From assembly GCA_900088475.1 (NCBI GenBank), contig FLMG01002472.1, forward strand, positions 18,979-82,978: a stretch of DNA of 64,000 nt. The letters are read 5' to 3'. Of the stretch, positions 1-64,000 are shown piece by piece; within the stretch, counting starts at the first letter, position 1, and the number at the start of each line of letters is the position of its first letter. The DNA is from Hyphochytrium catenoides. Its lineage: Eukaryota; Protista; Hyphochytriomycota. The notes under the pieces are model-generated. The model was not told the DNA's origin. It worked only from the letters and a program-made list of their open reading frames with translations, and did not search any database. A program made the position numbers and the translations under genes.

Positions 1-90
1 GATGCGAATCCAGAGACCTGATTGGGGGCGTTGAGGGCAGATGTGAGCTAGATGCGGTTTTGGCTTATAAAAGCCTGTCTATACATATAC

Positions 91-510
91 CTGCACAGCC
101 AATTGCTCATTGGTCTTGAGATGCTGTTGAGAGCCCATGATAACCCGGTTATGCCCGACTCCTGCTTGCCTACAGTTGTACGAGATCTCCCCTCTAACCT
201 CAGATCTGCGTAGGCAAGTGTGCTTCCCACCCAGTCTATTTTAATGGGATCAACGGCGAGGATTGAGTTCCATTCTGCCGTGTTCTGCGCTCTATTGCAT
301 GACAAGGCAGAAGGAAGAAAGAGCGGCCCCCAAGCAGCAGGAATCAGCCCTCAAGCATCTCTTTCTTTCAGTGGGAAAGGCCGGCGCCGAAAGGTTTGTT
401 GATGCATCAGATCGTTTGGGGTCAAGTTGCCCTAAAGACCAACAGGGAATATTACTCGTAGGAACTACCGCTCGGCATTGTAGTAGTCGTATATGTAGTT
501 CAGAGTACAG
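91..510 (-). CDS. Internal exons of an unidentified minus-strand gene running off the left edge (partial)
   Basis: 291..91 is a 201-nt open exon (AQNTAEWNSILAVDPIKIDWVGSTLAYADLRL...MSNWLC) with a pyrimidine-rich acceptor and a GTATAT donor. A phase-compatible short exon (CTLNYIYDYYNAER) lies at about 510..469. No family recognised. Confidence 0.35.
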
Positions 511-1642
511 CTGAGACTAATAATGGGCGTTACACCCAGGCCTTGACCAGGCTCATGTTCTCGGTCCTCCGTTCTCAACAACTATCACAGAGACAGCGCG
601 CGACACACCACTGTCTTGCCTTCACTTGAGGAGCAGCAGAGGACTTGGCTCAATCCTGCCCAAACCAAGGACAAAGAAGAGCGGGAAAGACTGCACGCTA
701 CAGTGCTCAGACGAGCTAGGAGCAGCCAGCTGGAAATGGACACGGTCAGCTGGCCATTAGGTTCTCACCCTAGCTACATGAACCAACCTACCTCTACATC
801 CCCACTCACATCATATAACGACGAGCGTTAATAATTACAGCTTCTGAGTACCATCAGAAATCTGTTATCCAAAGGTCGCCGCTTATGAAACCATCAAACC
901 CCTCGAGATGGCCCAGAGATCGTCAGGTGTGTACCGCTAATAGCAAGATCAAGACTCCTCCCACATATCCTCCTTCGACCTACTATTCAGGGAGCCCCCG
1001 AAGCCGTCAAATGGCTGGCCAGGAATTGAAGCTCGCTCATGCTGAGGTGACTTCTGCTGCCCTCGAAAGCCTCCCAGTTTCCTCCTTTTAATTGTCCCGG
1101 CGTCCGCTCCCAGGTCAATGGCTACCCCTCAAGACAGGCGACTGCACCCGCCATCCCAGTTAGCGATCAAGCTTTTGGTTTCGAGGAGGTTCAAGTTCCA
1201 GGGAATACGAGGAAGCTTATCCCCATTACGGCATTACAATCAGGATCAGCCGAGGAAAGGCGTGGACCAGGCCTCTACTCGCCATCAGTGAGAGCCATCC
1301 CAAACCGCCGCAAGAGCGCTGCCTCTCCTTTGCTTTGACCGTGCTATACTGCTTTCTTCCACTCATCCGGCTCTTCTCGGTGTCTGGCTGTCTCCAATTT
1401 CGTTTGTGATCTTTGGACATCCTATATCTGGCTCTCTTTCACTCCACCGCCCTAAGAAAGTTTCGCTTTCAGCCCTTTTATTCTGTTCTTCTCAGCGATA
1501 TCGACCATCGTTCTTCGTATGTCTGGAGTTTCAAGCCCGTCTAATCCTCACCTCCCAACTCCCCTTCTCCAGTTCGTTTGAATATCTCTTATCTTTGCTT
1601 ACGTATGGCGATGCACACATCTCACTTCCACCCCGGCTTATC

Positions 1643-3707
1643 ATGCAGTACCCTAAAAGCCCAGGCACACAGGGACCTCGCTTTGGCCAGTCAAGGTCGA
1701 AGCGCGAAGTTTTCAAAACCAATCCTCTACCCGTGAGTAGAGACAACTGTTAGCCGTGAAATATGGTAGACTAGTTAGTTTTCTAAGGCTTTCCTGTCAA
1801 CTCTTGAAGAGTCCAGCCCAGTATACGACTGGCCCTACCAATGGTAACGGAAGAGCCATAACCTCCCCATTTGCATCCCGTACCCAGAGATCGAAGGTAA
1901 GAGAAGTGGTCAGTCAGTGTGAGATAAAATGGGCAGAAACTCAGTTCTCTACTGCATTGTAGTTAGAAGAGAACTCCGACGCCACCCCTGGTCCAGGATC
2001 CTATCATGGAGATACGAATACGAGCCTCGCCGCGAACGCCAAAGGTAGCGGAAGATATGTTCTAGCGAGTGGCATCGATGCTAAAGCGCGGCCACGCAGC
2101 CATCAGTGCAGTCAGTGCAGTTGGCTTTGGTCGGAAGAGCCCTCGGGAAGGGTGGTATAACTCTATCGAGGCTCCCTTTAGCACGCCCACTGCCATGATA
2201 ACTCCGGGACCAGGGAGCTATAACCAGCAGAAGCAAGGTAGCATACAACTACTCGTTCCTGCCCCTTTGGGTCTTCGTTTCTCGATCCTGTTTCCATCCT
2301 ACAATTCCCGTAGACTTCTTTTAATCCTTGCACCCCTTGAACTGCTCTATCTTTCGTATGCTCGCTTCTAAGTTTGCGGAAACACCACTTGATGACATTT
2401 TTCTGTAAGAATTCCTTGTAATCGAGAGCAAACTAAAAGATGAGGAGAGTCACCCAGCCGCCTTTCTGAGTAGTTCAGCACGGACCTGCTTCAATGTGAG
2501 GAGTCAAGAATCAACGCCAGTAAGTTCTTTCAATACTGTTATGTCATTGCTCAGCCACTAACCTGCAAATGCCTGACAGGGTCCGGGAAGCTACTCAGTG
2601 CTAAAAGAAGATGTAAGACCGCCAGGTGTTCAGAATGATGCCCGCGGGTTCATAGGGTACGCTGGGGAGGTTTTGCATCCACGTGGGGTCTGCTGACGTG
2701 AGTGTGTTGGTCCTAATCACCGTTTCTCGCCAAAGATCGAGGCAAAACAGATTTGGGCACGATAGTTGGGCCACCTGCAAATCAGAAGCCCCTGGTCCCG
2801 GAGCATACTCGTTGGAGCCAGACACAGACAGTCCGGCGTCCCGCGGTTTGCAGAAACGGCCTGGATTTCAGTCTTCACAGAGCAGATTTTCCTCCAACGT
2901 CCGTGAGACTTGTGACTCCCCCACTCCAACCGCCACTCACAGAACTGCAGAGGAGGTGCAGCAGATGCAGCCTGTGGCATCAGCAGCCTTGAAAGCAGGG
3001 CACCAGCCACAATCGCCAGGTAAAACCCTTTAATCATATGGTATGGCCATCCAGCTGTCATCATCTGACATTTGCTTCCCGCCATATTACTTCAGCGAGC
3101 AGAGTTACGGAACTTATGGGAGCTGACGAAGGAAGGGAGGAGAGGTGCTCTTCATTAACAAAAAAATGCAGCGGAGGGTTTTGCACTTCCGCCGCGCGGT
3201 TTCAAGAGCAAATGTTTCTTGGAGAGAAGCTCTCGGATACGCCGGGACCCGGTACAGTGGTTGCTAAGCTATATGCACGAAGTCCATCTGATCTTAGGGT
3301 ATTTATATGGCTGTCTCCCTTCACTTTCAGGCTCCTACGGAACACTCTTGCGGAGATCTACAGTCCATCGAGGACGAGGTGCCAGTCAGGGCGCCCCCAC
3401 TGTCCCACAATCAAGCTTGCAGGTGGCGAAGCTCCTGGCACCGAGAGTCTCTTCCAAGACATGTACTGGGGATGCCTCTGAACTTCTGACATCTCTGACA
3501 CTTAAACCCCTTCCCAACCCTGCACCCTACAAGGTGCAGTCTTCGGCAAACCCACCTGGGCTAGAAGGCGATGATGTTGTTGCTCCTCAAGGCTCCAGTA
3601 AACCGGCCACTATTTCGGATACGAGTGACCTTTGGAGGCTTAAGGAGAGCATAAGCATTAAAGGCGCGAGGGTAAGGACTGCTGTTGAAGAGATCAACCA
3701 TGTTTAG
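1643..3707 (+). CDS. Sperm-tail PG-rich (STPG/SHIPPO, ODF3-like) repeat protein, multi-exon
   Basis: Exons from ATG 1643 (1643-1732, 1810-1896, 1963-...) give five PGPG[S/A]Y motifs, several preceded by F-x-S-x-x-x-R-type segments (PFASRTQR, AFLSSSARTCF, GFCTSAARF). Two motifs are completed only after splicing. Stop at 3705-3707. Some internal exon boundaries are uncertain. Confidence 0.8.
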
Positions 3708-4852
3708 TGGAACCGCGGGGATAGGAATAGGGTAGGGCACCGCATACCTACCTCTGGCTTAGGTTTTGGCGTATACGGCCAACTGCCATGATTGGAAGAA
3801 ATCTGTGTGTTCTCGATCACCCTGGAAAGGAGGCTACAAGAGACTGAGAATGACTCTTTCTTCAAGCTATTCAAGGAAATAGACGGCGGCCGCGGAAGAT
3901 TGTCCTCACACAATGGTCGTGGCAAACTCCTCATGCCGAGGAGAGAGATCCTCTTCGCTACCCTGGGGTTTATCTTGAATTTGGTACCACGCCCAGGATT
4001 TGTTCACATAAGCTGGCTATCAAATGATGGCTCATTTAGGGCTCTAAACCATCAGCTCTCTCTTCCCCTCTCTCGGCCTTACTTTGCCAATCTTCCAACT
4101 AACGATAGTATAAGAAGCATTTTAGAGTTCATCTTTGGTTGTTATTTAGTGCGACAAAAAAAGATTGTTACTTGAGAGAGAAAGACTTAGCCTCATGCAG
4201 ACTGTTGTCAAGAATCAGTACGGATAATGCTAGCACTCTCCTTGCTCTTATTAAAGCTCGAGCTGTTTCGGGGTGCCTCTAACCATTAATCCTCATGCTA
4301 CGTACTGTAACAGCCTGAACTCTAATCAAATCGGGTTCCGACATAGCCGGTTAAAGAGGGATTGTTAGCGAATAAAGCATGGCCATCCATTTTGTGTCTA
4401 CAATGTGAGCCACGACTTACGCAGTTGACCCTCAACTCCTACTGCGCAAGAAATTATCTTATTATGGCCATCCAACGCTCCCCCTACTATAGGCTGCCCA
4501 CTAGACTCTGTAACAGAGACCGGCGGGCGAGGGCAAGGCGACTCTCTTAAAGTGCTGAATACCCCGGATTAGATGAAATTGAAGGCTCAAACATGAACCA
4601 GACGATTAACAACCAAAAGCGGCGTCATCTTCACTCTTCCTGCGCCTCAGCAACCTACTGTACTGCTATCGCCGCCTCAATCACTTCCAGGCGCGCGTTG
4701 TCGAACCCTCTGTGTTAGCATGTCAGCATCTACAAACTGATGAGTCGAAGGCCCACCGTCACTGTGCTGCGAGCTGCAGGCGTAACGTCGAAGTGCCTAC
4801 TTACGTTTACGCAGTTTAGATTTCTTACCTCTCCACGGTTATCACAACAGAA

Positions 4853-4925
4853 GCTCTTGTAGCTCAGTGGTAGTAGCATTCGCTTAGTAAGCGAAAGGTC
4901 CTGGGTTCAATCCCCAGCAGGACAA
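4853..4925 (+). tRNA. tRNA-Thr(AGT), acceptor stem imperfect (possible pseudo-tRNA)
   Basis: D arm GCTCAGTGGTAGTAGC; anticodon stem TTCGC/GCGAA with loop TT-AGT-AA (AGT at 4886-4888); T arm CTGGG-TTCAATC-CCCAG; followed by an oligo-T Pol III terminator at about 4930-4936. Only 5 of 7 acceptor pairs form. Confidence 0.8.
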
Positions 4926-5820
4926 CTTCTTTTTTTCCCGCTGAAACACTAAAGTGAAGGTCTTGGGAGTGCAGGGGCTGAGCAGGGAGTGTGGGGTGTG
5001 AGCTGGACCTACAGTACTGTACTCCTTTAGACCCTCCTAGACCACTCTGATTTATAAGTCTAATTGCACTGTGTAAATAGTCCTACTTGTACTTGGACAA
5101 CTTCAAATGTGAGGGAGCTGGGGAGCTGGACACTGGAGTAAGGAATCATAACTACAAGTACAAATATTAGAACTACTGTAGGAGTGTTGTACGTACTTGT
5201 ACTTTGTAAAGTTGAGGAGCAGTGTGGATGGTCAATAGAATGGGTCCAAGACGGCACAAGCACACAAGACACGAGCAGCTCCTACACAGTATACAGAATT
5301 AGAGGCTGCGAATCAGGTATGAGTGAGGCTCAAATTCTGGATCTACTGGAGGTTCTTTCAGATTTTGCACAATTGTCGAAGTTGAAGGAGCGATGAGAGA
5401 GAAGAGGAAGGCTGGCCTGGCGAAAGGACATCTTCAAGAGAAGCAAAGCCTTTTCTCTACTTTACTGGCAAGATCAGAGGCACAGACGAAGGACGGAGGG
5501 TGCGCTATCGTCACCTCCTGGCGCCCATGCCCGTGCTTCTGGATGTTGAAGATCAAAGGCGAAGAAGAAGGGTAGAGAGAGTGATCATCACTTTCTGGCC
5601 CCTTCCTTGCCCATGCTTTCAGGGTGTATGACGAACTTGGCGCTTGCCGCTAGTTGGCGTCATTAAACGCGTTATAATAGCACTTACTTAGTTGGCGGGT
5701 TCTATCTCATAGCCGGAACGCCAACAATGACTCTCTTAACCTTTGGTCCTAGCGTCGCTAATTACAGGCCCAGTCGTCTTTGATTGCCACTGTTGAAGTT
5801 TGGGGCGTAGCACACTCTTT

Positions 5821-5830
5821 GCCACCATGG
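5821..5830 (+). promoter_or_regulatory. Strong translation-initiation context GCCACCATGG for the giant gene
   Basis: Exact Kozak-type consensus around ATG 5827, followed directly by a signal-peptide-like MVRVQYLYTSLLTQCLLVWAVSNA. Confidence 0.6.
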
Positions 5831-8800
5831 TGCGGGTTCAGTATCTCTACACCTCTCTGCTCACACAATGCCTCCTGGTGTGGGCAGTCTCAAATGCCGC
5901 CGAAATGGTGACGCCAGCTGACTTTGTTCATCTATCTTGCGATACTAGCCCTGACACTGTCGCGTCGCCTTCGAGCAGGTATATTGTCATAATACTTAAG
6001 AGGCTAACTCAGTTTCTGATGCTAACCCTTCCCTCCATCTGCCGCAACGTCAGAATCAATGTCCAAAGCAGCATGGTTATTGTTGAGCGGGATGGTCTAC
6101 CTGTCTGCTACTTTGACGAAAGCTCTTTTATCACAGTGACGACGCACTTTGAAGATGCCACAGCGAGCTGCTCATTTGGTGGATCGGTACTAGTTAAGGA
6201 AGGCCCGGTACGCCAGCTGGGGCCGGTAACGCTAGTCAGCTCCGAAGGGAGAGGGGAGCTTGAGATCCGGCCAAGTTCCTCGAATCCCCTTGAAAGAGAG
6301 GTCGTCTTGAAAGGAGAGGGGCTAGAGGGCGGCGATGTGTTGGTTCTCTCTTTGCCAAATGATATCGGTTGGACATCTTTTGCCCTCTCAATAGACGAAG
6401 CCTCACAGACAGTAACACTATCGGTCAATCATCGGCACATCACTGCCACCCTAGGCTCTGGAGGTCTTGACATCTGCAAACAGTTGAGCGTGGGCACCGC
6501 GCCTGGAAGTAGTTTAGGGTTCCAAGGCTTTGGGCGAGACTTCTTTTATTTCCCTTCGCTTATGAGATACTCAGGGCAGACACAGCTGGCCTATACACAT
6601 TCAGGCCCTGACGTTATCGCTGGCAATGCAGGGTATGCCTTCCAACTAGCTAGCAGGAGCCATGTCACGGCGGAAATATATTTAGGCCCTGAAGCCTCAC
6701 TTCCAATCACCCTACAGGGCTGGGTGCGACCGCACAGTATTCAGATTGGGTCAAGTCAGCATATAATATCTTTGGAGGGACTGGGAACGCAGTCGTCGCA
6801 CAGTATCCTGGCAGTAAGTGTTCTAGGTCTTTCAAACAACCAGGCTGCATTGGCGTTGGAGTACTGGACAGTCGGACGTGAAGAAGGTTTTACGTGGGCC
6901 TCACCTCCTCTAGACTTTCGCAGCTTAGAAGGTGTCTGGAGTCATCTGGCGGTAGTGTGTCACTCTAATCAAGTTCAGATCCTTGTTAACGGCACAGAAA
7001 TGGGGCTTCTCAGGTTCCCTCTAGATAGTGCTCTGGCGTGCCCTCGTTGCGTGCTGCAACTAGGTGGGACAAGGGTCAGTACTCCAGGGCCCACCTTTTC
7101 ATATCGAGGTTACGTTGGAGAAGTGGACGAGTTCCAGCTCTGGCAAGGTGCAGCAGGTCCTGAGGAAGTTAGGCGTTACATGAAGTTGAAGCCAACAGGA
7201 GTGGAAACCGGGCTCTTAGGATACTGGTCCTTCGATGAAGGGGAAGGTAGCGTGATAGCTAACAGAGTCTACCATCAAGAGGTTTCGAAAGACATGGGGG
7301 TTTATAATACAGAGGCTCGTGTGGCAGGCGTTTGGACATCTTCTACGGTCCCTCTAGCTCACCAGGAGACAATGATGGGTGATTGGGAAGTCCCTCTCAG
7401 GTTCGAGGGTGTCAGCCGTAGATGCCGAAAATTGGAGGTAGTCTTAGAGTCAGTTCCAATTGTTGGCCTTCTTTACCTACATCACGATCGGCACAACGGA
7501 GAGTCAGACGCATATGATTTAGGTGTCGGCGACGCCTTTTCCCTTAACCACACCGTGCGCTTTAGAGCTTTGACGACGGATCTGACTAAGGAAGTCAAGA
7601 CGGAGGTCCAGTACAGGGTGCGGTGCAAAGGTTCGGCGGGTCTTTCAAGGAATGTGGCATTCATAGGACTAAGTATCATTCCCTCCCCGTCAAGTCCTTT
7701 ATTGACCCTGACGCCAGATGCTTCTATGGTTTTGCGCGGACTTAAAGTTGAAGATATTGATGAGTGGGAAGACAATGCCGGTCTAAGAGCTGCTATCTCT
7801 CTACAGAGTAATGAAGCATGGCCTACTTGCAACCTGTCTAGCCCTTTCGCCTCGATCGTGGTAGGGTCTGATGGTGATAGATGGCGCACAACACTTCCAA
7901 TGGTGGCTGCAACCCTTTCTGGCAGAGCCTCTCAAGTCTCGCAGATGCTAGGAGAAGTCAAACTCCGTACTGGCGGCGGTGATGTCAAGCATGGGGAGGT
8001 AGCTCTCGCAGTCCATGATGGACAGGGAGGATCAGCCTCTATGTCAATGGCTTTCGGTATCTCATTGACAATACCGCCGCCAGAAGTGCTGAGCGCCTGG
8101 CCACTGAGTGCACCGGTCGGTGGTGGTAACTTTGTCGTTGCTGAGGGACTGAACTTGGCGACAGGTAAATAGTTGCTGATTCCGCTCCGAGCGCCTTGTG
8201 GGGGACTAATTCTCAACGTTTCCTTTGTTTTCCGTCTATTGACAGGGCTAGTTTTCTGCAGCTTTGGCGGGCAGCGGCAACAAGGTGTTCTGATATCTCA
8301 CTTCAAAGTGCGTTGCCGCATTCCTCCAGTGCTTAGACCAAGTGCCATCCCTTTCGTCGTAATCACACCGTCAGGACAGAGCCTACCACTGGCCTTTACC
8401 TACTATGAAGAGCCTCACGTTGACACTGTTTCGCCATTGAGTGGTCCGCAACTGGGTGGAACCCGCATCTACATTAATGGAAACTTCTCTCAGGCACATA
8501 AAGCATGGTGTCGCTTTGGCTGGGAAAAGGTGAATCAGGTGGAGGCTGTAGCCATTTCTGAGAACCAGATGGAATGTATCAGCAGACACCAGTCAACCGC
8601 AGGAGATTTGCCTGTCTTCCTCTCGCTGAATGGTATCCACTTTCATCAGAGCTTTACCTTCAACTTCTATGAAACAGAGGTGGTATTAGCCGTCCAGCCG
8701 TGGCCTTCGGACTCAGATCACGACATGCAGACAATGGTTGTCTTGGGTATGAATTTTAGGAATTTCAGCTCGCTGGGATGTCAATCTGGGCTCCAGCGTC

Positions 8801-11800
8801 TTAAAGCTACATTCATCTCTTCGAATATTGTTCACTGTTCCTTGCCGGTTGAAAAAAGCGTCAGGATAGCCCAAGGAACTCTCGCTGTGGCAAACAATGG
8901 GAGAGATTATGGCTCCGCGGCGCAGTACGAGTTTGCCTTAGTTCCTACTCTTAGCAGTAGCCTCCCTTCTGCCATTCAGGGCACACGTGAGCAAGATATA
9001 CTCTTGCTGGGGCAGGGTTTCGCCCCAACGTCTGCTTTGCGTTGTCGTGAGGGTCGAGCGGTGACAAAGGGAGTCTATTTGTCCGCAGATAAAATGCGGT
9101 GCCGGCTTGGGAAGGCGATACCAGGAGAGGAGCGTGCGATCTCGGTTTCCCTCGATGGCTCTGCTTATAGTTCTCCTCTTTATATACCGGCAGTGCCCGA
9201 CCCCGTTGTCCTCTCAATTCTTCCCCCTCATCTGCAATCATCTGGAGGGGATCTTATTACCATTTTCGGAAGGTATTTGGGTCAAGGCTCGAGTCTGATC
9301 ACAAGGATTGTCTGTCGCAGTAACTCCACTATGACCACTGTCGCCGCGAGGGTGATCAGTGATGGGGTGGCCACATTTGATTTGCCCAAGCTTCTCCCGG
9401 GTGTCTACCGTCTTCAATTAAGCTTTGATGGTCAGCAGTTCTCACCTCTGTCTGATGAAGGAATAACCATTTTATCCGATAGGCTTGCTGTGGCTGGCAT
9501 TGACGGGCTTGAAGGCCCAGAAAGCGGGGGCACCAGGATCTTGATGACTCTTTCGCAGCCCTTAACCCATGGAGGTGCTCTTTCATGCATCTTTGGAACC
9601 TTGAGGGTCAAGGCATCCCTCACTGACCCACAGACAGCAACCTGTCTCTCGCCTCCAATGGTAGACGATGAGCCAGCTGTCCGAATGGCACTCACCTTCA
9701 ACAACATGGAGCTACCTGGAAAAGAGGTTCATTTTCAATATTTCCCAAACCCTCAAGTTCTATCTGCGGAGCCCACTTTTGTCCTGACTGGCTTAGCCGC
9801 TACGATCATTACTGTTGGAAACCATTTCCACAAAGGCGAGAGGCTTGCGTGTCGTGTAAAAGGGTGGGAAGAAAGGACCTTGAAGTTGGATTACCTATCT
9901 CAATCTGTGTCTGCCTGCCACATACCGCCCGAGATCACCGCCAGCCAAGAGGGGGCGTTAGAACTGGAGTTCTCCTTTAATGGAGTGCAGTGGTGGACTC
10001 TGCCGACGCTGGTGCAGATCCTCCCTTTGCCTGAAGTAGTGAGTATTCGGCCGACCTCAGGCATAGAGACAGGTTCAACTCATGTCTACGTTCAAGGCTC
10101 AGGCTTCCGAATGGAGATGGGGTTAGAGTGTCAGTACGGTGACTCGAGGATAACGGCGGAGCTCATTTCCGGCCGTCAGCTGTTGTGTCGATCCCCTCCC
10201 AGAGGGAATGAGGGCGAAGTGCCTCTTTCGCTGGTGGTGCCAAACCAATATACGGTGAAAACTGATATTCACTTTACCTACTTTTCCCCCCCAAACTGCA
10301 ACAGCATATCCCCCATCATGGGGAGTGTGGGTGTGTCTCACTTAGTAAGAGTCCATTGTGAATTAAAACATCCTTTGGAAAGTATGTACTTCAGCTTTGG
10401 AGACCATAAGAAACGATGCGAACACAAGGACGGCGGGCTCTATTTATGCGAGATAGGGCCATTGGTAGCTCCGGGCTCGCTGGACGTGTTTGCCAGCCTG
10501 AACGAGGTTGATTTCACAGCCACAGGGCTGAAGTTCAAGGTCCATCCGCCCCCCACCATAAAAAGCGTGAGGCCGGCTTACTGGAGCGGTAGCAGCCAGC
10601 AGGCCATTCATCTGACCGGAGCTCACTTTGAACAAAATGCTGCCGCGAAGTGCCGGTTTTCTGCTCCAGGAATGGAAACTATCATCACCTCTGCGACAAT
10701 TCACTCTCCAGTGTCTGTCACTTGTCAAGCACCTATTCTTAGCTCTTTCCAGTCAACCACAATAGTCCGTGTGCAATTCTCCTCCAACGGGGAAGAGTTC
10801 AGCTTCAGCATGGGCCATCTCACGGTATTGGGGGGAGCGGAAGGAACACAAGTTCACCCTCCAATTGGAAGCCCCGAGATGAGGGTACCCATCGTCTTCT
10901 ATTCCTCACTATTTCTAACCATGTCAGGCAAGGCGAAGGCGGGATGTGTGTTCAATGGTACGACTTTGTCGCCGGCGAAGGTCAGATCCGGAGGCTGGGT
11001 ATCCTGCGCTCCCCTCAATTTAACGGTAGGGGAAGCTACAGTTTCGTTCGTGGTTGGAAACGCCTCACAAAGAGTCGGCCAGTTCAAGTACCTGGTGCTT
11101 GATGATCCTGTGATCGAGAATTCACATCCTCCTGTCATTATTGCCGGCAAGTCCACTGAGGTGGTACTGACGGGGACAAATTTCCACAATTCTGGCGGTG
11201 GCTCTTGTAAGGTCGGCAACTTAGAGGCGCCGGTTGTGACGCGTATAAATGCAACGGCTCTGGTATGTCATGTGCCTCCGTTGTTTCCCGGGAAGCACCC
11301 GCTGGGCCTCAGCATACACCTGCCCCACTTTATAAGAGCCCCTATTGACCTCACGGTTGTTCCGCAGCCGACAATCCGGCACATCTCCGCCATGTGGGGT
11401 TTCTTTGGCACCAGTAACTCCTTAGTACTCGAAGGGCGGAATTATCTGGAAAATCGAACATTCTGCAGGTTCACAGCCGATGGCAGTACTGAAAGCGTGA
11501 TTGTGTCTGCCATAGGAGATTCGCGTACCATCTCTTGCACAGTGCCGGAAATGAAAAGTGCTAGAGGGCTTCTCAAAGTAGAACTGACCCTCAACCATTA
11601 CGATTACCTTCTAGTTGGCTTCTACGAACTGTTGGAACCGCCACAACTGCTCTCCATTTCTCCTTTGATGGGCTCGGAGGAGGGTGGGACTACCGTAACA
11701 ATCACTGGAGGACCATTTCCCAATAGGCCTCTGAAGTGCGGCTTCGGTGATTACGCTACTAACCTTCAAGTGGCGGAGTGGGTGAGCAACGAGCAAATCC

Positions 11801-14800
11801 GTTGCGTGAGCCCTCCAGCATCTCCTGGAGTGGTCCGTCTCTACATAACTTCAGATGGTTTATCGTTCAGTCACGGCAGGCAGAACTTTACCTATCACAG
11901 CCAAATTTTCTTGACATCTCTGAAGCCCGTGCACCTGCCAATCACTCGTTCCGCTGGGATATCAGTGTATGGAACTGGATTTCAAAACACTTCAGATTTA
12001 GCTTGCTTGTTTGGTACTAATATCACACCAGCTAAATTCCACAGCTTGTCGCACATCACCTGTTACCCGCAGCAATCTTTTGAAGACCTTGCCATGGACC
12101 AAATAGAGATAGCGGTCTCACTAAATGGGGTGGACTTCTCAAAGTCCTCAGTTCCATTTCCTGTTGAGCGTCCAATCTCTGCAAGAGCGTTACCCTATGC
12201 CGGGCCATCCTCTGGAGGGACCAAGGTCGTGATTACTTCCATTGAGGAAAAGCATAACAGAACAGCCTTCGGGTGCACGTTTCAAGATCGCTTCGTTCTG
12301 GGTGTGTGGGAGCCTAACGGACTCAGCTGCACAACACCTCCAGGGATTGGGACTATTAAAGTGACTATATCGTCAGAGGAGACGACGCTATATAAGCCGC
12401 AGATATTGGAATTTCACTATTACGGTGAGAAAGGGGTTTTAGTTTGATTCAGAAGCATCGTGAGGCTGATGTACGTTTCTCCTAGATGACATTATTGTTA
12501 GCACTATCTTCCCAACGCAGGGACCGGATGTTGGGAATACCAGAGTGTTACTGCTAGGTATATTTCCTAGCCACGAGACTCTGTCCTGCAGGTTCGGTGA
12601 TGTATTAGTGGAGGCGTTTTGGCACCACAAAGGCGCTGTTGAATGCATATCTCCTCCCGGAAAACCAGGACCGTCTACAGTGCAGGTGACTGGAAATGGC
12701 AGAGACTTCTCCCAACCCCTAAGATTCCACTATACAGGTAAGTGCACCAGCTACTTATCAGTTATATGTTGTCTCTAACCTCTGCCGATAGGTGTCTTGA
12801 CCGTCACGGCGATCCACCCGTACGTGGGAGTGACAAATGGGAACTCTGAAGTCGTTCTGTACGGAACGGGGTTCACTAACGACTCTAGATGCGTTTTTGG
12901 GGAGATGCATGGTAGAGTTCTTCACTTCAGTGATACCAGTCTTCGCTGCTTCTCTCCACCTCAAGCACCTGGGACCTACCCCATCGGTGTGGTCACCGGC
13001 AAAGAGCTCGTCATGTCACGAGACCTATGGTATACATACCGAGCCCTACCAGAAGTGGGAGCGCTACGGCCGAACTCTGGACTTTCACGAGGGGGGACAC
13101 TGGTTGAGTTGGACGTCATCTCCAACCTCCCACCAAGTGGCTTGTGGTGCAAGTTCGGTAGCCTGGCCCCTTCTATGGCTATCATCGACACAAACAATAG
13201 GGTCTTTTGCCAGACTCCAGACATTAACTCTTCCAGCAGCTCAGAGCTTGCTATGGTGCAAATCTCTGTGAATGGCTACGACTTCTTCAGCGTCGGGTTA
13301 TCATTTCTGTACTATCGCGACTTTGAAATGTCTAAAGTGGTTCCTGACACTGCCAGCGAGTTGGGGGGGACAAGGATTAAAGTGTTTGGTGCATTTCCAA
13401 AAGGGAAACTCTACTGTTTATTTGAGGACAAGTTTGGGAATGTGAAAGCTGGTAGCGCATCTCCTTCTCCCACCTTCGTGATCTGTCGGACCCCTCCAGC
13501 CCCACCCGGAAAGTACCATCTCAGCATCGCCCCAAATGCCGTTGACCGGTCATCTACAAAGCTGACCTTTACCTACATTGAGGCGACGTGGGTTTCGAAG
13601 AGTTTGCCTGATACAGGGCCTGCAGAGGGGGGAACAACCGTCAGGGTACTTGGATCAGGAATCCGGAACACTACACGGCTGGCATGTCGGTTCGGAAAGG
13701 TCATTGTTCCTGCGAGATTTATTGACCGCACCGCCGTCTCTTGCACGACTCCACCGTACACCGATAGCACACCTGCTTCCGTAACCCTTGATGTGAGTTT
13801 GAATGGCGTGGATTTCAGCATTGGAGGTGTGATGTACAAGTACGTAAGGCCCATGAGCCTGTTAGAGATTCAGCCAAGATTAGGACCAAGCAGAGGCAGT
13901 ACCAACGTCACCATCAAGATTGATGGAGCACAGGGCCGGGATAAGCTGCCCTGTTACTTTGGAGATCAGCATGTCATTTGTCACGTGATAGGCAGCGACC
14001 TTTTCTCCTGTTCATCTCCTCCGCATGACCCAGGAACAGTGGCGGTCAAACTCATACTTGAGAATCAAGAGATGTCGATACCGTCCAAGACCTTCCATTA
14101 CTATTCCCCTGTGAGAGTCTCGAGTGCTATACCTCGTGTTGTACCCTCTGGTGGGCGGACGTGGCTGACAATATCAGGTGGTGGTTTTCTGCCGAGTCCT
14201 GACCTCTCGTGCATGGTAGGAGAAAAGAGAGCCCAATTCTCGTATTGGCTCTCTTCTACCGCGGTAGCCTGCTTTGTACCAGGTCATAGGCCGGGAAAAT
14301 ACCAAGTCAGGGTGTCGAACAACGGTCAGGACTACAGTCAGGGAGCCCGATATGTCGTATACGAGGACCCTATAACCGTGACTGCGGTGACGCCATCTTC
14401 TTTACTGCTAACGGGCGGCATAGTGACAGTCAGGGGAAGTGGCTTCAATTCCTTTCAACATCTGGAGTGCCACATTGGAGGCATGGATCCCACCCCTGCT
14501 GTGTATCTAAACGCATCAGCCGTCAAGTGCTTTTGCCGCGGGAATGAAGCTGGTCAGTACGAGGTCGTGCTAATGGACGCGCTAAAAGGATGGGCCAGCA
14601 GCAAAACAACTCCTGTCCATCTCAAGTACCAGCCATTGCCTGTTGTCGACGATATAAACCCGTCGAGGGGAGGACTGAAAGGCTCCACAGTGATAACCCT
14701 CTCGGGGTCAGGTTTTGTCAACTCTACGACTGCGATTTGCAGGTTCTGCTGGAACTCTAATGGACACTGTTCACCATCTGCCCAGTCACCAGCAGAATAC

Positions 14801-17800
14801 GTGTCTTCCGAGATAGTACTTTGCCGGTCCCCCCCATCGTCATATCCGAGTACCATCTGGTTATCTTATGCTCCTGATGGTCTTGTCTTTACCGTTGCGG
14901 AAATGTCATTTCGCTACGAGAACGGCCCTATAGTCCATGAGAGTTACCCTCTAAAGGGCTCTGAACTGGGTGGAACGCTCGTTCGCTTCAGGGGAGAGAA
15001 CTTTTGCGCTGGCCCTTACTCTTGTCTTTATACTGGTTCAGCTGGACCGGTAGCTACGACCGCCAAAGCTTTACAACCAGGACTGCTTGCGTGCAAGTCA
15101 CCACCCTACAGACCTGGGAGAACGTTACTCTCCTTAGTCTCTAAATCGTGTCCTTCCGAAAAGCTGACTTTCGAATATTGGTACCACGAAGCGGTGACAC
15201 TGCGCCATTTAACACCAGCGAGCGGAAATTTGCGAGGTGGCTCTACTGTAAGAATTTACGGCAACAACTTTATCAACAGCTCCTCTATGACCTGCAAATT
15301 CGGCGCAAAGAGGTCCCCAGCAACGTTTTTATCAGCCTCCCAGCTTAGCTGTAAATCTCCGAGCAATGAGGTCGGCGAGGTGCATGTGACGATTAGCGTC
15401 AACGGGTTTGACTACACAAGCGAGCACCTTCTTTTTACCTATGTCAGAGGACTTGAGGTGGTCCAAGTGGAGCCAGCCAGTGCACCCGTGAGTGGGAGCA
15501 CCCGGATACTAGTTCAAGGTACGGTGAGACGAGGTGTCCGAACACTTGTATATTTTATGAGTATTAATTAATGAAACAAGCCCCTGATTGACTTTCACGT
15601 GCAGCGAACTTCTTGCAGGAAACCTACAACGTGACTTGCCGCTGGAGTCATCATGTGGATGCTGTAAGGGGAGTGCGTGAAGCTGAAGGCCTTATCTCCT
15701 GCCTCGCTCCTCCTTCTCCTCGAGCACAGATCGTAAGGCTCGAACTACACGCGGAGGACACATCACTGCCTACGTTTGGCATCCGCTTCCAGTACTTCGA
15801 CCCACCTCTTGTGCAGAGGATTATGCCTTCTTCTGGTAGTGAAATCGGGGGGCCTCCTCTAAGGATCTTCGGAGAAGGGTTTTTCTCATCCTCACTCATG
15901 CTCTGCCGTTTCGGAGAAGAAGAAAGGGACATAACATCTGCTCGCTGGATCTCGTCAACGGAGGTGCACTGTCAACCACCCGTCCGCCAACCGGGAGAGC
16001 TATCGCTATACCTTGCCATGAATGGGGTTGACTTTCTTTCGACTGGTCTCACCTACACTGTGCTACAGAAGTTGGAAGTATTATCGTTGAAGCCCTCCAG
16101 AGGCCCCTTGTCGGGCGGCACAATTGTCCATCTACAAGTCAACATAGTTGTAGCAGCAGGGTGCATCCCTACGTGCAAGTTTGGTGACGTTCCGGTTACA
16201 GGCCGATCGGTTCAAGGCCACGTGATATGCATTGTTCCCCCTTTTTCGGGGTCGTTGTCAGGCCAAGGACGCGAGGATGTTAGCGTTATTCAGGTGCCTG
16301 TTCGGCTCAGCCTGGACGGAGGACCCTTCACCCCCAGCGGTCAGGGTTTTGAATACTACGAGCCCCTCTTGGTTTTCGACTACTCACCCAAATCAGGCTC
16401 GATACGGAAGGGCATCTGGGTAACTCTCATAGGCTATGGGTTTCTACCTAGCCAATTACTTGCTTGCTCATATGGCGGTGTTCTGGTCCCTACACTTTAT
16501 CTGAATCATTCAGCTGTGCAGTGCTATGTGCAAAGCAATTCCTCTACCTTGATGGATGTGGCCGTTAGCAACAACGGCCAAGATTTTGCGGTAGCCGGAG
16601 TCCTTGTAGAGAGGCAAATTCCAACAGTTGGATCGGTATCTCCGCAGTCTGGCTCCATTAGCGGTGGAGGGTACATTATAGTCAGAGGAAGCGGTTTCTT
16701 AGATTCTCGACAACTTAACTGCCGCTTCGGCTTTTTCTCCTCTCCCACCGTCCAGTTCGTTTCTGGGTCCGTACTCAAGTGCCAGGTCCCCGCTGTTGTC
16801 TCTGCTGGCCAAATGGTAGTACAAGTCAGCAACAATGGGTTGGATTTCTCAGAATGGGGCCCGAAGTTTTATTTCTTTGAAGATCCTGTTATTGACAGAA
16901 TAGCTCCTTCCTCTGGACCAGACACTGGAGGAGTGCCGGTATCTGTTTATGGCAGGGGATTCTCTGTGTTTGGTGGACTCTACTGCTTGTTTGGGGATAA
17001 AATGGTCATAGCTACATTCCGCTCAGAGGAAGAAGTTATTTGCAGAAGCCCCTCAGCCATCGAAGCAGCTGGCGAAGGTAGACAATCTCCGTGGTCAGGG
17101 GTGAGTTCTAAGGCGATAACAGTTCGCGTCGTAAACCATATGGGAGAGGGTGGCAACAGCAGTCTCCTTTTCACCTACTTCCAGACTCCTAGAGTGCAAA
17201 GAGTTAGCCCCTCTTACGCCTTTGCTGGCCTTGAAGTCACTTTCGAGCTCCATCTTGACACTCAATACCTGCAACTGGAAGCCTGGGATTGTGTTTTCCT
17301 AGGAGAGAATGTTAATGTGGATCAGACAGAGCGCGCCACACTCTTCGGTCGAAACGGAGTGTCCTATTGCCGTTATACGCCACGCAGCTTGGGATACTAT
17401 CGTGTTGGTCTACTGCAAAAGGAAAGTGGGGCGCTCATCACCGGTAAGGCTAAAAATAAGATGTTTGTCAACTCCCTATTCTTATCCGGTGGGCCCACTG
17501 AGTTGATATTTGTGATGCAGGCCCATATGTGTCGGTGCTCCTGACACCCAAAATCCGCAGTGTGTTCCCAACTGCAATTCCTGTGTCTAGCACGGGAGAG
17601 CTTCATGTTAGCGTAGAGAATCTCGCGACCGATAATTGGTACTGCAATCTGGGCGTCGAGCGGTCGAGAGCCCGATGGCTTGCTCAGGATGTGATTGCAT
17701 GCACATACAATAGTTCGCACTCTCCGGGACTCCTAAGTCTTCAGCTTTCCAACGATCTCTATACCGTCGAACACGAAGGTGGGATAGAAGCCTATCCAGA

Positions 17801-20800
17801 AGAGGTTATCAGTAGCATTCGCCCTCCATCGTGCATCAACAGCGGGAGTTGCAGGGTTACGGTTTCGGGCCATAACTTCAGAAACTCGACGTATCTAAGC
17901 TGCTCCTTTAATGGAAAGCCGGTTCAAGCAAAGTTCCTGTCCACGAGCAAGCTGGAGTGCGTTGCCCCTTACATTGAGGCTGACAGCGAGGGTAAGTTCC
18001 CCAATTTAGTAAGATTCCCGCGACACTGACCTGGGCTTATGCAGGTGCAGTTTCCCTGTTGCTGCGCGTAAGTAACAATGGGGTTGTCTACAGTCAGAGG
18101 TCCGTACCATTGGCTCTATATGGCCAACCGGACGTCACTTCAATCGTTCCGACGAGTGGATTGAATAGCGGTGGGACACGAGTTCAATTGACTGGACACG
18201 CCTTCCCGTCAAGTGCAGTCTGCCTATTCGGGAGGACAGTGGTTGAAGCCACTGTCTTCTCCAGTACCCGGGCCACTTGCATTGCCCCCAAAATGACAGG
18301 CAATACTTCAGTTCACCTATTGCTTACATCTGAAGACTTAGGCTTTGCTGGCTCTGGGCCACTTTTCTCGTATATCGCCAGACCATTAATCTCTAGGTTG
18401 AGCCCCCCGATCGTTGATGAAGATGGCGGGAAAACTGTGACCGTCACGGGGTCCTACCTAGACCACGGCGTTAGTGGATGTCAGTTTGGCAACCTCAAAG
18501 TCACCCCCGTGCAAATCTCCGCTATAGAGGTCAAATGTCGAAGTCCGCCTCTGCCTGTCGGCAAAGTCCGCTTCAGGCTTGTACTCCATGACGCTCATGT
18601 TATAGAGGGTGATGATTTAATTCTGAGTGTGACTCCTGCGGCACAACTGGCCTTTTCGAGACCCAATAGTTCGCCTGTGACAGGAGGAACATATGTGAAC
18701 ATCTTCGGCTCTAACTTTTTTAGCTCTGAGCAGGTTCTCTGCAGGTTTGGATCCTACTTAGTGGCTGCAAAGGTAATCAACGAGAAGCAAATAACGTGCA
18801 AAAGTCCCCCGGCAGAGCATGAGGGTCAAGTGAACCTGACCGTCGCTTTAGATGGAGTGGACTTCCTACCTTCAAACCTTGTATTTTCTTTCACATCTGC
18901 AATCGTTGCTACAGGAATTTATCCATCTCAAGGTTCCCTCCGGGGCGACGCTTCGCTGTATGTGAAGGGTGAAAACTTTCCTGCACGAGCCCTTTACGAA
19001 GGAAGATTCACGTTGCTAAATGAGGTAGTCAGGATAGTCCGCTGCACATTTCTCACCTCCACTGAGGTCAGATGCGACATTCCGTCAGGGCTGCACGAGG
19101 GTGTGGCTGTCTTCCAGCTCTGGGTCGACGGTCAGAGGAAGGGTGACTTTAACTACCAGCTGTACAAGGAGCCCAGGGTATTTGAAGTCTCACCCAAGGA
19201 GATCATGGAAGGAGGGCAGCATTGGATCACTGTTGTGGGTGAAAATTTCATTAAAACGCAGAGCTTAGCTTGCAGACTGGGTGACCTTATGGCAGAACGC
19301 GTAGAACGGGACGACTCTACAAGGGCCAGATGCCTCTTCTCGCTGAAAAAGAGCGGAGTGCTCCCTTTGAGTCTCTCGCTCAACGGCTACGACTTTTTAT
19401 CTTCTGAGGAATCAAGGGAATCAACGGTTCGCGTGATAACGACCCCCACCATTACCCATATTCACCCTTCAAGGGGCCCGCCCTCGGGTGGTACCATCAT
19501 CACGATATATGGCAACAGTCTCTCTCAGGCCGCGAAGGTATATTGCTTTTTTGGATCGTCACTTTCTCTAGCCGTAGTTGTTTCTCATTCGGAGGCCAAC
19601 TGCCGGTTGCCCATGCGCAGCGACGGTACACCCTCTACTCTGCCGGTTGGCTTGGCGATAGAAGACCGAAAGCTCTATGCAGACCACAACTTCAGCTACG
19701 TACCATTGCCAGAAATAGAGTCTATTGAACCATCCGTCGTTACTGTGGGTTCGAGTTCCAAGATAGAATTGAGCGGGAAGAACTTCTTGACGGATCCGAG
19801 TTGCGATATGGTATGCCGATTTGGCTCAACGGTTGTGGAAGCCACTTGCGACGGGCCGACAAAGCTGCTATGTAAGACCCCCGAGTTCACCGAAGAGGGG
19901 GCAGTAGCGCTTGACGTCTCCTATAATTGGAGAGACTGGAGCGTCTCTCGTTTGCTCCTCAGGGTTCTGAATCCACCCTCGATCGTCGATGTGGCTCCTC
20001 TCTTCCTAGACGACGTCGGGGGCACACCAGTCACAATAGTTGGTACTGACTTTGTACCAGGCAAGGTTTTCAGGTGTAAATTTGGAGACACTCTAACCAC
20101 GGTTGCAAGGTGGGTGGATAAAGGGACAATAGTCTGCAAAGCTCCACCTCACAGAGCTGGAGTGGTTTTGCTGTCTGTATCAAATGACGGCATATCCTTT
20201 TCAACGTCGTCCCGGTTAGTGGAGTACCAGACTTCACTTTCAGTATTTAGGTGGAGTTTCCGAGGACCTGAGGACTCAACCATTGCTCTCTATGGAGGTA
20301 TCTTTAGGAAGAGAGATCCTCTTTCTTGCGCATTCCTGGACACCGAACGAGATGGCTCTATGTGGTTTAGTCCTGCTCTTGTTGTCAACACTAGCCTTGT
20401 CCATTGTGATACCCTTGGCCTCCCGCCCGGGAAATACCATCTAGAGCTCACCTTAGATGGTAAGCACTTCACTGGCAACCGCGTCCTTTTTTATGCAGGC
20501 AGTCCACCCACGCTTGAATCCATCTTCCCACGTTGGGGAAGGTCCACGGGTGGCACCGCCGTAACAATTACAGGCCGTGGCTTCAGGGAGTCATCTGAGC
20601 TACGATGTCAGTTTGATGGCAAAGTGCATACCCATGCAGTTTATGTTGACGAGACGCGCATACATTGTCACACTCCGGCCTATGATGTACCTCATACCAG
20701 TCAGATTCTTTTGGTCCGACTAGAAGTCTCCAATTGGGGCAATGTCTACAGCGTTGACGAGAAGACCTTTGGCTTTTACCCAGAACTTACGATAGTCGAT

Positions 20801-23800
20801 TTGGATCCGAAAGCAATAGGGGAGAATGGGGGCACCATTTTCCTATATGGATCAAATTTTCTGCCGTCGGACTACTTGGGTTGCAAAATTGACGAACAGG
20901 AAATGAAAGCCACGTTCATCTCATCTACTCTAATATCCTGTCCGGCACCGTCCCTGGAGCCACGTCAATCAAAGGTGTACGCTACCAACAACGGGGCAGA
21001 TTACGTGGAGAGTCCATACCATCTGGCATACGTTCCCAACAGCGTTTCCTTCGGAATTTTTCCTTGCAGTGGGCCTCTAGAGGGAGGAACAGAGGTGACA
21101 GTGACGGGTCAAAATTTCTTACAAGCAGCCCCGGTGGGGTACCATAGCAAAGTCTTTTGTAGCTTTGGCAAACTCGAGGTGGCAGCTAGCCATGTGTCAG
21201 ACACTGCCATCAATTGTTTCAGCCCATCCTCTCAAATCATTGGTCCGTTACCTTTTTCGGTGATTATGAGATCAACAAGATCAAAGCGGAGAATTGAATT
21301 CTTGGCGCAGAACTTGAGCTTTGCCTACTACCGTCAGCCTTCCCTAAGGGCTGTGGCACCGTCTTCAGGTTAGCATGATGGAAACCTTAGCTAGCTCTAA
21401 CTCTCGTTGCTCTTCTCAGTCTCACTATCGTTTGATGTAGGCAGCTGCTCCGGCGGGTCTCTTATTACACTTCTTGGAGATGATTTCAACCCTGAAGTCA
21501 CCTATTCCGTCCGATTCGCCCTCAATAATGAACAAGTGACGGTGAATGCTACTTACATTTCCAAGGATATATTACAAGTCGTTACCCCTCCAGGCCTGCC
21601 AAACATGGCCGGAAGGCTAGTGGACGTCACGATCAGCGCTAATATGGTAGACTTTGGTCGTGATTCTGCGCTATTCTATTATAATCTTGATAGCCAGATT
21701 CATGCTTTATACCCAAATGAAGTGGATGAGACTGGTGGAGGATTACTCTTGGTCATTGGGAGCAACTTTCGAGAGGTAAGCATGTCGTTTTCTCCTACAA
21801 AACCTGCAGCATGCTAACGTCCATACTTGCCAGTCTTTTCCAAACCTCCTTTCATGTAGGTTTGATGGCCTAACGGTAAAAGAGGCAACATTCCTGAACT
21901 CGACGCATCTTTTATGCCCCTATCCAGCCCATCACCCTGGAAGAGTGATGGTGGAGGTGACGACCAATGGGGTCGACTATTTGGATCAGTCCATAGAGCT
22001 CTTGTACGTTGTTGCCCCTACTATTTTAGACGTACAACCTAGCCTGGGCCCTGCGAATGGAGGCTCAAGAGTCACTATTATCGGAGACAACTTTCGCAGC
22101 GCTTCCCACCACTGCTGCTTTGGTGCCCATAAAGTGCCTTTGGAGTTTATCAATGGAAGCCGTATTGTTTGCACATCTCCGCTCCTGGAGGTTAATGGAG
22201 ACGGTCACGCAGTGCCATTGACAGTGACTTCGAGTCAATGCAAGCTAGATAGTTTGATGGACATGAGACTTGCTCTAACTTCGGAGAGCATTTACCGGCC
22301 ATCATTCTACTTCCATAGTCCGCTTGCTTTAGTTAGCATATCTCCTTCACGCGGCCCCTTGGCAGGGGGGACGGAAGTCTTGGTTACACTGGATCCTATG
22401 CTTGAAATGGGTGGAGTCTACTGCAAATTTGGTGACCTCGTCGTCCAGGGGTCCACTTTAGGCCCTACTCTAGTACAATGCACTTCTCCCGCACAACCCA
22501 ACCTGGGCCTCAGAAATGGAGTGGTCCAAGTGTCATTGAGCTTCAATGGTCAGGACTTCTCCATCTCGACTCTGGGCTACACGTATTACAATTCACCAGA
22601 AGCAGTCAGAGTGAATCCTCGGTTTGGGACAACTGACAAGGAAACCACGGTTTTAATTATTGGTTCAGGCTTTACTTCGGCATTCCCTTCTGCTTGTCGC
22701 TTTGGGTTTTCCGAAGCTACCGCAGCTGAAGTGCTCTCTTCCACGGAGCTGAGGTGCACTACACCTCCACATCCGGTAGCTGAACTTGTTACTATATTCT
22801 ACTCTTTGAATATGGTAGACTTCTTTGACCTAGGTGTAACCTTCGAGTACACTTTCAGACCAATAACATACCAGATCCGGCCGACGTTTGGCTCTCTAAG
22901 CGGTAATACCCTGTTGACCGTGGTTGGTAGCAACTTTGCCGAGGCTGCCGAGTTGTGGTGCATTATTGGAGGGATGCCTGTTCCTGCAACTCCCATATCG
23001 ACTGAGGAGGTTACTTGTCGAACCCCATCATGGGACAAGTTAGAACTGGAAAAACTGGAGGTGTCCCCTCCTTTGGAAGCAGCAGTATACGTTATGGAAA
23101 GCCCCACACCAGGTTTCTTGGAGAATTATTCCGGAAAACGAAACCTACCCGATAGCTATGTCTTGTTTCAATATGTGGCCGAATTAGAGATTGTCTCAAT
23201 CTTTCCCCGCTCCGGCTATACTCGTGGTGGTACTAGAGTTGACATCCGAGTTCAAAACCTGCAGAACTCCTCAGCAACGGGATGCCGTTTTGGAGGAATT
23301 AGGGTGCCAGCTACCCTCATCAGTTCTGGAGAACTGTCGTGTCTAGCTCCCGCCGTAAACCAAACGGGCGTCGTACCTCTGGAAGTAACCACGAACGGGG
23401 TGGACTTCTCTACCGCAGTTCAGTTTGATTATCGCCTGGAGCCCAATATTTACAAAACCACGCCCGGTAGAGGAGGATGGAAAGGTGGTTCTCAAGTGAC
23501 AATAACTGGGTCCAATTTCTATCCAGACAGCAAAATCACTTGCATGTTCGGAAGTCAGGTTGTTAGAGGGTCATACGTTGACAATGAGAATGTATTGTGC
23601 CTGACACCACCAGGGGAGGCAAGGAATGAAATCCAAAGAATATCTCTATTTGCATCGCCCGCCTGGGATCCGGAAGTGCAGAGAGTGACGGTTAAGGGGG
23701 CGAGTCATGCCGAGGAGGTCCAGGTGATATCTACCTCCGCGTGGGGAGATGTGCAAGAGGTGCAAGAGCTGAGCATAGCACTGCCAATCAATAATCCGGA

Positions 23801-26800
23801 GATTCAAGTCATAAGTACAAGACTGACTCATCGACTTGAAGTACAAGAGGTAAGCTTGGATGGAACCGCTTTTGTAGCTGAGGAGCAACGGCTTTCAATC
23901 GTTTGGGAGAAAGGAGCCGACGTCAGTGGCATTGTAAAATTGACCTACAATGACCAAAAAACCGATGGGCTTCTGTGGGACGCACTGTCTTCTGAGCTGA
24001 TCGAGGAGGCGCTGTCAAAGCTGAGGGGCATGAACAGGCCAAAAGTCAGAGTTGAAGACACACCGATGTCTAAAGACCTGATCGTAACGTTTACGGGTAC
24101 CATGGGTGATCTGAATGATCTTCAGCTTGATATCTCGCAGTTGAGCGGCAGAGGTCTTCAATGGCAGAGCATTGAAGTCGTTAAGGGAATACCAGCAGCG
24201 ATACAGTCAGTTATCCTCCAGACAACTAACGCCACATCCGTGACAGGCTCCTTTTGGTTGGGCTTTCAGGATGCGAAGAGCGACCCTATCCACCCGCGCT
24301 CATCTGCCCTCGAATTTGCCGCCGCCCTCCGCCCACTTTTCTCCGTCGTAGGGCAGCTAAATGTTTCCGGTCCGGTGAGGAACACGTATGGCGGCTGGAC
24401 TTGGGAGGTGTCTTTCGTCCAGAGAGGAGGTCCTCTTAACCTTTTGAGGCCTAATTCGTCTCTCTTGTCAGGTGGGGGCTATGACGGTGTATCGATAGAG
24501 GTCAGAGAAAAAGTAGCTGGGACTAGCGCTCAAGTAAGTGGCTCCTTTGCTATTGTCGCGCACAATGGCAAGCGCAGTGGCCAAATCTCCGTTAAGGCCA
24601 ATCCTGCTGACCTTGAGAGCGCTCTTGGCGCACTGGAGCTGGGTCCCATCAAGGTGACGGAAGGACCACAGGGCTGGAATGGCGGCAAAGCGTGGCGATT
24701 AACCTTTCAGGCACCAGGGAGTGTACCGGCACTGACAGTTGATACTTCAAATGTTATGGGAACAGTTCCACAGTGGAATGTGCTCAGGCAAAGTAAGGGA
24801 ACGGACCCTGTTGTGCATGAAGTCACATTTAGTTGTCCGAACAGTGCGACCATCTCGGGCCCCATATACTTTGTATATAATGGGGAGGAGACAGCAACGG
24901 TTTCATTAGCTACATTATCAGAGATGCAGCTAACTACACTTTTAGCTGCCTTGCCATCAATTGGTTCAGGTGGTGTGAGTGTTTCAGCTGAGCTGTCATC
25001 GTTACATAGCCAAAGTTATGAAGTTACGCTAAAACAACCCCCATTTCTGGATCCCAAGACTATACCCGAACTCATGGTGGGCAATCCTGCAGCTGTGACT
25101 TGTGGAGGAATCGTGGGCGTCGCACAGTCAGTTGTGAAGCTAATTGGCAACCCCTTGCAGCCTCTGACTGGTGAAGTTCAAATATCCTTTGGATCTGAGA
25201 GAGTCAATGTCCCTTACGACTCTTCCTCAACCGAAATGGCCTCAATTCTCTCCGTAATTCCCGCTGTCGGTAAGGTTAGAGTGTCACGGACGGCCGTTGA
25301 CGTTAACCTTAAGACTTTCGCATGGTCTGTTACATTCATTGAAAGAGCTGGAGCTCTTCCCCTCTTCGCAGTAGACGACTCGCTTTTGCAGACAAATGGT
25401 GTGGCGGCAGTTACCGCTGACCGAGTTACTAGCAGCGGTGATCGTTGCTGCCTGACGGGGACCTTTACTCTTTCCTATGGTGGCCATACAAGACTCCTTC
25501 CTGGTACAGCAGCTGCGACAACCGGAGCGACGGCGGTAGTTACGTCGGAGGATTTGAGGTCCTTCATTGCCGCCGGCGATGATGTATCCATTGGCGGTAC
25601 TGTGTACTCCGTCGACACGAGTGGGCTTTTTTCCGCGACTTCTCTGCCCCTTAACATGACCTACGTGGGTCCTACGCGGACTGGGATTGAAATTTATACT
25701 CAGTTTAGAACCGCGGCATTAAATGTTGGGTCGTCGGCTAGCCAGATTTCAGCGGCGCTGGACGGCCTTCCGCAACTTGGGGATCAGATCAACGTCTCGC
25801 AAATAAGCGCATCTCCGAACGGTTTGATGGCGTGGAGAGTAACGTTCCGAAGCCCAGGACCTCGATCTCTCATTCGAATGAACGCTGAGCAGGTGAGCAT
25901 TACGGATGGCACTGCTCTGGCAGCTATCGGAGGTGTCAGGAGGATACAGTCTGGAAGCTTAGGGCCAGTTCAACGTGTCTTCCTTACGGCACCAAGCCTC
26001 ATTATGTCCGGTAGCTTCCGCTTATCTTACAAAACATGGCTCTCGCCGTTTCTACCTTTTGATGCTCCATCCTCACTCGTCAAAGAAACATTGGAAGACT
26101 CAGGACTCTTTGCATCAGTAACGGTCATAAGGACTAGGGCGGATGAGCACCCTGACATACCTGGCATAGGGTATGTATGGACAGTAACTTTTCATTCTAT
26201 CGCTACTAATCTCAACCCCATTGAAGTGATTCCTAACGTGGAGACGCAGTTTCATGGCACCGCAGCGTATGGGCAAGGGTTGCCTTTCACTGCGGCAACT
26301 GGGAGTACTCTCTCAGGTTTATTCTGGCTGGTCTACGACGGTCTCGTAACGCTGCCACTCTCGTATGACGCTTCGGCCGAGGATGTTGAAAATGCCCTTA
26401 ATCAGATTCGAAGCGTACCGCGCGTGACTGTCAGTCGCGAGGGACCTGATCTAAATCAGGGCTATACCTGGACTGTAACCTTCAAGGACAGGCCTCTACC
26501 ATTGAAGGAAGTCTCTACCACCTTTGTGGAACGACGACAACTTGTGGCTCATCATGACCTTTCAGGCACATCGCCCGCAATATCCGTCAGGAAGGTTGTA
26601 GCTGGTTCAAGGCCCTCAGGTTACTTTCGCCTGGCATTCGCGGGTGCTCTGACTCGAGCCATCCCTTATAATGCCACGGCAGAAACGGTAAAGTTAGCAC
26701 TCGAGGAGATTCCCTCATTGGCTCTACACCGGGTAACAGCAGAAGACAGGACTGAATTAGCATACTCTTGGCTTGTAACGTTTGCGAACGCGGATGATAT

Positions 26801-29800
26801 CGGCCTTTTATCTGTGGGGGAAAGTCATCTGGGCGCAACGAGCTCAGAAGTGATGGTTGAGCAGGTCAGTGATGGGACTGTTGCGTTGGGCGGAAAGTTC
26901 TCAATAGAATATGAAGGCTATGCGACAACCCTCCTTCCGGTCAATAGTGGTCCTGGTGCCGTGGAAGAAGCCTTCACTTCATTAGCCTCAGTTGGTAAGG
27001 TCAAAGTCACGCTTTCTCAGCAGTCCGACAAGAGAGTCGCTTGGGACATTGAGTTTTTGACCCTGGGCAATCCCGAGAACCTTGGTCTCCTGCCACTTGT
27101 AACACTACATACACACTTGGTGTACGGTACTGAGGTTCAAGGTGAGGTAAGAAGAATACAGGACCCCTGCTGCACTTTACGTGTCTCTACCAATGGAGTA
27201 GACTACAGTAGCGACCAATCGTTCTTTCAGTATGAGGAAGGACCAATGGCACTGGAGGTTTTACCTTCATATGGTTCGACTCAGGGTGGTACTCTTGTCA
27301 AGGTTAGGGGGAGAAACCTTGCTGATCATGGCATCCACTATTGCCTTTTCGGAGATGCGCCAGAGGTGCTTGCAGAGTGGCTGGATAGCACTTTCTTAGC
27401 TTGCACCACCCCCTCGCATGCTGAAGGGCTGGTGGAAGTCAAACTCAGTCGGTGGCCCTCCCTCGATGGCGCGAGTCCTATCATCGGAAATTCCATTGCT
27501 TCTTATCGCTTTCTGCCAGATATTGAAATCCTCGACATATTCCCCAAAAAAGGGAAGCCATCGGGGGGCACCAGGCTTACTATCTCTGGAATAGGCTTTC
27601 TCGAAGATCCTCTCCTTGCCTGCAGATTCCGCTCAACTCCAGATGTATCGATCCAGAAAGCTAAGGAGGTTAAAGTATCTGCACAGTTCATAAACACCAC
27701 CCACATTACCTGTGACACACCAGGCATTGGATCCTTTTTCAGCAACACCAATGAGTCCTGGGAAGGTCGTGTGTCAGGCTTAAGCCATGTCGAGGTGACC
27801 GCGAACGGCATCGACTATTCTATCAACAGTGCCACTTTCTGGTATATTCCTCTGCTGGCTATAGATGCCATCTATCCGATACGAGGTCCATTATCTGGTT
27901 CTACACCTGTGGTGGTGACGGGTGCCAGATTTAGCAGCCCTACTTACTGCCACTTTGGTGAAGCATCACCATACGAAGCTGAGTACGTTTCGGATAGGTC
28001 CGTCATCTGCTCCAGCCCCTCTCACGAGGTCCAAAGCTCTATACAGCAAGTATCAGCCACCTGGGATACTCTCGTCTCCGAGATCCAAAAGATTTCTCTG
28101 AAGAGTACGACGCCGATTGCCACGCTACCTGGTTACTTCACTCTCTCACTAGGTACCTATATCTCCGATCCTCTACTCCCAACTTCGCCAGCCACGGGTG
28201 CAGGGTCCTTGGGAGAAACCTTGCAAAAATTGCCCCAGGGATTCGGCGTTACAGTAGACAGGATTATATCTACCGATGGACTAGAAGTTCAGTGGACAGT
28301 CACCTTTCCCGATGCCTACGGGGATGTTCCTCCAATTAGGGCAGATCCATCACACTTGGACGGAAAGGCCGTTCAGATGTGGGTGGAGACCTTAAGGGAG
28401 GGTGATATGGGGAGCATCAAGTCAGAAGTGCAGGTGATTAGTACCGTGCAGCCGTACCAATCCAACCAAGTGGACATAATAGTCCAAAACAACCTTGTCC
28501 CAACTCTAGAGGTTGGGAGACTGACTCTGGCAGCAGATGACAGGGTCTCCGGAGAGTTTTTTCTTCTGTACAATGGAGCTGTTTCTCCAGCATTACCCTG
28601 GAATGTGTCTGCCGCCGCCCTCTCTTCGACCATTTATACCCTGACGGGCCTGGAGGTTGTGGTTTCAAGGCTGAGCCACGCCTCCCGTGGCTTCATATGG
28701 AATGTGACGGTTCAGCGTTTTGCTTCCATTCTATCAGAACTAAGCGTCAGCTCTCACAACCTGGTTTGTACCACGGGGTGCGCGATTACGCTTCGCTTGA
28801 CATTGATACAAGGCCTCGTGCCGGAGGTGGACGGTTACTTCACAGTCAGCCATGGTGGTAGACACACCCAGGATATTCCATATGATGTTTCTTCCCTAGA
28901 CCTTCAGAAAGAGTTGCAGGCAATATTACCTGTAGAAGTGGTAGTCAGCTCGGCGTTGCCTGGTAATTCTTCCAGAATCTGGAGAATTACTTACATCGCC
29001 CCAGGAACCTACGACATCGATGTCATGTGGGTCAACCGAACGCAAGCTGCAGCAACAATTGAGCGATATGTGGTTAAGGACGGATCTACTCAAGCCGAGG
29101 GCGAATTCCGAATTGGCTTAGGAACTCTTTGGTCTTCATGGCTGCCCTTTGACGCCTCTGCGGAGAGAGTCAGACAGGCGTTACACTTGGATCTCGGGGC
29201 ATCTGGCCTTACTTCGAATATCGTCGTTGAAAGATTGACACTTTCAGCTGGAGCTGATATCGTGGATTATGAGTGGACCATTCTGTTTGATCCCCAAGGA
29301 GGTGACGTACCCTCTTTGGTACTTGACAAATCACGACTAAACGGCGAGTCTGTGGATATGACAGTGACCACCGTAGTCAATGGGAACTTCGTTCCCCGAT
29401 CAGGATCTTTTGCTCTTTCGTTCGAGGGGATGACAACATCAACACTGCCATACAATGCAGATAGTCGTACTCTTAGCCTAGCATTGGGAAGCCTTGCCAC
29501 CATTTCTGATTTGTCCGTGGCGCAGGAAATTACACCTAGTGGCATCACATGGCAAGTTACCTTCAGAAGCAGCAATCGGCAGCGGCCGTTAGGCCGACTG
29601 CCAATGCTGCAAGCGAACGCTGTGGATTTGCAGGGAAACGGGGCTACTCTCGATGTGTACGAAGTTTTGCCTGGCTATGGTCCAAGCGTCGCTGTCGGCG
29701 TTTCGGCGAATAAGAAAGACATCGTCTTTTCAAGCGTAAACTTCGAATATCATGAAGCTTTGGATGTCCAGTCATTTTCTCCAACAGTGGGAGGGGAACG

Positions 29801-32800
29801 GGGAGGTACGGAGGTTATAGCTAGTGTGGATGCATCGCCCGGTGTCATGTTTCCGGAAGCGGGTGTCTTCGCATTTCAAGCTTCAGATCTGGGGGTACGA
29901 TGCCGCTTTGGTGATGAAGTGGTGGGGGGAAAGGTAGTATCGGCTAGGACGGTCTCCTGTACCTCACCCCCTCATGTTCCCGCAACCGTTATATTTGGTG
30001 TTTCTTTGAATGGAATAGATTTTTACCACTGTCTACAGCGCTACACCTTTCTCAAGGAAATGGATAATTTCCTGCTTGTTCCAGTACGGGGGCCATTGGA
30101 GGGCGGCAACACTTTGACTGTTTACGGAGCATTCGCTGAAGCGACTGCGGCACTTGGGGAGGAAGGAAGTAACAGCAACGGCACCTTTAGCTGCCGCTTC
30201 GACGGACAAGATAAAGCGCAGGTTGCTAGTGTCGTTGCCACGGACTTCATTACGTGCGTCGCACCACCTTCAACTTCTCCTGGACCCGTGGCGGTTCAGG
30301 TCCTTCTGAACTCTCAGGAGGTTACTCTTGCATCAACACAATACTACTACGAACCGAATTGGTATGTGACAGAAGTAGTTCCCTCATCTGGACCTGCTAG
30401 AGGTGGAACGATAGTGTCAATCCGGGGTGGACGATTCCGAGACTACAACTCAGATCTTCTGTGTCGGTTCGGATCCAAGGTGGCCAAGGCGCGCTGGATA
30501 TCAGAAAACGAGCTAAGCTGCGAAACTCCATCTCAGAGCCCCGTTGATGAAGTTCAGGTACTGGATATAACACCAACGACTTCGCAGGGTATCACTGGTA
30601 CCTTCGCCCTGAGTGGGGGTGAAGTTTGTCTCGAGGATTTGGAGGGCATTTATTGTGAGACTCCCAAGACGGCAGCCCTGCCCGCTAACGTTAGTGCTTT
30701 TGTACTGCAACATGAGCTAGAGCTTCTTCAGGTGAATGGACCGGTGAAAGTCTCTGTTGCTTCTCCATCCGTCCCGACTGTTTTCAGATACTTAATCACA
30801 TTCACCGGCGGACTCGGAGCCATCCCCCTACTGCAAATAGCTGAAAATAGCCTTGATCAAGGCACGGCCATGATGAGCCGGTTGGTGTCTGGTAAACGAC
30901 AAGCTGCCATGACTGTGCCTTTGCATATCTCGTTCAATGGGCAAGACTTCGTGGCTGGAGGGTACAACATCAACTTTACCTACCATGATGAAGCCTTGGT
31001 ATCAGAGATAGTGCCTGACAGGGGGCCCTTAACAGGCCATACTGAAGTCTTGGTGCTTGGCGAGAACTTCATCAACCATGCTGGTCTAGCATGCAGCTTT
31101 GGAGAATCTCCGGAGGCTGTTGTTGCTGTATCCCGCTTCATCAACAGTTCCGCGGTCATCTGCATATCTCCCCGGTCTCTTAGGGAACATCCTACAGAAG
31201 TCATCGTCAGGGTTTCGAATAGCTTCAATGGCGCGCTGGAAGGCTTCTCGTCCATTGGTGTTCCTTTCCGCTATGAAGAAGTCCTTTCTGTTAGCGACCT
31301 GGTGCCATTCCAGGGCCCAGTATCGGGCAATTTCTCCGTTAGAGTGCTTGGCAAACACTTTTCTAACTCTTCGAGATTACGTTGTCGCTTCGGCAGCGTA
31401 GTTGTTAAGGGCCTCTGGAAGAGTCATGAAGAGATGCTTTGTATGGCTCCTCCCCACCCGGCCGGGATGTATCCTGTGTCCGTTTCCAACAATGATCAAG
31501 ACTATGCGTCCTCCAAAGCTCCTTTCTACTTCTACCCTGACCCCTCCCTTTCTCGTATAGTTCCGATAGCAGGACCTGCCCTGATTGGTGGCACAGCCGT
31601 GACTGTTCATGGCAGAGGCTTTGTCAATTCGTCCCTTCTCGGTTGCCGCTTTGCCAACGTTACTGTACCGGCAGAGTTCCGCAGCGCGAGTGAGATAGTG
31701 TGTAGGTCTCCCTCTGTCACAACAATCATAAGGAACGTTTCCGAAGTTCTGGGGCGGTACTCTCTTTCCGAGTTCCGAACCCGCCATCCGAACCCAATGA
31801 CTGGCAGTCGCTTGTTGTTTCCTGGATCACAGTACTATCCTACTTACCTGGCCAAGCTTGTCGGCTTAGAGGTGACAAATAATTGGCAAGACTACACAGA
31901 TAATGGTATAACTTACCTATACCAAGCTGATGCCTTGGTGACAGGAATCTTCCCCCGATCGTCCTGGGACAGTGGCAGAATATCTCTCTTCGTTCAGGGC
32001 AGAAATTTCGTGAACTCAACCCACCTCTCGTGTCGCATCGGGGAACAATTAGTACATGGTTCGTTCCTGAGTGACACCCTTGTCCTTTGCCATGGGCGGT
32101 CACACGCGCTGGAGCGGCCTCAGCAAGGCTTTTACAGTCACCATCTCCCTCAGACGAAGAACCTTCCCCATGCAATGAAGGGCGTTCCAGGTCCAAAGGA
32201 TCCAGCCTCACTTTATGTAGAAATCTCTAACAATGGTGTTGATTTTACTTCTAGTCGCACGGTTTTCGAGAGCCTTGGGCCCTGTCCAACTGGTTCCTAT
32301 TGCCCTCTTGGCGTTGGGACAGCCAAGTACATCTGTCCACGCGGAGCCTACTGCCCTGGCTCTCAAAACGCGAACTTCACCCTCTGTCCTGCCGGCACTT
32401 ACCAACCATCCTATGGTCAAAATGACTGCCTCCGTTGTCCTATCGGGTACATTTGTCCTGAGTTAGGCATGCATGTGCCTAGAATTTGTCCCGCGGGCTT
32501 CGTTTGTGATGTTAGCGGGTTAGTTAGCGCAGAACAACCATGCCCTGAAGGACATTTTTGTCTAGAAGGAACAGCGACAACTGTGACTACATGCGGGCAT
32601 CCCAGGCCGTCTAGCAGGCTATTCCCGACACTATCACACGCTGAACTCCCGACAACGTTCCGGAGGAATCGTCGACCAGAGGGCTCAAGGCTTGTGCTCG
32701 GTGCTAGAAATGCAGGCTGCTGGAGTAATAGCACTTCTGACTTTGGGCTCCAGGTTAGCGATGAGCCTGCCCGGTTTTGGATGGAGAGGCATCTGATGCC

Positions 32801-35800
32801 CTTAGCAGCAGATTCCCCTTTTAAGCCGTTTCGAGGTCGGTACTGCCTGGATGATAGCTGTATGCTGCTAGATGATCTGGAAAATCTGGCTGTCGCAGAC
32901 TATGCCTTCGATTACTCCTCCACGGCTTTTGCTATGCGCAGGCCCGTTCCGTGCCCAGCAGGAACTTATTGTCACCCAGGCACCGCCAGCGAACTCACTA
33001 CAATGCGAAACCTAAGCTCCCCTCAGCCTTGTATCGAAAGCATGTACTGCCCGACTGGTACCACTAGTCCGCATGGAGTAGGTGATTGTCCGCGGGGATT
33101 TTATTGCCCGTTTGGTGAGAAGTTACCATGCCCCGCAGGAACCTACTGTCCACGCTCAGGACTGTTCGATCCGCTTCCATGCGCGCCTGGAACCTTTAAT
33201 GCTATGGTCGGGCAAGAAAGTTGTACACTGTGCCCTGCTGGATACATATGCCCTGGTTTCGGTCGCCTGCAACCCACAATTTGTCCAAATGGATACGTTT
33301 GCAGCAAAGAGACTCTAGCCTCGCCAAATATTCGGTGCCCCAAGGGATTTTTCTGCCCCAACGGCACCATTACGTCTGATCCATTCCGCAACGATACTAC
33401 TCTAAGACCTTACCCCTGCGCGCCAGGAAGTTTCTGCATGGGTGGTGTTGGGTACGACGAGGTCCGACCTGGTGATTTCCTGTATGCCCAGCCGTGTAAG
33501 CCAGGCTTCTACTGTGAGCTCGCATCGGTATCTCCTCAAGGTTCAGGTCTTTGTCCCAAAGGATTTTACTGTCCGGAAGGGACGGCGGTACCTATCCCTA
33601 CGCCTAAGGGCAAGTATGCTGCCACAGAGGGAACTGTACGACCAGCAGACTGCTTGCCAGGTTACTACGCGCCAACTATAGAGACTGTACTTTGCTACCC
33701 ATGCCCCCCTGGAACCGAGTGCGAAAGCGACGGGATGAGTGAGGCTGTGGTCTGCCCCCCTGGTACATATAGAGGCTCTCTGGAGGACGATGGTATCACT
33801 TGTCTTCCATGCCCTAAGGGTACATGGTCTAAGAATTGGGAACTCCGAGATATTTCTGAGTGCACGCCTTGCCCAACAGGAACAGTCTGTCCAACCGATG
33901 GTATTATGGCGCCTTGCAGTATGGCAGATCTTCCCACGCCTTACGAGCCTGTGACTGGAAAGATGCTAAATCAGGAGGACTGTCTCAAGTTGGGAAGTAA
34001 CTACTTCTTTGGGGTCCTCTTAGAGCCATGGATTGATAACAAGGGTAGAGGGCCACACTTCCGGTCATGGAGAAATGGCACCTGCTTTTACAACAGACAG
34101 AAGGACGGCTCTGTGGTGTACCAACGGTTCAGAGATTACTTTGGGCCCATGTTCGATATAGTAAGGGGCGTGCCGCATCAAGGATATGGAGACGCTGGGC
34201 AAGTAACCCCACCTCACTTTTTCGGTCGGGGGTCCTTGTACATCAATCTGGACAACTCGCGTAAGTTCAACCAGACCTTTAACTGTACTCCTGGATTTTT
34301 CCAGTGGAACGATATTTTGCAAGGAGACCAGTGGTATCCAGGAACTTGTGAAGCAGATATTTTTTGCTACTCTTCGGAACCTTCAAGGGTAAAGCCTTGT
34401 CAGGAAGGGTTTGTCTGTGATGAGCGGACGGGCTTCGTGGAACAGTTCCGCAGCCCTTGCAAAGAAGGTTATGTATGCGACTTTGGAACAACACCAGATA
34501 CCTCATTACTAGCTCCTCAAGGGCAGTACAAACGGCTATGCCAAGAGGGGTATTATTGTTTAGATGAGTCAGGACCAAGTACTTTCAAGAACTTTCCTTG
34601 CCCGACAGACTACTTTTGCCCGACAGGTACCGCCCGACCAATGATTGGTTTGATGGCGAACGATGCTTTGAATCGGCAGCTAGACACACAATCAGCAGAT
34701 CCTTTCTTCAATGTTGTTCACCAAGTGGGGCTCTCCATTGATGACCACAAACTCATTTCCGACCACGATTTCCGTTGTCTGAAAGGTGCTAGCCAGGAGC
34801 TGCAGCAAAACTACATCTATCAAAGGGATCCCGTCAATGGCAAAACCAACTGGACTACCGTGGCGATTATGAATGACCTTTACTGCGGCAGGGACCACAA
34901 ATGGAGACACGTGGCGAACGCTATTCACCGCAAAGTTTGCAACTGCACGCAGCAGATGCAGGTTATCCAGCGTATCTTTGAGTTTTGGAAGTGTACCACC
35001 AACCTCTCTAAACAATTTGATGACATTGGCTATGCATCTTTTGAGGCTGTAGGTGGTGGCTATGACGTCTGGCACCCTCGAAGGAAGCTGCTGTCTGCTA
35101 ATCAATGCCGCTATTACTCTCAAAATGGCGGGCTACGGGACTATCGGGCTGAATTAGAATCCGGTGGTGTGAGCTTTCGATGGGCTTGGGCAAACACAAG
35201 CCGCTTTGGATCCTACGAGAACCTGAAGCAGTTGGTGACAGAAGAATTTGATCGACAGGAATTAGAGTTGGCCTTCCAGCAAAGATGGGAAGTAGATCCA
35301 TTTCTTTACGATATCTGGGCTGGGCTGCGCCTCATCAATCAATACGGCGACAATGTGCCCGAGCTTATCAAGCTCAATTTGACTACAATGGAACCCCTCC
35401 GTCTGGATGTCTGCGAGTGCCAACACCTTCTTCGGTGTCCAAATGGGACCTCCTCGACTGCCTACAGCAAAAGTGTGTTCGATTGCGGGGGCTTGAAGGA
35501 CCCAGTTGTCATCAGAAGGTTCATGCCAATCCCTCTTACAAACGGTAGACTTGATAATGGAACGGACTTCAAAATGCTGACTGGCTCAACCGGCACTGCT
35601 GGACTTGGTCAAGTGGAGTTGCAAACTATGGAGGTAGCCATACTTTCACTGAACTTTACTAGTATGTCCACGAACCTTACGTATGGGCAACATTATGAGA
35701 TCTCTGCTTATGTGGGTTGCAAGCCCTGCCCACCGCAATACATGTGCCGGTATGACCTAACAGAGCCGTATTGTCTTTCCCCCTCTGAGGATGATCAGAG

Positions 35801-38800
35801 CTTGGCGTATACCGAATGCGCCACCCAACGAGGTGCTCAGTACTGCCAGAGCTTACCTTACTTCTGCTCTGAAAAAACCTGGCCAGGTTACGCTGTAAAT
35901 GTTGAAGGAGAGGCCATCATCCAAAATCACGTCCAACCAGGCTGTTGCTCTTGTATGGCAAAGAGGATGCCCTTCTACTTTGCAGACTCATCAACTAAAG
36001 ACCCCGGCTATCCAGATAACAAGCACACGCTCTTGCAGACGTCCTTCACTGCTCTGAAGCCTCTTAACCTCACGCTGGCCGTAGAACTGAAAGATGCCCT
36101 TTACCTTGCCGAGTTTGATAGTGCCATGGCAGCATCTCGCCCCGACCTCAAGATCTTTTCCCCATCCAGAGCTGTAGTGGATAAGAAGATAGAGCTAGGG
36201 AACAATGGCGAGGTCCTTCAGAGGGATACTAACATCTTCTCTTTCCTGGCAATCATTCAAATGGAGGATTTTGACGAGCTGATGCTACCACTGAACCTTC
36301 CTCTAAGTCAATCCAAAGACTTGAAGACAGGGGCTGTATTAGGAGGTCTGGAGGAAGATTTACTAGTTGACCGCATTTCCGATATTCGTGTCGGGAACGA
36401 AGACTATCTCAGAGACTTCAATCTTTCTAGCTACACAATGGAAGATAGCTATGATCCCACCTATTGCCAGCAAGCCTTAGCTGACTCCTCGAACGAGCCT
36501 GACAACGATTTGGTGGGACAAGAATGTCCCTCTTTGGGCTCTGATCTCTCTCTCACCCCGTCGACGTACCTGCTCGGCTCTGGAGGAATAGACCCATATC
36601 CAGTAGTCATTCCTACGGAAAAGACGCAGATGGGGTCCTCCTTTTGGACGATGGGAGACACGGAGCCATTCGAGTTCTTGACTCTGCCCTATCTGCCATT
36701 CTTTTCAAATTGTGAAGGCTATGGGAGCCGGTAAGAAAGTGTTCTGTTATGCAGTTGCATCATTGTTTCCGAATCATTGAACTTTGTGCTTTAGTGTGAG
36801 CATCAGCAAGCTGGTTGAGGATCATCCCGAGTGTGAGCTGGTGCCAGAGAGCAGCACTATGGAGGTTGATCAATACCCATGGAACGACAAAATGACCCCA
36901 GTAGCAGACCAATGCCTTCACAGGGTTACTACACCAGCTGGGGAAAACGTCACTGAAGGAATAAGCCTAAAGTGTCAATATGAGGTAAGCCTGTGGTGAC
37001 ACAGTAGTAGCCCTTCCCGTGTTCTCGATATTCAAATCCTAATCCGTCAGTTGACATTTTCCGCCCCTCTGAATCTCCTACAATGAAGTAACGCCCTTTA
37101 ATCTATCCCTACAGGAAAATATTGATGCTCCTGCGGAGAAGAAGCGATGGTTTGAGGTTGATGCCGGAGAGACACTCTTTTACTTAACAAAAGAAGCAAT
37201 TGCTCAGAGCCAGCTCGAGGGAGTACCGTACACAGGTAAACAAGAAACGACTTCCGTGTTCAGGCAAAAGGTTGCTTGTCCACCCATGTGACTCAACCGT
37301 TTGGGTGCTCCACAGGCCCATCGACGGTACCTGTTTATGAGCGACCGCCAGAGCAGAAGTGGGGAAGGACGGACTCACTCGAAAAATTGCGGAAGTCAGA
37401 CATGCTTATCACGGTGGCACGTAAGTTGCATATAGAAGATCAAAGAGGAATTTAAAACATGACAGTTTCCCTGCTTTGGCAGCTATTGAAGACCGAGGTG
37501 GCCAGAGGTTTTGGATACCGAGAAAAGTGAGACTCACCATTGAATACTATCAGGTTCGAGCAAGTAAAATTCCTTATTGCAAGGTGGCCATTTTAACGCC
37601 ATTCTCCAAATGCCTATCACTGTAGAGAACCAAGGAGCTAAAAGAGCTTGTGAACGCCTATCTTGCTTTCGAGGACTCGTGTACGACTGTGAAGAAGTAA
37701 GAATAGTTTTGAGATAACTCTTGGCGGCAACGTTTCTCCTTGACTTAGAACTCCCCCTTTTTCTTGGTACGCTACTCACTTGTCTCTTCCTGATGTGACA
37801 ATAGCACAAATGCCACTTGCGAGCTAGATGCGATAACAAGCACCATTAAGAGTCGAGAGTATGAGCTGGTGGTGATCTATGAGCCCCTTTCGTGGTTCTA
37901 CCTTCTAAATCGCTTCCAGTTTTCCTTCGACGTCTACATTGCAATGTTCTTTTTGGTTGGTATGTCAACCATGGTGGAAGCGGTAAGTCTCGATAGGTGC
38001 GGAAGCAGCAAATTCTTAGCTAGGCCGGTGGTAAAAAAGGTTCTGAATGGCCAATTCATATTGGGCAATTATGTCTGAAATTGAAAAGGAACATACACGG
38101 AGCTATACGTGTCCCTGACTCGAGTTTTCACGTGTGCAGATTCTGATCTGGTTGATCAATCGGATCCTGACCCGACTACGTTACCCTCCACCTCTAAGGA
38201 TCAAGGCATTTCTACCTGTCATCGTACCTCAGCCGTTCTTTGGAGTCGCAATTGCCTCACTTCCATTCATCTTATTTATGATCATTTTCTGGGTCTGGTG
38301 GGTTGTTTTCTCCTCGTCGGTAAGTGAGCATTACGGGAAAGTAGAAGCAACGCCTAGAGCATACCAACGACCTCAAAGTCCAATGTGTTGTTTTCCGAGT
38401 TAAATCTTACAGCGCTGGGCCGTCTTGTCAAGCACGTACTTTCCTTGTGGAGTTGACACGTTTCCAACAGGACCCCAAACTTCGTCCCAATCCTCTGTCT
38501 TTTGAAGACTGGAACGGCGATTGGATGAATGTTGCAGCGCTGGACGCCACCCTAGTTCGTCAGTATAAAGTTGGGCGATTTGGGGTCTCCTTGTTTGCGC
38601 TAGGCGTCTTCGGCGTATTCACATGTGAGTCCGGAGTATGGCTCTGTCTTTTACGCACATCCACAGAAAGCAAGGAACAGAGAGGGGTTGTCGTGTGAAG
38701 CATCCGGGAGAGGTTCCCTGTGAATCATTGGTAGTCTAATTGGGATACGGGAATAGCAAGCGAATGATCAAACGGCAGAGCGCAAGGAGACTCTCGCAGA

Positions 38801-41800
38801 AAAATACAACTGAACTGGTTGCCATTGTCTAATCTCTCTGCCTTGTACAGCTATGAATGCCATGATCAATGACAAGTTCGACAATCGGCCAGAGGACGAC
38901 GTGCAGCAAGAAGCGGCCCTTGAGGACCAACTTGACGAGGAGATCGACATTTCCGACCTAAAGCCTAATCCACTATGGCAGCCAAGACAGTGGCGACGGT
39001 CCGCTTACCTCCTTGCCATCGTAGCGACAATGTTTCCCCTCCTTATTGTCTGGGAGTTTTCGTATTCAAAGGCATTTGCAGACTATTTTCTGCAATTAAC
39101 CTTCATTTACCGGTTCCTATCGGCAAGGCTGGGTCTTATTCCAGAAAGGTACGGTCTGCTACTGGTTTGCTTTAGCGATTATTGGCAGCTTGCTTCTGTC
39201 GGCATCCTTGCCTACCTTTTTACGGCGAAAGAGCTTGCAGTGATAATCCCCACCTAAATGGCGGTATTGGCCACTTCTCTATTCTTTCTATGCAATGATC
39301 TCCTCTAATCTGCTTCGGAACTCTTTTAATCTTTTGCTGTAGATTCGTAGATGGCGAGAAACTCTTAGTGGACCCAATGAACATCATGATAGACTTTACT
39401 GGCTTCGTGGTTGGAATGGGTGCACCAGAGTTCACTTCTTTCCTATGGGGATCATTCATGGACACGGGCCTCAACCTTCTATTCAGAATATATGTGGAGT
39501 TTGCAATGGAAGAATTTATCAACCACATTCCGAAATGGAAAATGATGATTAAGAGGAAGTTAAGAGGGAGGAAGAGACTTACAAGAGAGGAAAGAGCTAA
39601 AGAGGTAAGAAGTAACCCTAAAAAGGGCATCCGGACCTGTTCTTCTAACTTCTCCCTGCAGGAAGCACAATGGCGGGAAATCAACGAAGAGTTGGAGCTG
39701 AAGGCTGAAGGAGTGGAACCACTACTAAATATGTTCAACGCCTACACTCCAGGCGTGGTCTGCTCGTACTTCAACCCTCTACTACTTCTCTTCTTCATCG
39801 CCTTCTACGATATTATCCAGATCCCTTCTCTGTATGGGCTTTCGAGGCTGTCTCTTCTCTACTACTTCCTTTCTCAGGTTATGCTCATCCCTGCATGCCG
39901 TTTCCTGGATATATTCGTGTTCAACATTGTGGAACTCGTGTACGGTCTCAAGGTGTATGATTACATATCGTATCAGAAGTATCGTTTCAGTGTCCGAGAG
40001 AAGAGATGGCAGCTGGACAACGATGTCTTTGATGAGAGTATTGAAGAACCGATGCAGTCTATGGACAACCTTTGCTTCTCCTCCCAGTACTACTTCATAT
40101 CCACCTTCTCGGGGTTATCGTGCTTGTTCATTCTCTTTGCAGTACAGATTTTCCATCACACCAATTATCATTTCCTAGCGGATCCAGCTCTTCCGTTGAT
40201 TGTTGTTATCGTGTGGGCAATGGCCTTTGTGATGAAGATCATCCTTCTCAAGGTAAGGAGTTGGGGAATTCTCCCTTTACCTGCCCTGCTTGTACCTCTC
40301 TTTGGGCTATCCAAAGATCGTCTGCGCGAGGTGGTCTTATCAGTTTATCTTGTCTGACCTGCTTGTCTGCTGGCTCTGCTACGTTTGTAGCTGGCCGACA
40401 AAGCAAAGCTCTGGAAAACCAAGAAGCTGGAAGGGACAGTGGATGACGACATTGCGGCCAAGCTCGCACTGGGAGAAGGCAGGAACGCTGATCTAGAGAG
40501 AGAGAGATTGGAGCTACAGGCCATGAACTCAGAAAGGTTTAGGCATCGCTTTCTTGAGAGGAATAGACCATGGATTCTTCAGCACATGGTAGGCATGTCT
40601 CGACCTCCTCGTTCTCCTGATGACCCTTTGTCTTCGCTGCGGTCGTCACTCTGTCGACTATCTCCTTTGGTCATAGAAACTGTAGGTAAACGTAAGCGCT
40701 TTGTTTATTCGGTGTTCTATATCAGGTCGAGCTGCTAACGCCGCGCACTCTCGGAATGCCGGGTCCTGATGGACGGCCCAACGTTGAGTACATTCGGGAC
40801 GTATACAACGACCTCATGAGGCTAGGAGAAACTGGAGCCTTAGGGGGAGGAAAAGGACCGGGGGGCGCAGGAGCAATCGCTGGGTGAGCGGATTGCACCA
40901 TCTCCAATCGTGTTCGTCGTATTGCTTGCGTTCTGCAGTGGATGAGGTCAACATATTGACCGCTTGTTTCTTCTTTCCGCATCTTATGAACGAAGCTCAA
41001 CACTACGGTGTATCCTCCCTCTGGCACATAATTGCCTTCGACTCACCTTCCCTCACTGCAGTTTACTAACACCTTAACGCCATTGATTTAGAGATATCTC
41101 GTCTGACAGTGAGGACGAACAGGAGCGGCAGAGGAGAAACTGGTCCAAGGTCCCTTTGTCAGGCACATCGCGCGTTATCGCCGTCATGTGGCTGAAGAGG
41201 GCAAGAAAGAGAAGGACCTTCTCCTCTCTGATTGCTGGTAGGAAATTACCCCATATCGAGCTTGCAAACCTTGCCACGGTCACTTTTGAAGTCCTTGCTC
41301 CCATCTGCTCTGTCAACTCTGGCCCGCTCGCTCATATTTCTTGTGCTTAGTCGGTTCGTCTGTTCGTTGACCCATTCTCCCCCAAACTATAGGTCTGCTT
41401 TGCCAACTCTGGCCCGCTGGCTCATATTGCTTGTGCTTAGTCGTTCCTCTGTTCGTTGACCCATTGTCCCCCAAACTATAGGGTTTATAAAGCAGAACGT
41501 GGGCGATGAATGTGCCCTCTGCCATAAACGGACAGAGCATGGTGCATCAATGGTTTGCCATCTGGCTTCCGAAGACGGTGCAGAGGCGGATCCTCACGCT
41601 TTGGATAGAATTATTCGAGGATTTGAAGAGAAGCATGGACCAGAAGAAACAAATCCGGAGCTGTGGAAGGCATTCTTCCGGTATGCCCGAGTGTGCTCTA
41701 TTAGTAAAAGCGCTATTGGAGGCACTTATTAGGGTCGCATGAGCTTTGTGAAGAGATGAGAGTAAATGAGTTGTGGAAGGAGGATGCCCTTTAGTCTACG

Positions 41801-43602
41801 GTGCTCTAGGTTGGCACCAATTATCATAGCAAAGATTGGGCAGCGGTGGGCACAGAATGACTGCTTCAAAGTTAGGACTGCGTACTAGAAGTCCGCTGAG
41901 GTTGATCGAATAGGTAGCGCTAACTCTCCTCCAATTCTTGGTCTCTGCGATCACTCAATGCAGCACAAACGCGAGATACATCACGCGATGCACAGCGTGC
42001 ATATCCTCTCTTGAGAGAAAACACCTTGAGGCCCTGGCACAGGCCAGAGCGACGCGTCCGGAGGACATCTCCTCTGACGAGGAGGAGGAAGAGGTCGTGT
42101 TCGACCCTGTTGTTGTCGCTCGATCATCTGCAGAGGGGAGGGTGATGTCCAAATGGCTAGGGGCCGCTAGAAAGAGACTAGGCGGTGCCTTTCCTCGGCC
42201 TACTGCGCAAAAGGAGATGGAGGCCTATGCCAAGAGGATGAGGGAGAAGAAGGCCGCAAGAGGAAGAAAGCGAGCAGTACGTCAACCTTATACTATTCCT
42301 ATCGTTTTATCGTGACACTTTATATGAGCCCTCTGGTTAGCTTTCCCCTAGAATTTTTATTGTTGGGCAATATTGTGAGCGACGTGTTCTCTTTCTCCAT
42401 TCTCTAATCACTATTATTTTCTCTTCTTATTCCTGTAGCTGGCGGAAGAGAGAGATGAGCATCCAGAGTGGCAAGTGGAGCTTTCTTTTGCTTCCAAGGC
42501 CATTGCAGTCAAGTGGCTAAGAAAGGGAAGAGAGAGTCGTTTTACTGCCCTGAGAGAGAAAGGCAACAATTTGCGTCTCCAACTCGATGACTTGGTAAAG
42601 AAGATGCCTCCAGGCGAAGACTGGTTCTTTGGGGCAGAGGTCAGGTTGGAAGGAGAAGGCTTGCTGAAGAAGGGAGAAGAACTAAGGGAAGAGCAGGTGA
42701 GAAGTAGAGATAACTCAATGGAGATTGAATGTTGTCTGTCTATCTACCTTGGGAACTGACTACATCCTCTTATGCTTGGTAGCGCAACATTGAAGCTGAG
42801 GAGCGCGTGAAGATCAAAAAGGTGGAGGAAGACCTGAAGAAGCACCTTCTGGAAAAGAGAGAGGTAGTCCAGCCTTCTCTCCTCATTGTATCTCTATGAC
42901 TATAGTGTTTCATCTTTCTTGACGCCAAATGAATCCAGACTTACCATTTGTCACCGTCTTATGCCTTTCCCTAGGCCCTCGATGTCGAACAAGTCGGATT
43001 CGATCAGAAGCTCGCTGCAGAATGGCAGAGCATGATGGAGAGAGTAGAGGCACGAGAAAGAGAGCTTCTGGATTTCAGAAGAGCCAAAGAATCTGAGTTT
43101 GCGGAACTAGAGAGGATTGCAAAAGAAAAGGACGGCGCTCCATCTTCGAAAATGATAGCAGAGCACCATAAAGCCCTCCAGGATCTGGACAAACAGCGAG
43201 AGGAAGAGAAGGCTCGCCTTATCGCTAGCCAGGAGCAGAGCCACGCGGAATTAAGAACCGAGTTTGACAATAACTTGAACGCCGCAGAGACTGCTCTTAT
43301 TAACCGTCAGGTCATGGCGGCTGAGAGGATTGAAAACATCCATAAGGATGCGCTCAACAAGATGCAAAGCAAGGAACAAGAGTGGCAGCAACAGGTAAGG
43401 TGACTGCATTCGATAGTGTGATCGTTCAGAATACCACCACTTGATTGTCCTACGTTCGCTCATGAGTCTGACTACTTTATCCACACATTCTGTGCCCCTT
43501 CAGACCTCTGCCTGGATAGATAAGGCCGCCCGAAAGGTCTCGGTAAAGGAGAGGGAAGATGCAGAAGCTGCTCTCAATGAGAAGAAGAAGAGACGTGCAT
43601 AA
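5827..43602 (+). CDS. Giant (11,459 aa predicted) multipass cell-surface protein: signal peptide, LamG-like, about 60 IPT/TIG, EVQ-repeat inserts, Cys-rich repeats, about 9-11 TM, cytoplasmic coiled coil
   Basis: 30 exons joined in frame by GT-AG introns: 5827-5978, 6054-8164, 8246-12424, 12486-12737, 12792-15518, 15605-17443, 17521-17991, 18045-21368, 21441-21775, 21834-36730, 36795-36984, 37115-37235, 37316-37420, 37483-37553, 37626-37696, 37805-37982, 38140-38319, 38471-38624, 38851-39148, 39343-39604, 39662-40252, 40391-40588, 40726-40883, 41092-41237, 41482-41680, 41964-42276, 42439-42696, 42783-42863, 42975-43394, 43504-43602. Sum 34,380 nt; every junction is phase-matched and IPT motifs continue across junctions. 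Ends ...EKKKRRA-TAA. Confidence 0.88.
6100..7350 (+). other. LamG/concanavalin-A-like (pentraxin-type) domain region of the giant protein
   Basis: ITLQGWVRP ... GVWSHLAVV ... VQILVNG ... LQLGG ... YVGEVDEFQLW ... GLLGYWSFDEGEGS at about 6700-7350 follows the LamG-3 pattern. A more degenerate copy (WTSFALSID...LSVG...FQGFGRDF) precedes it. Confidence 0.75.
23625..27170 (+). repeat. EVQ-repeat insert 1 (10 units, about 1180 aa) inside one IPT domain
   Basis: Unit consensus E(V/I)Q-x-(V/I) ... G-x-F-x-L-x-(F/Y)-x-G ... (Y/F)DAS ... V-x-x-AL ... V-x-V ... W-x-VTF ... LP-x-L ... V-x-G. Flanked by the two halves of an IPT domain (VLCLTPPG / TLRVSTNGVDYS). Confidence 0.8.
28023..29680 (+). repeat. 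EVQ-repeat insert 2 (5 units, about 550 aa) inside one IPT domain
   Basis: Same consensus; flanked by VICSSPSH and VAVGVSANKKDIVFSSVNFEY. Confidence 0.78.
30546..30900 (+). repeat. EVQ-repeat insert 3 (single unit) inside one IPT domain
   Basis: LSCETPSQ-[DEVQVLDI...GTFALSGG...YLITFTGGLGAIPLL...LVSG]-VPLHISFNGQDF. Confidence 0.78.
32283..34635 (+). repeat. Cys-rich CPxG(T/S/F/Y)(Y/F)C repeats (GCC2_GCC3 / ephrin-receptor-like type)
   Basis: More than 20 motifs such as CPTGSYC, CPRGAYC, CPAGTYQ, CPIGYIC, CPEGHFC, CPKGFYC, CQEGFVC. Confidence 0.85.
37930..40252 (+). other. Multipass transmembrane region (about 9-11 helices) of the giant protein
   Basis: Spliced hydrophobic segments include VYIAMFFLVGMSTMVEAILIWLI, FGVAIASLPFILFMIIFWVWWVVF, FGVSLFALGVFGVF, AYLLAIVATMFPLLIVW, YFNPLLLLFFIAFY, LLYYFLSQVMLIPAC, YYFISTFSGLSCLFILFAVQIF and PALPLIVVIVWAMAFVMKIILL. 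Confidence 0.8.
41304..41482 (+). repeat. Tandem duplication (90 + 89 bp) of an intron 3' end including the acceptor
   Basis: 41304-41393 and 41394-41482 both read TCTGCT.TG.CAACTCTGGCCCGCT.GCTCATATT.CTTGTGCTTAGTCG...TCTGTTCGTTGACCCATT.TCCCCCAAACTATAGG. Confidence 0.95.
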
Positions 43603-44524
43603 GCTCTTTTCTACAATTTGCAGAATTATGATTATGATTGGCGGTGGCTGAGAAAAGCTAGGCCAATACCTCAATTATTTAATGGTGGTAACTGAGTTCT
43701 CTCAGATCCGCTAGGAAGAGAGGAAGCATCAGCTTTCTCTCGCCCTCATGTTACATGTGAAAGCAGAGTCTGGTCTCTCATTGGTGTCATATGTTCATTG
43801 TAGGTTGACATTTAACTTATTAATTTTATATAAGATCTAGTGGATGGTCCGGACCGCCGGGAGCCTTTCGTCTTCTATTGATATCGAAAGAAAACCAAGT
43901 CCATAATATCTTCTAGCTCTGCCAAGGTCGATGGGCAGAAACAGATGACAGTCAAGAAGGCACTCTTTGCTATAGGAAATGGACCAAGTACGCTTGTATA
44001 GAGGATAGAGTAACGTCCGGAGTTGAGCATGATTATCAGACCGTGTGCTGAGGGTAGTCGTGTGGTGACGCCGAGAAAGCTTAAGAGCTGCCCAAATTGC
44101 GTGATCATTGAACGCAATGGAAATGTAGCCGTGACATTGTGGCTGGAGGAGTAAAACAAGTACCGACCATGGTTTCAACGTTGCTATTCATTGACCTAGA
44201 TGTTTGCATTACGGCCACCTACCAGAGTGATAAGGACCTCTTTAACTAGGGATGCACACTTATTTCCTGAGGGCCATTTAAAAAGAGTATGGCGTAATCT
44301 ACGGAAGGGGAAGTCAAGCTACCCGCAGCGGGACCTGCTTTAGTCATCGTCCAACGACCGGATGCTTCATGGCTCGGTAGCAGCGAATGGGAAGTTGGAA
44401 CGGTATGTTCGGTATGCTAGTTCTTCTCCGCCCACCAAGACCTCTCCTGTTCGCTCAACCATGTCTCCGTGTAACGTGCTCAGTCCGCCAGTGGTGCTTG
44501 ACCATTAGCACCTAGACTTCGTCT

Positions 44525-47500
44525 TTAGCCTGGCAAATGAACAGGAAATATGGCGGGTGTGGAGGTGGACATTGGACGTCTTCGAGCTGGCCGTGCAGGA
44601 GGCGAATTACTAGGTTCTCGAGGAGGATCCAATGTCTCTTCTAACAGCTCCTCTGCCATGAAGAGCCATCGGAAGGTTACTAATCCTACCGGGCTAATTG
44701 AAGGTCTCAGATGCATTGCATGGTGAGATAGGAAATGGGTTGTTGCACAAAGAGACCCTAGTGAAAGAGGTACAGCGATCCACGTTTAGACTCAGCGCAT
44801 TCGAGGTCATGTCTTTCCGGAGCCTCACTCCGCTGTCCTGGGTCTGTTGCTTAAAAGTACTTGTACGGCAACTCAATAACGTCCAAAACTTTTGAGTCTC
44901 TGCTCAATACCTCCATGCGGCGCTGAGGGGCCGGAGTTGGTAGGAGAACGCGGTATGGCGAGGAAGAATAAGCCAAAAGTTCATCATCTGCATGTATGGG
45001 AGGCACAAAGAGAGAGGCCGAGAAAGAGAGGGACGAGAGAGAGAGAGAGAGAAAGAGAGAGATAGAGAAAGGCGGAGAGAAGAAGTTCACGCCGGGGATG
45101 GGGAGCCATGATGAGCGTTTGAAGCTTAACTTGCGGGTCTCGGGTGCCCAAGAGAGAGATGATGACAGGCAAATAAGGGCTCAGACAGGGACGAGAATTT
45201 CTCAGGTAACCCAGAAAAATAGGGACAGAGCCAAGGTAGTCGGCACATATGTCAGAGAGGCAGACACAAAGAGAGAACGCGACAAATAAAAGAAAAAGAA
45301 GGTAAGAAGGTACGAAGTAGATCCAGCAAGCTTGACGGTTTGACGGTAGCGTCGCAGTAGACACTTACAGACAGATCGCAGAGAGAAGCTTGAGGGCATA
45401 GTCCATCCCGTTTCTTCATCGTGAAGAGGCGTGGAAGAATGTAGGGTGGCCTTTCGTTTGGCCAGACAGACGTCGCAGAGAAGCGCTTCACTATCTGGAT
45501 CCCCCTCGTACCCTCTTCCATGTCCTGTGCTTCTGACGTTAGGAAGGAGCTCACAATAGCAAGCGCAGGCTTCGTAGGGCCGAGCGGTTATGACAGAGCC
45601 CAGAGGGGGAGAAGAGACAGCTTTGTACGGCCTGACAGCAAGAAAGGAAGACGGTTCGTGCGGTTTAGCCTCTTCCCATGCGACAGAGGGAGCTAACTCT
45701 CTTCCTTCGTAGGTCAGGGCGGGACTTCTTCGTTCAGGTTCTCTTGTCGGTGGCTTCTCCCGAGGAGTATCTTTTTCCTTCCGCGTATATTTCTCCGCCT
45801 TTTGGCTGATTGAAGGCAGAGGAACAGACGATTTATCGCTGTCGTCCTCCGTATTCTCCCCTCGTCTAGATTCATTGTCTTTGTCTTGAGGTGCTTCCGG
45901 TAGGATTTGGAGGCTTGGTCCGTCTTTCTAAGGTTTGGGGATGGGGAATGTCAGCCACTGATCTGATACCTTAACGCTTCCTTACTGAGAATCCTTCTCC
46001 CTCGTGTCTCCCTCAACGATAACCATGCCAATGATTCTCTTCTGGACCGGCACGTTTCAACCTTGCATTCCCATCCCTTGCTCGACTTCTACTTTAGCCC
46101 TCTACCTCCTCTTCTCTCTTCCGTCCAGGCCCTGACAATGTACGTTGTCACGAGCTGCCCTACAGCTAATCTCCAGTCTGGCGTCATTCTCTCTCTTTTT
46201 TCGCATCTTTCTTTATGCTCTCTTCCAGCCTTGTAACTCTGCCTATGTTTGACAGGCATACCTCCCACTGTTCGTCCCCGTCATCGTATCGGACGAAAAC
46301 TCCTCCTCTTCCGTCCTCCTTCTGCACAGTTCCGAAAAACCAGCTGCGCTCGGTTTCCCAGTATACCCTCACCCTTCTTCCCACCTTTGGTCCTGACGAC
46401 GAGGCTGTCAAACTGAGTTAGATTGGCAAGGGATAGAGGGTCAGAGCTAAAGGTGCAGGGACAGATAGAGGCCGAAGAGACATTGATAAGAAGGGACCAT
46501 GACAAGAACATTGAAACGATAGCCGAGACTCACGAGGAAAGGGAGAAAGAGAACCATGCAAAGAGAGATAAAGCAACACAAGAGGACGGTAAGGCCCCGT
46601 AGAGACGAACCGCGTGCCACTTTGTGCTAAGAAGAGATCTTACCCTGCGGCCGCCGCGGAAGAGGAGAAATGGTCAGAGGAAAAGAGTTTGGAGCAGCTG
46701 TGGCTTCTAGGACTTTAAGCCTGCTCTTGCTACTACTGCTAGGGAGCTTAAAGAAATATTGTGAGGACCTTTGTGGTTGTCGACATGGAGCCAAAGGAGA
46801 AAGAAAACGCGAGGTAGGGAGAGGAGCGACAAGAGTCCTCAAGAAAAAAGGGGAGATAAGGTAGTAAGGCTTACGGTGGACATGTTAGAGCTTTGAAGCA
46901 TGAGAGAGGCAGTAGATGGAGATGCAGGGAAAGGTAGAAGAGCAACGATCAGGAGCAGTTTAGAAAAGACGGTAGCGTCGACTCCTACCTGTTCCCACCT
47001 CACATCTCCGTCATCGTATGCCACTTCCAGGCCCACCGCACGGTCCCATCGCCTGGCGGTGCCTATAGACCCAAGGGAAAGAGGCCGAGAAGGGGGATAG
47101 ATAGATAGATAGAGAAAGAGAGAAGAAGAAGAAAGAGAGAGAGAAAAGAGAGAGAGTTAGAAAGGAGAGAGAGTTAGAAAAGAGAGAGGAAAGAACCAGA
47201 GAGAAGAAACAAAGAAAGGTACTGAGATAACGTGTTCCTCTCACCACTGAACCATTCTGCCTCATCTTCCCAGTAGACCTGCACTCGCCGATTTATCCAT
47301 TCCTCGCCATGAACTAGCGCCGTCTCTCCATCTTCAAAGTCATCTTCATAGGCTCCTGACGCGGAATGTTTCCTAGCGGAATGATGAAGGCGAGAGAAGG
47401 GAGGTAAAGGAAGGTGAACATGTGATGATGGCAAGGCCGACGGAAGAGACCAACTCTGTCTGTGCATGGTGGAGAGAGGAAACGAATATGATAAACCCAC

Positions 47501-48005
47501 GCCCGGGGAGGGAGAGAGAGAAGGGGCCGGGGGGGAGGAAGGGAGAGGGAGAGGCAGAGAAAGAGACCCAGACAGAGAGACAGAGAGAGAGACACAAAGA
47601 GAGAGAGAGCGGTTTCGAGAAGAGGGGAGGAGAAAGAAGTCACTCGAAGAGACGAGAGGGGGAATAGAAGGGCACAAGACAGAAACACCCAGGAGAGAGA
47701 GAGCCACAAACAGAAGATAACAAAGTGACACAGAGACAATTAGGGAGAGGGAAAGTGAGAGAGATAGAACAGAATGACAAAGAGACCCAGGAAGAAGGCG
47801 GACACCTCCTATGTGCGGGACTGGGCCCAGCCGAGCGTGGTCGTCTAGGAGAATCAGGAGGCTCTGTCCCTGTCTCAAAGTCTTCCTCATAGTCCTCTTC
47901 CTCTTCTTCTTCCCGTGGCTGCTTCGTGGCGACAGAGGCGGAAGAAGAGGAAGAAAGAGATGGAGAGGAGGAACGCGAGATATTGGAACTTGCAGGCGAG
48001 GCCAT
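44525..48005 (-). CDS. Multi-exon protein with two Tudor-like domains and low-complexity regions; 3' end uncertain
   Basis: Exons 48005-47806, 47372-47245 and 47062-46989 splice to WINRRVQVYWEDEAEWFSGTARRWDRAVGLEVAYDDGDVRWEQ. A second copy KVGRRVRVYWETERSWFFGTVQKEDGRGGVFVRYDDGDEQWE (to 46262) continues KDGPSLQIL in a long exon (about 45927-45369). Matches the RV-x-VYW...W-x-x-G...YDDGD Tudor pattern. Confidence 0.7.
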
Positions 48006-49500
48006 GACCAATTGTTCCTTACGATTCCGTGCACTAATATTAGGACATCAGGACGGGAGAGCTAGACGAGGAAGAGACGAGAGGGAGCAAACTGGTCCGA
48101 GATAGAGGAATCAGATTAAGGGTCAAACAGACATAGAGATAGCGAGACACGTAAACAGATAGAGAGGGAGAGTGAGAGAGAGGGAAAGAGAGAGCAAGAG
48201 AGGGAGAGGGAGAGAGAGAGACCGGGATGAGAGAGAGGGTCCTAGATGGCGGCAGATCAGGCGAAGAGTGGACCTGAAGGCATAGGGAGACCCAACCCTT
48301 TACACAGCTAAAGGTAGAGAGGAAAGAAAGTGAAAGAGCTAGGCATTTGGACCTTTGAGACGAAGGCGAAGGAGCAGGAGCTCAGCTAGAGAAAGAGAAC
48401 TTGTACGAAGGGCTACTTAGAAAAGAGGGAGGAGACAGAGGGCCTGCCCGCAACGAATGTAAAGGGTAGCACAGCGAGCCAGGAGACGGAAGTGAAGAGA
48501 TGCACCAGAGGAAGACAGACAAAGACAACTCTATAAGGCTCTCTAAGACCTTAGGTGTAGAGGGAGAGAGTTAGGGAGAGTGAGAGAAAGAGAGTGAGAG
48601 AGAGAGAGAAAGGGGGAGAGAGAGAGAGAGAAAGGAGGAGAGAGAGAGAGAGAAAGGAGGAGAGAGAGAGCGAGAGAGGAAAAGGCCCAGAACGATGGAA
48701 ACGACATGAAGTGGACCAATAACGGCTGCGAACAGACTGCGGTTAGCGGCTCTATTGGTAGCTGAGCCTCATCAATTTCTCGCTTCAGTATGACAGGCTA
48801 GGGCTGTTGATGATGATCTCTTGCCGCTCTCTCCTCTCCTTTGTTTATACTTCAGAAGCGTGATCGTTGGCTACTTCTCTACATTTATTCATTGTCTCTC
48901 TTCTCTTCCTGTCAACCTCATGCATCTCCAGCTACGGCTAGCTATATTCCTTTTCTCTGACACTTCTGTGTGTCTCATCACTCTCTCTACGTCCTCCTCC
49001 TCCTTCATGCCCTTCTTTGTGCCCCTCCCTTCTTTCTTCTTTCATCCATCATCATCACCTTTAACAGCCACGCGGAACACCTGATAACGTCTACTTGTGA
49101 GCACAAATTCCTTCTTAGTTATAATCTGAGGTTTCCAACTTTCCCCTAGTGAATAACACTATGAGCACCATTTCCTCCACAGCAGACGGTCTAGTCTAGA
49201 AGGCGGAACTTATCAAGAGGAAATAGCCCTTTGGCAGGTATAATATCGTATAATGACGAACATCAAACTTTTGATCCGTCCCGAGGGCAGAAGAAAGGTG
49301 CAAGCTGACTAGAGAGAGAGATAGAAAAAAGAAGGGGCGAGAGAGAGAGAGAAGAGAGAGAAAGAAAGAAAGAGGAGACGCAGCAGGTAGGATTTTCTTG
49401 CAAATGATTCTTTATACTCTAGACCATACCCCAAACTATCAGTCTTCCAACTTGTTGTCTTCGTTGGGTCTGTTCGTGTCTCGCTCACTCTCCATCACCC

Positions 49501-52500
49501 TCAGGACATCTGCGGCGGGAGTGGAGGTGTCGGCACCCTGCTGGATGATTTAGGGCCCCAGACTCGCAGCGTGAAGTCCGCTGATCCTGAGACTAGAAGA
49601 GGCTCCGAGGGATGGAAGTCTACACTATACACGCGGTCACTGTGGCCATCAAGACGCTGCAGTAGAGTGCCCGTGCCCTATCAGGAGGAGAGAACGCGGA
49701 GCGGATCACAAGTAAGGGGTAAAGGCGTTAAAAAGTTGAAGGCAATGGGTTAGACTATAATGAGACGAGAGAGCAGTTGATGGAAAGGAACGGGTAGGAA
49801 AAGGATAGAGCTTATGAAGGAGCAACGCGCTCTCACAGAAAAAGTATGAGGACGGAGAAGAGAACCCTAATATGCTGGAGAGCCGTAGAGTTCTTTGCCA
49901 CCAGCGTGACGCCGGGTCATTCAGAGGTGGACAGGGATATTTGACACACCTCAGGGCCGGATACATCATAGATATAAACACGGTTGTCTGCACTGCCGGT
50001 GGCCAGAAGCATCGCCTCCTGAAGGTTCCCTCGCGCGTCGCCGGGACTTAGAAGGAGAGATCACAGACTTATCAGTGACTTAGAAGCCAGGAAAGCGACA
50101 GTGGCTAAAAGGCAGTAGCGGCTGACGGTGCGTAGAGAGATGGAGTGGAGCAGTCGCGAAAGGACACGCAAAAATTAGTTTCGACTCACAACTGCGCTTC
50201 AGGGCCAAATATCTCTGTCTCCTCTCCATCGATAGATCCTGGGGTTCTATAAGGTGGTCTAGCGGCTTGAACTCTGTACGACGCACCCATAAAGAAAGAG
50301 CTTCTAATGGGCCAGCTCTTATTTCTATGACCTGTTGCGTGGCAGCGCAGGTATCGGCATCAGATCGGTATAGCATATCATGGGTTTGGGACAAGAGAGG
50401 ACGTAGAGCGTTGATGCGTCGATGAGGTCTTAAACAAGGGTGCGACAGGTCTATAGGAGTTTAACACAAAGGAGGATAACAGGAATCAACAGGAGAGGGT
50501 AAGACGGAGATCCCTTGCTCTACCTTTAAGTTGATGGACAAGGTGCATCGCCGAACGAGCTTGCAGATGGCTGAGCAGGAGCGACCCCCTACTCATCACA
50601 AGCAAGCATTGTAGAATAGCTGTGAGCCTTAGCAGGCGGACCTGAGATGCGATGACCCACAAAGGGAGGGAACACTCTAACGAGAAGTGTACACAATATG
50701 AAAAGGACTCTACCAAAGTGCATGATCCTGTTCCTGAAGGCGATCTACCTGTCATAGACCCGGAGTATATTGTCATAACTATTCACCGCTAAAAAGCGCT
50801 CCTCTTGTTCTCCTGCTTGAAAGGCAAAAGAAAATTGCATTCAGAAGGTAAAGCTGAAATGTGGAGAGTCCAACCGGGCGGCATCTAGTGATGAAAGGGA
50901 ACACATATCAAGGTGACACAGTATTGGCTTTCTCTCGGTCCCTAACACCGTTCAAGGCCCTTACCATTCCCTCCTGCTAGCGTTGCCGGCGAAGCATGGA
51001 TGTGAGTTATAGAGTGATGACCCTCGTCATTTAGATGACTCCACTCATCCAAAGGCTCAGACTTGCGCAGGTCCCAAGTCTTGATCATCCCCTGAGGTTT
51101 ATATAACATTGAGGTGAGTCCTCCCTGATCCTGTCAATTTTGTCCTGTCTGCTCCAACGGCTACCTCAGACTTCTAAGCGTGCCTTGCCTCTAACATAGG
51201 TACCCACGTCTTCGTTCTATCTTGTCTTATTCTCTCCCTTCCGTTTCTTTTCTGCTTTCCCTCGGTCAATCTTATCTCTTTTTCTCTCTCTAGCTCTTTC
51301 TCTCTTAACAGTCCTCTTTCCGGCCCCGCCGCTTCTCGAACTTCTCTCTCTCCTTCATTCTCTTTCTCCGTGCAGGTGGAAGGAGGCCTGATACCCAGCT
51401 ATACCTGCGAGTCACCAGCTATGATCTTCTGGCCGTTCTTGCAGAGATGTAACGTGTTGACCATAGCGTCATTTTTCCAAACCGAGACCATCTCCGGAGA
51501 ACGGGAGTCAAAGATATAGACTTTCTTCTGGGTTGTACCGGTCGCAAAGATATTATTATCTGGGTAGGCACGAAGAGTATGAGAATGGGACGATAACTGA
51601 CAGAAAGAGAAGGGCCAAGTAAGGATACGTCACACCGCCGAGATTGCAGTCCAACCATGACGTATCACTTACGGAGGTGCAGAGAAGCGCACTGATAAAA
51701 GAGGAGACCAGAAAACAATGACAAGATTTATTTTCTCGGAATGGAAACACAGGCAATGTAGGGAGCAAGAAGATGGAGAGAGGAAGAAGAGACCAGAGAG
51801 GAGAACAGAGAAAGCATTCAAGACCAGACCTGCAGGGTTAAAACCGACACATTGAGCGAAGCCTTGGACTTTGTAGGTGTCTAAGAGGGAGCTTCCCTCC
51901 ACGTCCCAGCGTTTGACAGAGTGGTCGTAGCTCGCACTCAGAAGAGAGTGGCTGTCATTGGACCAACTGCAGAAAGCAGGATAGAACCAGCAACTGAGAA
52001 TGCAGAAAAGAGCTACGGTGGAGTGGCCACTAGGGCCAGCCAGGACTGAAAGAAACGACCTCAGGTGCTGCTATGATTTTTACCTTAGATCAGCCACTAC
52101 TTGCTTGTGGTCGGCCAGCACCGAAGCCTGTCAATGAGATGACCGGTAAGAACGCTAGAGAGATCTTTGAACCACTATAAGAGCAGAGGAAGCGACCAAA
52201 GAGCAGCGAGAGAGAAGAGAGGGACAGAGAGAGCGAGAGAGAAAAAGACAAGAATGGGAGAACAGACGGAGATCTCTAAAGCAAAGACGGGATGATGCCC
52301 AAGACATCGAGGGAGAAATCGACGGAGAGAGACAGAGAGTGAGGAAATACACTGAGCACACCCTCATCGACTTAAGTGTCAGGCGCTCACTCTGCTACGT
52401 TGACACCGTTCTCACCTGATGCTGATTTAGGTGTGAGGTCATGTCCCACACTCTCACTGTCTGGTCAAAGGACCCAGAAGAAAGTAGCCGGCCACAAGGA

Positions 52501-53942
52501 GAGAATTTTGCCACGTACACAGCTCCGGTATGGCCCTGTGAAGGATAGATGAGTGAGATAAGAGAAAACCGAGGTAGTTTTGAGGAGAACTATTCGAGGA
52601 GAGATACAGAGAAAGAGGAACGCATGGTACCCTCAATGATTTTACCTTCAGCTCGTACTTCTGAGCAAAAAGCTTGCCATCCTCATCCGCTCTTTCTCTT
52701 GGAATTCCTGGTCGAGAGATAGGGCAGGGTAGTCACGTACTGATCAGAGATAGACGAGGAGACAAGTGGTGGATGGACGTCTGCTTAATTCTAGGAGCGA
52801 GATTAGATGACAAAAGACGAGACAAAGGCCCATTGAAGGCAAAGCCTAATTCTGTCAATGGACGATGGAAGAGAGGTTGTCAGAGGGAGATAGAGATAGA
52901 TAGTTAAAGAGAGAGAGCGCGAAGACAGAGATAGATGACGTCCTAATGTCTATCTCGAGGGTCAAAACCTGCTGCTTCTCTATCAACATGTGCAGGATCC
53001 AGGACAGAGTCGGAATGCAGTCCACCGCCGCCAAGTGCGGCGTCAATGTTGAAGGGTTGCATGCCAGACTTAGAAAGCTGCTGCTGGAGCAGATGCAGCC
53101 TAAAAGCAGAGACGAAAAAGAGCGAGGAGAGCGAGAGAGCGAGAAAGAGTACGGGACAGAGAGCGAATGGAAGAAAAAGAGTCTATGAGACACAACAACG
53201 GTACGCTATCGAAGATGCGGCCGTCAGCTTAAGACTACGGACTTGAGGATCTCACCGGTAGCTGAGCTCAAAGACAGACTTCTTGAGATCTCTGTTTTCT
53301 CTATCCAGCTTCTCTGCTTTCTGCCGCAGCGCCTTGGCCTCTTTAGACACGATCTGTAGCGCAAACGAACTGATGAGAAAGACAGACAAAGAGAGGGAAG
53401 AATAGAGAAAGAGAGAGAAGAAGAGAAGAGAAACAAGAGAAACCCATAGGTTCAAAGAACTCTAAAATCCAAGGTACACAGCTGAGCTAAATGATCGGAG
53501 TAGGTAAGACCAACAGCGGGTTGCGCCGACACCGATCTAGAGAAGGCAGGACTAACGAGAAAACTGAAGAGAACGAGAGATATGGAGGACGGCGCGGACA
53601 GAGTAAAGAGAAAGATGAGAGAGAGACAAAGGAGAGAGAGTGAGAGAGAGGGAAGAGACAGAGAAAGAGAGAAGAGGAAAGATGGCGTCGTGTGGGAACC
53701 CCGGGGGGGTGATACCCAAAGAGAAAGAGTAAAGGAGTATAAAGAAGAAAGGTCCATACGAAGCTGTGAGCAGAAAAAGAGCTAGGGAGAGGGACAGTAA
53801 GAGAGAGAGAAACAAAGAAAGAGAAGTAGAAAGATAGTCAGGGCAGCGTGACATGAGGAGAAGGGACAAATAAAGCTCATGTGACCTCATGCTGGGCCCG
53901 ATAATAGGCTTCAGTGCCAGAGCTCTTGCGCGAGGAAGACAT
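49501..53942 (-). CDS. WD40-repeat protein with N-terminal coiled coil, multi-exon
   Basis: Spliced reading MSSSRKSSGTEAYYRAQHE|IVSKEAKALRQKAEKLDRENRDLKKSVFELSYR ... GHTGAVYVAKFSPCGRLLSSGSFDQTVRVWD ... LLSASYDHSVKRWD ... GMIKTWD ... LAVNSYDNILRVYD ... LATGSADNRVYIYD ... GHSDRVYSVDFHPSEPLLVSGSADFTLRVW...QMS-TGA (49503-49501). Confidence 0.88.
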
Positions 53943-56273
53943 CGCGACTCACAGCTGGGAACTGGGAAGTGGGAGAGATCCTAACAAAAAGAGATATTGC
54001 TAAGGATACCTCTCTTCTTCGCCTTGTCTAGCTGGAGCCTTCCTTTGCGCTCAGGTTAATCCTGTCAGTGGACGACATAGCTCTCCGAGAACAATAAGCT
54101 TTTCGAGAGAGCGAAGGAGAGAGTGACAGCAAGACCCGTAAGGGCCAACGATAGTCTCCACTCTTCGTCTCCTTCCTGCTCCTTGTTGGCGTGAATTCCG
54201 ACCGTTCCCCTTCCCGCTTGAGATCTTCCGTCAATTCGTCGCTCTCTCTCTCTCTCTGTGCCCCTATGTTGGAGCCTCTAGAGCACTAGTCCATCCCACT
54301 ATAACGAGCCCACGCCTCCTCGTCTGCCAAGCTACAAAGTTGGCCTGCCTAGCGAGGGACTGCTCTGCCGGTTCTCCCTCTCTAATCCGTCTTGACCTTC
54401 ATCTCTTTCGTCTTCGCCTCCGTGTCACGTGCCCTTTTCTCCTCTGGAGCCAAGAATTTCGCCTTCTCTCTCTCCGCACGCGGCGGGCTCTCCCTCTCTG
54501 TCCTTTATCAGTAGCACAGAGTTTAGAGTGAACTGCCACGGTCTTCAGCGTTGCGGCGCGATAATCTTCTTCCTTTCTTGATACCACGGGACTTCAGTTG
54601 TCTCTATCATGAGGTGCCTCGCCTCTCTTCTGTATCTCGTTCTGTCTCTCTACCACTCCCTTTGCCTCCCTCTCTGTCTCTCTCTCTGTCTTTCAGCCAG
54701 TATCTCTCTCTTCAGTTCCTCTTTCTGTATCTCGTCATTCTCTCGGTCTCTGGGTCTCTCGTCTCTCTCTCTCTTCTTCTCTGTCTGACGCTGTCACTCT
54801 GTCTAACCCTCGTTTCCTATCTCTCAAGCTCTCTGTTTCGTACCTGTCCTTCCTTCCCCTCAGTTCAGATACCAGGCCTCCCCCAGGACCCATGACATGC
54901 TGGCAAGGATGACGGAGGCTCTGAGGCCCTTCGTGCAAGATTTTCATCGAGGCAGCGCAGCGATCCTCCATTTCAGGGTTTGGCGCGGACACCTGGCGCG
55001 CCTGGTCGGTGCGTGGGCCTGAGCTCATTGATGCCATCTCTCCCGCTGGGTAGCTTTGCCCTCCTGCTTTCGCTTAGGGGAGAGCGGCTTAATCACAGAG
55101 TTAAGTAAGAGAGACTGACCTTATGCGTTATGCGTGGAGTGTGGATTGCAAACGCAGACTCTTCACCTCACATGTGACGACGAGGGTCACGTTCTCAGGC
55201 AAGCTCACCTCTGTGGAAGCTCTTCTGTCCACCAGTGCGTCGTTAGCAGAATGTGGTTCCCCTCTTATGCTATGACAAGACCTTTTGGGCTAAGTAATAA
55301 CACTATCCAAGTCAAAAGCTAGCTAACCAATCAGCTCCTTACCTGCAGTTGTTGTCCGTTGGCCTTCTGCTTTAAGGTCTCCCTTTCCTACATAAGAATG
55401 CTCTTCGTAGGAGTATTTTGCTGCGTGGCCGCGGCGACCACGAGTGCGGCCACTTTCCTAGCAGCTGGTAGAGCTCAGAAGTGCTCGGAGTTTGGAAGCG
55501 TCGAACAAATGAAGAGACGGGGAAACGCAACGCGATAGCAGTCTTTCAATTTGCTTCGCACCACCGGTCGTTTGAACACTGCAGCGAAGATGATATCGTA
55601 GAAGTAAGATGCTATTCATTGATCGGCGCAGTATGCCTTGAATGTGTGTGAGCATCTCTAGCACTCACCTCTGAAGGAGGATGGTGGCTTGACTGTCCAT
55701 TGAGGCAGAGCTCACTATCACCACGCCCTGAGCTGCTCATGAAGATCACTTCTAGAAGTTTAGAGCTTGGTGCATTATACTATTGATTCATGGAGACCAG
55801 GCTCATCTATGACGATGAAAGATGCCCATCTGGGAATCTGATAAACGCTATTCCCTCCGGTTGCGTTAGTGCAAGGCCATGGGCCCCAGAGCTTGTCTTG
55901 AGCTGATACACAGACTGGCTGTCGCTGCGGTGATGGTGCGGATCATTCTCAAGTATCAATAACAGGCCTTGCGGCTGATGAGAGGTAATAAAACTTGTGC
56001 CGTCTGCCGTTGAGCTCCTGGCTCATCGCTGACTAGGCTTACGAGGGCTAATGTTAAACGATCTCTCTTCTTTCTCATCTTCAACACATGGTCTTCCCTT
56101 TCTTACTTAACGATGTCGCCTCCAAGGCGGTCCCGCTAGCCATTGGTTAAAAAAAGACAAGATGTGATGACTTTATTGGTAGCTCTGGTTTGGAAAGACC
56201 ACAGAGGCGGTAGACTTGAGAGACACAGTGTAAAGCTCATGATAAGCTCGCTTTCCTGTTAATTGGACAGGCT

Positions 56274-57227
56274 CTACAAAGTCTTACCAACTTCCTCCTC
56301 GCCAGGCAGTAGCGTGCCATTGGTCTTCGCTGCGTAGTGCGCCCGTGCAACAAATCCATAGATTGGTAGATACTCATCTAGGAACGGAAGGAGTTCCGCA
56401 CTTCCAGGAGTGTTCCTCCAGTCTCGCATAAGGTCCATGGCGATGGCGAACATGCTCATAGTGGTCACACCAGCAGCACGCATGCGATCATTAGCGTCAT
56501 CAGCAACGCGCTGATCAAAAGTCCCTGACGCCTCGATGTTCGCCCAGACGTCATATCCTGCATTTCTTAGAGAAAGCGCCAGGAAAGTCGTGCATACCTA
56601 TGTGGCAGAATGACCAGGAGCGAAGGAACACTTTAGAATGAGAGTGGCGTGCATGTTCCCCTGAGAAGGTGACAAGGTCACATCATGGGTCTCCATACAT
56701 CAGTTGTGATCCCCGCCAGTATGACTTGCTTCTTGCCAGTAGCTTCGACTGCTGCGCGAAACTCTGGGTTATCCCATGCATCCACTTCGCCGTTGCGCCT
56801 TATGATGGGAGCATTGGGATGCATCTCCAAGATCTCTTTCGGCAACGGTCCATTGGGACCTGGTGATTGAGCGGTAGCTCATCGTCAAATTCAGAAGTAA
56901 TACCATCGACAAGGGCACCGCTTGGCGTGGGTAGAAGAGGAGGATATGTATGCAAGAGGCAGGCTAACCTTGTTCAGCACTTGTCGTGAGAATGGTGGGG
57001 AGATTGAAGACGTTCCCGAGAGCCGCGTGGGCTAGTACGTTGCTCTTGAATTGTTGAAACTCGAAGTCCCTCACTAACTGGAAAAGTCCCACTTGGTGGT
57101 CAACGACAAGAAGAACGGCATTATTTTTGTCCAGACGTATGTAGGGCTGCTGCTCTGCCCTGCTGCCAACCGCCGCAAGGATCATAAAGAAGATACTAGC
57201 CCTCATTATGCCGCAATTGCCTCTCAT
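56274..57227 (-). CDS. YcaC-like isochorismatase-family (cysteine) hydrolase with signal-peptide-like N-terminus
   Basis: Exons 57227 (or 57206)-56969, 56859-56699 and 56597-56274: YIRLDKNNAVLLVVDHQVGL...LPTILTTSAEQG|PNGPL...RNGEVDAWDN...QVILAGITTD|VCTTFLALS...EASGT...DLMRDWRN. Catalytic Asp, Arg and Cys positions are present. Confidence 0.92.
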
Positions 57228-58815
57228 TGTTGGATAAGGGAAGCGGCGGAAAAATGCGTGGTACTATTGCGGCGGAGGTAACTAGCGCTGCTGTTGCTGA
57301 ATTGACAACGTTGAGGTCTGTCTGGAAAATCGAAGAATGAGGATGGCTAGTAGGCACCGTACACGGAGGCTAGCGCCTCCCTGACAGTCTACCTTCACAG
57401 AGATCTGACGTTGCCTCAACTAGGCAACAGCTAGAGCCACGCTGCAGGAGTGGCACGAAGCTACGACGTAGCACTAGAGCGATGATGTATGCATAGGAGC
57501 TGATGCGTTCAGTTCTGCTTGTTACTCAGACGAACAAGAGATCCTACGATCCTTCCTTTGCTTGGAAGCGTAGGGTCTGGTAAGCGCAATGGTATTTAAT
57601 GCATCTGAGGAACTGTATGCCCTGAGGGGTAGGAGGTGCTGCTTACTCTCTCGACCTTTGCCTGACTGAACAATGTGGAGATCAGCAGCTGCGGTTTCCT
57701 CGAACGTCGCCCTCAGTTCTGACCTCGAGCCTACGTTCTCCCATTCTTTGAGGGCGCTCTTGTGGATCACCGTGCTAAGATGTAGTAAAGGCCACGATCA
57801 TTGCGAAACCTCAAACTCTCTATTACTCGGCTTATGTGCGGATAGCCCCTCAACTATCTGCCTTCGTCCTCGGTCTCAACCTCTCTTCCCGCCCGAGAGC
57901 AAGAGCATCTGCTGGAACTGCCAAACTCTAACTGCTACTCCCTACTAGTGGTTGTCGTTGAGTCCATTGTGGCAACCATGTGCGAAGCTTTGAACTGAAC
58001 CTGACAGAGAATGAGCTCCGCGATCTTCCAAAACCTTGCTCGATGACTCCTCTGTTGTGCGAAGGTCCGGTTATTTCCAGGGACTTTGGGCTTGAACAGA
58101 CCAGCTTGACGACCTCTTCGGGCAGCTATAACCCCTTCTTGAGGAAAGTGCACGGCAATCAAGTAGCTCCTGCCCTACGAAGCATCCTCTTCCCTTCACC
58201 TACAACCCAGCTGCCGTGGTAGTTCTACCCTGGTCGATGACCAATGACGACTCTTCCTCGGCAATGGACGAAAGATTTTAGAAGGCGCAACTGCAGGCTT
58301 CGGATTGTGCACTGCATGGAGCCCAACGTCTGGTTCCCAGATGCGTCTGATGATTAAGCCCCAAGCGCAAGGCACCTGACTGTCAGCGTCATTGTCTGCT
58401 TCCGCCTCGCTCTTCATCATCATGGCAGTTCGAAGAACAGCACAGCATTCATTCCCCAGGCCAAAGATTCCAAGGCTTGGACGCTGCAGCGATGGATCTT
58501 TCGCGTGACGGGAGCGGCTTCGGATATCTTTCTACAGTAACTTTGCCACCAAACTTTCGTGAAACCTTGTGTCATGGCACTGGCTTGGTTTTGTTTCGTT
58601 TATCTTCGAAGCTTGGTAAGCTTCAATACGAAAGCTTCAGAACTTCCATCCGCCCTTGTCATTAGGATTCTGAGGAGCGCTCTTCGGGCGGCTCATAAAG
58701 GGTAAAGTCTATGTCGTTCGTGATGTTACGCACAGGAGTTCACGTCCACTCTGTCCGTTACGGATCAGAACTTTGGCTTGTCTGTTCTTGATTATTTCAT
58801 AGGTCTCCAGTCACA

Positions 58816-58864
<49 letters not shown>

Positions 58865-59375
58865 CCTCTCTCTCTCTCTCTTTCTCTCTCTGTCTGTCTG
58901 TCTCTCTCTTTCTCTCTCTCTCTCTGTTTGTCTTGTCACTCTCTCTCTGTCTGTCTTATCACACTCTCTCGCTTGCTCTAGCCTCTCTCTCTGCCTCTCT
59001 GTCTCTGTCTCTCACCTCTCTCTCTCTGTGTCTCTCTCTGTGTCTCTCTCTGTGTCTCTCTCTCTCTCTGTCTCCCTTTCTCTGTCTCCCTCTCTCTGTC
59101 TCTCTCTCTGTCTCCCTCCCTTTCTCTGTCTCCCTCTCTCTGTCTCCCTCTCTCTCTGTCTCTAAACTCTGTCTCTCTCATCCGTCTCTCTCTGCCTCCC
59201 TCTCTCTCTCTCTCTCTCCTCCCTCTCTCACTCTCTCCCTCCCCTCTCCTGTCTCACTCGCTCTCTTTCTGTCTGTCCTGTTCTCCTCCTCTCTCTCCTC
59301 TCCGTCTCGCTTTCTTTTTCCCTCCCTCCCTTCCTCCCTCTCCTGCTCTTGCTCCTTTTCTCTCGCTCTCTCCGA
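58816..59375. repeat. Long imperfect (CT)n/(GA)n homopyrimidine tract, about 560 bp
   Basis: Nearly pure C/T on the + strand, starting with a perfect (TC)n run at about 58821-58862. Confidence 0.95.
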
Positions 59376-60706
59376 CTCCCATGTCCTGCCTGCCGTCCCT
59401 GAAAACATCCTCAGAGTCCATCCCCGACGGTATCTTTGGCTGTCCAGGCTCTGTCATCCTCTCAATCAACCTGCTAGCAACAGGGACCTAAGCGTTGCTA
59501 TCCTGCGGCCCGTCTTCCTATAGCCATGATCCTACCTACGGCGCGCTGCTAACTTCCCTTCTTTCCTGCTGATGCATACCTTCTAACCTCTGTGAACCTC
59601 TTTCCTTCCCTGGTACAGCGCTCCCTCGGCTCGCAGTGCCGCTCTCAGAGTATGGCGGGACATAAAGATGCTCATCAGGAGACGCTGTCGATCAGATTGT
59701 TTTCTCTTTTTACCCTCGTAGCGCAATGGTCCTTCCTGCTTTTTCTAAACACCTCCTCTCTTTTCTCTCTCCTCTTTCTTTCTTGCTTCTCTTTCTTATT
59801 CTGTCTCTCTGTCTCTGTCTCCCATGTCTTCTATCACTCCCTTTCTATTAGTTCTCTCGATCCTCGTCTCTCTTCGGCCTTTCCAGGCTGATGTTTGCCA
59901 CATGGATTAATCAGTCACGGGCGGCGGCACGACTCTCAGAAACCTTCACCGCGTTTTGATGGACGAGCAAAGGAAAGACAGCAGATAATATGGAAAGACC
60001 AAGAGCTGAGAGGAATGCGAAAGAGAGACACAGAAAGAGACAGACAGAGCAAGGGGCGGAGACATGGTGTGAGAGGAGAGACAGCGAGCGAGAACGAGAG
60101 AGAGAGAGAAGAGCCTTTAGATGGATGTGCTCTTGGCAATCAGCAAGCTGTAGAGTGGTACGGGAGGCTTTGGAAACTGGCCAACGCGCCAAGTAGGGCA
60201 TGGTCGATAGGAAGCGCCATTTAGAGGTGATGGGCCGAGGAAGAGGTACTATTCCTTCATTAACGGGTCTCCTCCTTCGAGGATTCTCTCCCTTTCTCAG
60301 GAGAGCAGCAGAGCACCTCTTTTCTTCTCCAAAGCTTCTCTTTGTGCACACTGAAAGAAACGTTCTTCCTCTGTCTCTCTCTCTGTCTTTGAGCATAAAC
60401 CCTTCGTTTGGCCAGCTGCTAGTGGATGACGGTACAATCCCTTTCTCTCTTGGATCCCCTTCGTAGCCTTCAAACGCACTCCACTTCCTCTCTCTCTCTC
60501 TCTCTAAGTCTCTCTCTGTGTGTCTCTCTCTCTTGCCCTTTCCTTAAACTGCTGCTGTCTCTCTCCTCAATTGGTCGACAAGAAACCTTTTGTCCATTGC
60601 ACAATCTTATATTACAAAGTCAAGCAGCTTTCTTGCTTCCCGACGCTGTCTACCCCTGTAGCCTAATAATATAACTGCTGCTTGCTCTTGATAGTTTTGG
60701 TCTCTC

Positions 60707-62423
60707 TTAGCTCGAGTCTGAGCTCAGCTCCTCGATCACTGCGAAGCTGCTGCTGGTAGGACATTTCTTCCGAACGCCTACCTTTCTCTCACTCTTTTCT
60801 CTCTCTCCACTTCTCTCTCCTTTTCCCTCATTTCTCTCTTCATCTGCACTTTCAGGCGCTGGCAGCGCCAACGCCCGAAGATCTTCAATTCTTACAAGTC
60901 TGTCTGGGAAGTTGATCTTGAAGGAAATCTTTAGGTTGCCAAAGGAGTTTCTCTCTGGATTGGTAGGCATTCCTTCTCCACTCACCACGATGACAGACTC
61001 CGGAGAGATAACCTTCCTAACATTCACAGCAATGTCTCTGTTGTCCAACGATCGGACATGCAGCGTCACTCCTGTTAGCGCCTCGACCAGACTGATCGGC
61101 GCAACATACAGAAGATCATCGCCTTCCCGTCTGAAGTACTTATGCGCTCTTTCACGCATTTCTAGCACGATATCCTCAGGAGAGGAGCCTATCTTTCTAT
61201 GCCCTGCACTCTCATAGGTTATTCTCGTCCCATGTCTCCATCCAGGCTTTATCGGCACCTCAAGAGTCTTTAGAATGTGATCCGTAACGCCGAGAGACTC
61301 ATCGTGCACTAGAGTATCTATCTGGAACCTCTTCCGACAGCCTGCGTAAAGCTCTTCTAAGGTACATTCAAAGAGTTCCACCCCGCTCTTCCGACTTCTC
61401 CAGTCGTTGACGGCGTTCCGCCGTCGCTCTACATCTCTGGCGTATCTTGCGGCATCTTCATAGTCGAAAGCTGGGGGCTCTGTCACGGAGATGGTTGGTT
61501 GTTTGATACCGCGAGGAATAGAGAAAGTGGGAGAGAAAGAAGGAGTTGTGCGCGGCCGTTTGTTGGTCCTCCGTCTAGAGAAAGGTCCAAGATTAGCCTT
61601 CTCCTCTTCTGAGGAGTAGAAGTTCATGAATGAGTCAAGTCCTTGCAATCTCTCCTCTCCAAAGAAAGATTGGAAGAGGTCGAGAATGTCCTCAGGCGAT
61701 GCGCTGTCGCTAGAGAAGCTGCTTGAGCCTGTGGAAGCGCCGCTGTTGCTCAGATGAAGATCGTACATCCGTCTGGAGTTTGGCTCGCTGCCATAGCAGT
61801 AACGAGGAGAAGAGAGAGCAAGAGCAGGGAGAGAAGAGACGTGGACCTTGTGAGCGCTCGATAGTGAGGACACTGTAGACCCTGGCGCGATAGCAGAGGT
61901 CCAAACAAAAAGCAGAGGTCCAAACAAAAAGATCTACGATGACAGCAGGTTGGCCACAAGCTACGAGATGAAGAGAATGATAGGAGAATACCTTGCAGGC
62001 GAGCTCTGTATAAACGGTAAAATGCTGCCTAGAAAGCACAAACAACAATAACGTCTCCAACATCTCTCTCTCTCTCTCTTTCTCTCTCTCCATCGCTCGC
62101 TCTCACCTTAAACATCGATAAGCCTCCAGAACCTGGTGGAATCTTCGCTTAGAGATCACAGGGTCAACTTCCTTGCACTTGTCCGGATGGAACTTCACGA
62201 CCAGCGTGCGGAACCTTGAGCGGACATCCTGCATCGTGGCATGGCGAGGAAGGTCCAGGATCTTATAGAAATCTTGGCTTTCTCCTTCCTCTTCCTCGTC
62301 CATGGCGTCTGCTTCTGAGTCTCTTCTCCCGTCTTTGGTCTCTTCCTCCTCATCTATGGTGCATGTGGCCCCGGAGACGCCAATGGTGGCGCTCTCCTCT
62401 CTATCACTGCCCCCGCGCATCAT
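60707..62423 (-). CDS. Class II (DNAJB-type) DnaJ/Hsp40, two exons, about 465 aa
   Basis: Exon 62423-62107 has a J-domain (DFYKILDL...KFHPDK...EAYRCL). The intron 62106-61788 joins it to SEPNSRRMYD. Exon 61787-60707 has a DnaJ C-terminal domain (CTLEELYAG...IKPGWRHGTRITY...ISLVEALTG...GEGMP...GNLKISFKINFP). No CxxCxGxG zinc finger. Confidence 0.92.
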
Positions 62424-63269
62424 CTTTGCATAATGAAAGACAGCGTTTGGGACTTTTCCAGCGCTTTGTTTCCCTCTGTTTCCCTTCGCTCCGAACTGCT
62501 CTGTCTTCCTTCCTCTGCCCTGCGAAAGGCTGCAAGAGCCGTCAATGCAGAGTCAGCGCCTGATGGGGAAAGAGTGAGATGCTCCTGACTTGGTAGACGA
62601 GAGAGGGCTTTTGGACAAAGCGAAAGACTGCGAACGAGAGAGAGAGAGATTGTCTCCTGTCTCCTCTCTCTACGGATGTAACTTGGCTCATGAGGCTGAG
62701 GAGCGCAGGGCCTTTTCCAAAACATTTCTCTCTCTCTCTCTCTGTCGCTTTTCAGTCAAGAAAGAGAAATTGACAACTAGGCAGACGTCTCTTTACCTGT
62801 TCCCTCTTGAAAAATTTTGCTCTTTTCTTGCTCCCTCTCTTGCTCTTGTCTAGCTCGCAGAGGAATCCGTAGGATGGGCTTTGAAGAAGAGGACAAGCTC
62901 TCTTGTACGTCTTCCCTCTTCGACTGCTACTTTCCTTATGTGGCAGTGTCTCCCTCGGTGTCTCGTCCGTTAGCTTATCAGACTGTTCTCCTCTTCTCTC
63001 CCTTGACCTCGCGTCCAAATATTTGTCTTGCTCTACCTGCTCCGGGTTAATGGGAAAGATTGTGTGTCTCTCTTTCGTCGCTTTGCTCTCTCTCTTCCGT
63101 GCGCTGCGCCGTCAGTGCAATAGCAGACCATAATAAGTGTTATGGCGAATACGAAGGTCCCGTATGCACGCTTTTCTTCTCCAACATTAGAAGCTCAACC
63201 ACCGGCTTTAGGTGCCGCCTGACGAACAAGTTGGCTTACGGTAAGGAAAGAGATCGAAACAGGAGAGAG

Positions 63270-63294
63270 CAAGCAGAGAGAGAGAGAGCGAGCG

Positions 63295-63336
<42 letters not shown>

Positions 63337-63519
63337 CGTGAGGAGGCTATCGAAGCTTGAGAGAAAGGAGTGGAAGGTTGAAAGAAGGTAGAAACGTGGG
63401 ATGCGGGCCTCGGTCTAGCCAATGCAACAGCAGCAAGAACTTGGCGGCCTCAGGCTCGGTTGCGTGCTGCCGCGTGGGAGACAGATCAGTCAGAGGACAG
63501 AGGAACATAGTGCTACACC

Positions 63520-63554
<35 letters not shown>

Positions 63555-63591
63555 NNNNNNNNNNNNNNNNNNNNNNNNNNNNNNNNNNNNN

Positions 63592-63621
<30 letters not shown>
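63270..63621. repeat. (GA)n microsatellites, including an assembly gap (N at 63555-63591)
   Basis: Perfect GA runs at about 63275-63335 and 63523-63621 flanking 37 Ns. Confidence 0.95.
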
Positions 63622-63622
<1 letters not shown>

Positions 63623-64000
63623 ATGAGAGAAAACACGTCTGGACAGGCAGAAGCTTCCAGAAACTCATCAAAGCACTGTGACCGGGAGATAGCCGCTAAC
63701 GGGATTATTTCCGAAAGAAACAATCCTGTGTGATGGTTTCTGAACGATTTCTATTATGCCCATCCATATAAATAAACCACCTAACGGAAAGGTTTCACAG
63801 GGTGCATGCAGACGAAACATTCGGAAGTCATTATTATTCCAAGAGGGTGAAACCCTCTTTGTACGAGAGAAGTTGAAATCTCCATTGGCTCTGTAACCTT
63901 TCACTACGTTTTTCAGGCAATAACGATTGAGGAATTGCAGATTCCTTTGCTGGCTTCCCTAAGAACCATTAGATGTCATGATGACGCACAAAAGGGTCCA

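What the first reader, a model, noticed from the sequence alone, without database searches (positions are those of the whole stretch)
5827..43602. A single 37.8-kb gene encodes an 11,459-aa receptor-like protein hidden as many separate ORFs
Seen: the long + strand ORFs from 5800 to 43403 join through 29 canonical phase-matched introns into one frame with one signal peptide and one terminal stop, giving a protein of over 1 MDa. Order: LamG-like head, IPT stalk with three inserts, Cys-rich repeats, multipass TM region, signalling-type tail. Known: fibrocystin has IPT arrays; polycystin-1 has a long Ig-like ectodomain, 11 TM and a coiled-coil tail; alveolate CRMPs combine Cys repeats with a multipass region. 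I do not recognise a characterised protein that combines all of these. Inference: a very long tethered adhesion or mechano/contact sensor.
Basis: partly seen in the sequence, partly recalled or inferred. Interest (0 to 1): 0.9.

Follow-up and report, generated by a model that had tools for sequence, protein, structure and literature searches.

The report
Giant stramenopile TIG-stalk multipass membrane protein
One intact 37.8-kb gene in a soil protist related to water moulds encodes a 1.25-million-dalton surface protein, a chain of about 65 Ig-like domains fused to an 11-pass membrane module of unknown function, and it belongs to an unstudied family found across stramenopiles.

Summary
An independent rebuild gives one + strand gene: ATG 5827, stop 43600-43602, 29 GT-AG introns, 30 exons, 11,478 aa, 1.25 MDa (reader: 29 introns, 11,459 aa).

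No RNA run could be found. Support comes from three sources:
- The C-terminal exons tile a 1,445-position profile of 56 homologues in order.
- Several Ig-like domains span the proposed introns.
- Natural variants in other DNA runs behave as expected: 15 of 16 exonic SNPs are synonymous, and all 10 well-covered indels lie in predicted introns.

Order of parts: signal peptide, LamG_3 head, about 65 divergent IPT/TIG domains, three inserts inside TIG loops (16 copies of an unnamed 100-aa domain), Ephrin-receptor-like Cys repeats, a composite juxtamembrane ectodomain, 11 predicted membrane passes, and a conserved 620-aa tail.

It is not unique. Uncharacterised proteins with the same layout (about 7,000-7,900 aa) exist in Phytophthora, Aphanomyces and Albugo, and shorter or partial relatives occur in brown algae, diatoms and Cafeteria. 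This copy is the longest seen.

The membrane module has no Pfam family and no solved relative. Its only structural lead is a sub-threshold TMEM16/TMC resemblance. A tethered contact or force sensor is plausible but untested.

Earlier notes of this scan cover parts of this same stretch, not this family on other DNA.

The parts
5827..43602 (+). Whole coding region: 30 exons, 29 GT-AG introns, 11,478 aa, 1.25 MDa. Introns: 5979-6053, 8165-8245, 12425-12485, 12738-12791, 15519-15604, 17444-17502, 17992-18044, 21369-21419, 21776-21833, 36731-36794, 36985-37114, 37236-37315, 37421-37482, 37554-37625, 37697-37804, 37983-38139, 38320-38452, 38625-38850, 39149-39342, 39605-39661, 40253-40390, 40589-40725, 40884-41091, 41238-41481, 41681-41963, 42277-42438, 42697-42782, 42864-42974, 43395-43503.
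   Evidence: Variant test.
5827..5901 (+). Start codon in a CCACCATGG context, followed by a signal-peptide-like N-terminus (basic residue, hydrophobic core, small residues before the likely cut).
   Evidence: Sequence read directly. No signal-peptide predictor was available.
5979..6053 (+). Probable stop-free, in-frame 75-nt intron with a CAG|GTATAT donor, two CTAAC branch-like motifs and a CAG acceptor. If kept, it would place a hydrophobic, non-domain stretch in the head.
   Evidence: No independent support.
6703..7170 (+). Laminin_G_3 / concanavalin-A-like lectin domain in the 700-aa N-terminal head.
   Evidence: Pfam PF13385, E = 1.2e-9, 38.9 bits against a cut-off of 27.6. The rest of the head matches no fetched homologue.
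8080..32279 (+). Stalk of about 65 IPT/TIG (Ig-like) domains. Mean pairwise identity is 24% and the maximum is 42%. Several domains span introns.
   Evidence: Pfam PF01833, E from 1e-45 to 1e-143 per exon. Internal HMM count 65-66. Divergence.
23670..27242 (+). Insert 1 (1,191 aa), inside a TIG domain between profile positions about 65 and 66. It holds 10-11 copies of an unnamed domain of about 100 aa.
   Evidence: No Pfam family. Similar unnamed clusters occur in diatoms, green algae and oomycetes.
28110..29759 (+). Insert 2 (550 aa), following a truncated TIG match. It holds 5 copies of the same unnamed domain.
30612..30854 (+). Insert 3 (81 aa, one copy of the unnamed domain), splitting a TIG domain whose last strands resume directly after it.
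32280..34274 (+). Cys-rich repeats of the Ephrin_rec_like (GCC2/GCC3, TNFR-like) type.
34275..37910 (+). Conserved composite juxtamembrane ectodomain: Cys ladder, helical subdomain and two beta-sandwiches. It has many invariant Cys residues. No GAIN/GPS domain was detected.
   Evidence: AlphaFold2 model of window:34200-36731, pLDDT 80, pTM 0.78. No whole-domain PDB match. No Pfam family.
37911..40252 (+). Membrane module with 11 predicted passes, N-terminus outside and C-terminus inside. Approximate passes: 37920-37976, 38239-38310, 38570-38852 (spans an intron), 39003-39059, 39075-39140, 39377-39424, 39440-39517, 39752-39808, 39866-39949, 40094-40150, 40190-40246. A basic cytosolic helical hairpin lies at 39533-39727. 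The most conserved loop lies at 39956-40096.
   Evidence: Hydropathy. AlphaFold2 model of a homologue, pLDDT 83, pTM 0.80. 551 relatives found by HMMER. No Pfam family.
40391..43599 (+). Cytosolic tail of about 620 aa. Parts: a near-invariant post-membrane helix (40496-40752); four basic 'WL..ARKR'-type motifs, two of them preceded by acidic DISSD(E/D)n runs (41093-41215, 42064-42186, 42481-42540, 43380-43539); a CxxC...CxxC zinc-finger-like segment (41511-42000); a long helical, coiled-coil-like segment (42975-43394).
   Evidence: Conservation across 56 homologues. No Pfam family.
43600..43602 (+). Terminal stop codon. The homologue profile ends 2 positions before it.

Best explanation
This is one intact, selectively maintained nuclear gene.

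Shown:
- Its product is a 1.25-MDa membrane protein of about 11,480 aa, the longest member seen here of a family of giant proteins found in every stramenopile group sampled here and not yet characterised.
- A signal peptide and a lectin-like head are followed by about 65 Ig-like TIG domains. Side arms of an unnamed 100-aa domain are inserted into TIG loops.
- Next come Cys-rich repeats and a compact conserved ectodomain that sits directly on an 11-pass membrane module.
- A conserved 620-aa tail follows.

Inferred:
- At about 4 nm per Ig-like domain, the stalk would reach roughly 0.25 micrometre from the cell surface.
- The tail is cytosolic, and the protein is oriented with its N-terminus outside.
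- The protein works as a tethered surface filament. Binding or pulling at the far end would be passed through the rigid juxtamembrane ectodomain to the membrane module.
- The module's pass order fits the OSCA/TMEM63-type layout (one extra N-terminal pass plus ten). The module may therefore act as a gated pore or lipid groove.
- The output would be read by the basic and acidic tail motifs, the zinc-finger-like segment and the coiled coil.
For: Gene unity
- The exons from 36.6 to 43.6 kb tile a 1,445-position profile of 56 homologues in order, from position 33 to 1443.
- Single proteins elsewhere carry TIG array, Cys repeats, membrane module and tail together. Examples are P0162 (7,171 aa, with LamG_3), P0174 (7,930 aa), P0107 (7,926 aa) and the transcript-derived P0151 (5,327 aa).
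- TIG domains span introns 1, 4, 6 and 8 of the model, which are the 2nd, 5th, 7th and 9th of the final 29.

Selection
- Of 40 listed SNPs against other DNA runs of the same organism, 24 are intronic, 15 are synonymous and 1 is non-synonymous. That one becomes intronic with the alternative acceptor.
- 10 of 10 indels in the two well-covered runs lie in predicted introns, which make up 41% of the stretch.

Domains.

Membrane module
- Confident AlphaFold2 model.
- 11 passes with positive-inside loops.

Tail: motifs conserved across the family.

Indirect: TIG-domain proteins are reported as distinctive of the zoospore proteome in Phytophthora cinnamomi (PMC8360494). That paper does not identify this family.
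Against: - No transcript, protein, localisation or phenotype data exist for this gene or any relative that I could find.
- No member of the family hits the Anoctamin, RSN1_7TM or TMC profiles, even at E of 10 or less.
- A different weak lead exists: S. pombe C553.12c and TAPT1.
- No OSCA structure appeared among the matches.
- The topology is inferred from hydropathy and a predicted model of a homologue, not of the window's own protein.
- The N-terminal head matches no fetched homologue. Its link to the rest depends on one strong splice junction and on a TIG domain that spans it.
Confidence: 0.6

Rival explanations
1. Passive anchor. The protein is a structural surface fibril or coat component (glycocalyx, adhesive pad or flagellar hair-like appendage). 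The multipass module only holds the huge ectodomain in the membrane, and the tail ties it to the cytoskeleton. There is no gating or signalling.
For: - About 90% of the mass is ectodomain built from adhesion-type modules.
- There are 83 N-glycosylation sequons in the ectodomain.
- The Cys ladder resembles that of the Chlamydomonas mastigoneme protein Mst1, at low Z.
- No enzymatic or known signalling domain is present in the tail.
Against: - A single helix would be enough for anchoring.
- The 11-pass module and the tail are the best-conserved parts of the family, with invariant polar and charged residues at the cytosolic face.
- They are under purifying selection.
- The module also occurs in far shorter proteins without the stalk (hits of 300-1,000 aa, though many of these may be fragments).
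Confidence: 0.27
2. CRMP-like trigger of regulated secretion. The protein sits at a secretory organelle or exocytosis site and couples contact with a surface or prey to the discharge of vesicles. Alveolate CRMPs are proposed to do this for rhoptries.
For: - It shares the general layout of Ephrin-receptor-like Cys repeats followed by a multipass core.
- CRMPs are described as Cys-rich proteins with 9 membrane passes, forming heterodimers and having Dictyostelium homologues (PMC9815656).
- Oomycete zoospores discharge vesicles on contact (own knowledge).
Against: - No CRMP sequence or model was available for comparison.
- The pass count differs: 11 here against 9 reported.
- No protein named as a CRMP appeared among the named hits.
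- CRMPs are not reported to carry TIG arrays or a long conserved tail.
Confidence: 0.08
3. Over-joined model or dead gene. The open frames belong to two or more adjacent genes, or the locus is an unexpressed relic.
For: - No RNA evidence could be obtained.
- Public annotations of relatives often end before the membrane part (P0160 and P0156).
- The head has no detectable homologue.
Against: - Profile tiling is colinear and gap-free.
- Full-length relatives exist, including transcript-derived ones.
- Domains span the junctions.
- There is no frame break in 34.4 kb of coding sequence.
- SNPs are almost all synonymous, and indels are confined to introns.
Confidence: 0.05

Closest known systems
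Uncharacterised stramenopile 'IPT/TIG domain-containing proteins', e.g. Phytophthora fragariae PF005_g5786 (P0162, 7,171 aa), Aphanomyces stellatus Aste57867_9322 (P0174, 7,930 aa), Albugo laibachii CCA22724.1 (P0107, 7,926 aa), Cantina marsupialis transcript (P0151, 5,327 aa)
   Same: - Same order of modules: (LamG_3), TIG array with or without the unnamed insert domain, Ephrin_rec_like repeats, conserved juxtamembrane ectodomain, 11-pass module, conserved tail ending within about 10 residues of the C-terminus.
- 40-48% identity over the C-terminal 1,500 aa.
   Different: - The window's protein is about 45% longer than any relative listed.
- It has the most TIG domains: 65, against 7-59 in the relatives.
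- It has its own count of insert units: 16, against 0-29.
- Its 750-aa head has no detectable sequence match to theirs.
- None of these proteins has been studied.
Fibrocystin (PKHD1) and PKHD1L1
   Same: Very large surface proteins whose ectodomain is dominated by IPT/TIG arrays. They are associated with sensory organelles, cilia and stereocilia (own knowledge).
   Different: - They are single-pass proteins with G8 and PbH1 / parallel beta-helix regions and only about 12-14 TIG domains.
- Here there are no G8 or PbH1 hits, 65 TIG domains, Cys repeats, 11 passes and a long conserved tail.
Polycystin-1 (PKD1)
   Same: The layout is analogous: a long Ig-like-repeat ectodomain, a conserved juxtamembrane ectodomain, 11 membrane passes and a C-terminal coiled-coil-type tail.
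   Different: - No PKD repeat, REJ, GAIN/GPS, PLAT or PKD-channel Pfam hits.
- No polycystin chain appeared among the listed structural matches.
- This is a resemblance in design, not membership.
Alveolate cysteine repeat modular proteins (CRMPs)
   Same: Ephrin-receptor-like / EGF-like Cys repeats followed by a multipass core. CRMPs are proposed contact-triggered signalling devices (PMC9815656).
   Different: - CRMPs are reported with 9 passes, a Kringle or lectin domain and no TIG stalk.
- Homology of the membrane cores could not be tested here.
TMEM16 / OSCA-TMEM63 / TMC superfamily of channels and scramblases
- The inferred order of one extra pass plus ten, with N-terminus out and C-terminus in, equals the OSCA/TMEM63 layout (own knowledge of that family).
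   Different: - No sequence-profile signal.
- No OSCA chain appeared among the matches.
- The large cytosolic insert lies after pass 6 rather than between passes 2 and 3.
- No Ca2+-site residues could be mapped.

Membership tests
Stramenopile giant TIG / Cys-repeat / 11-pass family (uncharacterised) | Long tandem IPT/TIG array in the ectodomain | tested here: met
   PF01833 at E from 1e-45 to 1e-143 in every large exon. 65-66 domains by internal HMM.
Stramenopile giant TIG / Cys-repeat / 11-pass family (uncharacterised) | Ephrin_rec_like Cys repeats between the stalk and the membrane | tested here: met
   PF07699, five stretches, E = 1.6e-6, above the gathering score. The same family is found in P0001, P0023, P0167, P0171.
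Stramenopile giant TIG / Cys-repeat / 11-pass family (uncharacterised) | Colinear match to the conserved C-terminal region of about 1,445 positions (juxtamembrane ectodomain, membrane module, tail) | tested here: met
   20 exon pieces tile profile positions 33-1443 in order, with individual E-values down to 3.6e-94.
Stramenopile giant TIG / Cys-repeat / 11-pass family (uncharacterised) | N-terminal LamG_3 head | tested here: met
   PF13385, E = 1.2e-9. PF13385 is also precomputed for P0156, P0160, P0162. Direct sequence similarity of the heads was not detected.
Fibrocystin / PKHD1 family | G8 and PbH1 (parallel beta-helix) regions after the TIG array, and a single membrane pass | tested here: not met
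   No such Pfam hits in any exon. 11 predicted passes.
   No Pfam hits. The juxtamembrane model matches no GAIN structure.
Polycystin-1 family | PLAT domain in the first cytosolic loop and a TRP-like last six passes | tested here: not met
   No PLAT or PKD_channel hits in 49 family members, even at E of 10 or less. No polycystin or TRP chain appeared among the listed structural matches.
Polycystin-1 family | 11 membrane passes, N-terminus out, C-terminal coiled coil | tested here: inconclusive
   Hydropathy plus the AlphaFold2 helices give 11 passes. The tail is predicted helical and charged. No coiled-coil predictor was run.
Alveolate CRMPs | Ephrin-receptor-like / EGF-like Cys repeats upstream of the membrane core | tested here: met
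   PF07699.
Alveolate CRMPs | Homologous 9-pass conserved core | not testable with these tools
   No CRMP sequence or model could be obtained. The pass count here is 11 against 9 reported (PMC9815656). No hit was named as a CRMP.
TMEM16 / OSCA / TMC superfamily | Shared ten-helix core fold | tested here: inconclusive
- Foldseek: E > 0.2, TM-score 0.16 or less.
- All of this is below the tool's bar for helical folds.
TMEM16 / OSCA / TMC superfamily | Match to the Anoctamin, RSN1_7TM or TMC sequence profiles | tested here: not met
   None among 49 members at E of 10 or less. The profile search against PDB sequences found nothing.
SPCC553.12c (PF28488) / TAPT1-DUF747 (PF05346) membrane proteins | Sequence or fold match to these families | tested here: inconclusive
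   - Foldseek probability is 0.98 and 0.90, but TM-scores are only 0.2-0.36.
- Language-model neighbours score 0.60-0.77.
- There are no Pfam hits.

The most novel reading that the evidence does not exclude
The family is a previously unrecognised branch of the TMEM16 / OSCA / TMC channel-scramblase superfamily. In it, a quarter-micrometre Ig-domain filament is fused to the pore-forming module in a single polypeptide, a 'tip link plus transduction channel in one chain'. This would give stramenopile cells (for example zoospores) a direct mechanical or contact-gated ion or lipid signal.
Probability: 0.15. Interest if true: 0.9.

Novelty: new variant of a known kind. Interest (0 to 1): 0.62.

Why it matters
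If the model is right, this is among the largest proteins encoded by any microbial eukaryote.

It defines a conserved receptor-like family found across stramenopiles. That group includes major crop and fish pathogens (Phytophthora, Aphanomyces, Saprolegnia) and dominant marine algae.

The family's membrane module and tail have no Pfam family, no solved relative and no paper that I could find. How zoospores and other stramenopile cells sense surfaces, touch and each other is poorly understood. A surface filament joined to a conserved multipass module is a concrete, testable candidate for that role.

The gene also shows that public annotations of this family are commonly split or truncated.

Tried and rejected
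- RNA evidence. No RNA run was listed for 36500-42400. A second search found only small DNA runs of the same organism, two metagenomes and one relative's RNA contig of 217 nt. Laying them gave no splice joints.
- Pure codon and splice-site modelling over-extended the gene past the true stop and picked weak donors. It was replaced by profile-guided junction picking.
- Pfam on the membrane module, tail, inserts and head found nothing beyond LamG_3, TIG and Ephrin_rec_like.
- A PDB sequence search with the module profile found nothing.
- Metazoan giant GCC2/GCC3 proteins (Trichoplax, Hydra, fishes) share only the Cys repeats and lack the C-terminal module.
- Taxonomic placement through the neighbouring DnaJ gene failed: best hits were 41% identical, to plants and fungi.
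- A profile search for shorter named relatives gave only six unnamed hits.
- A language-model search of the tail pointed to HNH endonucleases at noise level. This probably reflects only the CxxC...CxxC motif.
- A direct CRMP comparison could not be made.
- Literature searches for the family returned nothing specific.
Full report
**What is in the sequence**

The + strand between 5.8 and 43.6 kb carries a run of very long open frames. The largest is one uninterrupted frame of 4,984 codons at 21780-36731. The window has about 50% GC, so stops are expected roughly every 21 codons and such frames are not chance.

All the large frames score strongly for IPT/TIG domains, with PF01833 E-values from 1e-45 to 1e-143. 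The first frame also scores for Laminin_G_3.

**Gene model**

A dynamic programme using codon usage and splice-site scores joined the frames through GT-AG introns, but it was unreliable in the intron-rich 3' part.

I therefore collected relatives and aligned the C-terminal 1,400-1,500 residues of 56 of them. I built a profile from that alignment and searched every open piece of 35.5-45.5 kb with it.

Twenty pieces in alternating frames tile the profile in strict order, from position 33 to position 1443 of 1445. The tiling ends at the stop codon 43600-43602. Phase-compatible GT-AG pairs exist at every junction, most with GTAAG or GTGAG donors.

Two refinements followed:
- A stop-free 75-nt intron at 5979-6053. 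If kept, it would put a hydrophobic non-domain stretch right after the signal peptide.
- An 81-nt exon at 42783-42863, which fills a 25-position hole in the profile.

The final model has 30 exons, 29 introns, 11,478 aa and 1.25 MDa. The difference lies within three or four ambiguous acceptor choices.

**Independent support for the model**

No RNA run could be found. The runs that hold the locus are genomic and show no splice joints.

They do differ from the window by natural variants, and those variants test the model:
- Of the 40 listed SNPs in 36650-42640, 24 lie in predicted introns, although introns make up only 41% of the stretch.
- 15 SNPs are synonymous in the predicted frame.
- One SNP is non-synonymous. 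It sits 5 nt inside an exon whose alternative acceptor (38139) would make it intronic, so I adopted that acceptor.
- All ten indels seen in the two well-covered runs fall in predicted introns. One of them, plus three SNPs, falls inside the stop-free 57-nt intron 39605-39661. Homologue alignments also skip that stretch by 19 residues.
- The two exonic indels occur only in a run with 3-5x depth.

In the 5' half, TIG domains are split by introns 1, 4, 6 and 8 of the model (the 2nd, 5th, 7th and 9th of the final 29) and come out at normal length after splicing. This ties the unmatched first exon to the rest.

The TIG domains are only 24% identical to each other on average, with a maximum of 42%. 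The array is therefore not an assembly artefact of a collapsed or inflated repeat.

**Architecture**

- A signal-peptide-like start.
- A 700-aa head with one LamG_3 lectin-type domain.
- About 65 TIG domains.
- Three inserts placed inside TIG domains. The interrupted domain stops near profile position 65-75 and its last strands resume after the insert. Together they contain 16 copies of a 100-aa domain with no Pfam family. Language-model neighbours of that domain are unnamed clusters from diatoms, green algae and oomycetes.
- About 650 aa of Ephrin_rec_like Cys repeats.
- A conserved juxtamembrane ectodomain of about 1,000 aa.
- A membrane module.
- A 620-aa tail.

At about 4 nm per Ig-like domain (general knowledge), the stalk would be roughly 0.25 micrometre long.

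**Relatives**

An exhaustive HMMER search with the largest membrane exon found 551 proteins, 76 of them below 1e-30. Many are 3,000-7,900 aa long with the match near the C-terminus.

Named members come from:
- Oomycetes: Phytophthora, Pythium brassicae, Aphanomyces, Saprolegnia, Lagenidium, Albugo.
- Ochrophyte algae: Ectocarpus, Laminaria, Chrysoparadoxa, Triparma, and the diatoms Thalassiosira, Leptocylindrus and Cyclotella.
- Bigyra: Cafeteria, Cantina, Incisomonas.

All are annotated as hypothetical or 'IPT/TIG domain-containing'. The family therefore spans every stramenopile group sampled here.

Several single proteins, including transcript-derived ones, carry stalk, Cys repeats, membrane module and tail together. 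The number of TIG domains (7-59) and insert units (0-29) varies between them.

The window's protein is the longest seen. One search only admitted candidates up to about 8,700 aa, but the HMMER search had no length filter and its longest listed hit is 7,926 aa.

Best identities are 40-48%, so the source organism is not close to any named species. The stretch is also held in part by soil and rhizosphere metagenomes. Earlier notes of this scan describe the genome as a soil stramenopile near oomycetes.

Metazoan giant Ephrin_rec_like proteins share only the Cys repeats.

**The membrane module**

Hydropathy, positive-inside loops and a confident AlphaFold2 model of a transcript-derived homologue (pLDDT 83, pTM 0.80) give 11 passes with the N-terminus outside and the tail inside. 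The arrangement is:
- One pass, then ten.
- A disordered acidic cytosolic loop after the third pass.
- A long helix that continues from the seventh pass into a basic cytosolic hairpin.
- The family's invariant polar residues clustered at the cytosolic face between the ninth and tenth passes.

No Pfam model matches any of 49 members, even at E of 10 or less. No PDB sequence matches the profile. Foldseek finds no solved fold. AlphaFold DB clusters return only uncharacterised family members.

This is consistent but below the tool's stated bar for helical proteins. Sequence identity is 5-9%, and no OSCA chain appears. A second weak lead points to S. pombe C553.12c and TAPT1. I treat the TMEM16/OSCA/TMC resemblance as a lead, not a classification.

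**The juxtamembrane ectodomain**

The window's own sequence (34200-36731) folds confidently as one compact body (pLDDT 80, pTM 0.78). Its parts resemble:

The whole matches nothing solved, and there is no sign of a GAIN/GPS domain.

**The tail**

Alignment of 56 relatives shows these conserved features:
- A nearly invariant helix just after the last pass.
- Four basic amphipathic 'WL..ARKR'-type motifs, two of them preceded by acidic serine runs that look like casein-kinase-type sites.
- A CxxC...CxxC segment likely to bind zinc.
- A long charged helical region.

No known domain is detected. Calmodulin or acidic-lipid binding by the basic motifs is my inference only.

**Interpretation**

Shown:
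- One intact gene under purifying selection.
- The domain order.
- Membership of a conserved, unstudied stramenopile family.

Inferred:
- Surface exposure with the stalk outside and the tail inside.
- Function as a tethered filament whose load or ligand state is passed to the membrane module.
- A possible pore or groove function of that module.

Rivals are a passive anchor for a surface fibril, a CRMP-like trigger of secretion, and (now unlikely) an over-joined or dead locus.

Comparisons with polycystin-1 and fibrocystin are analogies, because their defining domains were tested and are absent. The CRMP relationship could not be tested with the tools at hand.

I found no publication on the family. 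The nearest is a remark that TIG-domain proteins are distinctive of the Phytophthora cinnamomi zoospore proteome (PMC8360494).

**Verdict**

The functional reading is plausible but untested. The gene is the largest known member of a family that already sits, unnamed and often truncated, in public databases.

Noticed in passing
window 44000-60000: Long purine- or pyrimidine-skewed low-complexity tracts. GC and AT skew reach +/-0.3. GA/CT-type runs read as SLSLSL or ERERER in the ORF list. No convincing coding frame follows the giant gene until about 60.7 kb.
   Followed up: no
window 60707-62423, minus strand: A DnaJ/Hsp40 gene in at least two exons: the J-domain ORF at 62103-62423 and the C-terminal domain ORF at 60707-61927. 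The best database hits are only 41% identical, to plants and fungi, so the lineage is poorly sampled.
   Followed up: partly
window 63555-63591: A run of 37 N (assembly gap) inside a GA-rich repeat.
   Followed up: no
window 2656-3030, + strand: An upstream open frame with a weak, sub-threshold hit to the sperm-tail PG-rich repeat (SHIPPO-rpt, E = 0.021). It may be a flagellar protein gene next to the giant gene. No link to the gene was found.
   Followed up: no
window 23670-30854 and relatives P0174, P0177, P0183, P0151: The unnamed 100-aa insert domain (16 copies here) occurs 0-29 times in orthologues. It has unnamed neighbours in diatoms, green algae and oomycetes. One structural row is a phage tail-tube family at a TM-score of only 0.40. 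This deserves its own domain definition.
   Followed up: partly
window 36650-42640: The three DNA runs labelled as the same organism differ from the window and from each other at about 86 sites plus 13 indels in 6 kb. This indicates strain differences or heterozygosity. Intron diversity is clearly higher than exon diversity.
   Followed up: yes
window 39660-39876: A 223-nt contig from a run guessed to be RNA, from a different organism label, matches this exon at about 96% identity and starts within 2 nt of the predicted exon start. It is too short to prove splicing or expression.
   Followed up: no
AlphaFold DB cluster A0A7S3NIH4: A 1,120-aa fragment automatically named 'Ion transport domain-containing protein' carries this membrane module at residues 343-994 (E = 4.7e-28). 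A fusion with an ion-transport domain would bear on function, but the sequence could not be inspected.
   Followed up: no

What the first reader, a model, noticed from the sequence alone, without database searches (positions are those of the whole stretch)
23625..27170. Nested out-and-back arm: six orphan EVQ strands matched by six strand-less domain bodies
Seen: the insert opens with seven consecutive short strands (NEIQRISL, PEVQRVTV, EEVQVIST, QEVQELSI, PEIQVIST, LEVQEVSL, AEEQRLSI; 23625-23900), and only the seventh is followed by a body. Of the ten bodies, four have their own strand (EEQ, AIQ, VHE, PVQ) and six lack one (VSGSF, LTGEV, LTGTF, LSGLF, PSGYF, LGGKF). Inference: the chain runs out as a string of single beta-strands and returns, each body capturing one strand. 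This intramolecular strand complementation would build a two-chain rod of nested domains, with the complete units as tip and side knobs. Standard domain annotation would not see this topology.
Basis: partly seen in the sequence, partly recalled or inferred. Interest (0 to 1): 0.92.

Follow-up and report, generated by a model that had tools for sequence, protein, structure and literature searches.

The report
Russian-doll nested domains in surface protein
Inside one loop of a giant secreted protein of a stramenopile-like protist, ten copies of a roughly 100-residue domain (related to a decoration domain of mycobacteriophages) appear to be inserted into one another up to seven deep, so the chain first lays down a row of single strands and only later adds the matching domain bodies in reverse order.

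Summary

- **In the sequence:** window 23625-27170 lies inside one IPT/TIG domain of a roughly 10,000-aa gene. It holds seven E-V/I-Q strands ("S"), 13-15 aa apart, then ten homologous ~90-aa bodies ("B"). Four bodies have their own S. Six follow the previous body after only 2-5 aa.
- **Bracket reading:** with S as an open bracket and B as a close bracket, the insert balances 10/10. Two further inserts in the same ORF also balance (5/5 and 1/1).
- **Structure prediction:** AlphaFold2 models (pLDDT 79 and 85) make every S a beta-strand. Single-domain structural hits span model ranges 1..1178, 15..1081, 30..993, 57..606 and 70..390. These are five of the six bracket pairs.
- **Relatives:** about 190 relatives keep the grammar, with orphan S and orphan B counts correlated at r=0.82. 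Couplings learned from adjacent S-B pairs favour bracket pairing (z=5.5) over parallel pairing (z=-1.2).
- **The unit:** it is absent from Pfam but homologous to the CTE-like domains of mycobacteriophage Bxb1 (profile E=3e-45). By profile coordinates, Bxb1 gp23 (PDB 9d93) carries three such domains nested, split at another site.
- **Verdict:** this is recursive self-insertion of a domain, a known principle (six levels in cyanobacterial RNA polymerase), here with a new split site and greater depth. The rod geometry and the function are untested.
the scan had already noted this same stretch (s1-367403).

The parts
5797..36731 (+). One giant gene (context). It has a signal-peptide-like start, about 80 IPT/TIG domains in ORF pieces separated by short interruptions, three nested inserts and a Cys-rich tail. 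The last piece, 21780-36731, is an open frame of 4984 codons.
   Evidence: ORF pieces and translations; Pfam TIG 1e-139, 15 stretches
23442..23624 (+). N-terminal part of the host IPT/TIG domain of insert A
   Evidence: by analogy with insert B, whose host IPT is rebuilt from both ends in the model
23625..23858 (+). Six orphan first strands S1-S6 (x-E-V/I-Q-x-I/V-S/T-x), 13-15 aa apart
   Evidence: DSSP strands E3-10, 18-24, 32-39, 45-52, 60-68 and 72-80 in the model
23877..24521 (+). Two complete innermost units, S7+B1 and S8+B2 (the tip of the nest, depth 7)
   Evidence: structural hits with model ranges 82..189 and 190..299
24534..24800 (+). Body B3, closed by S6
   Evidence: 4-aa gap to B2; hits spanning 70..390
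24810..25148 (+). Complete side unit S9+B4
   Evidence: E396-403 is the strand
25164..25439 (+). Body B5, closed by S5
   Evidence: hits spanning 57..606 and 55..606
25452..25955 (+). Body B6, assigned to S4 by bracket logic only. It carries a ~75-aa beta-barrel inserted after its first hairpin (about 25482-25706).
   Evidence: barrel hits 620..694 to the phage Chi tail tip 8vjh_B (Z 6.9), JBD30 and LepA. No structural row spans 44..777.
25962..26303 (+). Complete side unit S10+B7
   Evidence: hits 777..893
26310..27167 (+). Bodies B8, B9 and B10, closed by S3, S2 and S1 in that order
   Evidence: hits spanning 30..993 (Z 11.4, rmsd 2.3, 86 aa, Bxb1 capsid CTE), 15..1081 and 1..1178
27168..27245 (+). 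C-terminal part of the host IPT/TIG domain of insert A
27849..29759 (+). Insert B with its host IPT: S (S B) S S (S B) B B B, five units
   Evidence: AF2 pLDDT 84.6; IPT hits of 87 aa at rmsd 1.6 spanning 1..637; 220..321 = S5+B2; 203..415 = S4 to B3
30357..30992 (+). Insert C with its host IPT: a single S+B unit

Best explanation
The region is a recursively nested array of one domain family. The unit is a ~105-residue alpha/beta domain: an N-terminal strand S (E-V-Q-x-I), a G-x-F-x-L hairpin, a helix, and four more strands including W-x-V-T-F. Its two ends lie side by side, so a whole unit can sit in a loop of another domain. Here, units have been inserted again and again into the loop between S and the rest of a host unit of the same family. 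The outermost unit sits in a loop of an IPT/TIG domain. The chain therefore runs out as S1 to S6, forms complete units at the tip (S7B1, S8B2), and returns. B3 closes S6, B5 closes S5, B6 closes S4, B8 closes S3, B9 closes S2 and B10 closes S1. Complete units S9B4 and S10B7 are side branches. That gives seven levels of the same domain inside an IPT. Shown here: the sequence grammar, its conservation in orthologs and in the wider family, S-body covariation in favour of nested pairing, and the nested topology in two AlphaFold2 models. Inferred: successive levels are tied by two short linkers (5-6 aa going out, 2-5 aa coming back), which would give a stiff, branched side-arm on the IPT rod of a secreted or surface protein. 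Also inferred: folding must proceed from the inside outward, with S1 waiting about 1,100 residues for its body. By analogy with the homologous phage decoration domains, the arm may display binding surfaces, possibly for glycans. Its function was not tested.
For: - **Sequence anatomy:** seven S motifs and ten bodies, with 2-5 aa gaps before six of the bodies.
- **Balance within the ORF:** all three inserts balance (10/10, 5/5, 1/1) and each interrupts an IPT.
- **Orthologs:** relatives at 22-30% identity (Aphanomyces P0152, Pythium P0002, and P0018, P0004, P0006) keep the body order (SB)(SB)B(SB)BB(SB)BBB.
- **P0001:** residues 5357-6830 read SSSSSS BB SSSSS BBBBBB SS BBBBB, which is 13/13 and returns exactly to zero.
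- **Family counts:** orphan S and orphan B per protein correlate at r=0.82 over 183 proteins (P0001 has 36/36). Balanced segments are almost all well-formed bracket words (n=4: 33 of 35 against 7 expected; n=6: 14 of 14 against 2 expected).
- **Covariation in adjacent pairs:** mutual information in 1205 adjacent S-B pairs gives an antiparallel ladder between S and the WxVTF strand.
- **Covariation in orphan pairs:** those couplings, applied to 184 orphan pairs, score bracket pairing at z=+5.5 against within-segment permutations and parallel pairing at z=-1.2.
- **AF2 of insert A:** pLDDT 79.4, and all S are DSSP strands. Domain hits span 1..1178, 15..1081, 30..993, 57..606 and 70..390.
- **AF2 of insert B:** pLDDT 84.6. 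The host IPT is rebuilt from residues at both ends (87 aa, rmsd 1.6, range 1..637), and 203..415 corresponds to S4 to B3.
- **Solved relative:** Bxb1 gp23 (PDB 9d93) matches the unit profile as N-part, N-part, unit, C-part, C-part. That order indicates three nested units.
Against: - **Predicted only:** all three-dimensional evidence comes from models built on shallow alignments (21-22 rows). No coordinates or PAE could be inspected, so pairing is read indirectly from the first and last aligned residues of structural hits.
- **Unconfirmed level:** the S4/B6 level has no supporting structural row.
- **Non-fitting row:** one weak row (70..507, Z 5.3) does not fit a bracket pair.
- **Orientation uncertain:** pTM is low (0.39-0.49), so the relative orientation of the domains, and hence the 'rod', is unknown.
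- **Count shortfall:** family-wide, detected orphan S (1175) fall short of orphan B (1692). I attribute this to degenerate S motifs (3 of 16 are missed in this ORF) and to a second split site seen in P0003, but I did not prove it.
- **Covariation caveats:** the 34 segments include many orthologs, so they are not independent. Absolute scores for bracket pairs are only near zero.
Confidence: 0.85

Rival explanations
1. Ordinary beads on a string. The bodies are self-sufficient domains in tandem. The E-V-Q run is a separate element (a linker, a small sheet of its own, or disordered), and the own strands are optional N-terminal extensions.
For: B-B junctions of 2-4 aa are the commonest junction in the family. 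Detected orphan bodies outnumber detected orphan strands, 1692 to 1175.
Against: Counts balance exactly in all three inserts here and in P0001. Orphan S and B counts correlate at r=0.82. The S strand covaries with the WxVTF strand of the body, and the bracket pairing is preferred. The models place each S in the bracket-matched body. The solved phage relatives include the S-equivalent strand in the domain.
Confidence: 0.05
2. Strand exchange between molecules. The orphan strands of one chain fill the orphan bodies of another, as in donor-strand complementation of pili or domain swapping, giving dimers or polymers.
For: Strand-deficient bodies and free strands are what such systems need. A monomer prediction cannot exclude swapping. 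Weak profile matches to OCM5 and OCM6 (PDB 9ufe) hint that the domain may occur in those proteins.
Against: Each insert is balanced within itself and begins and ends at adjacent points of one IPT domain. This is what nesting in cis requires and what exchange in trans does not. The monomer models satisfy every strand with good confidence. By profile coordinates, Bxb1 gp23 is nested within one chain.
Confidence: 0.05
3. Artefact. The S run or some bodies are not part of the mature protein (an unrecognised intron or a pseudogene), or AlphaFold2 forces a nest that the protein does not adopt.
For: This is a eukaryotic gene with several interruptions upstream. No RNA evidence was obtained: the listed runs that hold the stretch look like DNA (kind guessed, 'DNA?') and no RNA-specific search was made. 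The alignments were shallow.
Against: The frame is open for 4984 codons across all three inserts. Orthologs predicted from other genomes and from a transcriptome (MMETSP, P0007) keep S runs and bodies in one frame. S-S spacing peaks sharply at 13-14 aa across the family. The sequence-only tests agree with the models.
Confidence: 0.03

Closest known systems
CTE and CTE-like domains of mycobacteriophage Bxb1: major capsid protein C-terminal extension (PDB 9d9w/9d9x), tail tube gp19, and tail-tip cage/distal tail protein gp23 (PDB 9d93)
   Same: The domain family is the same by sequence and by fold. The unit profile scores E=3.1e-45 against gp23, 1.2e-6 against the capsid protein and 7.7e-4 against gp19. 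Z is 10-14 with rmsd 2.3 A over 86-106 residues. The phage copies also begin with an E-V-Q strand followed by G-G-T-F-x-L. gp23 residues 269-609 read as N-part, N-part, unit, C-part, C-part, which indicates three units nested in one chain. This block is itself an insertion relative to D29 gp27, according to the GenBank note. A single eukaryotic unit finds cluster-A phage minor tail proteins by tblastn at 30-35% identity.
   Different: In gp23 the host unit is split at about profile positions 56-62, so roughly half a domain lies on each side. Here the split is right after the first strand, leaving bare 8-residue strands. The phage nest is 3 deep; here it is 7, and by motif runs up to 14 in relatives. 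The hosts also differ: a virion protein of an actinobacterial phage against a giant secreted eukaryotic protein.
Recursive domain insertion in the SI3 region of cyanobacterial RNA polymerase beta' (sandwich-barrel hybrid motifs)
   Same: One domain type is inserted into itself repeatedly, giving A1-B1-C-B2-A2 hierarchies with branch points. A survey of 2.7 million classified domains reports it as a six-level nested architecture (PMC13114784).
   Different: The fold is unrelated and the setting is a cytoplasmic enzyme. Here there are seven levels of one family plus the IPT host, relatives are predicted to go deeper, and the arrangement is the rule across a large family rather than one lineage-specific elaboration.
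Out-and-back domain organisation of flagellin, FliD and phage sheath or tail proteins
   Same: The chain leaves a core, builds outer domains and returns, so outer domains are insertions in inner ones. FliD D2-D3 (6kty, 5fhy, 5xlk), Geovibrio flagellin (9au6) and the A-1(L) sheath (8kee) are among the structural matches to single units.
   Different: In my recollection these have two to four levels made of different domains. No sequence relationship was found here.
Donor-strand complementation in chaperone-usher pili
   Same: A fold that lacks one strand is completed by a strand encoded elsewhere.
   Different: There the strand comes from another subunit and drives polymerisation, and the fold is Ig-like. 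Here the strand and body are in the same chain, in balanced numbers, and the fold is alpha/beta.

Membership tests
Bxb1-type CTE / CTE-like domain (actinophage capsid, tail-tube and tail-tip decoration domain) | Significant sequence-profile similarity to the solved phage domains | tested here: met
   The profile of 72 eukaryotic units against PDB sequences gives gp23 E=3.1e-45 (5 stretches), major capsid protein 1.2e-6 and tail tube gp19 7.7e-4. tblastn of one unit finds 11 phage records at E down to 1e-7.
Bxb1-type CTE / CTE-like domain (actinophage capsid, tail-tube and tail-tip decoration domain) | Same fold as the solved domain | tested here: met
   Predicted units against 9d9w_Aa residues 307-396: Z 10.4-11.4, rmsd 2.3 A, 84-86 residues. 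Against 9d93_M: Z 12.3-13.9. Against Patience 8giu_1: Z 9.2-10.3. These are predicted models, not experiment.
Bxb1-type CTE / CTE-like domain (actinophage capsid, tail-tube and tail-tip decoration domain) | Role as a surface decoration or binding module of a virion | not testable with these tools
   The host here is a eukaryotic secreted protein. A binding function is inferred by analogy only. The Bxb1 structure paper could not be read.
Recursive (nested) domain insertion, A1-B1-C-B2-A2 | A domain formed from two sequence segments that flank one or more complete domains | tested here: met
   Single-domain alignments of 68-106 residues span 1..1178, 15..1081, 30..993, 57..606 and 70..390 in the model of insert A, and 203..415 and 1..637 in insert B. 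S4/B6 has no supporting row.
Recursive (nested) domain insertion, A1-B1-C-B2-A2 | Open and close elements balanced and well nested in sequence, conserved in relatives | tested here: met
   10/10, 5/5 and 1/1 in this ORF. Ortholog architecture is kept. Covariation prefers the nested pairing.
Recursive (nested) domain insertion, A1-B1-C-B2-A2 | Confirmed by an experimental structure of this protein | not testable with these tools
   Only the phage relative gp23 (9d93) is solved. Its nesting was read from profile coordinates, not from its coordinates.
IPT/TIG domain (host of the inserts) | Pfam TIG match and IPT fold rebuilt from the two flanks | tested here: met
   PF01833 scores 1.1e-139 with 15 stretches in the ORF. 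EBF3, EBF1 and plexin IPT hits give Z 11-13.7, rmsd 1.6-2.1 and 83-87 residues over model range 1..637.
Intermolecular donor-strand complementation (chaperone-usher type) | The missing strand is supplied by another polypeptide | tested here: not met
   Every strand-less body has a strand in the same insert, and the monomer models satisfy all of them. Exchange in trans cannot be formally excluded without experiment.

The most novel reading that the evidence does not exclude
This family would be the deepest and most regular case of recursive self-insertion of a protein domain yet seen. There are seven levels here and up to about 14 in relatives, written as a bracket grammar of bare first strands and strand-less bodies. 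The result is a set of branched, tree-like side-arms on giant stramenopile surface proteins, which would have to fold from the inside out. The unit is shared with mycobacteriophage virion decoration domains, which raises the question of an ancient common origin or a transfer between actinophages (or their hosts) and eukaryotes. Because these proteins exceed the length limits of the public AlphaFold database as I recall them (not checked here), the architecture may have escaped the large surveys of domain insertion.
Probability: 0.55. Interest if true: 0.8.

Novelty: new variant of a known kind. Interest (0 to 1): 0.72.

Why it matters
- **A new extreme for nesting:** a survey of 2.7 million classified domains reports six levels of nested insertion as its most complex case (PMC13114784). 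A family in which seven or more levels of the same domain are the rule would set a new extreme.
- **Simple rules:** the family would give nesting easily stated rules. There is one preferred split site after the first strand, a 13-14 residue strand period and 2-5 residue return linkers.
- **Branching from a linear chain:** it would show how a linear chain can build branched arms.
- **A folding question:** the first strand would have to stay unpaired until a body made about 1,100 residues later arrives.
- **An annotation gap:** an abundant domain of diatoms, oomycetes and other stramenopiles has no Pfam model, and the strand runs look like low-information linkers to standard tools.
- **A functional lead:** the sequence-level link to the Bxb1 capsid, tail-tube and tail-tip domains gives these giant proteins their first structural anchor and a testable lead on function, namely surface binding.

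Tried and rejected
- **Pfam on the insert** (E<=10) found nothing. The Pfam families listed for relatives (FN3, PA14, Filamin, Ig_GEX2_N and others) do not cover the unit.
- **PHROGs** gave only weak hits: major tail protein 7e-4 and tail sheath 3e-3 for one relative's unit.
- **Direct run lengths** (an S run followed by a B run) are not diagonal, because nests carry side branches. I dropped that as a test in favour of a stack parse.
- **Cutting at gaps over 70 aa** splits many nests and inflates the apparent imbalance.
- **Literature searches** for nested, Russian-doll or matryoshka domains in IPT or stramenopile proteins found no description of this family.
- **The Bxb1 structure paper** is not held, and no paper for PDB 9ufe (OCM5/OCM6) was found.
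- **The organism** could not be named, because the run labels are coded.

Full report
**1. What is in the sequence**

The finding lies in the last and largest open piece (21780-36731, 4984 codons without a stop) of a + strand gene. The gene starts near 5800 with a signal-peptide-like segment and consists mostly of IPT/TIG domains (Pfam TIG 1.1e-139, 15 stretches). A Cys-rich tail follows and matches Ephrin_rec_like weakly. LTR and copia notes nearby, the short interruptions between ORF pieces and the homologs all point to a eukaryote. The best named relatives are oomycete, pelagophyte, brown-algal and diatom proteins.

Ten bodies follow. Aligned with six more bodies from further down the ORF, they form one clear ~90-residue family: G-x-F-x-L, then T-x-x-L-x-x-x-A-S, a helix, V-x-V, W-x-V-T-F, G-D-x-P-x-L and a last strand ending in G. 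An HMM of the body finds exactly these 16 in the ORF and no others. The gaps before the six "strand-less" bodies are 2-5 residues. The gaps before bodies with their own strand are 16-17 residues.

The insert interrupts an IPT domain. The sequence just before it is the C-x-T-P-P strand of an IPT, and just after it comes the S-x-N-G-x-D-x-S strand.

**2. The bracket grammar**

Write S for a strand and B for a body.

- Insert A reads S S S S S S (S B)(S B) B (S B) B B (S B) B B B. That is ten of each, and the count returns to zero only at the end.
- The same ORF holds S (S B) S S (S B) B B B at about 28035-29675.
- It also holds S B at 30546-30893.
- Each of these also sits inside an IPT domain.

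**3. Relatives**

An exhaustive HMMER search with the insert gave 952 proteins at E<=1e-3, most of them thousands of residues long.

- **Orthologs:** at 22-30% identity (P0152 Aphanomyces stellatus, P0002 Pythium insidiosum, and P0018, P0004, P0006) they keep the body order (SB)(SB)B(SB)BB(SB)BBB and a run of E-V/I-Q strands in front, inside an IPT.
- **P0001:** residues 5357-6830 read SSSSSS BB SSSSS BBBBBB SS BBBBB. The depth goes 6, 4, 9, 3, 5, 0, so 13 strands and 13 bodies are balanced.
- **Motif detection:** across about 190 proteins a matrix for S finds about 1450 sites at 9 bits, against 51 in the reversed sequences. The body HMM finds about 2950 bodies.
- **Counts per protein:** strands without an adjacent body and bodies without an adjacent strand correlate at r=0.82 (Spearman 0.75, p=1e-34). 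P0001 has 36 and 36.
- **Order within segments:** among gap-delimited segments with equal counts, nearly all are well-formed bracket words. For n=2 it is 154 of 159 against 53 expected for random order, for n=4 it is 33 of 35 against 7, and for n=6 it is 14 of 14 against 2.
- **Spacing:** S-S spacing peaks sharply at 13-14 residues. S runs reach 8 in many oomycete proteins, 9 in P0007 and 14 in P0001.
- **Shortfall:** detected orphan S (1175) are fewer than orphan B (1692). Part of this is motif degeneracy, since 3 of 16 S in this ORF fall under my threshold. Part is a second split site seen in P0003, where the opening element is S plus the first hairpin and the closing element starts at the helix.

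**4. Covariation**

In 1205 adjacent S-B pairs, corrected mutual information is highest between S positions +7, +6, +4, +2, 0 and body columns 54, 53, 55, 57, 57-59. This is an antiparallel ladder between S and the W-x-V-T-F strand.

I took log-odds tables from these adjacent pairs only. I then scored the 184 orphan pairs of 34 well-formed nested segments.

- The bracket (last-in, first-out) pairing totals -102.
- Random re-pairings within the same segments average -301 (sd 36), so bracket pairing stands at z=+5.5.
- The parallel (first-in, first-out) pairing totals -346, at z=-1.2.

The segments include many orthologs, so the z-score overstates independence. The direction is nevertheless consistent.

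**5. Predicted structures**

*Insert B with its host IPT* (637 aa, 21-row alignment A1) gave mean pLDDT 84.6, with all five S as DSSP strands. No coordinates are returned, so I read topology from structural alignments.

- IPT/TIG structures (EBF3, EBF1, CAMTA1, MET, plexins) align 83-87 residues at rmsd 1.6-2.1 A (Z 11-13.7) over model range 1..637. The host IPT is therefore rebuilt from the two ends.
- Hits of 85-100 residues span 203..415, which is the start of S4 to the end of B3, skipping the unit in between.

*Insert A* (1182 aa, 22-row alignment A2) gave mean pLDDT 79.4, with all ten S as strands. The table compares the expected span of each bracket pair with the spans of single-domain hits.

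| Pair | Expected span | Observed spans |
|---|---|---|
| S1+B10 | 1..1181 | 1..1178 |
| S2+B9 | 16..1084 | 15..1081, 16..1081, 15..1083, 14..1086 |
| S3+B8 | 30..994 | 30..993 (Z 11.4, rmsd 2.3, 86 residues), 29..995 (Z 13.9), 28..993 |
| S4+B6 | 44..777 | none |
| S5+B5 | 58..605 | 57..606, 55..606 |
| S6+B3 | 71..392 | 72..389, 70..388, 70..390 |
| S7+B1 | 85..188 | 82..189, 84..190 |
| S8+B2 | 190..299 | 190..299 |
| S10+B7 | 779..893 | 777..893 |

Five of the six distant pairs thus appear with matching start and end. S4+B6 has no row. One weak row (70..507, Z 5.3) fits no pair. A ~75-residue beta-barrel inserted in B6 (620..694) matches small barrels of phage tail-tip proteins and LepA. 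pTM is low (0.39-0.49), so the mutual orientation of the domains is not established, and neither is the "rod".

**6. What the unit is**

Pfam has no model for it. The ESM Atlas lists 66 unnamed clusters, mostly from diatoms and oomycetes.

A profile of 72 complete units (A3) matches three Bxb1 proteins: "Tail tip cage, gp23" at E=3.1e-45, the major capsid protein at 1.2e-6 and the tail tube gp19 at 7.7e-4. It also matches Patience gp22 at 0.03, and OCM5 and OCM6 of PDB 9ufe at about 0.02. A single unit finds cluster-A phage minor tail proteins by tblastn at 30-35% identity. A later paper calls the extra domains of the Bxb1 distal tail protein "CTE-like domains" (PMC13252515).

The gp23 match is itself nested. 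The profile positions run as follows.

- Positions 2-56 match residues 269-324.
- Positions 1-60 match residues 329-387.
- Positions 2-76 match residues 390-463.
- Positions 39-104 match residues 499-565.
- Positions 64-104 match residues 565-608.

This reads as two N-parts, a unit whose matched part reaches profile position 76, and two C-parts. Each of the three begins with an E-V-Q strand.

The GenBank note says that D29 gp27 matches gp23 residues 9-265 and 614-685 only. That is consistent with the block 266-613 being an insert. So a solved phage protein of the same family appears to carry a three-level nest, but split at about profile positions 56-62. The protist proteins split right after the first strand.

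**7. How it most likely works**

This is recursive insertion of a domain into its own kind. The ends of the unit are adjacent, which it needs in order to sit in an IPT loop. The loop after its first strand tolerates a guest.

The bracket word defines a tree. The trunk runs D1 to D6. There are two tip units inside D6, side unit S9B4 inside D5 and side unit S10B7 inside D3. A foreign barrel sits inside B6.

Neighbouring levels are joined twice, by a 5-6 residue linker going out and a 2-5 residue linker coming back. This should make the arm stiffer than a singly linked chain, and it keeps the arm out of the line of the IPT rod. Folding has to run from the tip outward.

All of this paragraph beyond the tree itself is inference. 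So is a binding role by analogy with the phage domains.

**8. Comparison and novelty**

Nested insertion is a known principle. A 2026 survey of 2.7 million classified domains reports six-level recursive nesting in cyanobacterial RNA polymerase as its most complex case (PMC13114784). Flagellin and FliD are out-and-back, and Bxb1 gp23 nests this very domain three deep by profile coordinates.

Four things are new here: the split site, which leaves bare strands; the depth (7 here, and up to 14 by motif runs in relatives); the regularity across a large eukaryotic family; and the link to the phage domains.

I found no paper describing any of this. I rate it a new variant of a known kind. The scan had already noted the same stretch from another window (s1-367403).

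Noticed in passing
window 25482-25706 (inside body B6): A ~75-residue beta-barrel is inserted after the first hairpin of B6. It matches small barrels in the phage Chi tail tip (8vjh_B, Z 6.9), the JBD30 baseplate, the phi92 endosialidase and LepA/EF4. Relatives (P0001, P0007) carry many similar inserts at the same site, so the family has a second guest type and a second insertion site.
   Followed up: partly
P0003 residues ~690-1100 (metagenome relative): A variant grammar. The opening element is the strand plus the first hairpin (about 32 aa), and the closing element starts at the helix. The nest is therefore split before the helix rather than after the first strand.
   Followed up: partly
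L001:10928-12985 (Bxb1 gp23, PDB 9d93 chain M): Residues 269-609 match the eukaryotic unit profile as N-part, N-part, unit, C-part, C-part, which indicates three nested units split at about profile positions 56-62. The GenBank note says D29 gp27 matches only residues 9-265 and 614-685, consistent with the whole block being an insert.
   Followed up: partly
PDB 9ufe chains EA/FA (OCM5, OCM6): The unit profile matches OCM5 (residues 194-305) and OCM6 (232-338) weakly, at E about 0.02. From memory, and not checked here, 'Ocm' names Ochromonas mastigoneme proteins, so the domain may occur in stramenopile flagellar hairs. No paper was found.
   Followed up: no
window 38814-40354, + strand: Two open pieces downstream of the stop at 36734 encode several long hydrophobic stretches that look like transmembrane helices. 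They could be later exons of the same gene (a membrane anchor) or a separate membrane protein.
   Followed up: no
window 47099-47204, 48559-48680, 58816-59302, 63263-63336: Long (AG)n and (CT)n tracts, up to about 490 bases, lie within the stretches of strong purine/pyrimidine skew seen at 42-54 kb and 58-60 kb and may account for part of it.
   Followed up: no
window 5797-21814, + strand: The same gene upstream consists of seven open pieces separated by short interruptions (likely small introns). There is a signal-peptide-like start near 5830 and an N-terminal non-IPT region. Homologs carry a Laminin_G_3 (PF13385) hit there in the precomputed lists.
   Followed up: no
window 32400-36700 (ORF residues ~3500-4900): A Cys-rich region with repeated C-P-x-G-x-Y-C spacing matches Ephrin_rec_like only weakly (E 0.002, below the Pfam cut-off). 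A long Cys-containing tail without any family hit follows it.
   Followed up: no

What the first reader, a model, noticed from the sequence alone, without database searches (positions are those of the whole stretch)
23590..32210. All inserts sit in the same IPT loop, implying a branched ectodomain
Seen: each EVQ insert lies between the C-x-(S/T)P motif and the V-S-x-NG-x-D strand of one IPT domain (LCLTPPG/TLRVSTNGVDY; ICSSPSH/VAVGVSANKKD; SCETPSQ/VPLHISFNGQDF). Insert size falls 10, 5, 1 units toward the membrane, spaced about three IPT domains apart. The last two IPT domains carry unrelated 35-45 aa insertions in that same loop (about 31715-31860 and 32100-32210). Inference: a linear stalk with graded lateral branches encoded in one polypeptide.
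Basis: partly seen in the sequence, partly recalled or inferred. Interest (0 to 1): 0.8.

Follow-up and report, generated by a model that had tools for sequence, protein, structure and literature searches.

The report
Side arms inserted in IPT stalk domains
In a giant stramenopile membrane protein, three immunoglobulin-like stalk domains are each split at the same loop by 10, 5 or 1 copies of a small phage-like domain, so one polypeptide very probably makes a rod with side arms; the insertion site is conserved in relatives, the 10-5-1 size gradient is not.

Summary
ORF 21945-36734 (4929 aa) is the 3' part of a gene with about 61 IPT/TIG domains. Three IPTs are cut after the C-x-x-P strand by arrays of 10, 5 and 1 units of about 100 aa. 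An orphan F-G half follows each array. The arrays lie three IPTs apart, and the last two IPTs carry 45- and 33-aa insertions at the same site.

The joined halves score as full IPTs. In AlphaFold models the halves re-form one IPT across the 123-aa and the 552-aa insert (rmsd 1.2-1.9 A to IPT structures). In 33 related stramenopile proteins, 58 of 59 arrays follow a truncated IPT. The arms are therefore side branches by topology. I could not measure their angle because no coordinates were available.

The 10/5/1 gradient is not conserved; relatives show 1/5/9, 12/5/12 and 8/5/13. Only the 5-unit middle array recurs.

The unit has no Pfam or NCBIfam model. It is homologous to the repeated domain of mycobacteriophage Bxb1 tail-tip cage protein gp23 (E 2.5e-41).

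Extra 'EVQ' strands balance strand-less units, 10/10, 5/5 and 1/1 here. This fits recursive nesting up to seven deep but does not prove it. The scan has already reported such nesting in FN3-hosted genes of this genome.

The parts
23436..23615 (+). Split IPT 1, N-half (strands A-E, ends LCLTPPG; aa 498-557)
   Evidence: Pfam TIG 40.3 bits over profile 1-59/84; own HMM positions 2-59
23616..23906 (+). Lead of array 1: seven EVQ-type strands about 14 aa apart, six lone and one belonging to unit 1 (aa 558-654)
   Evidence: Motif list, sequence, lead length 100 aa / 14
23907..27173 (+). Array 1: ten ~100-aa units (aa 655-1743). Units 2, 4 and 7 have their own strand. Six units have none.
   Evidence: Unit HMM hits E 1e-18 to 1e-29; linkers
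27174..27245 (+). Split IPT 1, C-half (strands F-G, TLRVSTNGVDY...FQYEE; aa 1744-1767)
   Evidence: Own HMM positions 68-87, 11.9 bits; joined construct matches positions 2-87 at 61.5 bits against 52.8 for the N-half alone
27237..27851 (+). Two intact IPTs between arrays 1 and 2 (aa 1765-1969)
   Evidence: IPT HMM
27849..28025 (+). Split IPT 2, N-half (ends ICSSPSH; aa 1969-2027)
   Evidence: Pfam TIG 34.5 bits, profile 3-59/84
28026..29687 (+). Array 2: five units with strand pattern 2,3,0,0,0 (aa 2028-2581)
   Evidence: the same layout in 9 orthologues
29688..29759 (+). Split IPT 2, C-half (VAVGVSANKKD...FEYHE; aa 2582-2605)
   Evidence: Own HMM positions 66-87. In model B, single IPT domains align over residues 1..636 with 83-86 residues at rmsd 1.2-1.9 A
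29754..30359 (+). Two intact IPTs between arrays 2 and 3 (aa 2604-2805)
   Evidence: IPT HMM
30354..30536 (+). Split IPT 3, N-half (ends SCETPSQ; aa 2804-2864)
   Evidence: Pfam TIG 46.1 bits, profile 3-58/84
30537..30914 (+). Array 3: one EVQ strand plus one unit (aa 2865-2990)
   Evidence: Unit HMM E 6e-22. Model A: strand 166-174, then beta-beta-alpha-beta4 body, pLDDT 80-96
30915..30992 (+). Split IPT 3, C-half (VPLHISFNGQDF...FTYHDE; aa 2991-3016)
   Evidence: Own HMM positions 66-86. Model A residues 102..409 align to MET IPT1-2 with 171 residues at rmsd 3.6 A, skipping the insert
30987..31544 (+). Two intact IPTs (aa 3015-3200)
   Evidence: IPT HMM
31719..31856 (+). 45-aa insertion without a unit in the E-F loop of the IPT at aa 3198-3330
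   Evidence: Gap analysis; deleting the loop raises the HMM score from 56.9 to 62.2 bits
32106..32216 (+). 33-aa insertion without a unit in the E-F loop of the last IPT (aa 3328-3450)
   Evidence: Gap analysis; deleting the loop raises the score from 36.7 to 44.4 bits

Best explanation
The 4929-aa ORF is the membrane-proximal part of a giant stramenopile surface protein. The protein has about 61 IPT/TIG domains in a row, then a Cys-rich region. A multipass membrane module probably follows in later exons.

Three IPT domains host domain insertions in the loop between strand E (C-x-x-P) and strand F. The chain leaves the IPT, builds an arm of 10, 5 or 1 small domains, and returns to supply strands F and G of the same IPT. 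The stalk then continues. Each arm is therefore a side branch that leaves the stalk at the pole of the IPT facing the next domain.

The arm domain is beta0 (the EVQ strand), beta1, alpha, then four more strands. It is related to a phage virion domain. Its two ends lie together, which suits it for insertion into a loop.

Multi-unit arms probably close by recursion. A lone EVQ strand runs outward, further units are inserted in the tight turn between beta0 and beta1, and the strand-less body follows on the way back. By strand count this gives nesting up to seven deep in array 1 and four deep in array 2, with some complete units as side beads.

Shown: the split site, the re-formed IPT, conservation of the site, and the homology of the unit.
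Inferred: the direction of the arms, the nesting, and the function. The likely function is a rigid, branched adhesive or sensing ectodomain.
For: Sequence:
- N-halves match Pfam TIG positions 1-59 of 84 only.
- Joined halves match HMM positions 2-87 and gain 8-12 bits. The natural downstream sequence gains 1.5-6 bits.

Model A (aa 2704-3112): pLDDT 88, pTM 0.74.
- MET IPT1-2: Z 11.9, 171 residues, rmsd 3.6 A over model 102..409.
- Plexin A1 IPT3-6: Z 14.3, 262 residues over model 2..409. This means three IPTs in series with about 147 residues left over.

Model B (aa 1969-2604): pLDDT 75.
- EBF3, MET and CAMTA1 IPTs align from residue 1 to 636 with 83-85 residues at rmsd 1.7-1.9 A.
- An Atlas IPT aligns 86 residues at rmsd 1.2 A.

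Family:
- 64 arrays in 33 proteins.
- 58 of 59 arrays follow a truncated IPT, against 28% of other IPTs (p 1e-29).
- F-strand motifs follow 50 of 57 arrays.
- All 40 loop gaps that hold units are E-F gaps.

Membrane end: transmembrane segments lie at the C-terminus of complete orthologues.

Unit:
- The unit profile hits Bxb1 gp23 at E 2.5e-41 and the Bxb1 major capsid protein at 2.7e-4.
- Fold match to the capsid protein: Z 11.0, rmsd 1.9 A, 87 residues.

Nesting:
- Linkers are quantised at about 0, 13 and 44 aa.
- Strand count equals unit count in all three arrays here (10/10, 5/5, 1/1) and in 20 of 36 other arrays resolved by linker length; 10 more differ by +1.
- 35 of 36 obey the bracket rule that strands never run short.
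- Lone strands equal strand-less bodies in 7 of 18 distinct patterns; 5 of 10,000 shuffles reach that.
- The pattern 2,3,0,0,0 is kept in 9 orthologues at 21-28% identity.
- All lone strands are predicted as beta strands.
Against: - No coordinates or contact maps were available. Which strand pairs with which body, and the angle of the arms, were never seen.
- Model B has pTM 0.43 from only 9 sequences, so its inter-unit packing is not reliable.
- Strand counts are estimated from linker length divided by 14. They miss exact balance in 16 of 36 arrays, mostly by +1 to +3.
- Related sequences inflate the agreement.
- Expression rests on one 267-nt contig in two soil RNA runs.
- The membrane module was not assembled into a gene model.
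- The gradient of arm size is specific to this gene.
Confidence: 0.72

Rival explanations
1. Donor-strand exchange between molecules. The lone EVQ strands of one protein fill the strand-less bodies of a neighbour, or of a second copy. The arrays would then be zippers that polymerise or dimerise the protein, rather than self-closed arms.
For: Strand-less bodies and surplus strands exist. Ten of 36 arrays have one strand more than they have units. The homologous phage protein gp23 builds a multi-chain cage (PDB title and molecule name).
Against: Strands and bodies balance within each array in all three arrays here and in 20 of 36 other resolved arrays. The order obeys the bracket rule in 35 of 36, which exchange between molecules would not require. 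The IPT halves on either side must meet in any case.
Confidence: 0.12
2. Plain loop of beads. The arrays are inserted in the IPT loop, but the units are ordinary tandem domains. The lone EVQ strands form a separate beta-meander spacer, and the array closes as a floppy loop without nesting.
For: Model B has a low pTM (0.43). Strand counts are only approximate. No contact data exist.
Against: A spacer would not need to scale with the number of strand-less units. Yet leads of 2, 4, 7 and 9 strands go with arrays that have matching deficits. Units without a beta0 strand would each have an open sheet edge. Linker lengths are quantised and conserved.
Confidence: 0.13
3. In-line reading or artefact. 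The orphan F-G segments are not part of the preceding IPT, so the units lie in series with the stalk. Alternatively, the arrays are introns or assembly errors.
For: When the split IPTs were left in the training set, HMMER aligned the first EVQ strands to IPT strands F and G.
Against: With a clean HMM, the natural downstream sequence adds 1.5-6 bits and the joined halves add 8-12. Both models rebuild the IPT across the insert. The ORF is open for 4929 codons. The units are conserved protein domains. Two DNA samples give the same sequence.
Confidence: 0.03

Closest known systems
IPT/TIG stalks of plexins, MET/RON and fibrocystin-type receptors
   Same: Tandem IPT domains form an extracellular rod ahead of a membrane anchor. 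The model's three IPTs superpose on plexin A1 IPT3-6 (Z 14.3) and MET IPT1-2 (Z 11.9).
   Different: Pfam finds no Sema, PSI or kinase part in this ORF. There are about 61 IPTs. Three of them host large domain arrays in the E-F loop. I know of no such insertion in those receptors (own knowledge, not searched exhaustively).
Mycobacteriophage Bxb1 virion domain: tail-tip cage gp23 (PDB 9d93), C-terminal domain of the major capsid protein (9d9w)
   Same: Same domain family. EVQ strand, G-x-F-x-L strand, T..I.YNAS loop, helix, W/Y-x-V-T-F strand. Profile E 2.5e-41. Z 11.0, rmsd 1.9 A, 20% identity. PHROG tail sheath and major tail protein families match 15 and 12 of 53 units. In gp23 the profile aligns as three N-terminal parts followed by C-terminal parts, which also looks nested.
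   Different: Here the domain is eukaryotic and sits inside IPT loops of a membrane protein. The apparent split point is after beta0, not after beta2. The gp23 coordinates were not inspected.
Recursive domain insertion in cyanobacterial RNA polymerase beta' SI3 (six levels; Protein Sci 2026, PMC13114784)
   Same: One small beta-rich domain family is inserted into itself repeatedly (A1-B1-C-B2-A2...), with some hosts carrying more than one insert.
   Different: Different fold, cytoplasmic enzyme, bacterial. Here the outermost host is an Ig-like stalk domain, the inferred depth is up to seven, and the result would be a projecting arm.
Integrin beta subunit (beta-I domain inside the hybrid domain inside the PSI domain)
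   Same: Nested insertion in an extracellular receptor, with an Ig-like domain (hybrid) as host. The inserted domain projects from the leg (own knowledge of the integrin structures).
   Different: Two levels only, unrelated folds, one insertion per chain.
FN3-hosted nested EVQ arrays in other genes of this genome and in oomycete 'titin'/FN3 giants
   Same: Same unit family. The scan's notes s1-336106 and s1-343087 report nine-deep nesting in one FN3 domain.
   Different: The host here is IPT, at a fixed E-F site, repeated three times at three-domain spacing along one stalk.

Membership tests
IPT/TIG domain (Pfam PF01833) for the three split domains | Sequence match to the TIG profile above the gathering score | tested here: met
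   N-halves score 40.3, 34.5 and 46.1 bits against the cut-off of 20.9, covering profile 1-59/84. The whole ORF has 15 stretches, E 1e-139.
IPT/TIG domain (Pfam PF01833) for the three split domains | Complete seven-strand Ig-like sandwich including strands F and G | tested here: met
   Joined halves cover own-HMM positions 2-87. In the models, single IPT structures align across the insert with 83-86 residues at rmsd 1.2-1.9 A. MET IPT1-2 aligns 171 residues at rmsd 3.6 A.
Bxb1 gp23 / capsid C-terminal domain family (no Pfam name) | Significant profile-to-sequence match | tested here: met
   Profile of 53 units against PDB sequences: gp23 E 2.5e-41 in 4-5 stretches; major capsid protein E 2.7e-4.
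Bxb1 gp23 / capsid C-terminal domain family (no Pfam name) | Same fold | tested here: met
   Model B residues 77-184 against 9d9w_Aa 307-396: Z 11.0, rmsd 1.9 A, 87 aligned. Patience 8giu_1: Z 9.3. Top Foldseek hits are gp23 chains, E 1e-7.
Plexin / MET receptor families | Sema and PSI domains ahead of the IPTs, cytoplasmic GAP or kinase domain | tested here: not met
   The Pfam scan of the ORF gives only TIG-type families and a sub-threshold Ephrin_rec_like hit. Upstream and downstream exons were not scanned with Pfam.
Cysteine repeat modular proteins (CRMP) of alveolates | Cys-rich ephrin-receptor-like repeats plus a multipass C-terminal module | tested here: inconclusive
   Ephrin_rec_like scores 18.3 bits, below its cut-off of 23.1. 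Hydrophobic segments lie downstream in other frames. Orthologues have 4-8 C-terminal hydrophobic segments. No direct comparison with a CRMP was made.
Recursive (nested) domain insertion | Host halves flank the insert and pack together (A1-B-A2) | tested here: met
   Met for the IPT as host.
Recursive (nested) domain insertion | Inserted units are themselves split hosts (lone strand ... body) at several levels | tested here: inconclusive
   Counts and order of strands and bodies fit, and lone strands are predicted as beta. No contact or coordinate evidence.

The most novel reading that the evidence does not exclude
The arms are rigid trees written as a bracket code. Each lone EVQ strand opens a level and each strand-less body closes it. 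One IPT loop would then carry up to seven levels of self-insertion, with side beads. That is deeper than the six levels given as the most complex example in the 2026 survey of domain insertions. The number of levels would set arm length in steps of about 3 nm. A single polypeptide would encode a branched ectodomain whose arm lengths evolve by adding or removing matched strand-body pairs.
Probability: 0.5. Interest if true: 0.75.

Novelty: new variant of a known kind. Interest (0 to 1): 0.62.

Why it matters
Domain insertion and even recursive nesting are known. Here an Ig-like stalk domain is used repeatedly, at one fixed loop and at a fixed three-domain spacing, as the socket for arms built from a phage-type domain that has no family entry in Pfam or NCBIfam.

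It would give a simple genetic way to build branched, rod-like extracellular structures from one chain.

It also defines a widespread unnamed domain family that links phage virion proteins with giant surface proteins of oomycetes, pelagophytes, brown algae and diatoms.

For annotation, it explains why these IPTs look truncated.

For protein design, it offers two loop sites that tolerate inserts of more than 1000 residues: the IPT E-F loop and the unit's beta0-beta1 turn.

Tried and rejected
- Mixed MAFFT alignments of IPT-only and unit-only fragments mis-aligned the two kinds of domain. Only collinear rows were used for the models (A1, A2).
- My first IPT HMM contained the split domains and aligned EVQ strands to IPT strands F and G. 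I rebuilt it without them.
- Pfam on the 24-26-aa C-halves alone found nothing, because they are too short.
- A single unit against PDB sequences gave only chance hits. The profile was needed.
- Pfam and NCBIfam on 53 units gave only single chance matches.
- The Atlas feature search gave only unnamed eukaryotic clusters.
- Literature searches for the protein family, and for OCM5, found nothing relevant. The Bxb1 structure paper is not held.
- The RNA look-up gave one 267-nt contig only.
- An Atlas match of a 198-aa diatom protein to model B residues 194-603 (126 aligned, rmsd 3.8 A) is compatible with the second lone strand packing on unit 4. Only the range is reported, so it is not decisive.
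- I considered and rejected the idea that the size gradient toward the membrane is a design rule.


Full report
**What is there.** The window holds an open reading frame of 4929 codons at 21945-36734 on the + strand. A six-frame scan with HMMs built from this protein finds 45 further IPT domains at 8245-21998 on the same strand, in changing frames. The ORF is therefore the 3' part of a much larger gene with about 61 IPT/TIG domains. Pfam sees only TIG-type families (E 1e-139, 15 stretches) and a sub-threshold ephrin-receptor-like repeat. There is no hydrophobic segment inside the ORF. Several lie at 37.7-40.2 kb in other frames. Complete orthologues have four to eight hydrophobic segments near their C-terminus. 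The C-terminal direction is therefore toward the membrane.

**Check of the observation.**
- An iterated HMM of the ~100-aa repeat finds 10 units at aa 655-1745, 5 at aa 2056-2581 and 1 at aa 2895-2987, and none elsewhere in the window.
- Each array is preceded by an IPT that ends at the C-x-x-P strand. Pfam TIG matches these N-halves above threshold, but only over profile positions 1-59 of 84.
- Each array is followed by a 24-26-aa segment that matches HMM positions 66-87 of an IPT model built from the eleven unsplit IPTs.
- Joining the halves in silico gives full-length matches (positions 2-87) and adds 8-12 bits over the N-half alone. The natural downstream sequence adds only 1.5-6 bits.
- Three IPTs separate the arrays.
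- The last two IPTs have 45- and 33-aa insertions at the same site without any unit. Ten other IPTs of the ORF have gaps of 2-16 aa there.
- All parts of the observation are confirmed.

**Structure.** Model A covers aa 2704-3112: one IPT, the split IPT with its single unit, and the next IPT. It was built on 31 collinear rows and reached mean pLDDT 88 and pTM 0.74.
- The chain makes strands A-E of the split IPT.
- It then makes a nine-residue EVQ strand (model 166-174) and a tight turn.
- The unit body follows: beta, a hairpin peculiar to this unit, a helix, then four strands.
- Strands F and G follow (model 285-311).
- MET IPT1-2 aligns to model residues 102..409 with 171 residues at rmsd 3.6 A. 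That is two intact IPTs with the 123-residue insert skipped.
- Plexin A1 IPT3-6 aligns 262 residues over 2..409, which is three IPTs in series.

Model B covers aa 1969-2604, the split IPT with five units, on nine orthologous rows. It reached pLDDT 75 and pTM 0.43.
- Single IPT structures (EBF3, MET, CAMTA1) align from residue 1 to residue 636 with 83-85 residues at rmsd 1.7-1.9 A.
- An Atlas IPT aligns 86 residues at rmsd 1.2 A.

The halves therefore re-form one IPT even across 552 residues. The stalk passes through the split domain, and the array is a side branch by topology. In a seven-strand Ig-type sandwich the E-F turn lies at the pole that carries the C-terminus. This follows from established fold topology and was not measured here. 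The arm should therefore leave the stalk next to the junction with the following IPT. I could not measure angles because model coordinates are not exposed.

**Conservation.** Word-based and exhaustive searches returned stramenopile proteins. Named sources are Aphanomyces, Pythium, Aureococcus, Pelagomonas, Chrysophaeum and brown algae.
- Thirty-three proteins combine IPTs and units, with 64 arrays.
- 58 of 59 arrays with a preceding IPT follow a truncated one, against 257 of 932 other IPTs (Fisher p 1e-29).
- 50 of 57 are followed by an F-strand-like motif.
- Pairing N-halves and C-halves across these proteins shows that the E-F turn varies widely in length. All 40 gaps that contain units are E-F gaps.
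- The spacing 'two IPTs, split IPT, array' recurs. So does a five-unit middle array, with an identical internal layout in nine orthologues at 21-28% identity.
- The array sizes do not follow a gradient: 1/5/9, 1/5, 12/5/12, 8/5/13, 8/5/7, 9/5/8 and 6/4/2. The 10/5/1 series is particular to this gene.

**What the unit is.** No Pfam or NCBIfam model matches it. The Atlas gives only unnamed eukaryotic clusters.
- A profile of 53 units, each with its own strand, hits the tail-tip cage protein gp23 of mycobacteriophage Bxb1 at E 2.5e-41. It hits the Bxb1 major capsid protein at 2.7e-4. Both share the motifs EVQ, G-x-F-x-L, T..I.YNAS, a helix, and V-T-F.
- The fold match agrees: capsid C-terminal domain Z 11.0, rmsd 1.9 A, 87 residues, 20% identity. 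gp23 chains are the top Foldseek hits.
- PHROG families annotated tail sheath and major tail protein match 15 and 12 of the 53 units.
- The same unit fills oomycete and pelagophyte FN3 giants.

**How multi-unit arms can close.** Both ends of an array must meet in one IPT turn, so a straight string of ten domains is impossible.
- Linkers between unit bodies are quantised at about 0, 13 and 44 aa. These correspond to none, one or three EVQ strands.
- Arrays begin with runs of strands about 14 aa apart.
- In this gene, array 1 has seven strands in the lead plus three internal ones for ten units. Array 2 has 2+3 for five units. Array 3 has one for one.
- Across 36 arrays resolved by linker length (arrays 2 and 3 of this gene among them), strands minus units is 0 in 20 and +1 in 10. 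In 35 of them strands never run short when read from the N-terminus.
- Among 18 distinct patterns, lone strands equal strand-less bodies in 7. Only 5 of 10,000 shuffles reach that.
- All lone strands of array 2 are predicted as beta strands.
- This fits recursive insertion. A lone strand runs outward, further units sit in the turn between beta0 and beta1, and the body closes the level on the way back.
- Read as brackets, array 1 would be seven levels deep with three side beads. Array 2 would be four deep with one.
- The nesting idea came from other first-reader notes on this stretch. Follow-up reports on FN3-hosted arrays elsewhere in this genome reach the same reading. I tested it only by counts, not by contacts.
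- Recursive insertion has a published precedent of six levels in cyanobacterial RNA polymerase (PMC13114784).
- In gp23 the profile aligns as three N-parts followed by C-parts. This hints at nesting in a solved structure, but I did not see the coordinates.

**Rivals.**
- Strand exchange between molecules, or a floppy loop with a strand spacer, cannot be excluded without contacts. The within-array balance and order speak against both.
- An in-line arrangement, introns or mis-assembly are contradicted by the HMM tests, the two models, the open frame, the conservation and two DNA samples.

**Expression.** Expression is barely documented: one identical 267-nt contig in two soil metatranscriptomes.

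**Verdict.** Branching at one conserved loop is real. The gradient is not a rule. The geometry and the nesting remain inferences.

Noticed in passing
window 8245-21998 (+): 45 more IPT domains lie upstream in changing reading frames, with breaks near 8172, 12450-12800, 15571-15613, 17544-18059 and 21373-21945. These are short introns or indels of one very large gene. ORF 5800-8172 has no IPT hit.
   Followed up: partly
window 27165-27170 (aa 1741-1742); also aa 1166-1169: A vicinal Cys-Cys sits just before the returning IPT F strand. It is conserved after arrays in many orthologues but absent after arrays 2 and 3 here. Its role is unknown.
   Followed up: no
PDB 9ufe chains OCM5/OCM6: The unit profile gives marginal hits (E 0.03 and 0.6) with a convincing EVQ-like strand and G-x-F-x-L motif. 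The names recall Ochromonas mastigoneme proteins, so the unit may occur in stramenopile flagellar hairs. No paper is held.
   Followed up: no
PDB 9d93 gp23 residues 268-606: The phage protein aligns to the unit profile as three N-terminal parts in a row, followed by C-terminal parts. This is possibly nesting at another split point in a solved structure.
   Followed up: no
window 25449-25967 (aa 1170-1341): Unit 6 of array 1 is interrupted after its first strand by about 52 aa of unrelated sequence.
   Followed up: no
window 48559-48678 and 58816-59302: Long AG and CT dinucleotide tracts (about 60 and 250 copies) account for the strong GC and AT skew between 42 and 60 kb.
   Followed up: partly
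window 37700-40250: Hydrophobic segments lie in several frames downstream of the ORF's stop. They are probably the multipass membrane module in further exons.
   Followed up: partly
window 28746-29012: The same 267-nt contig, identical to the window, occurs in two soil metatranscriptome runs from different studies.
   Followed up: partly
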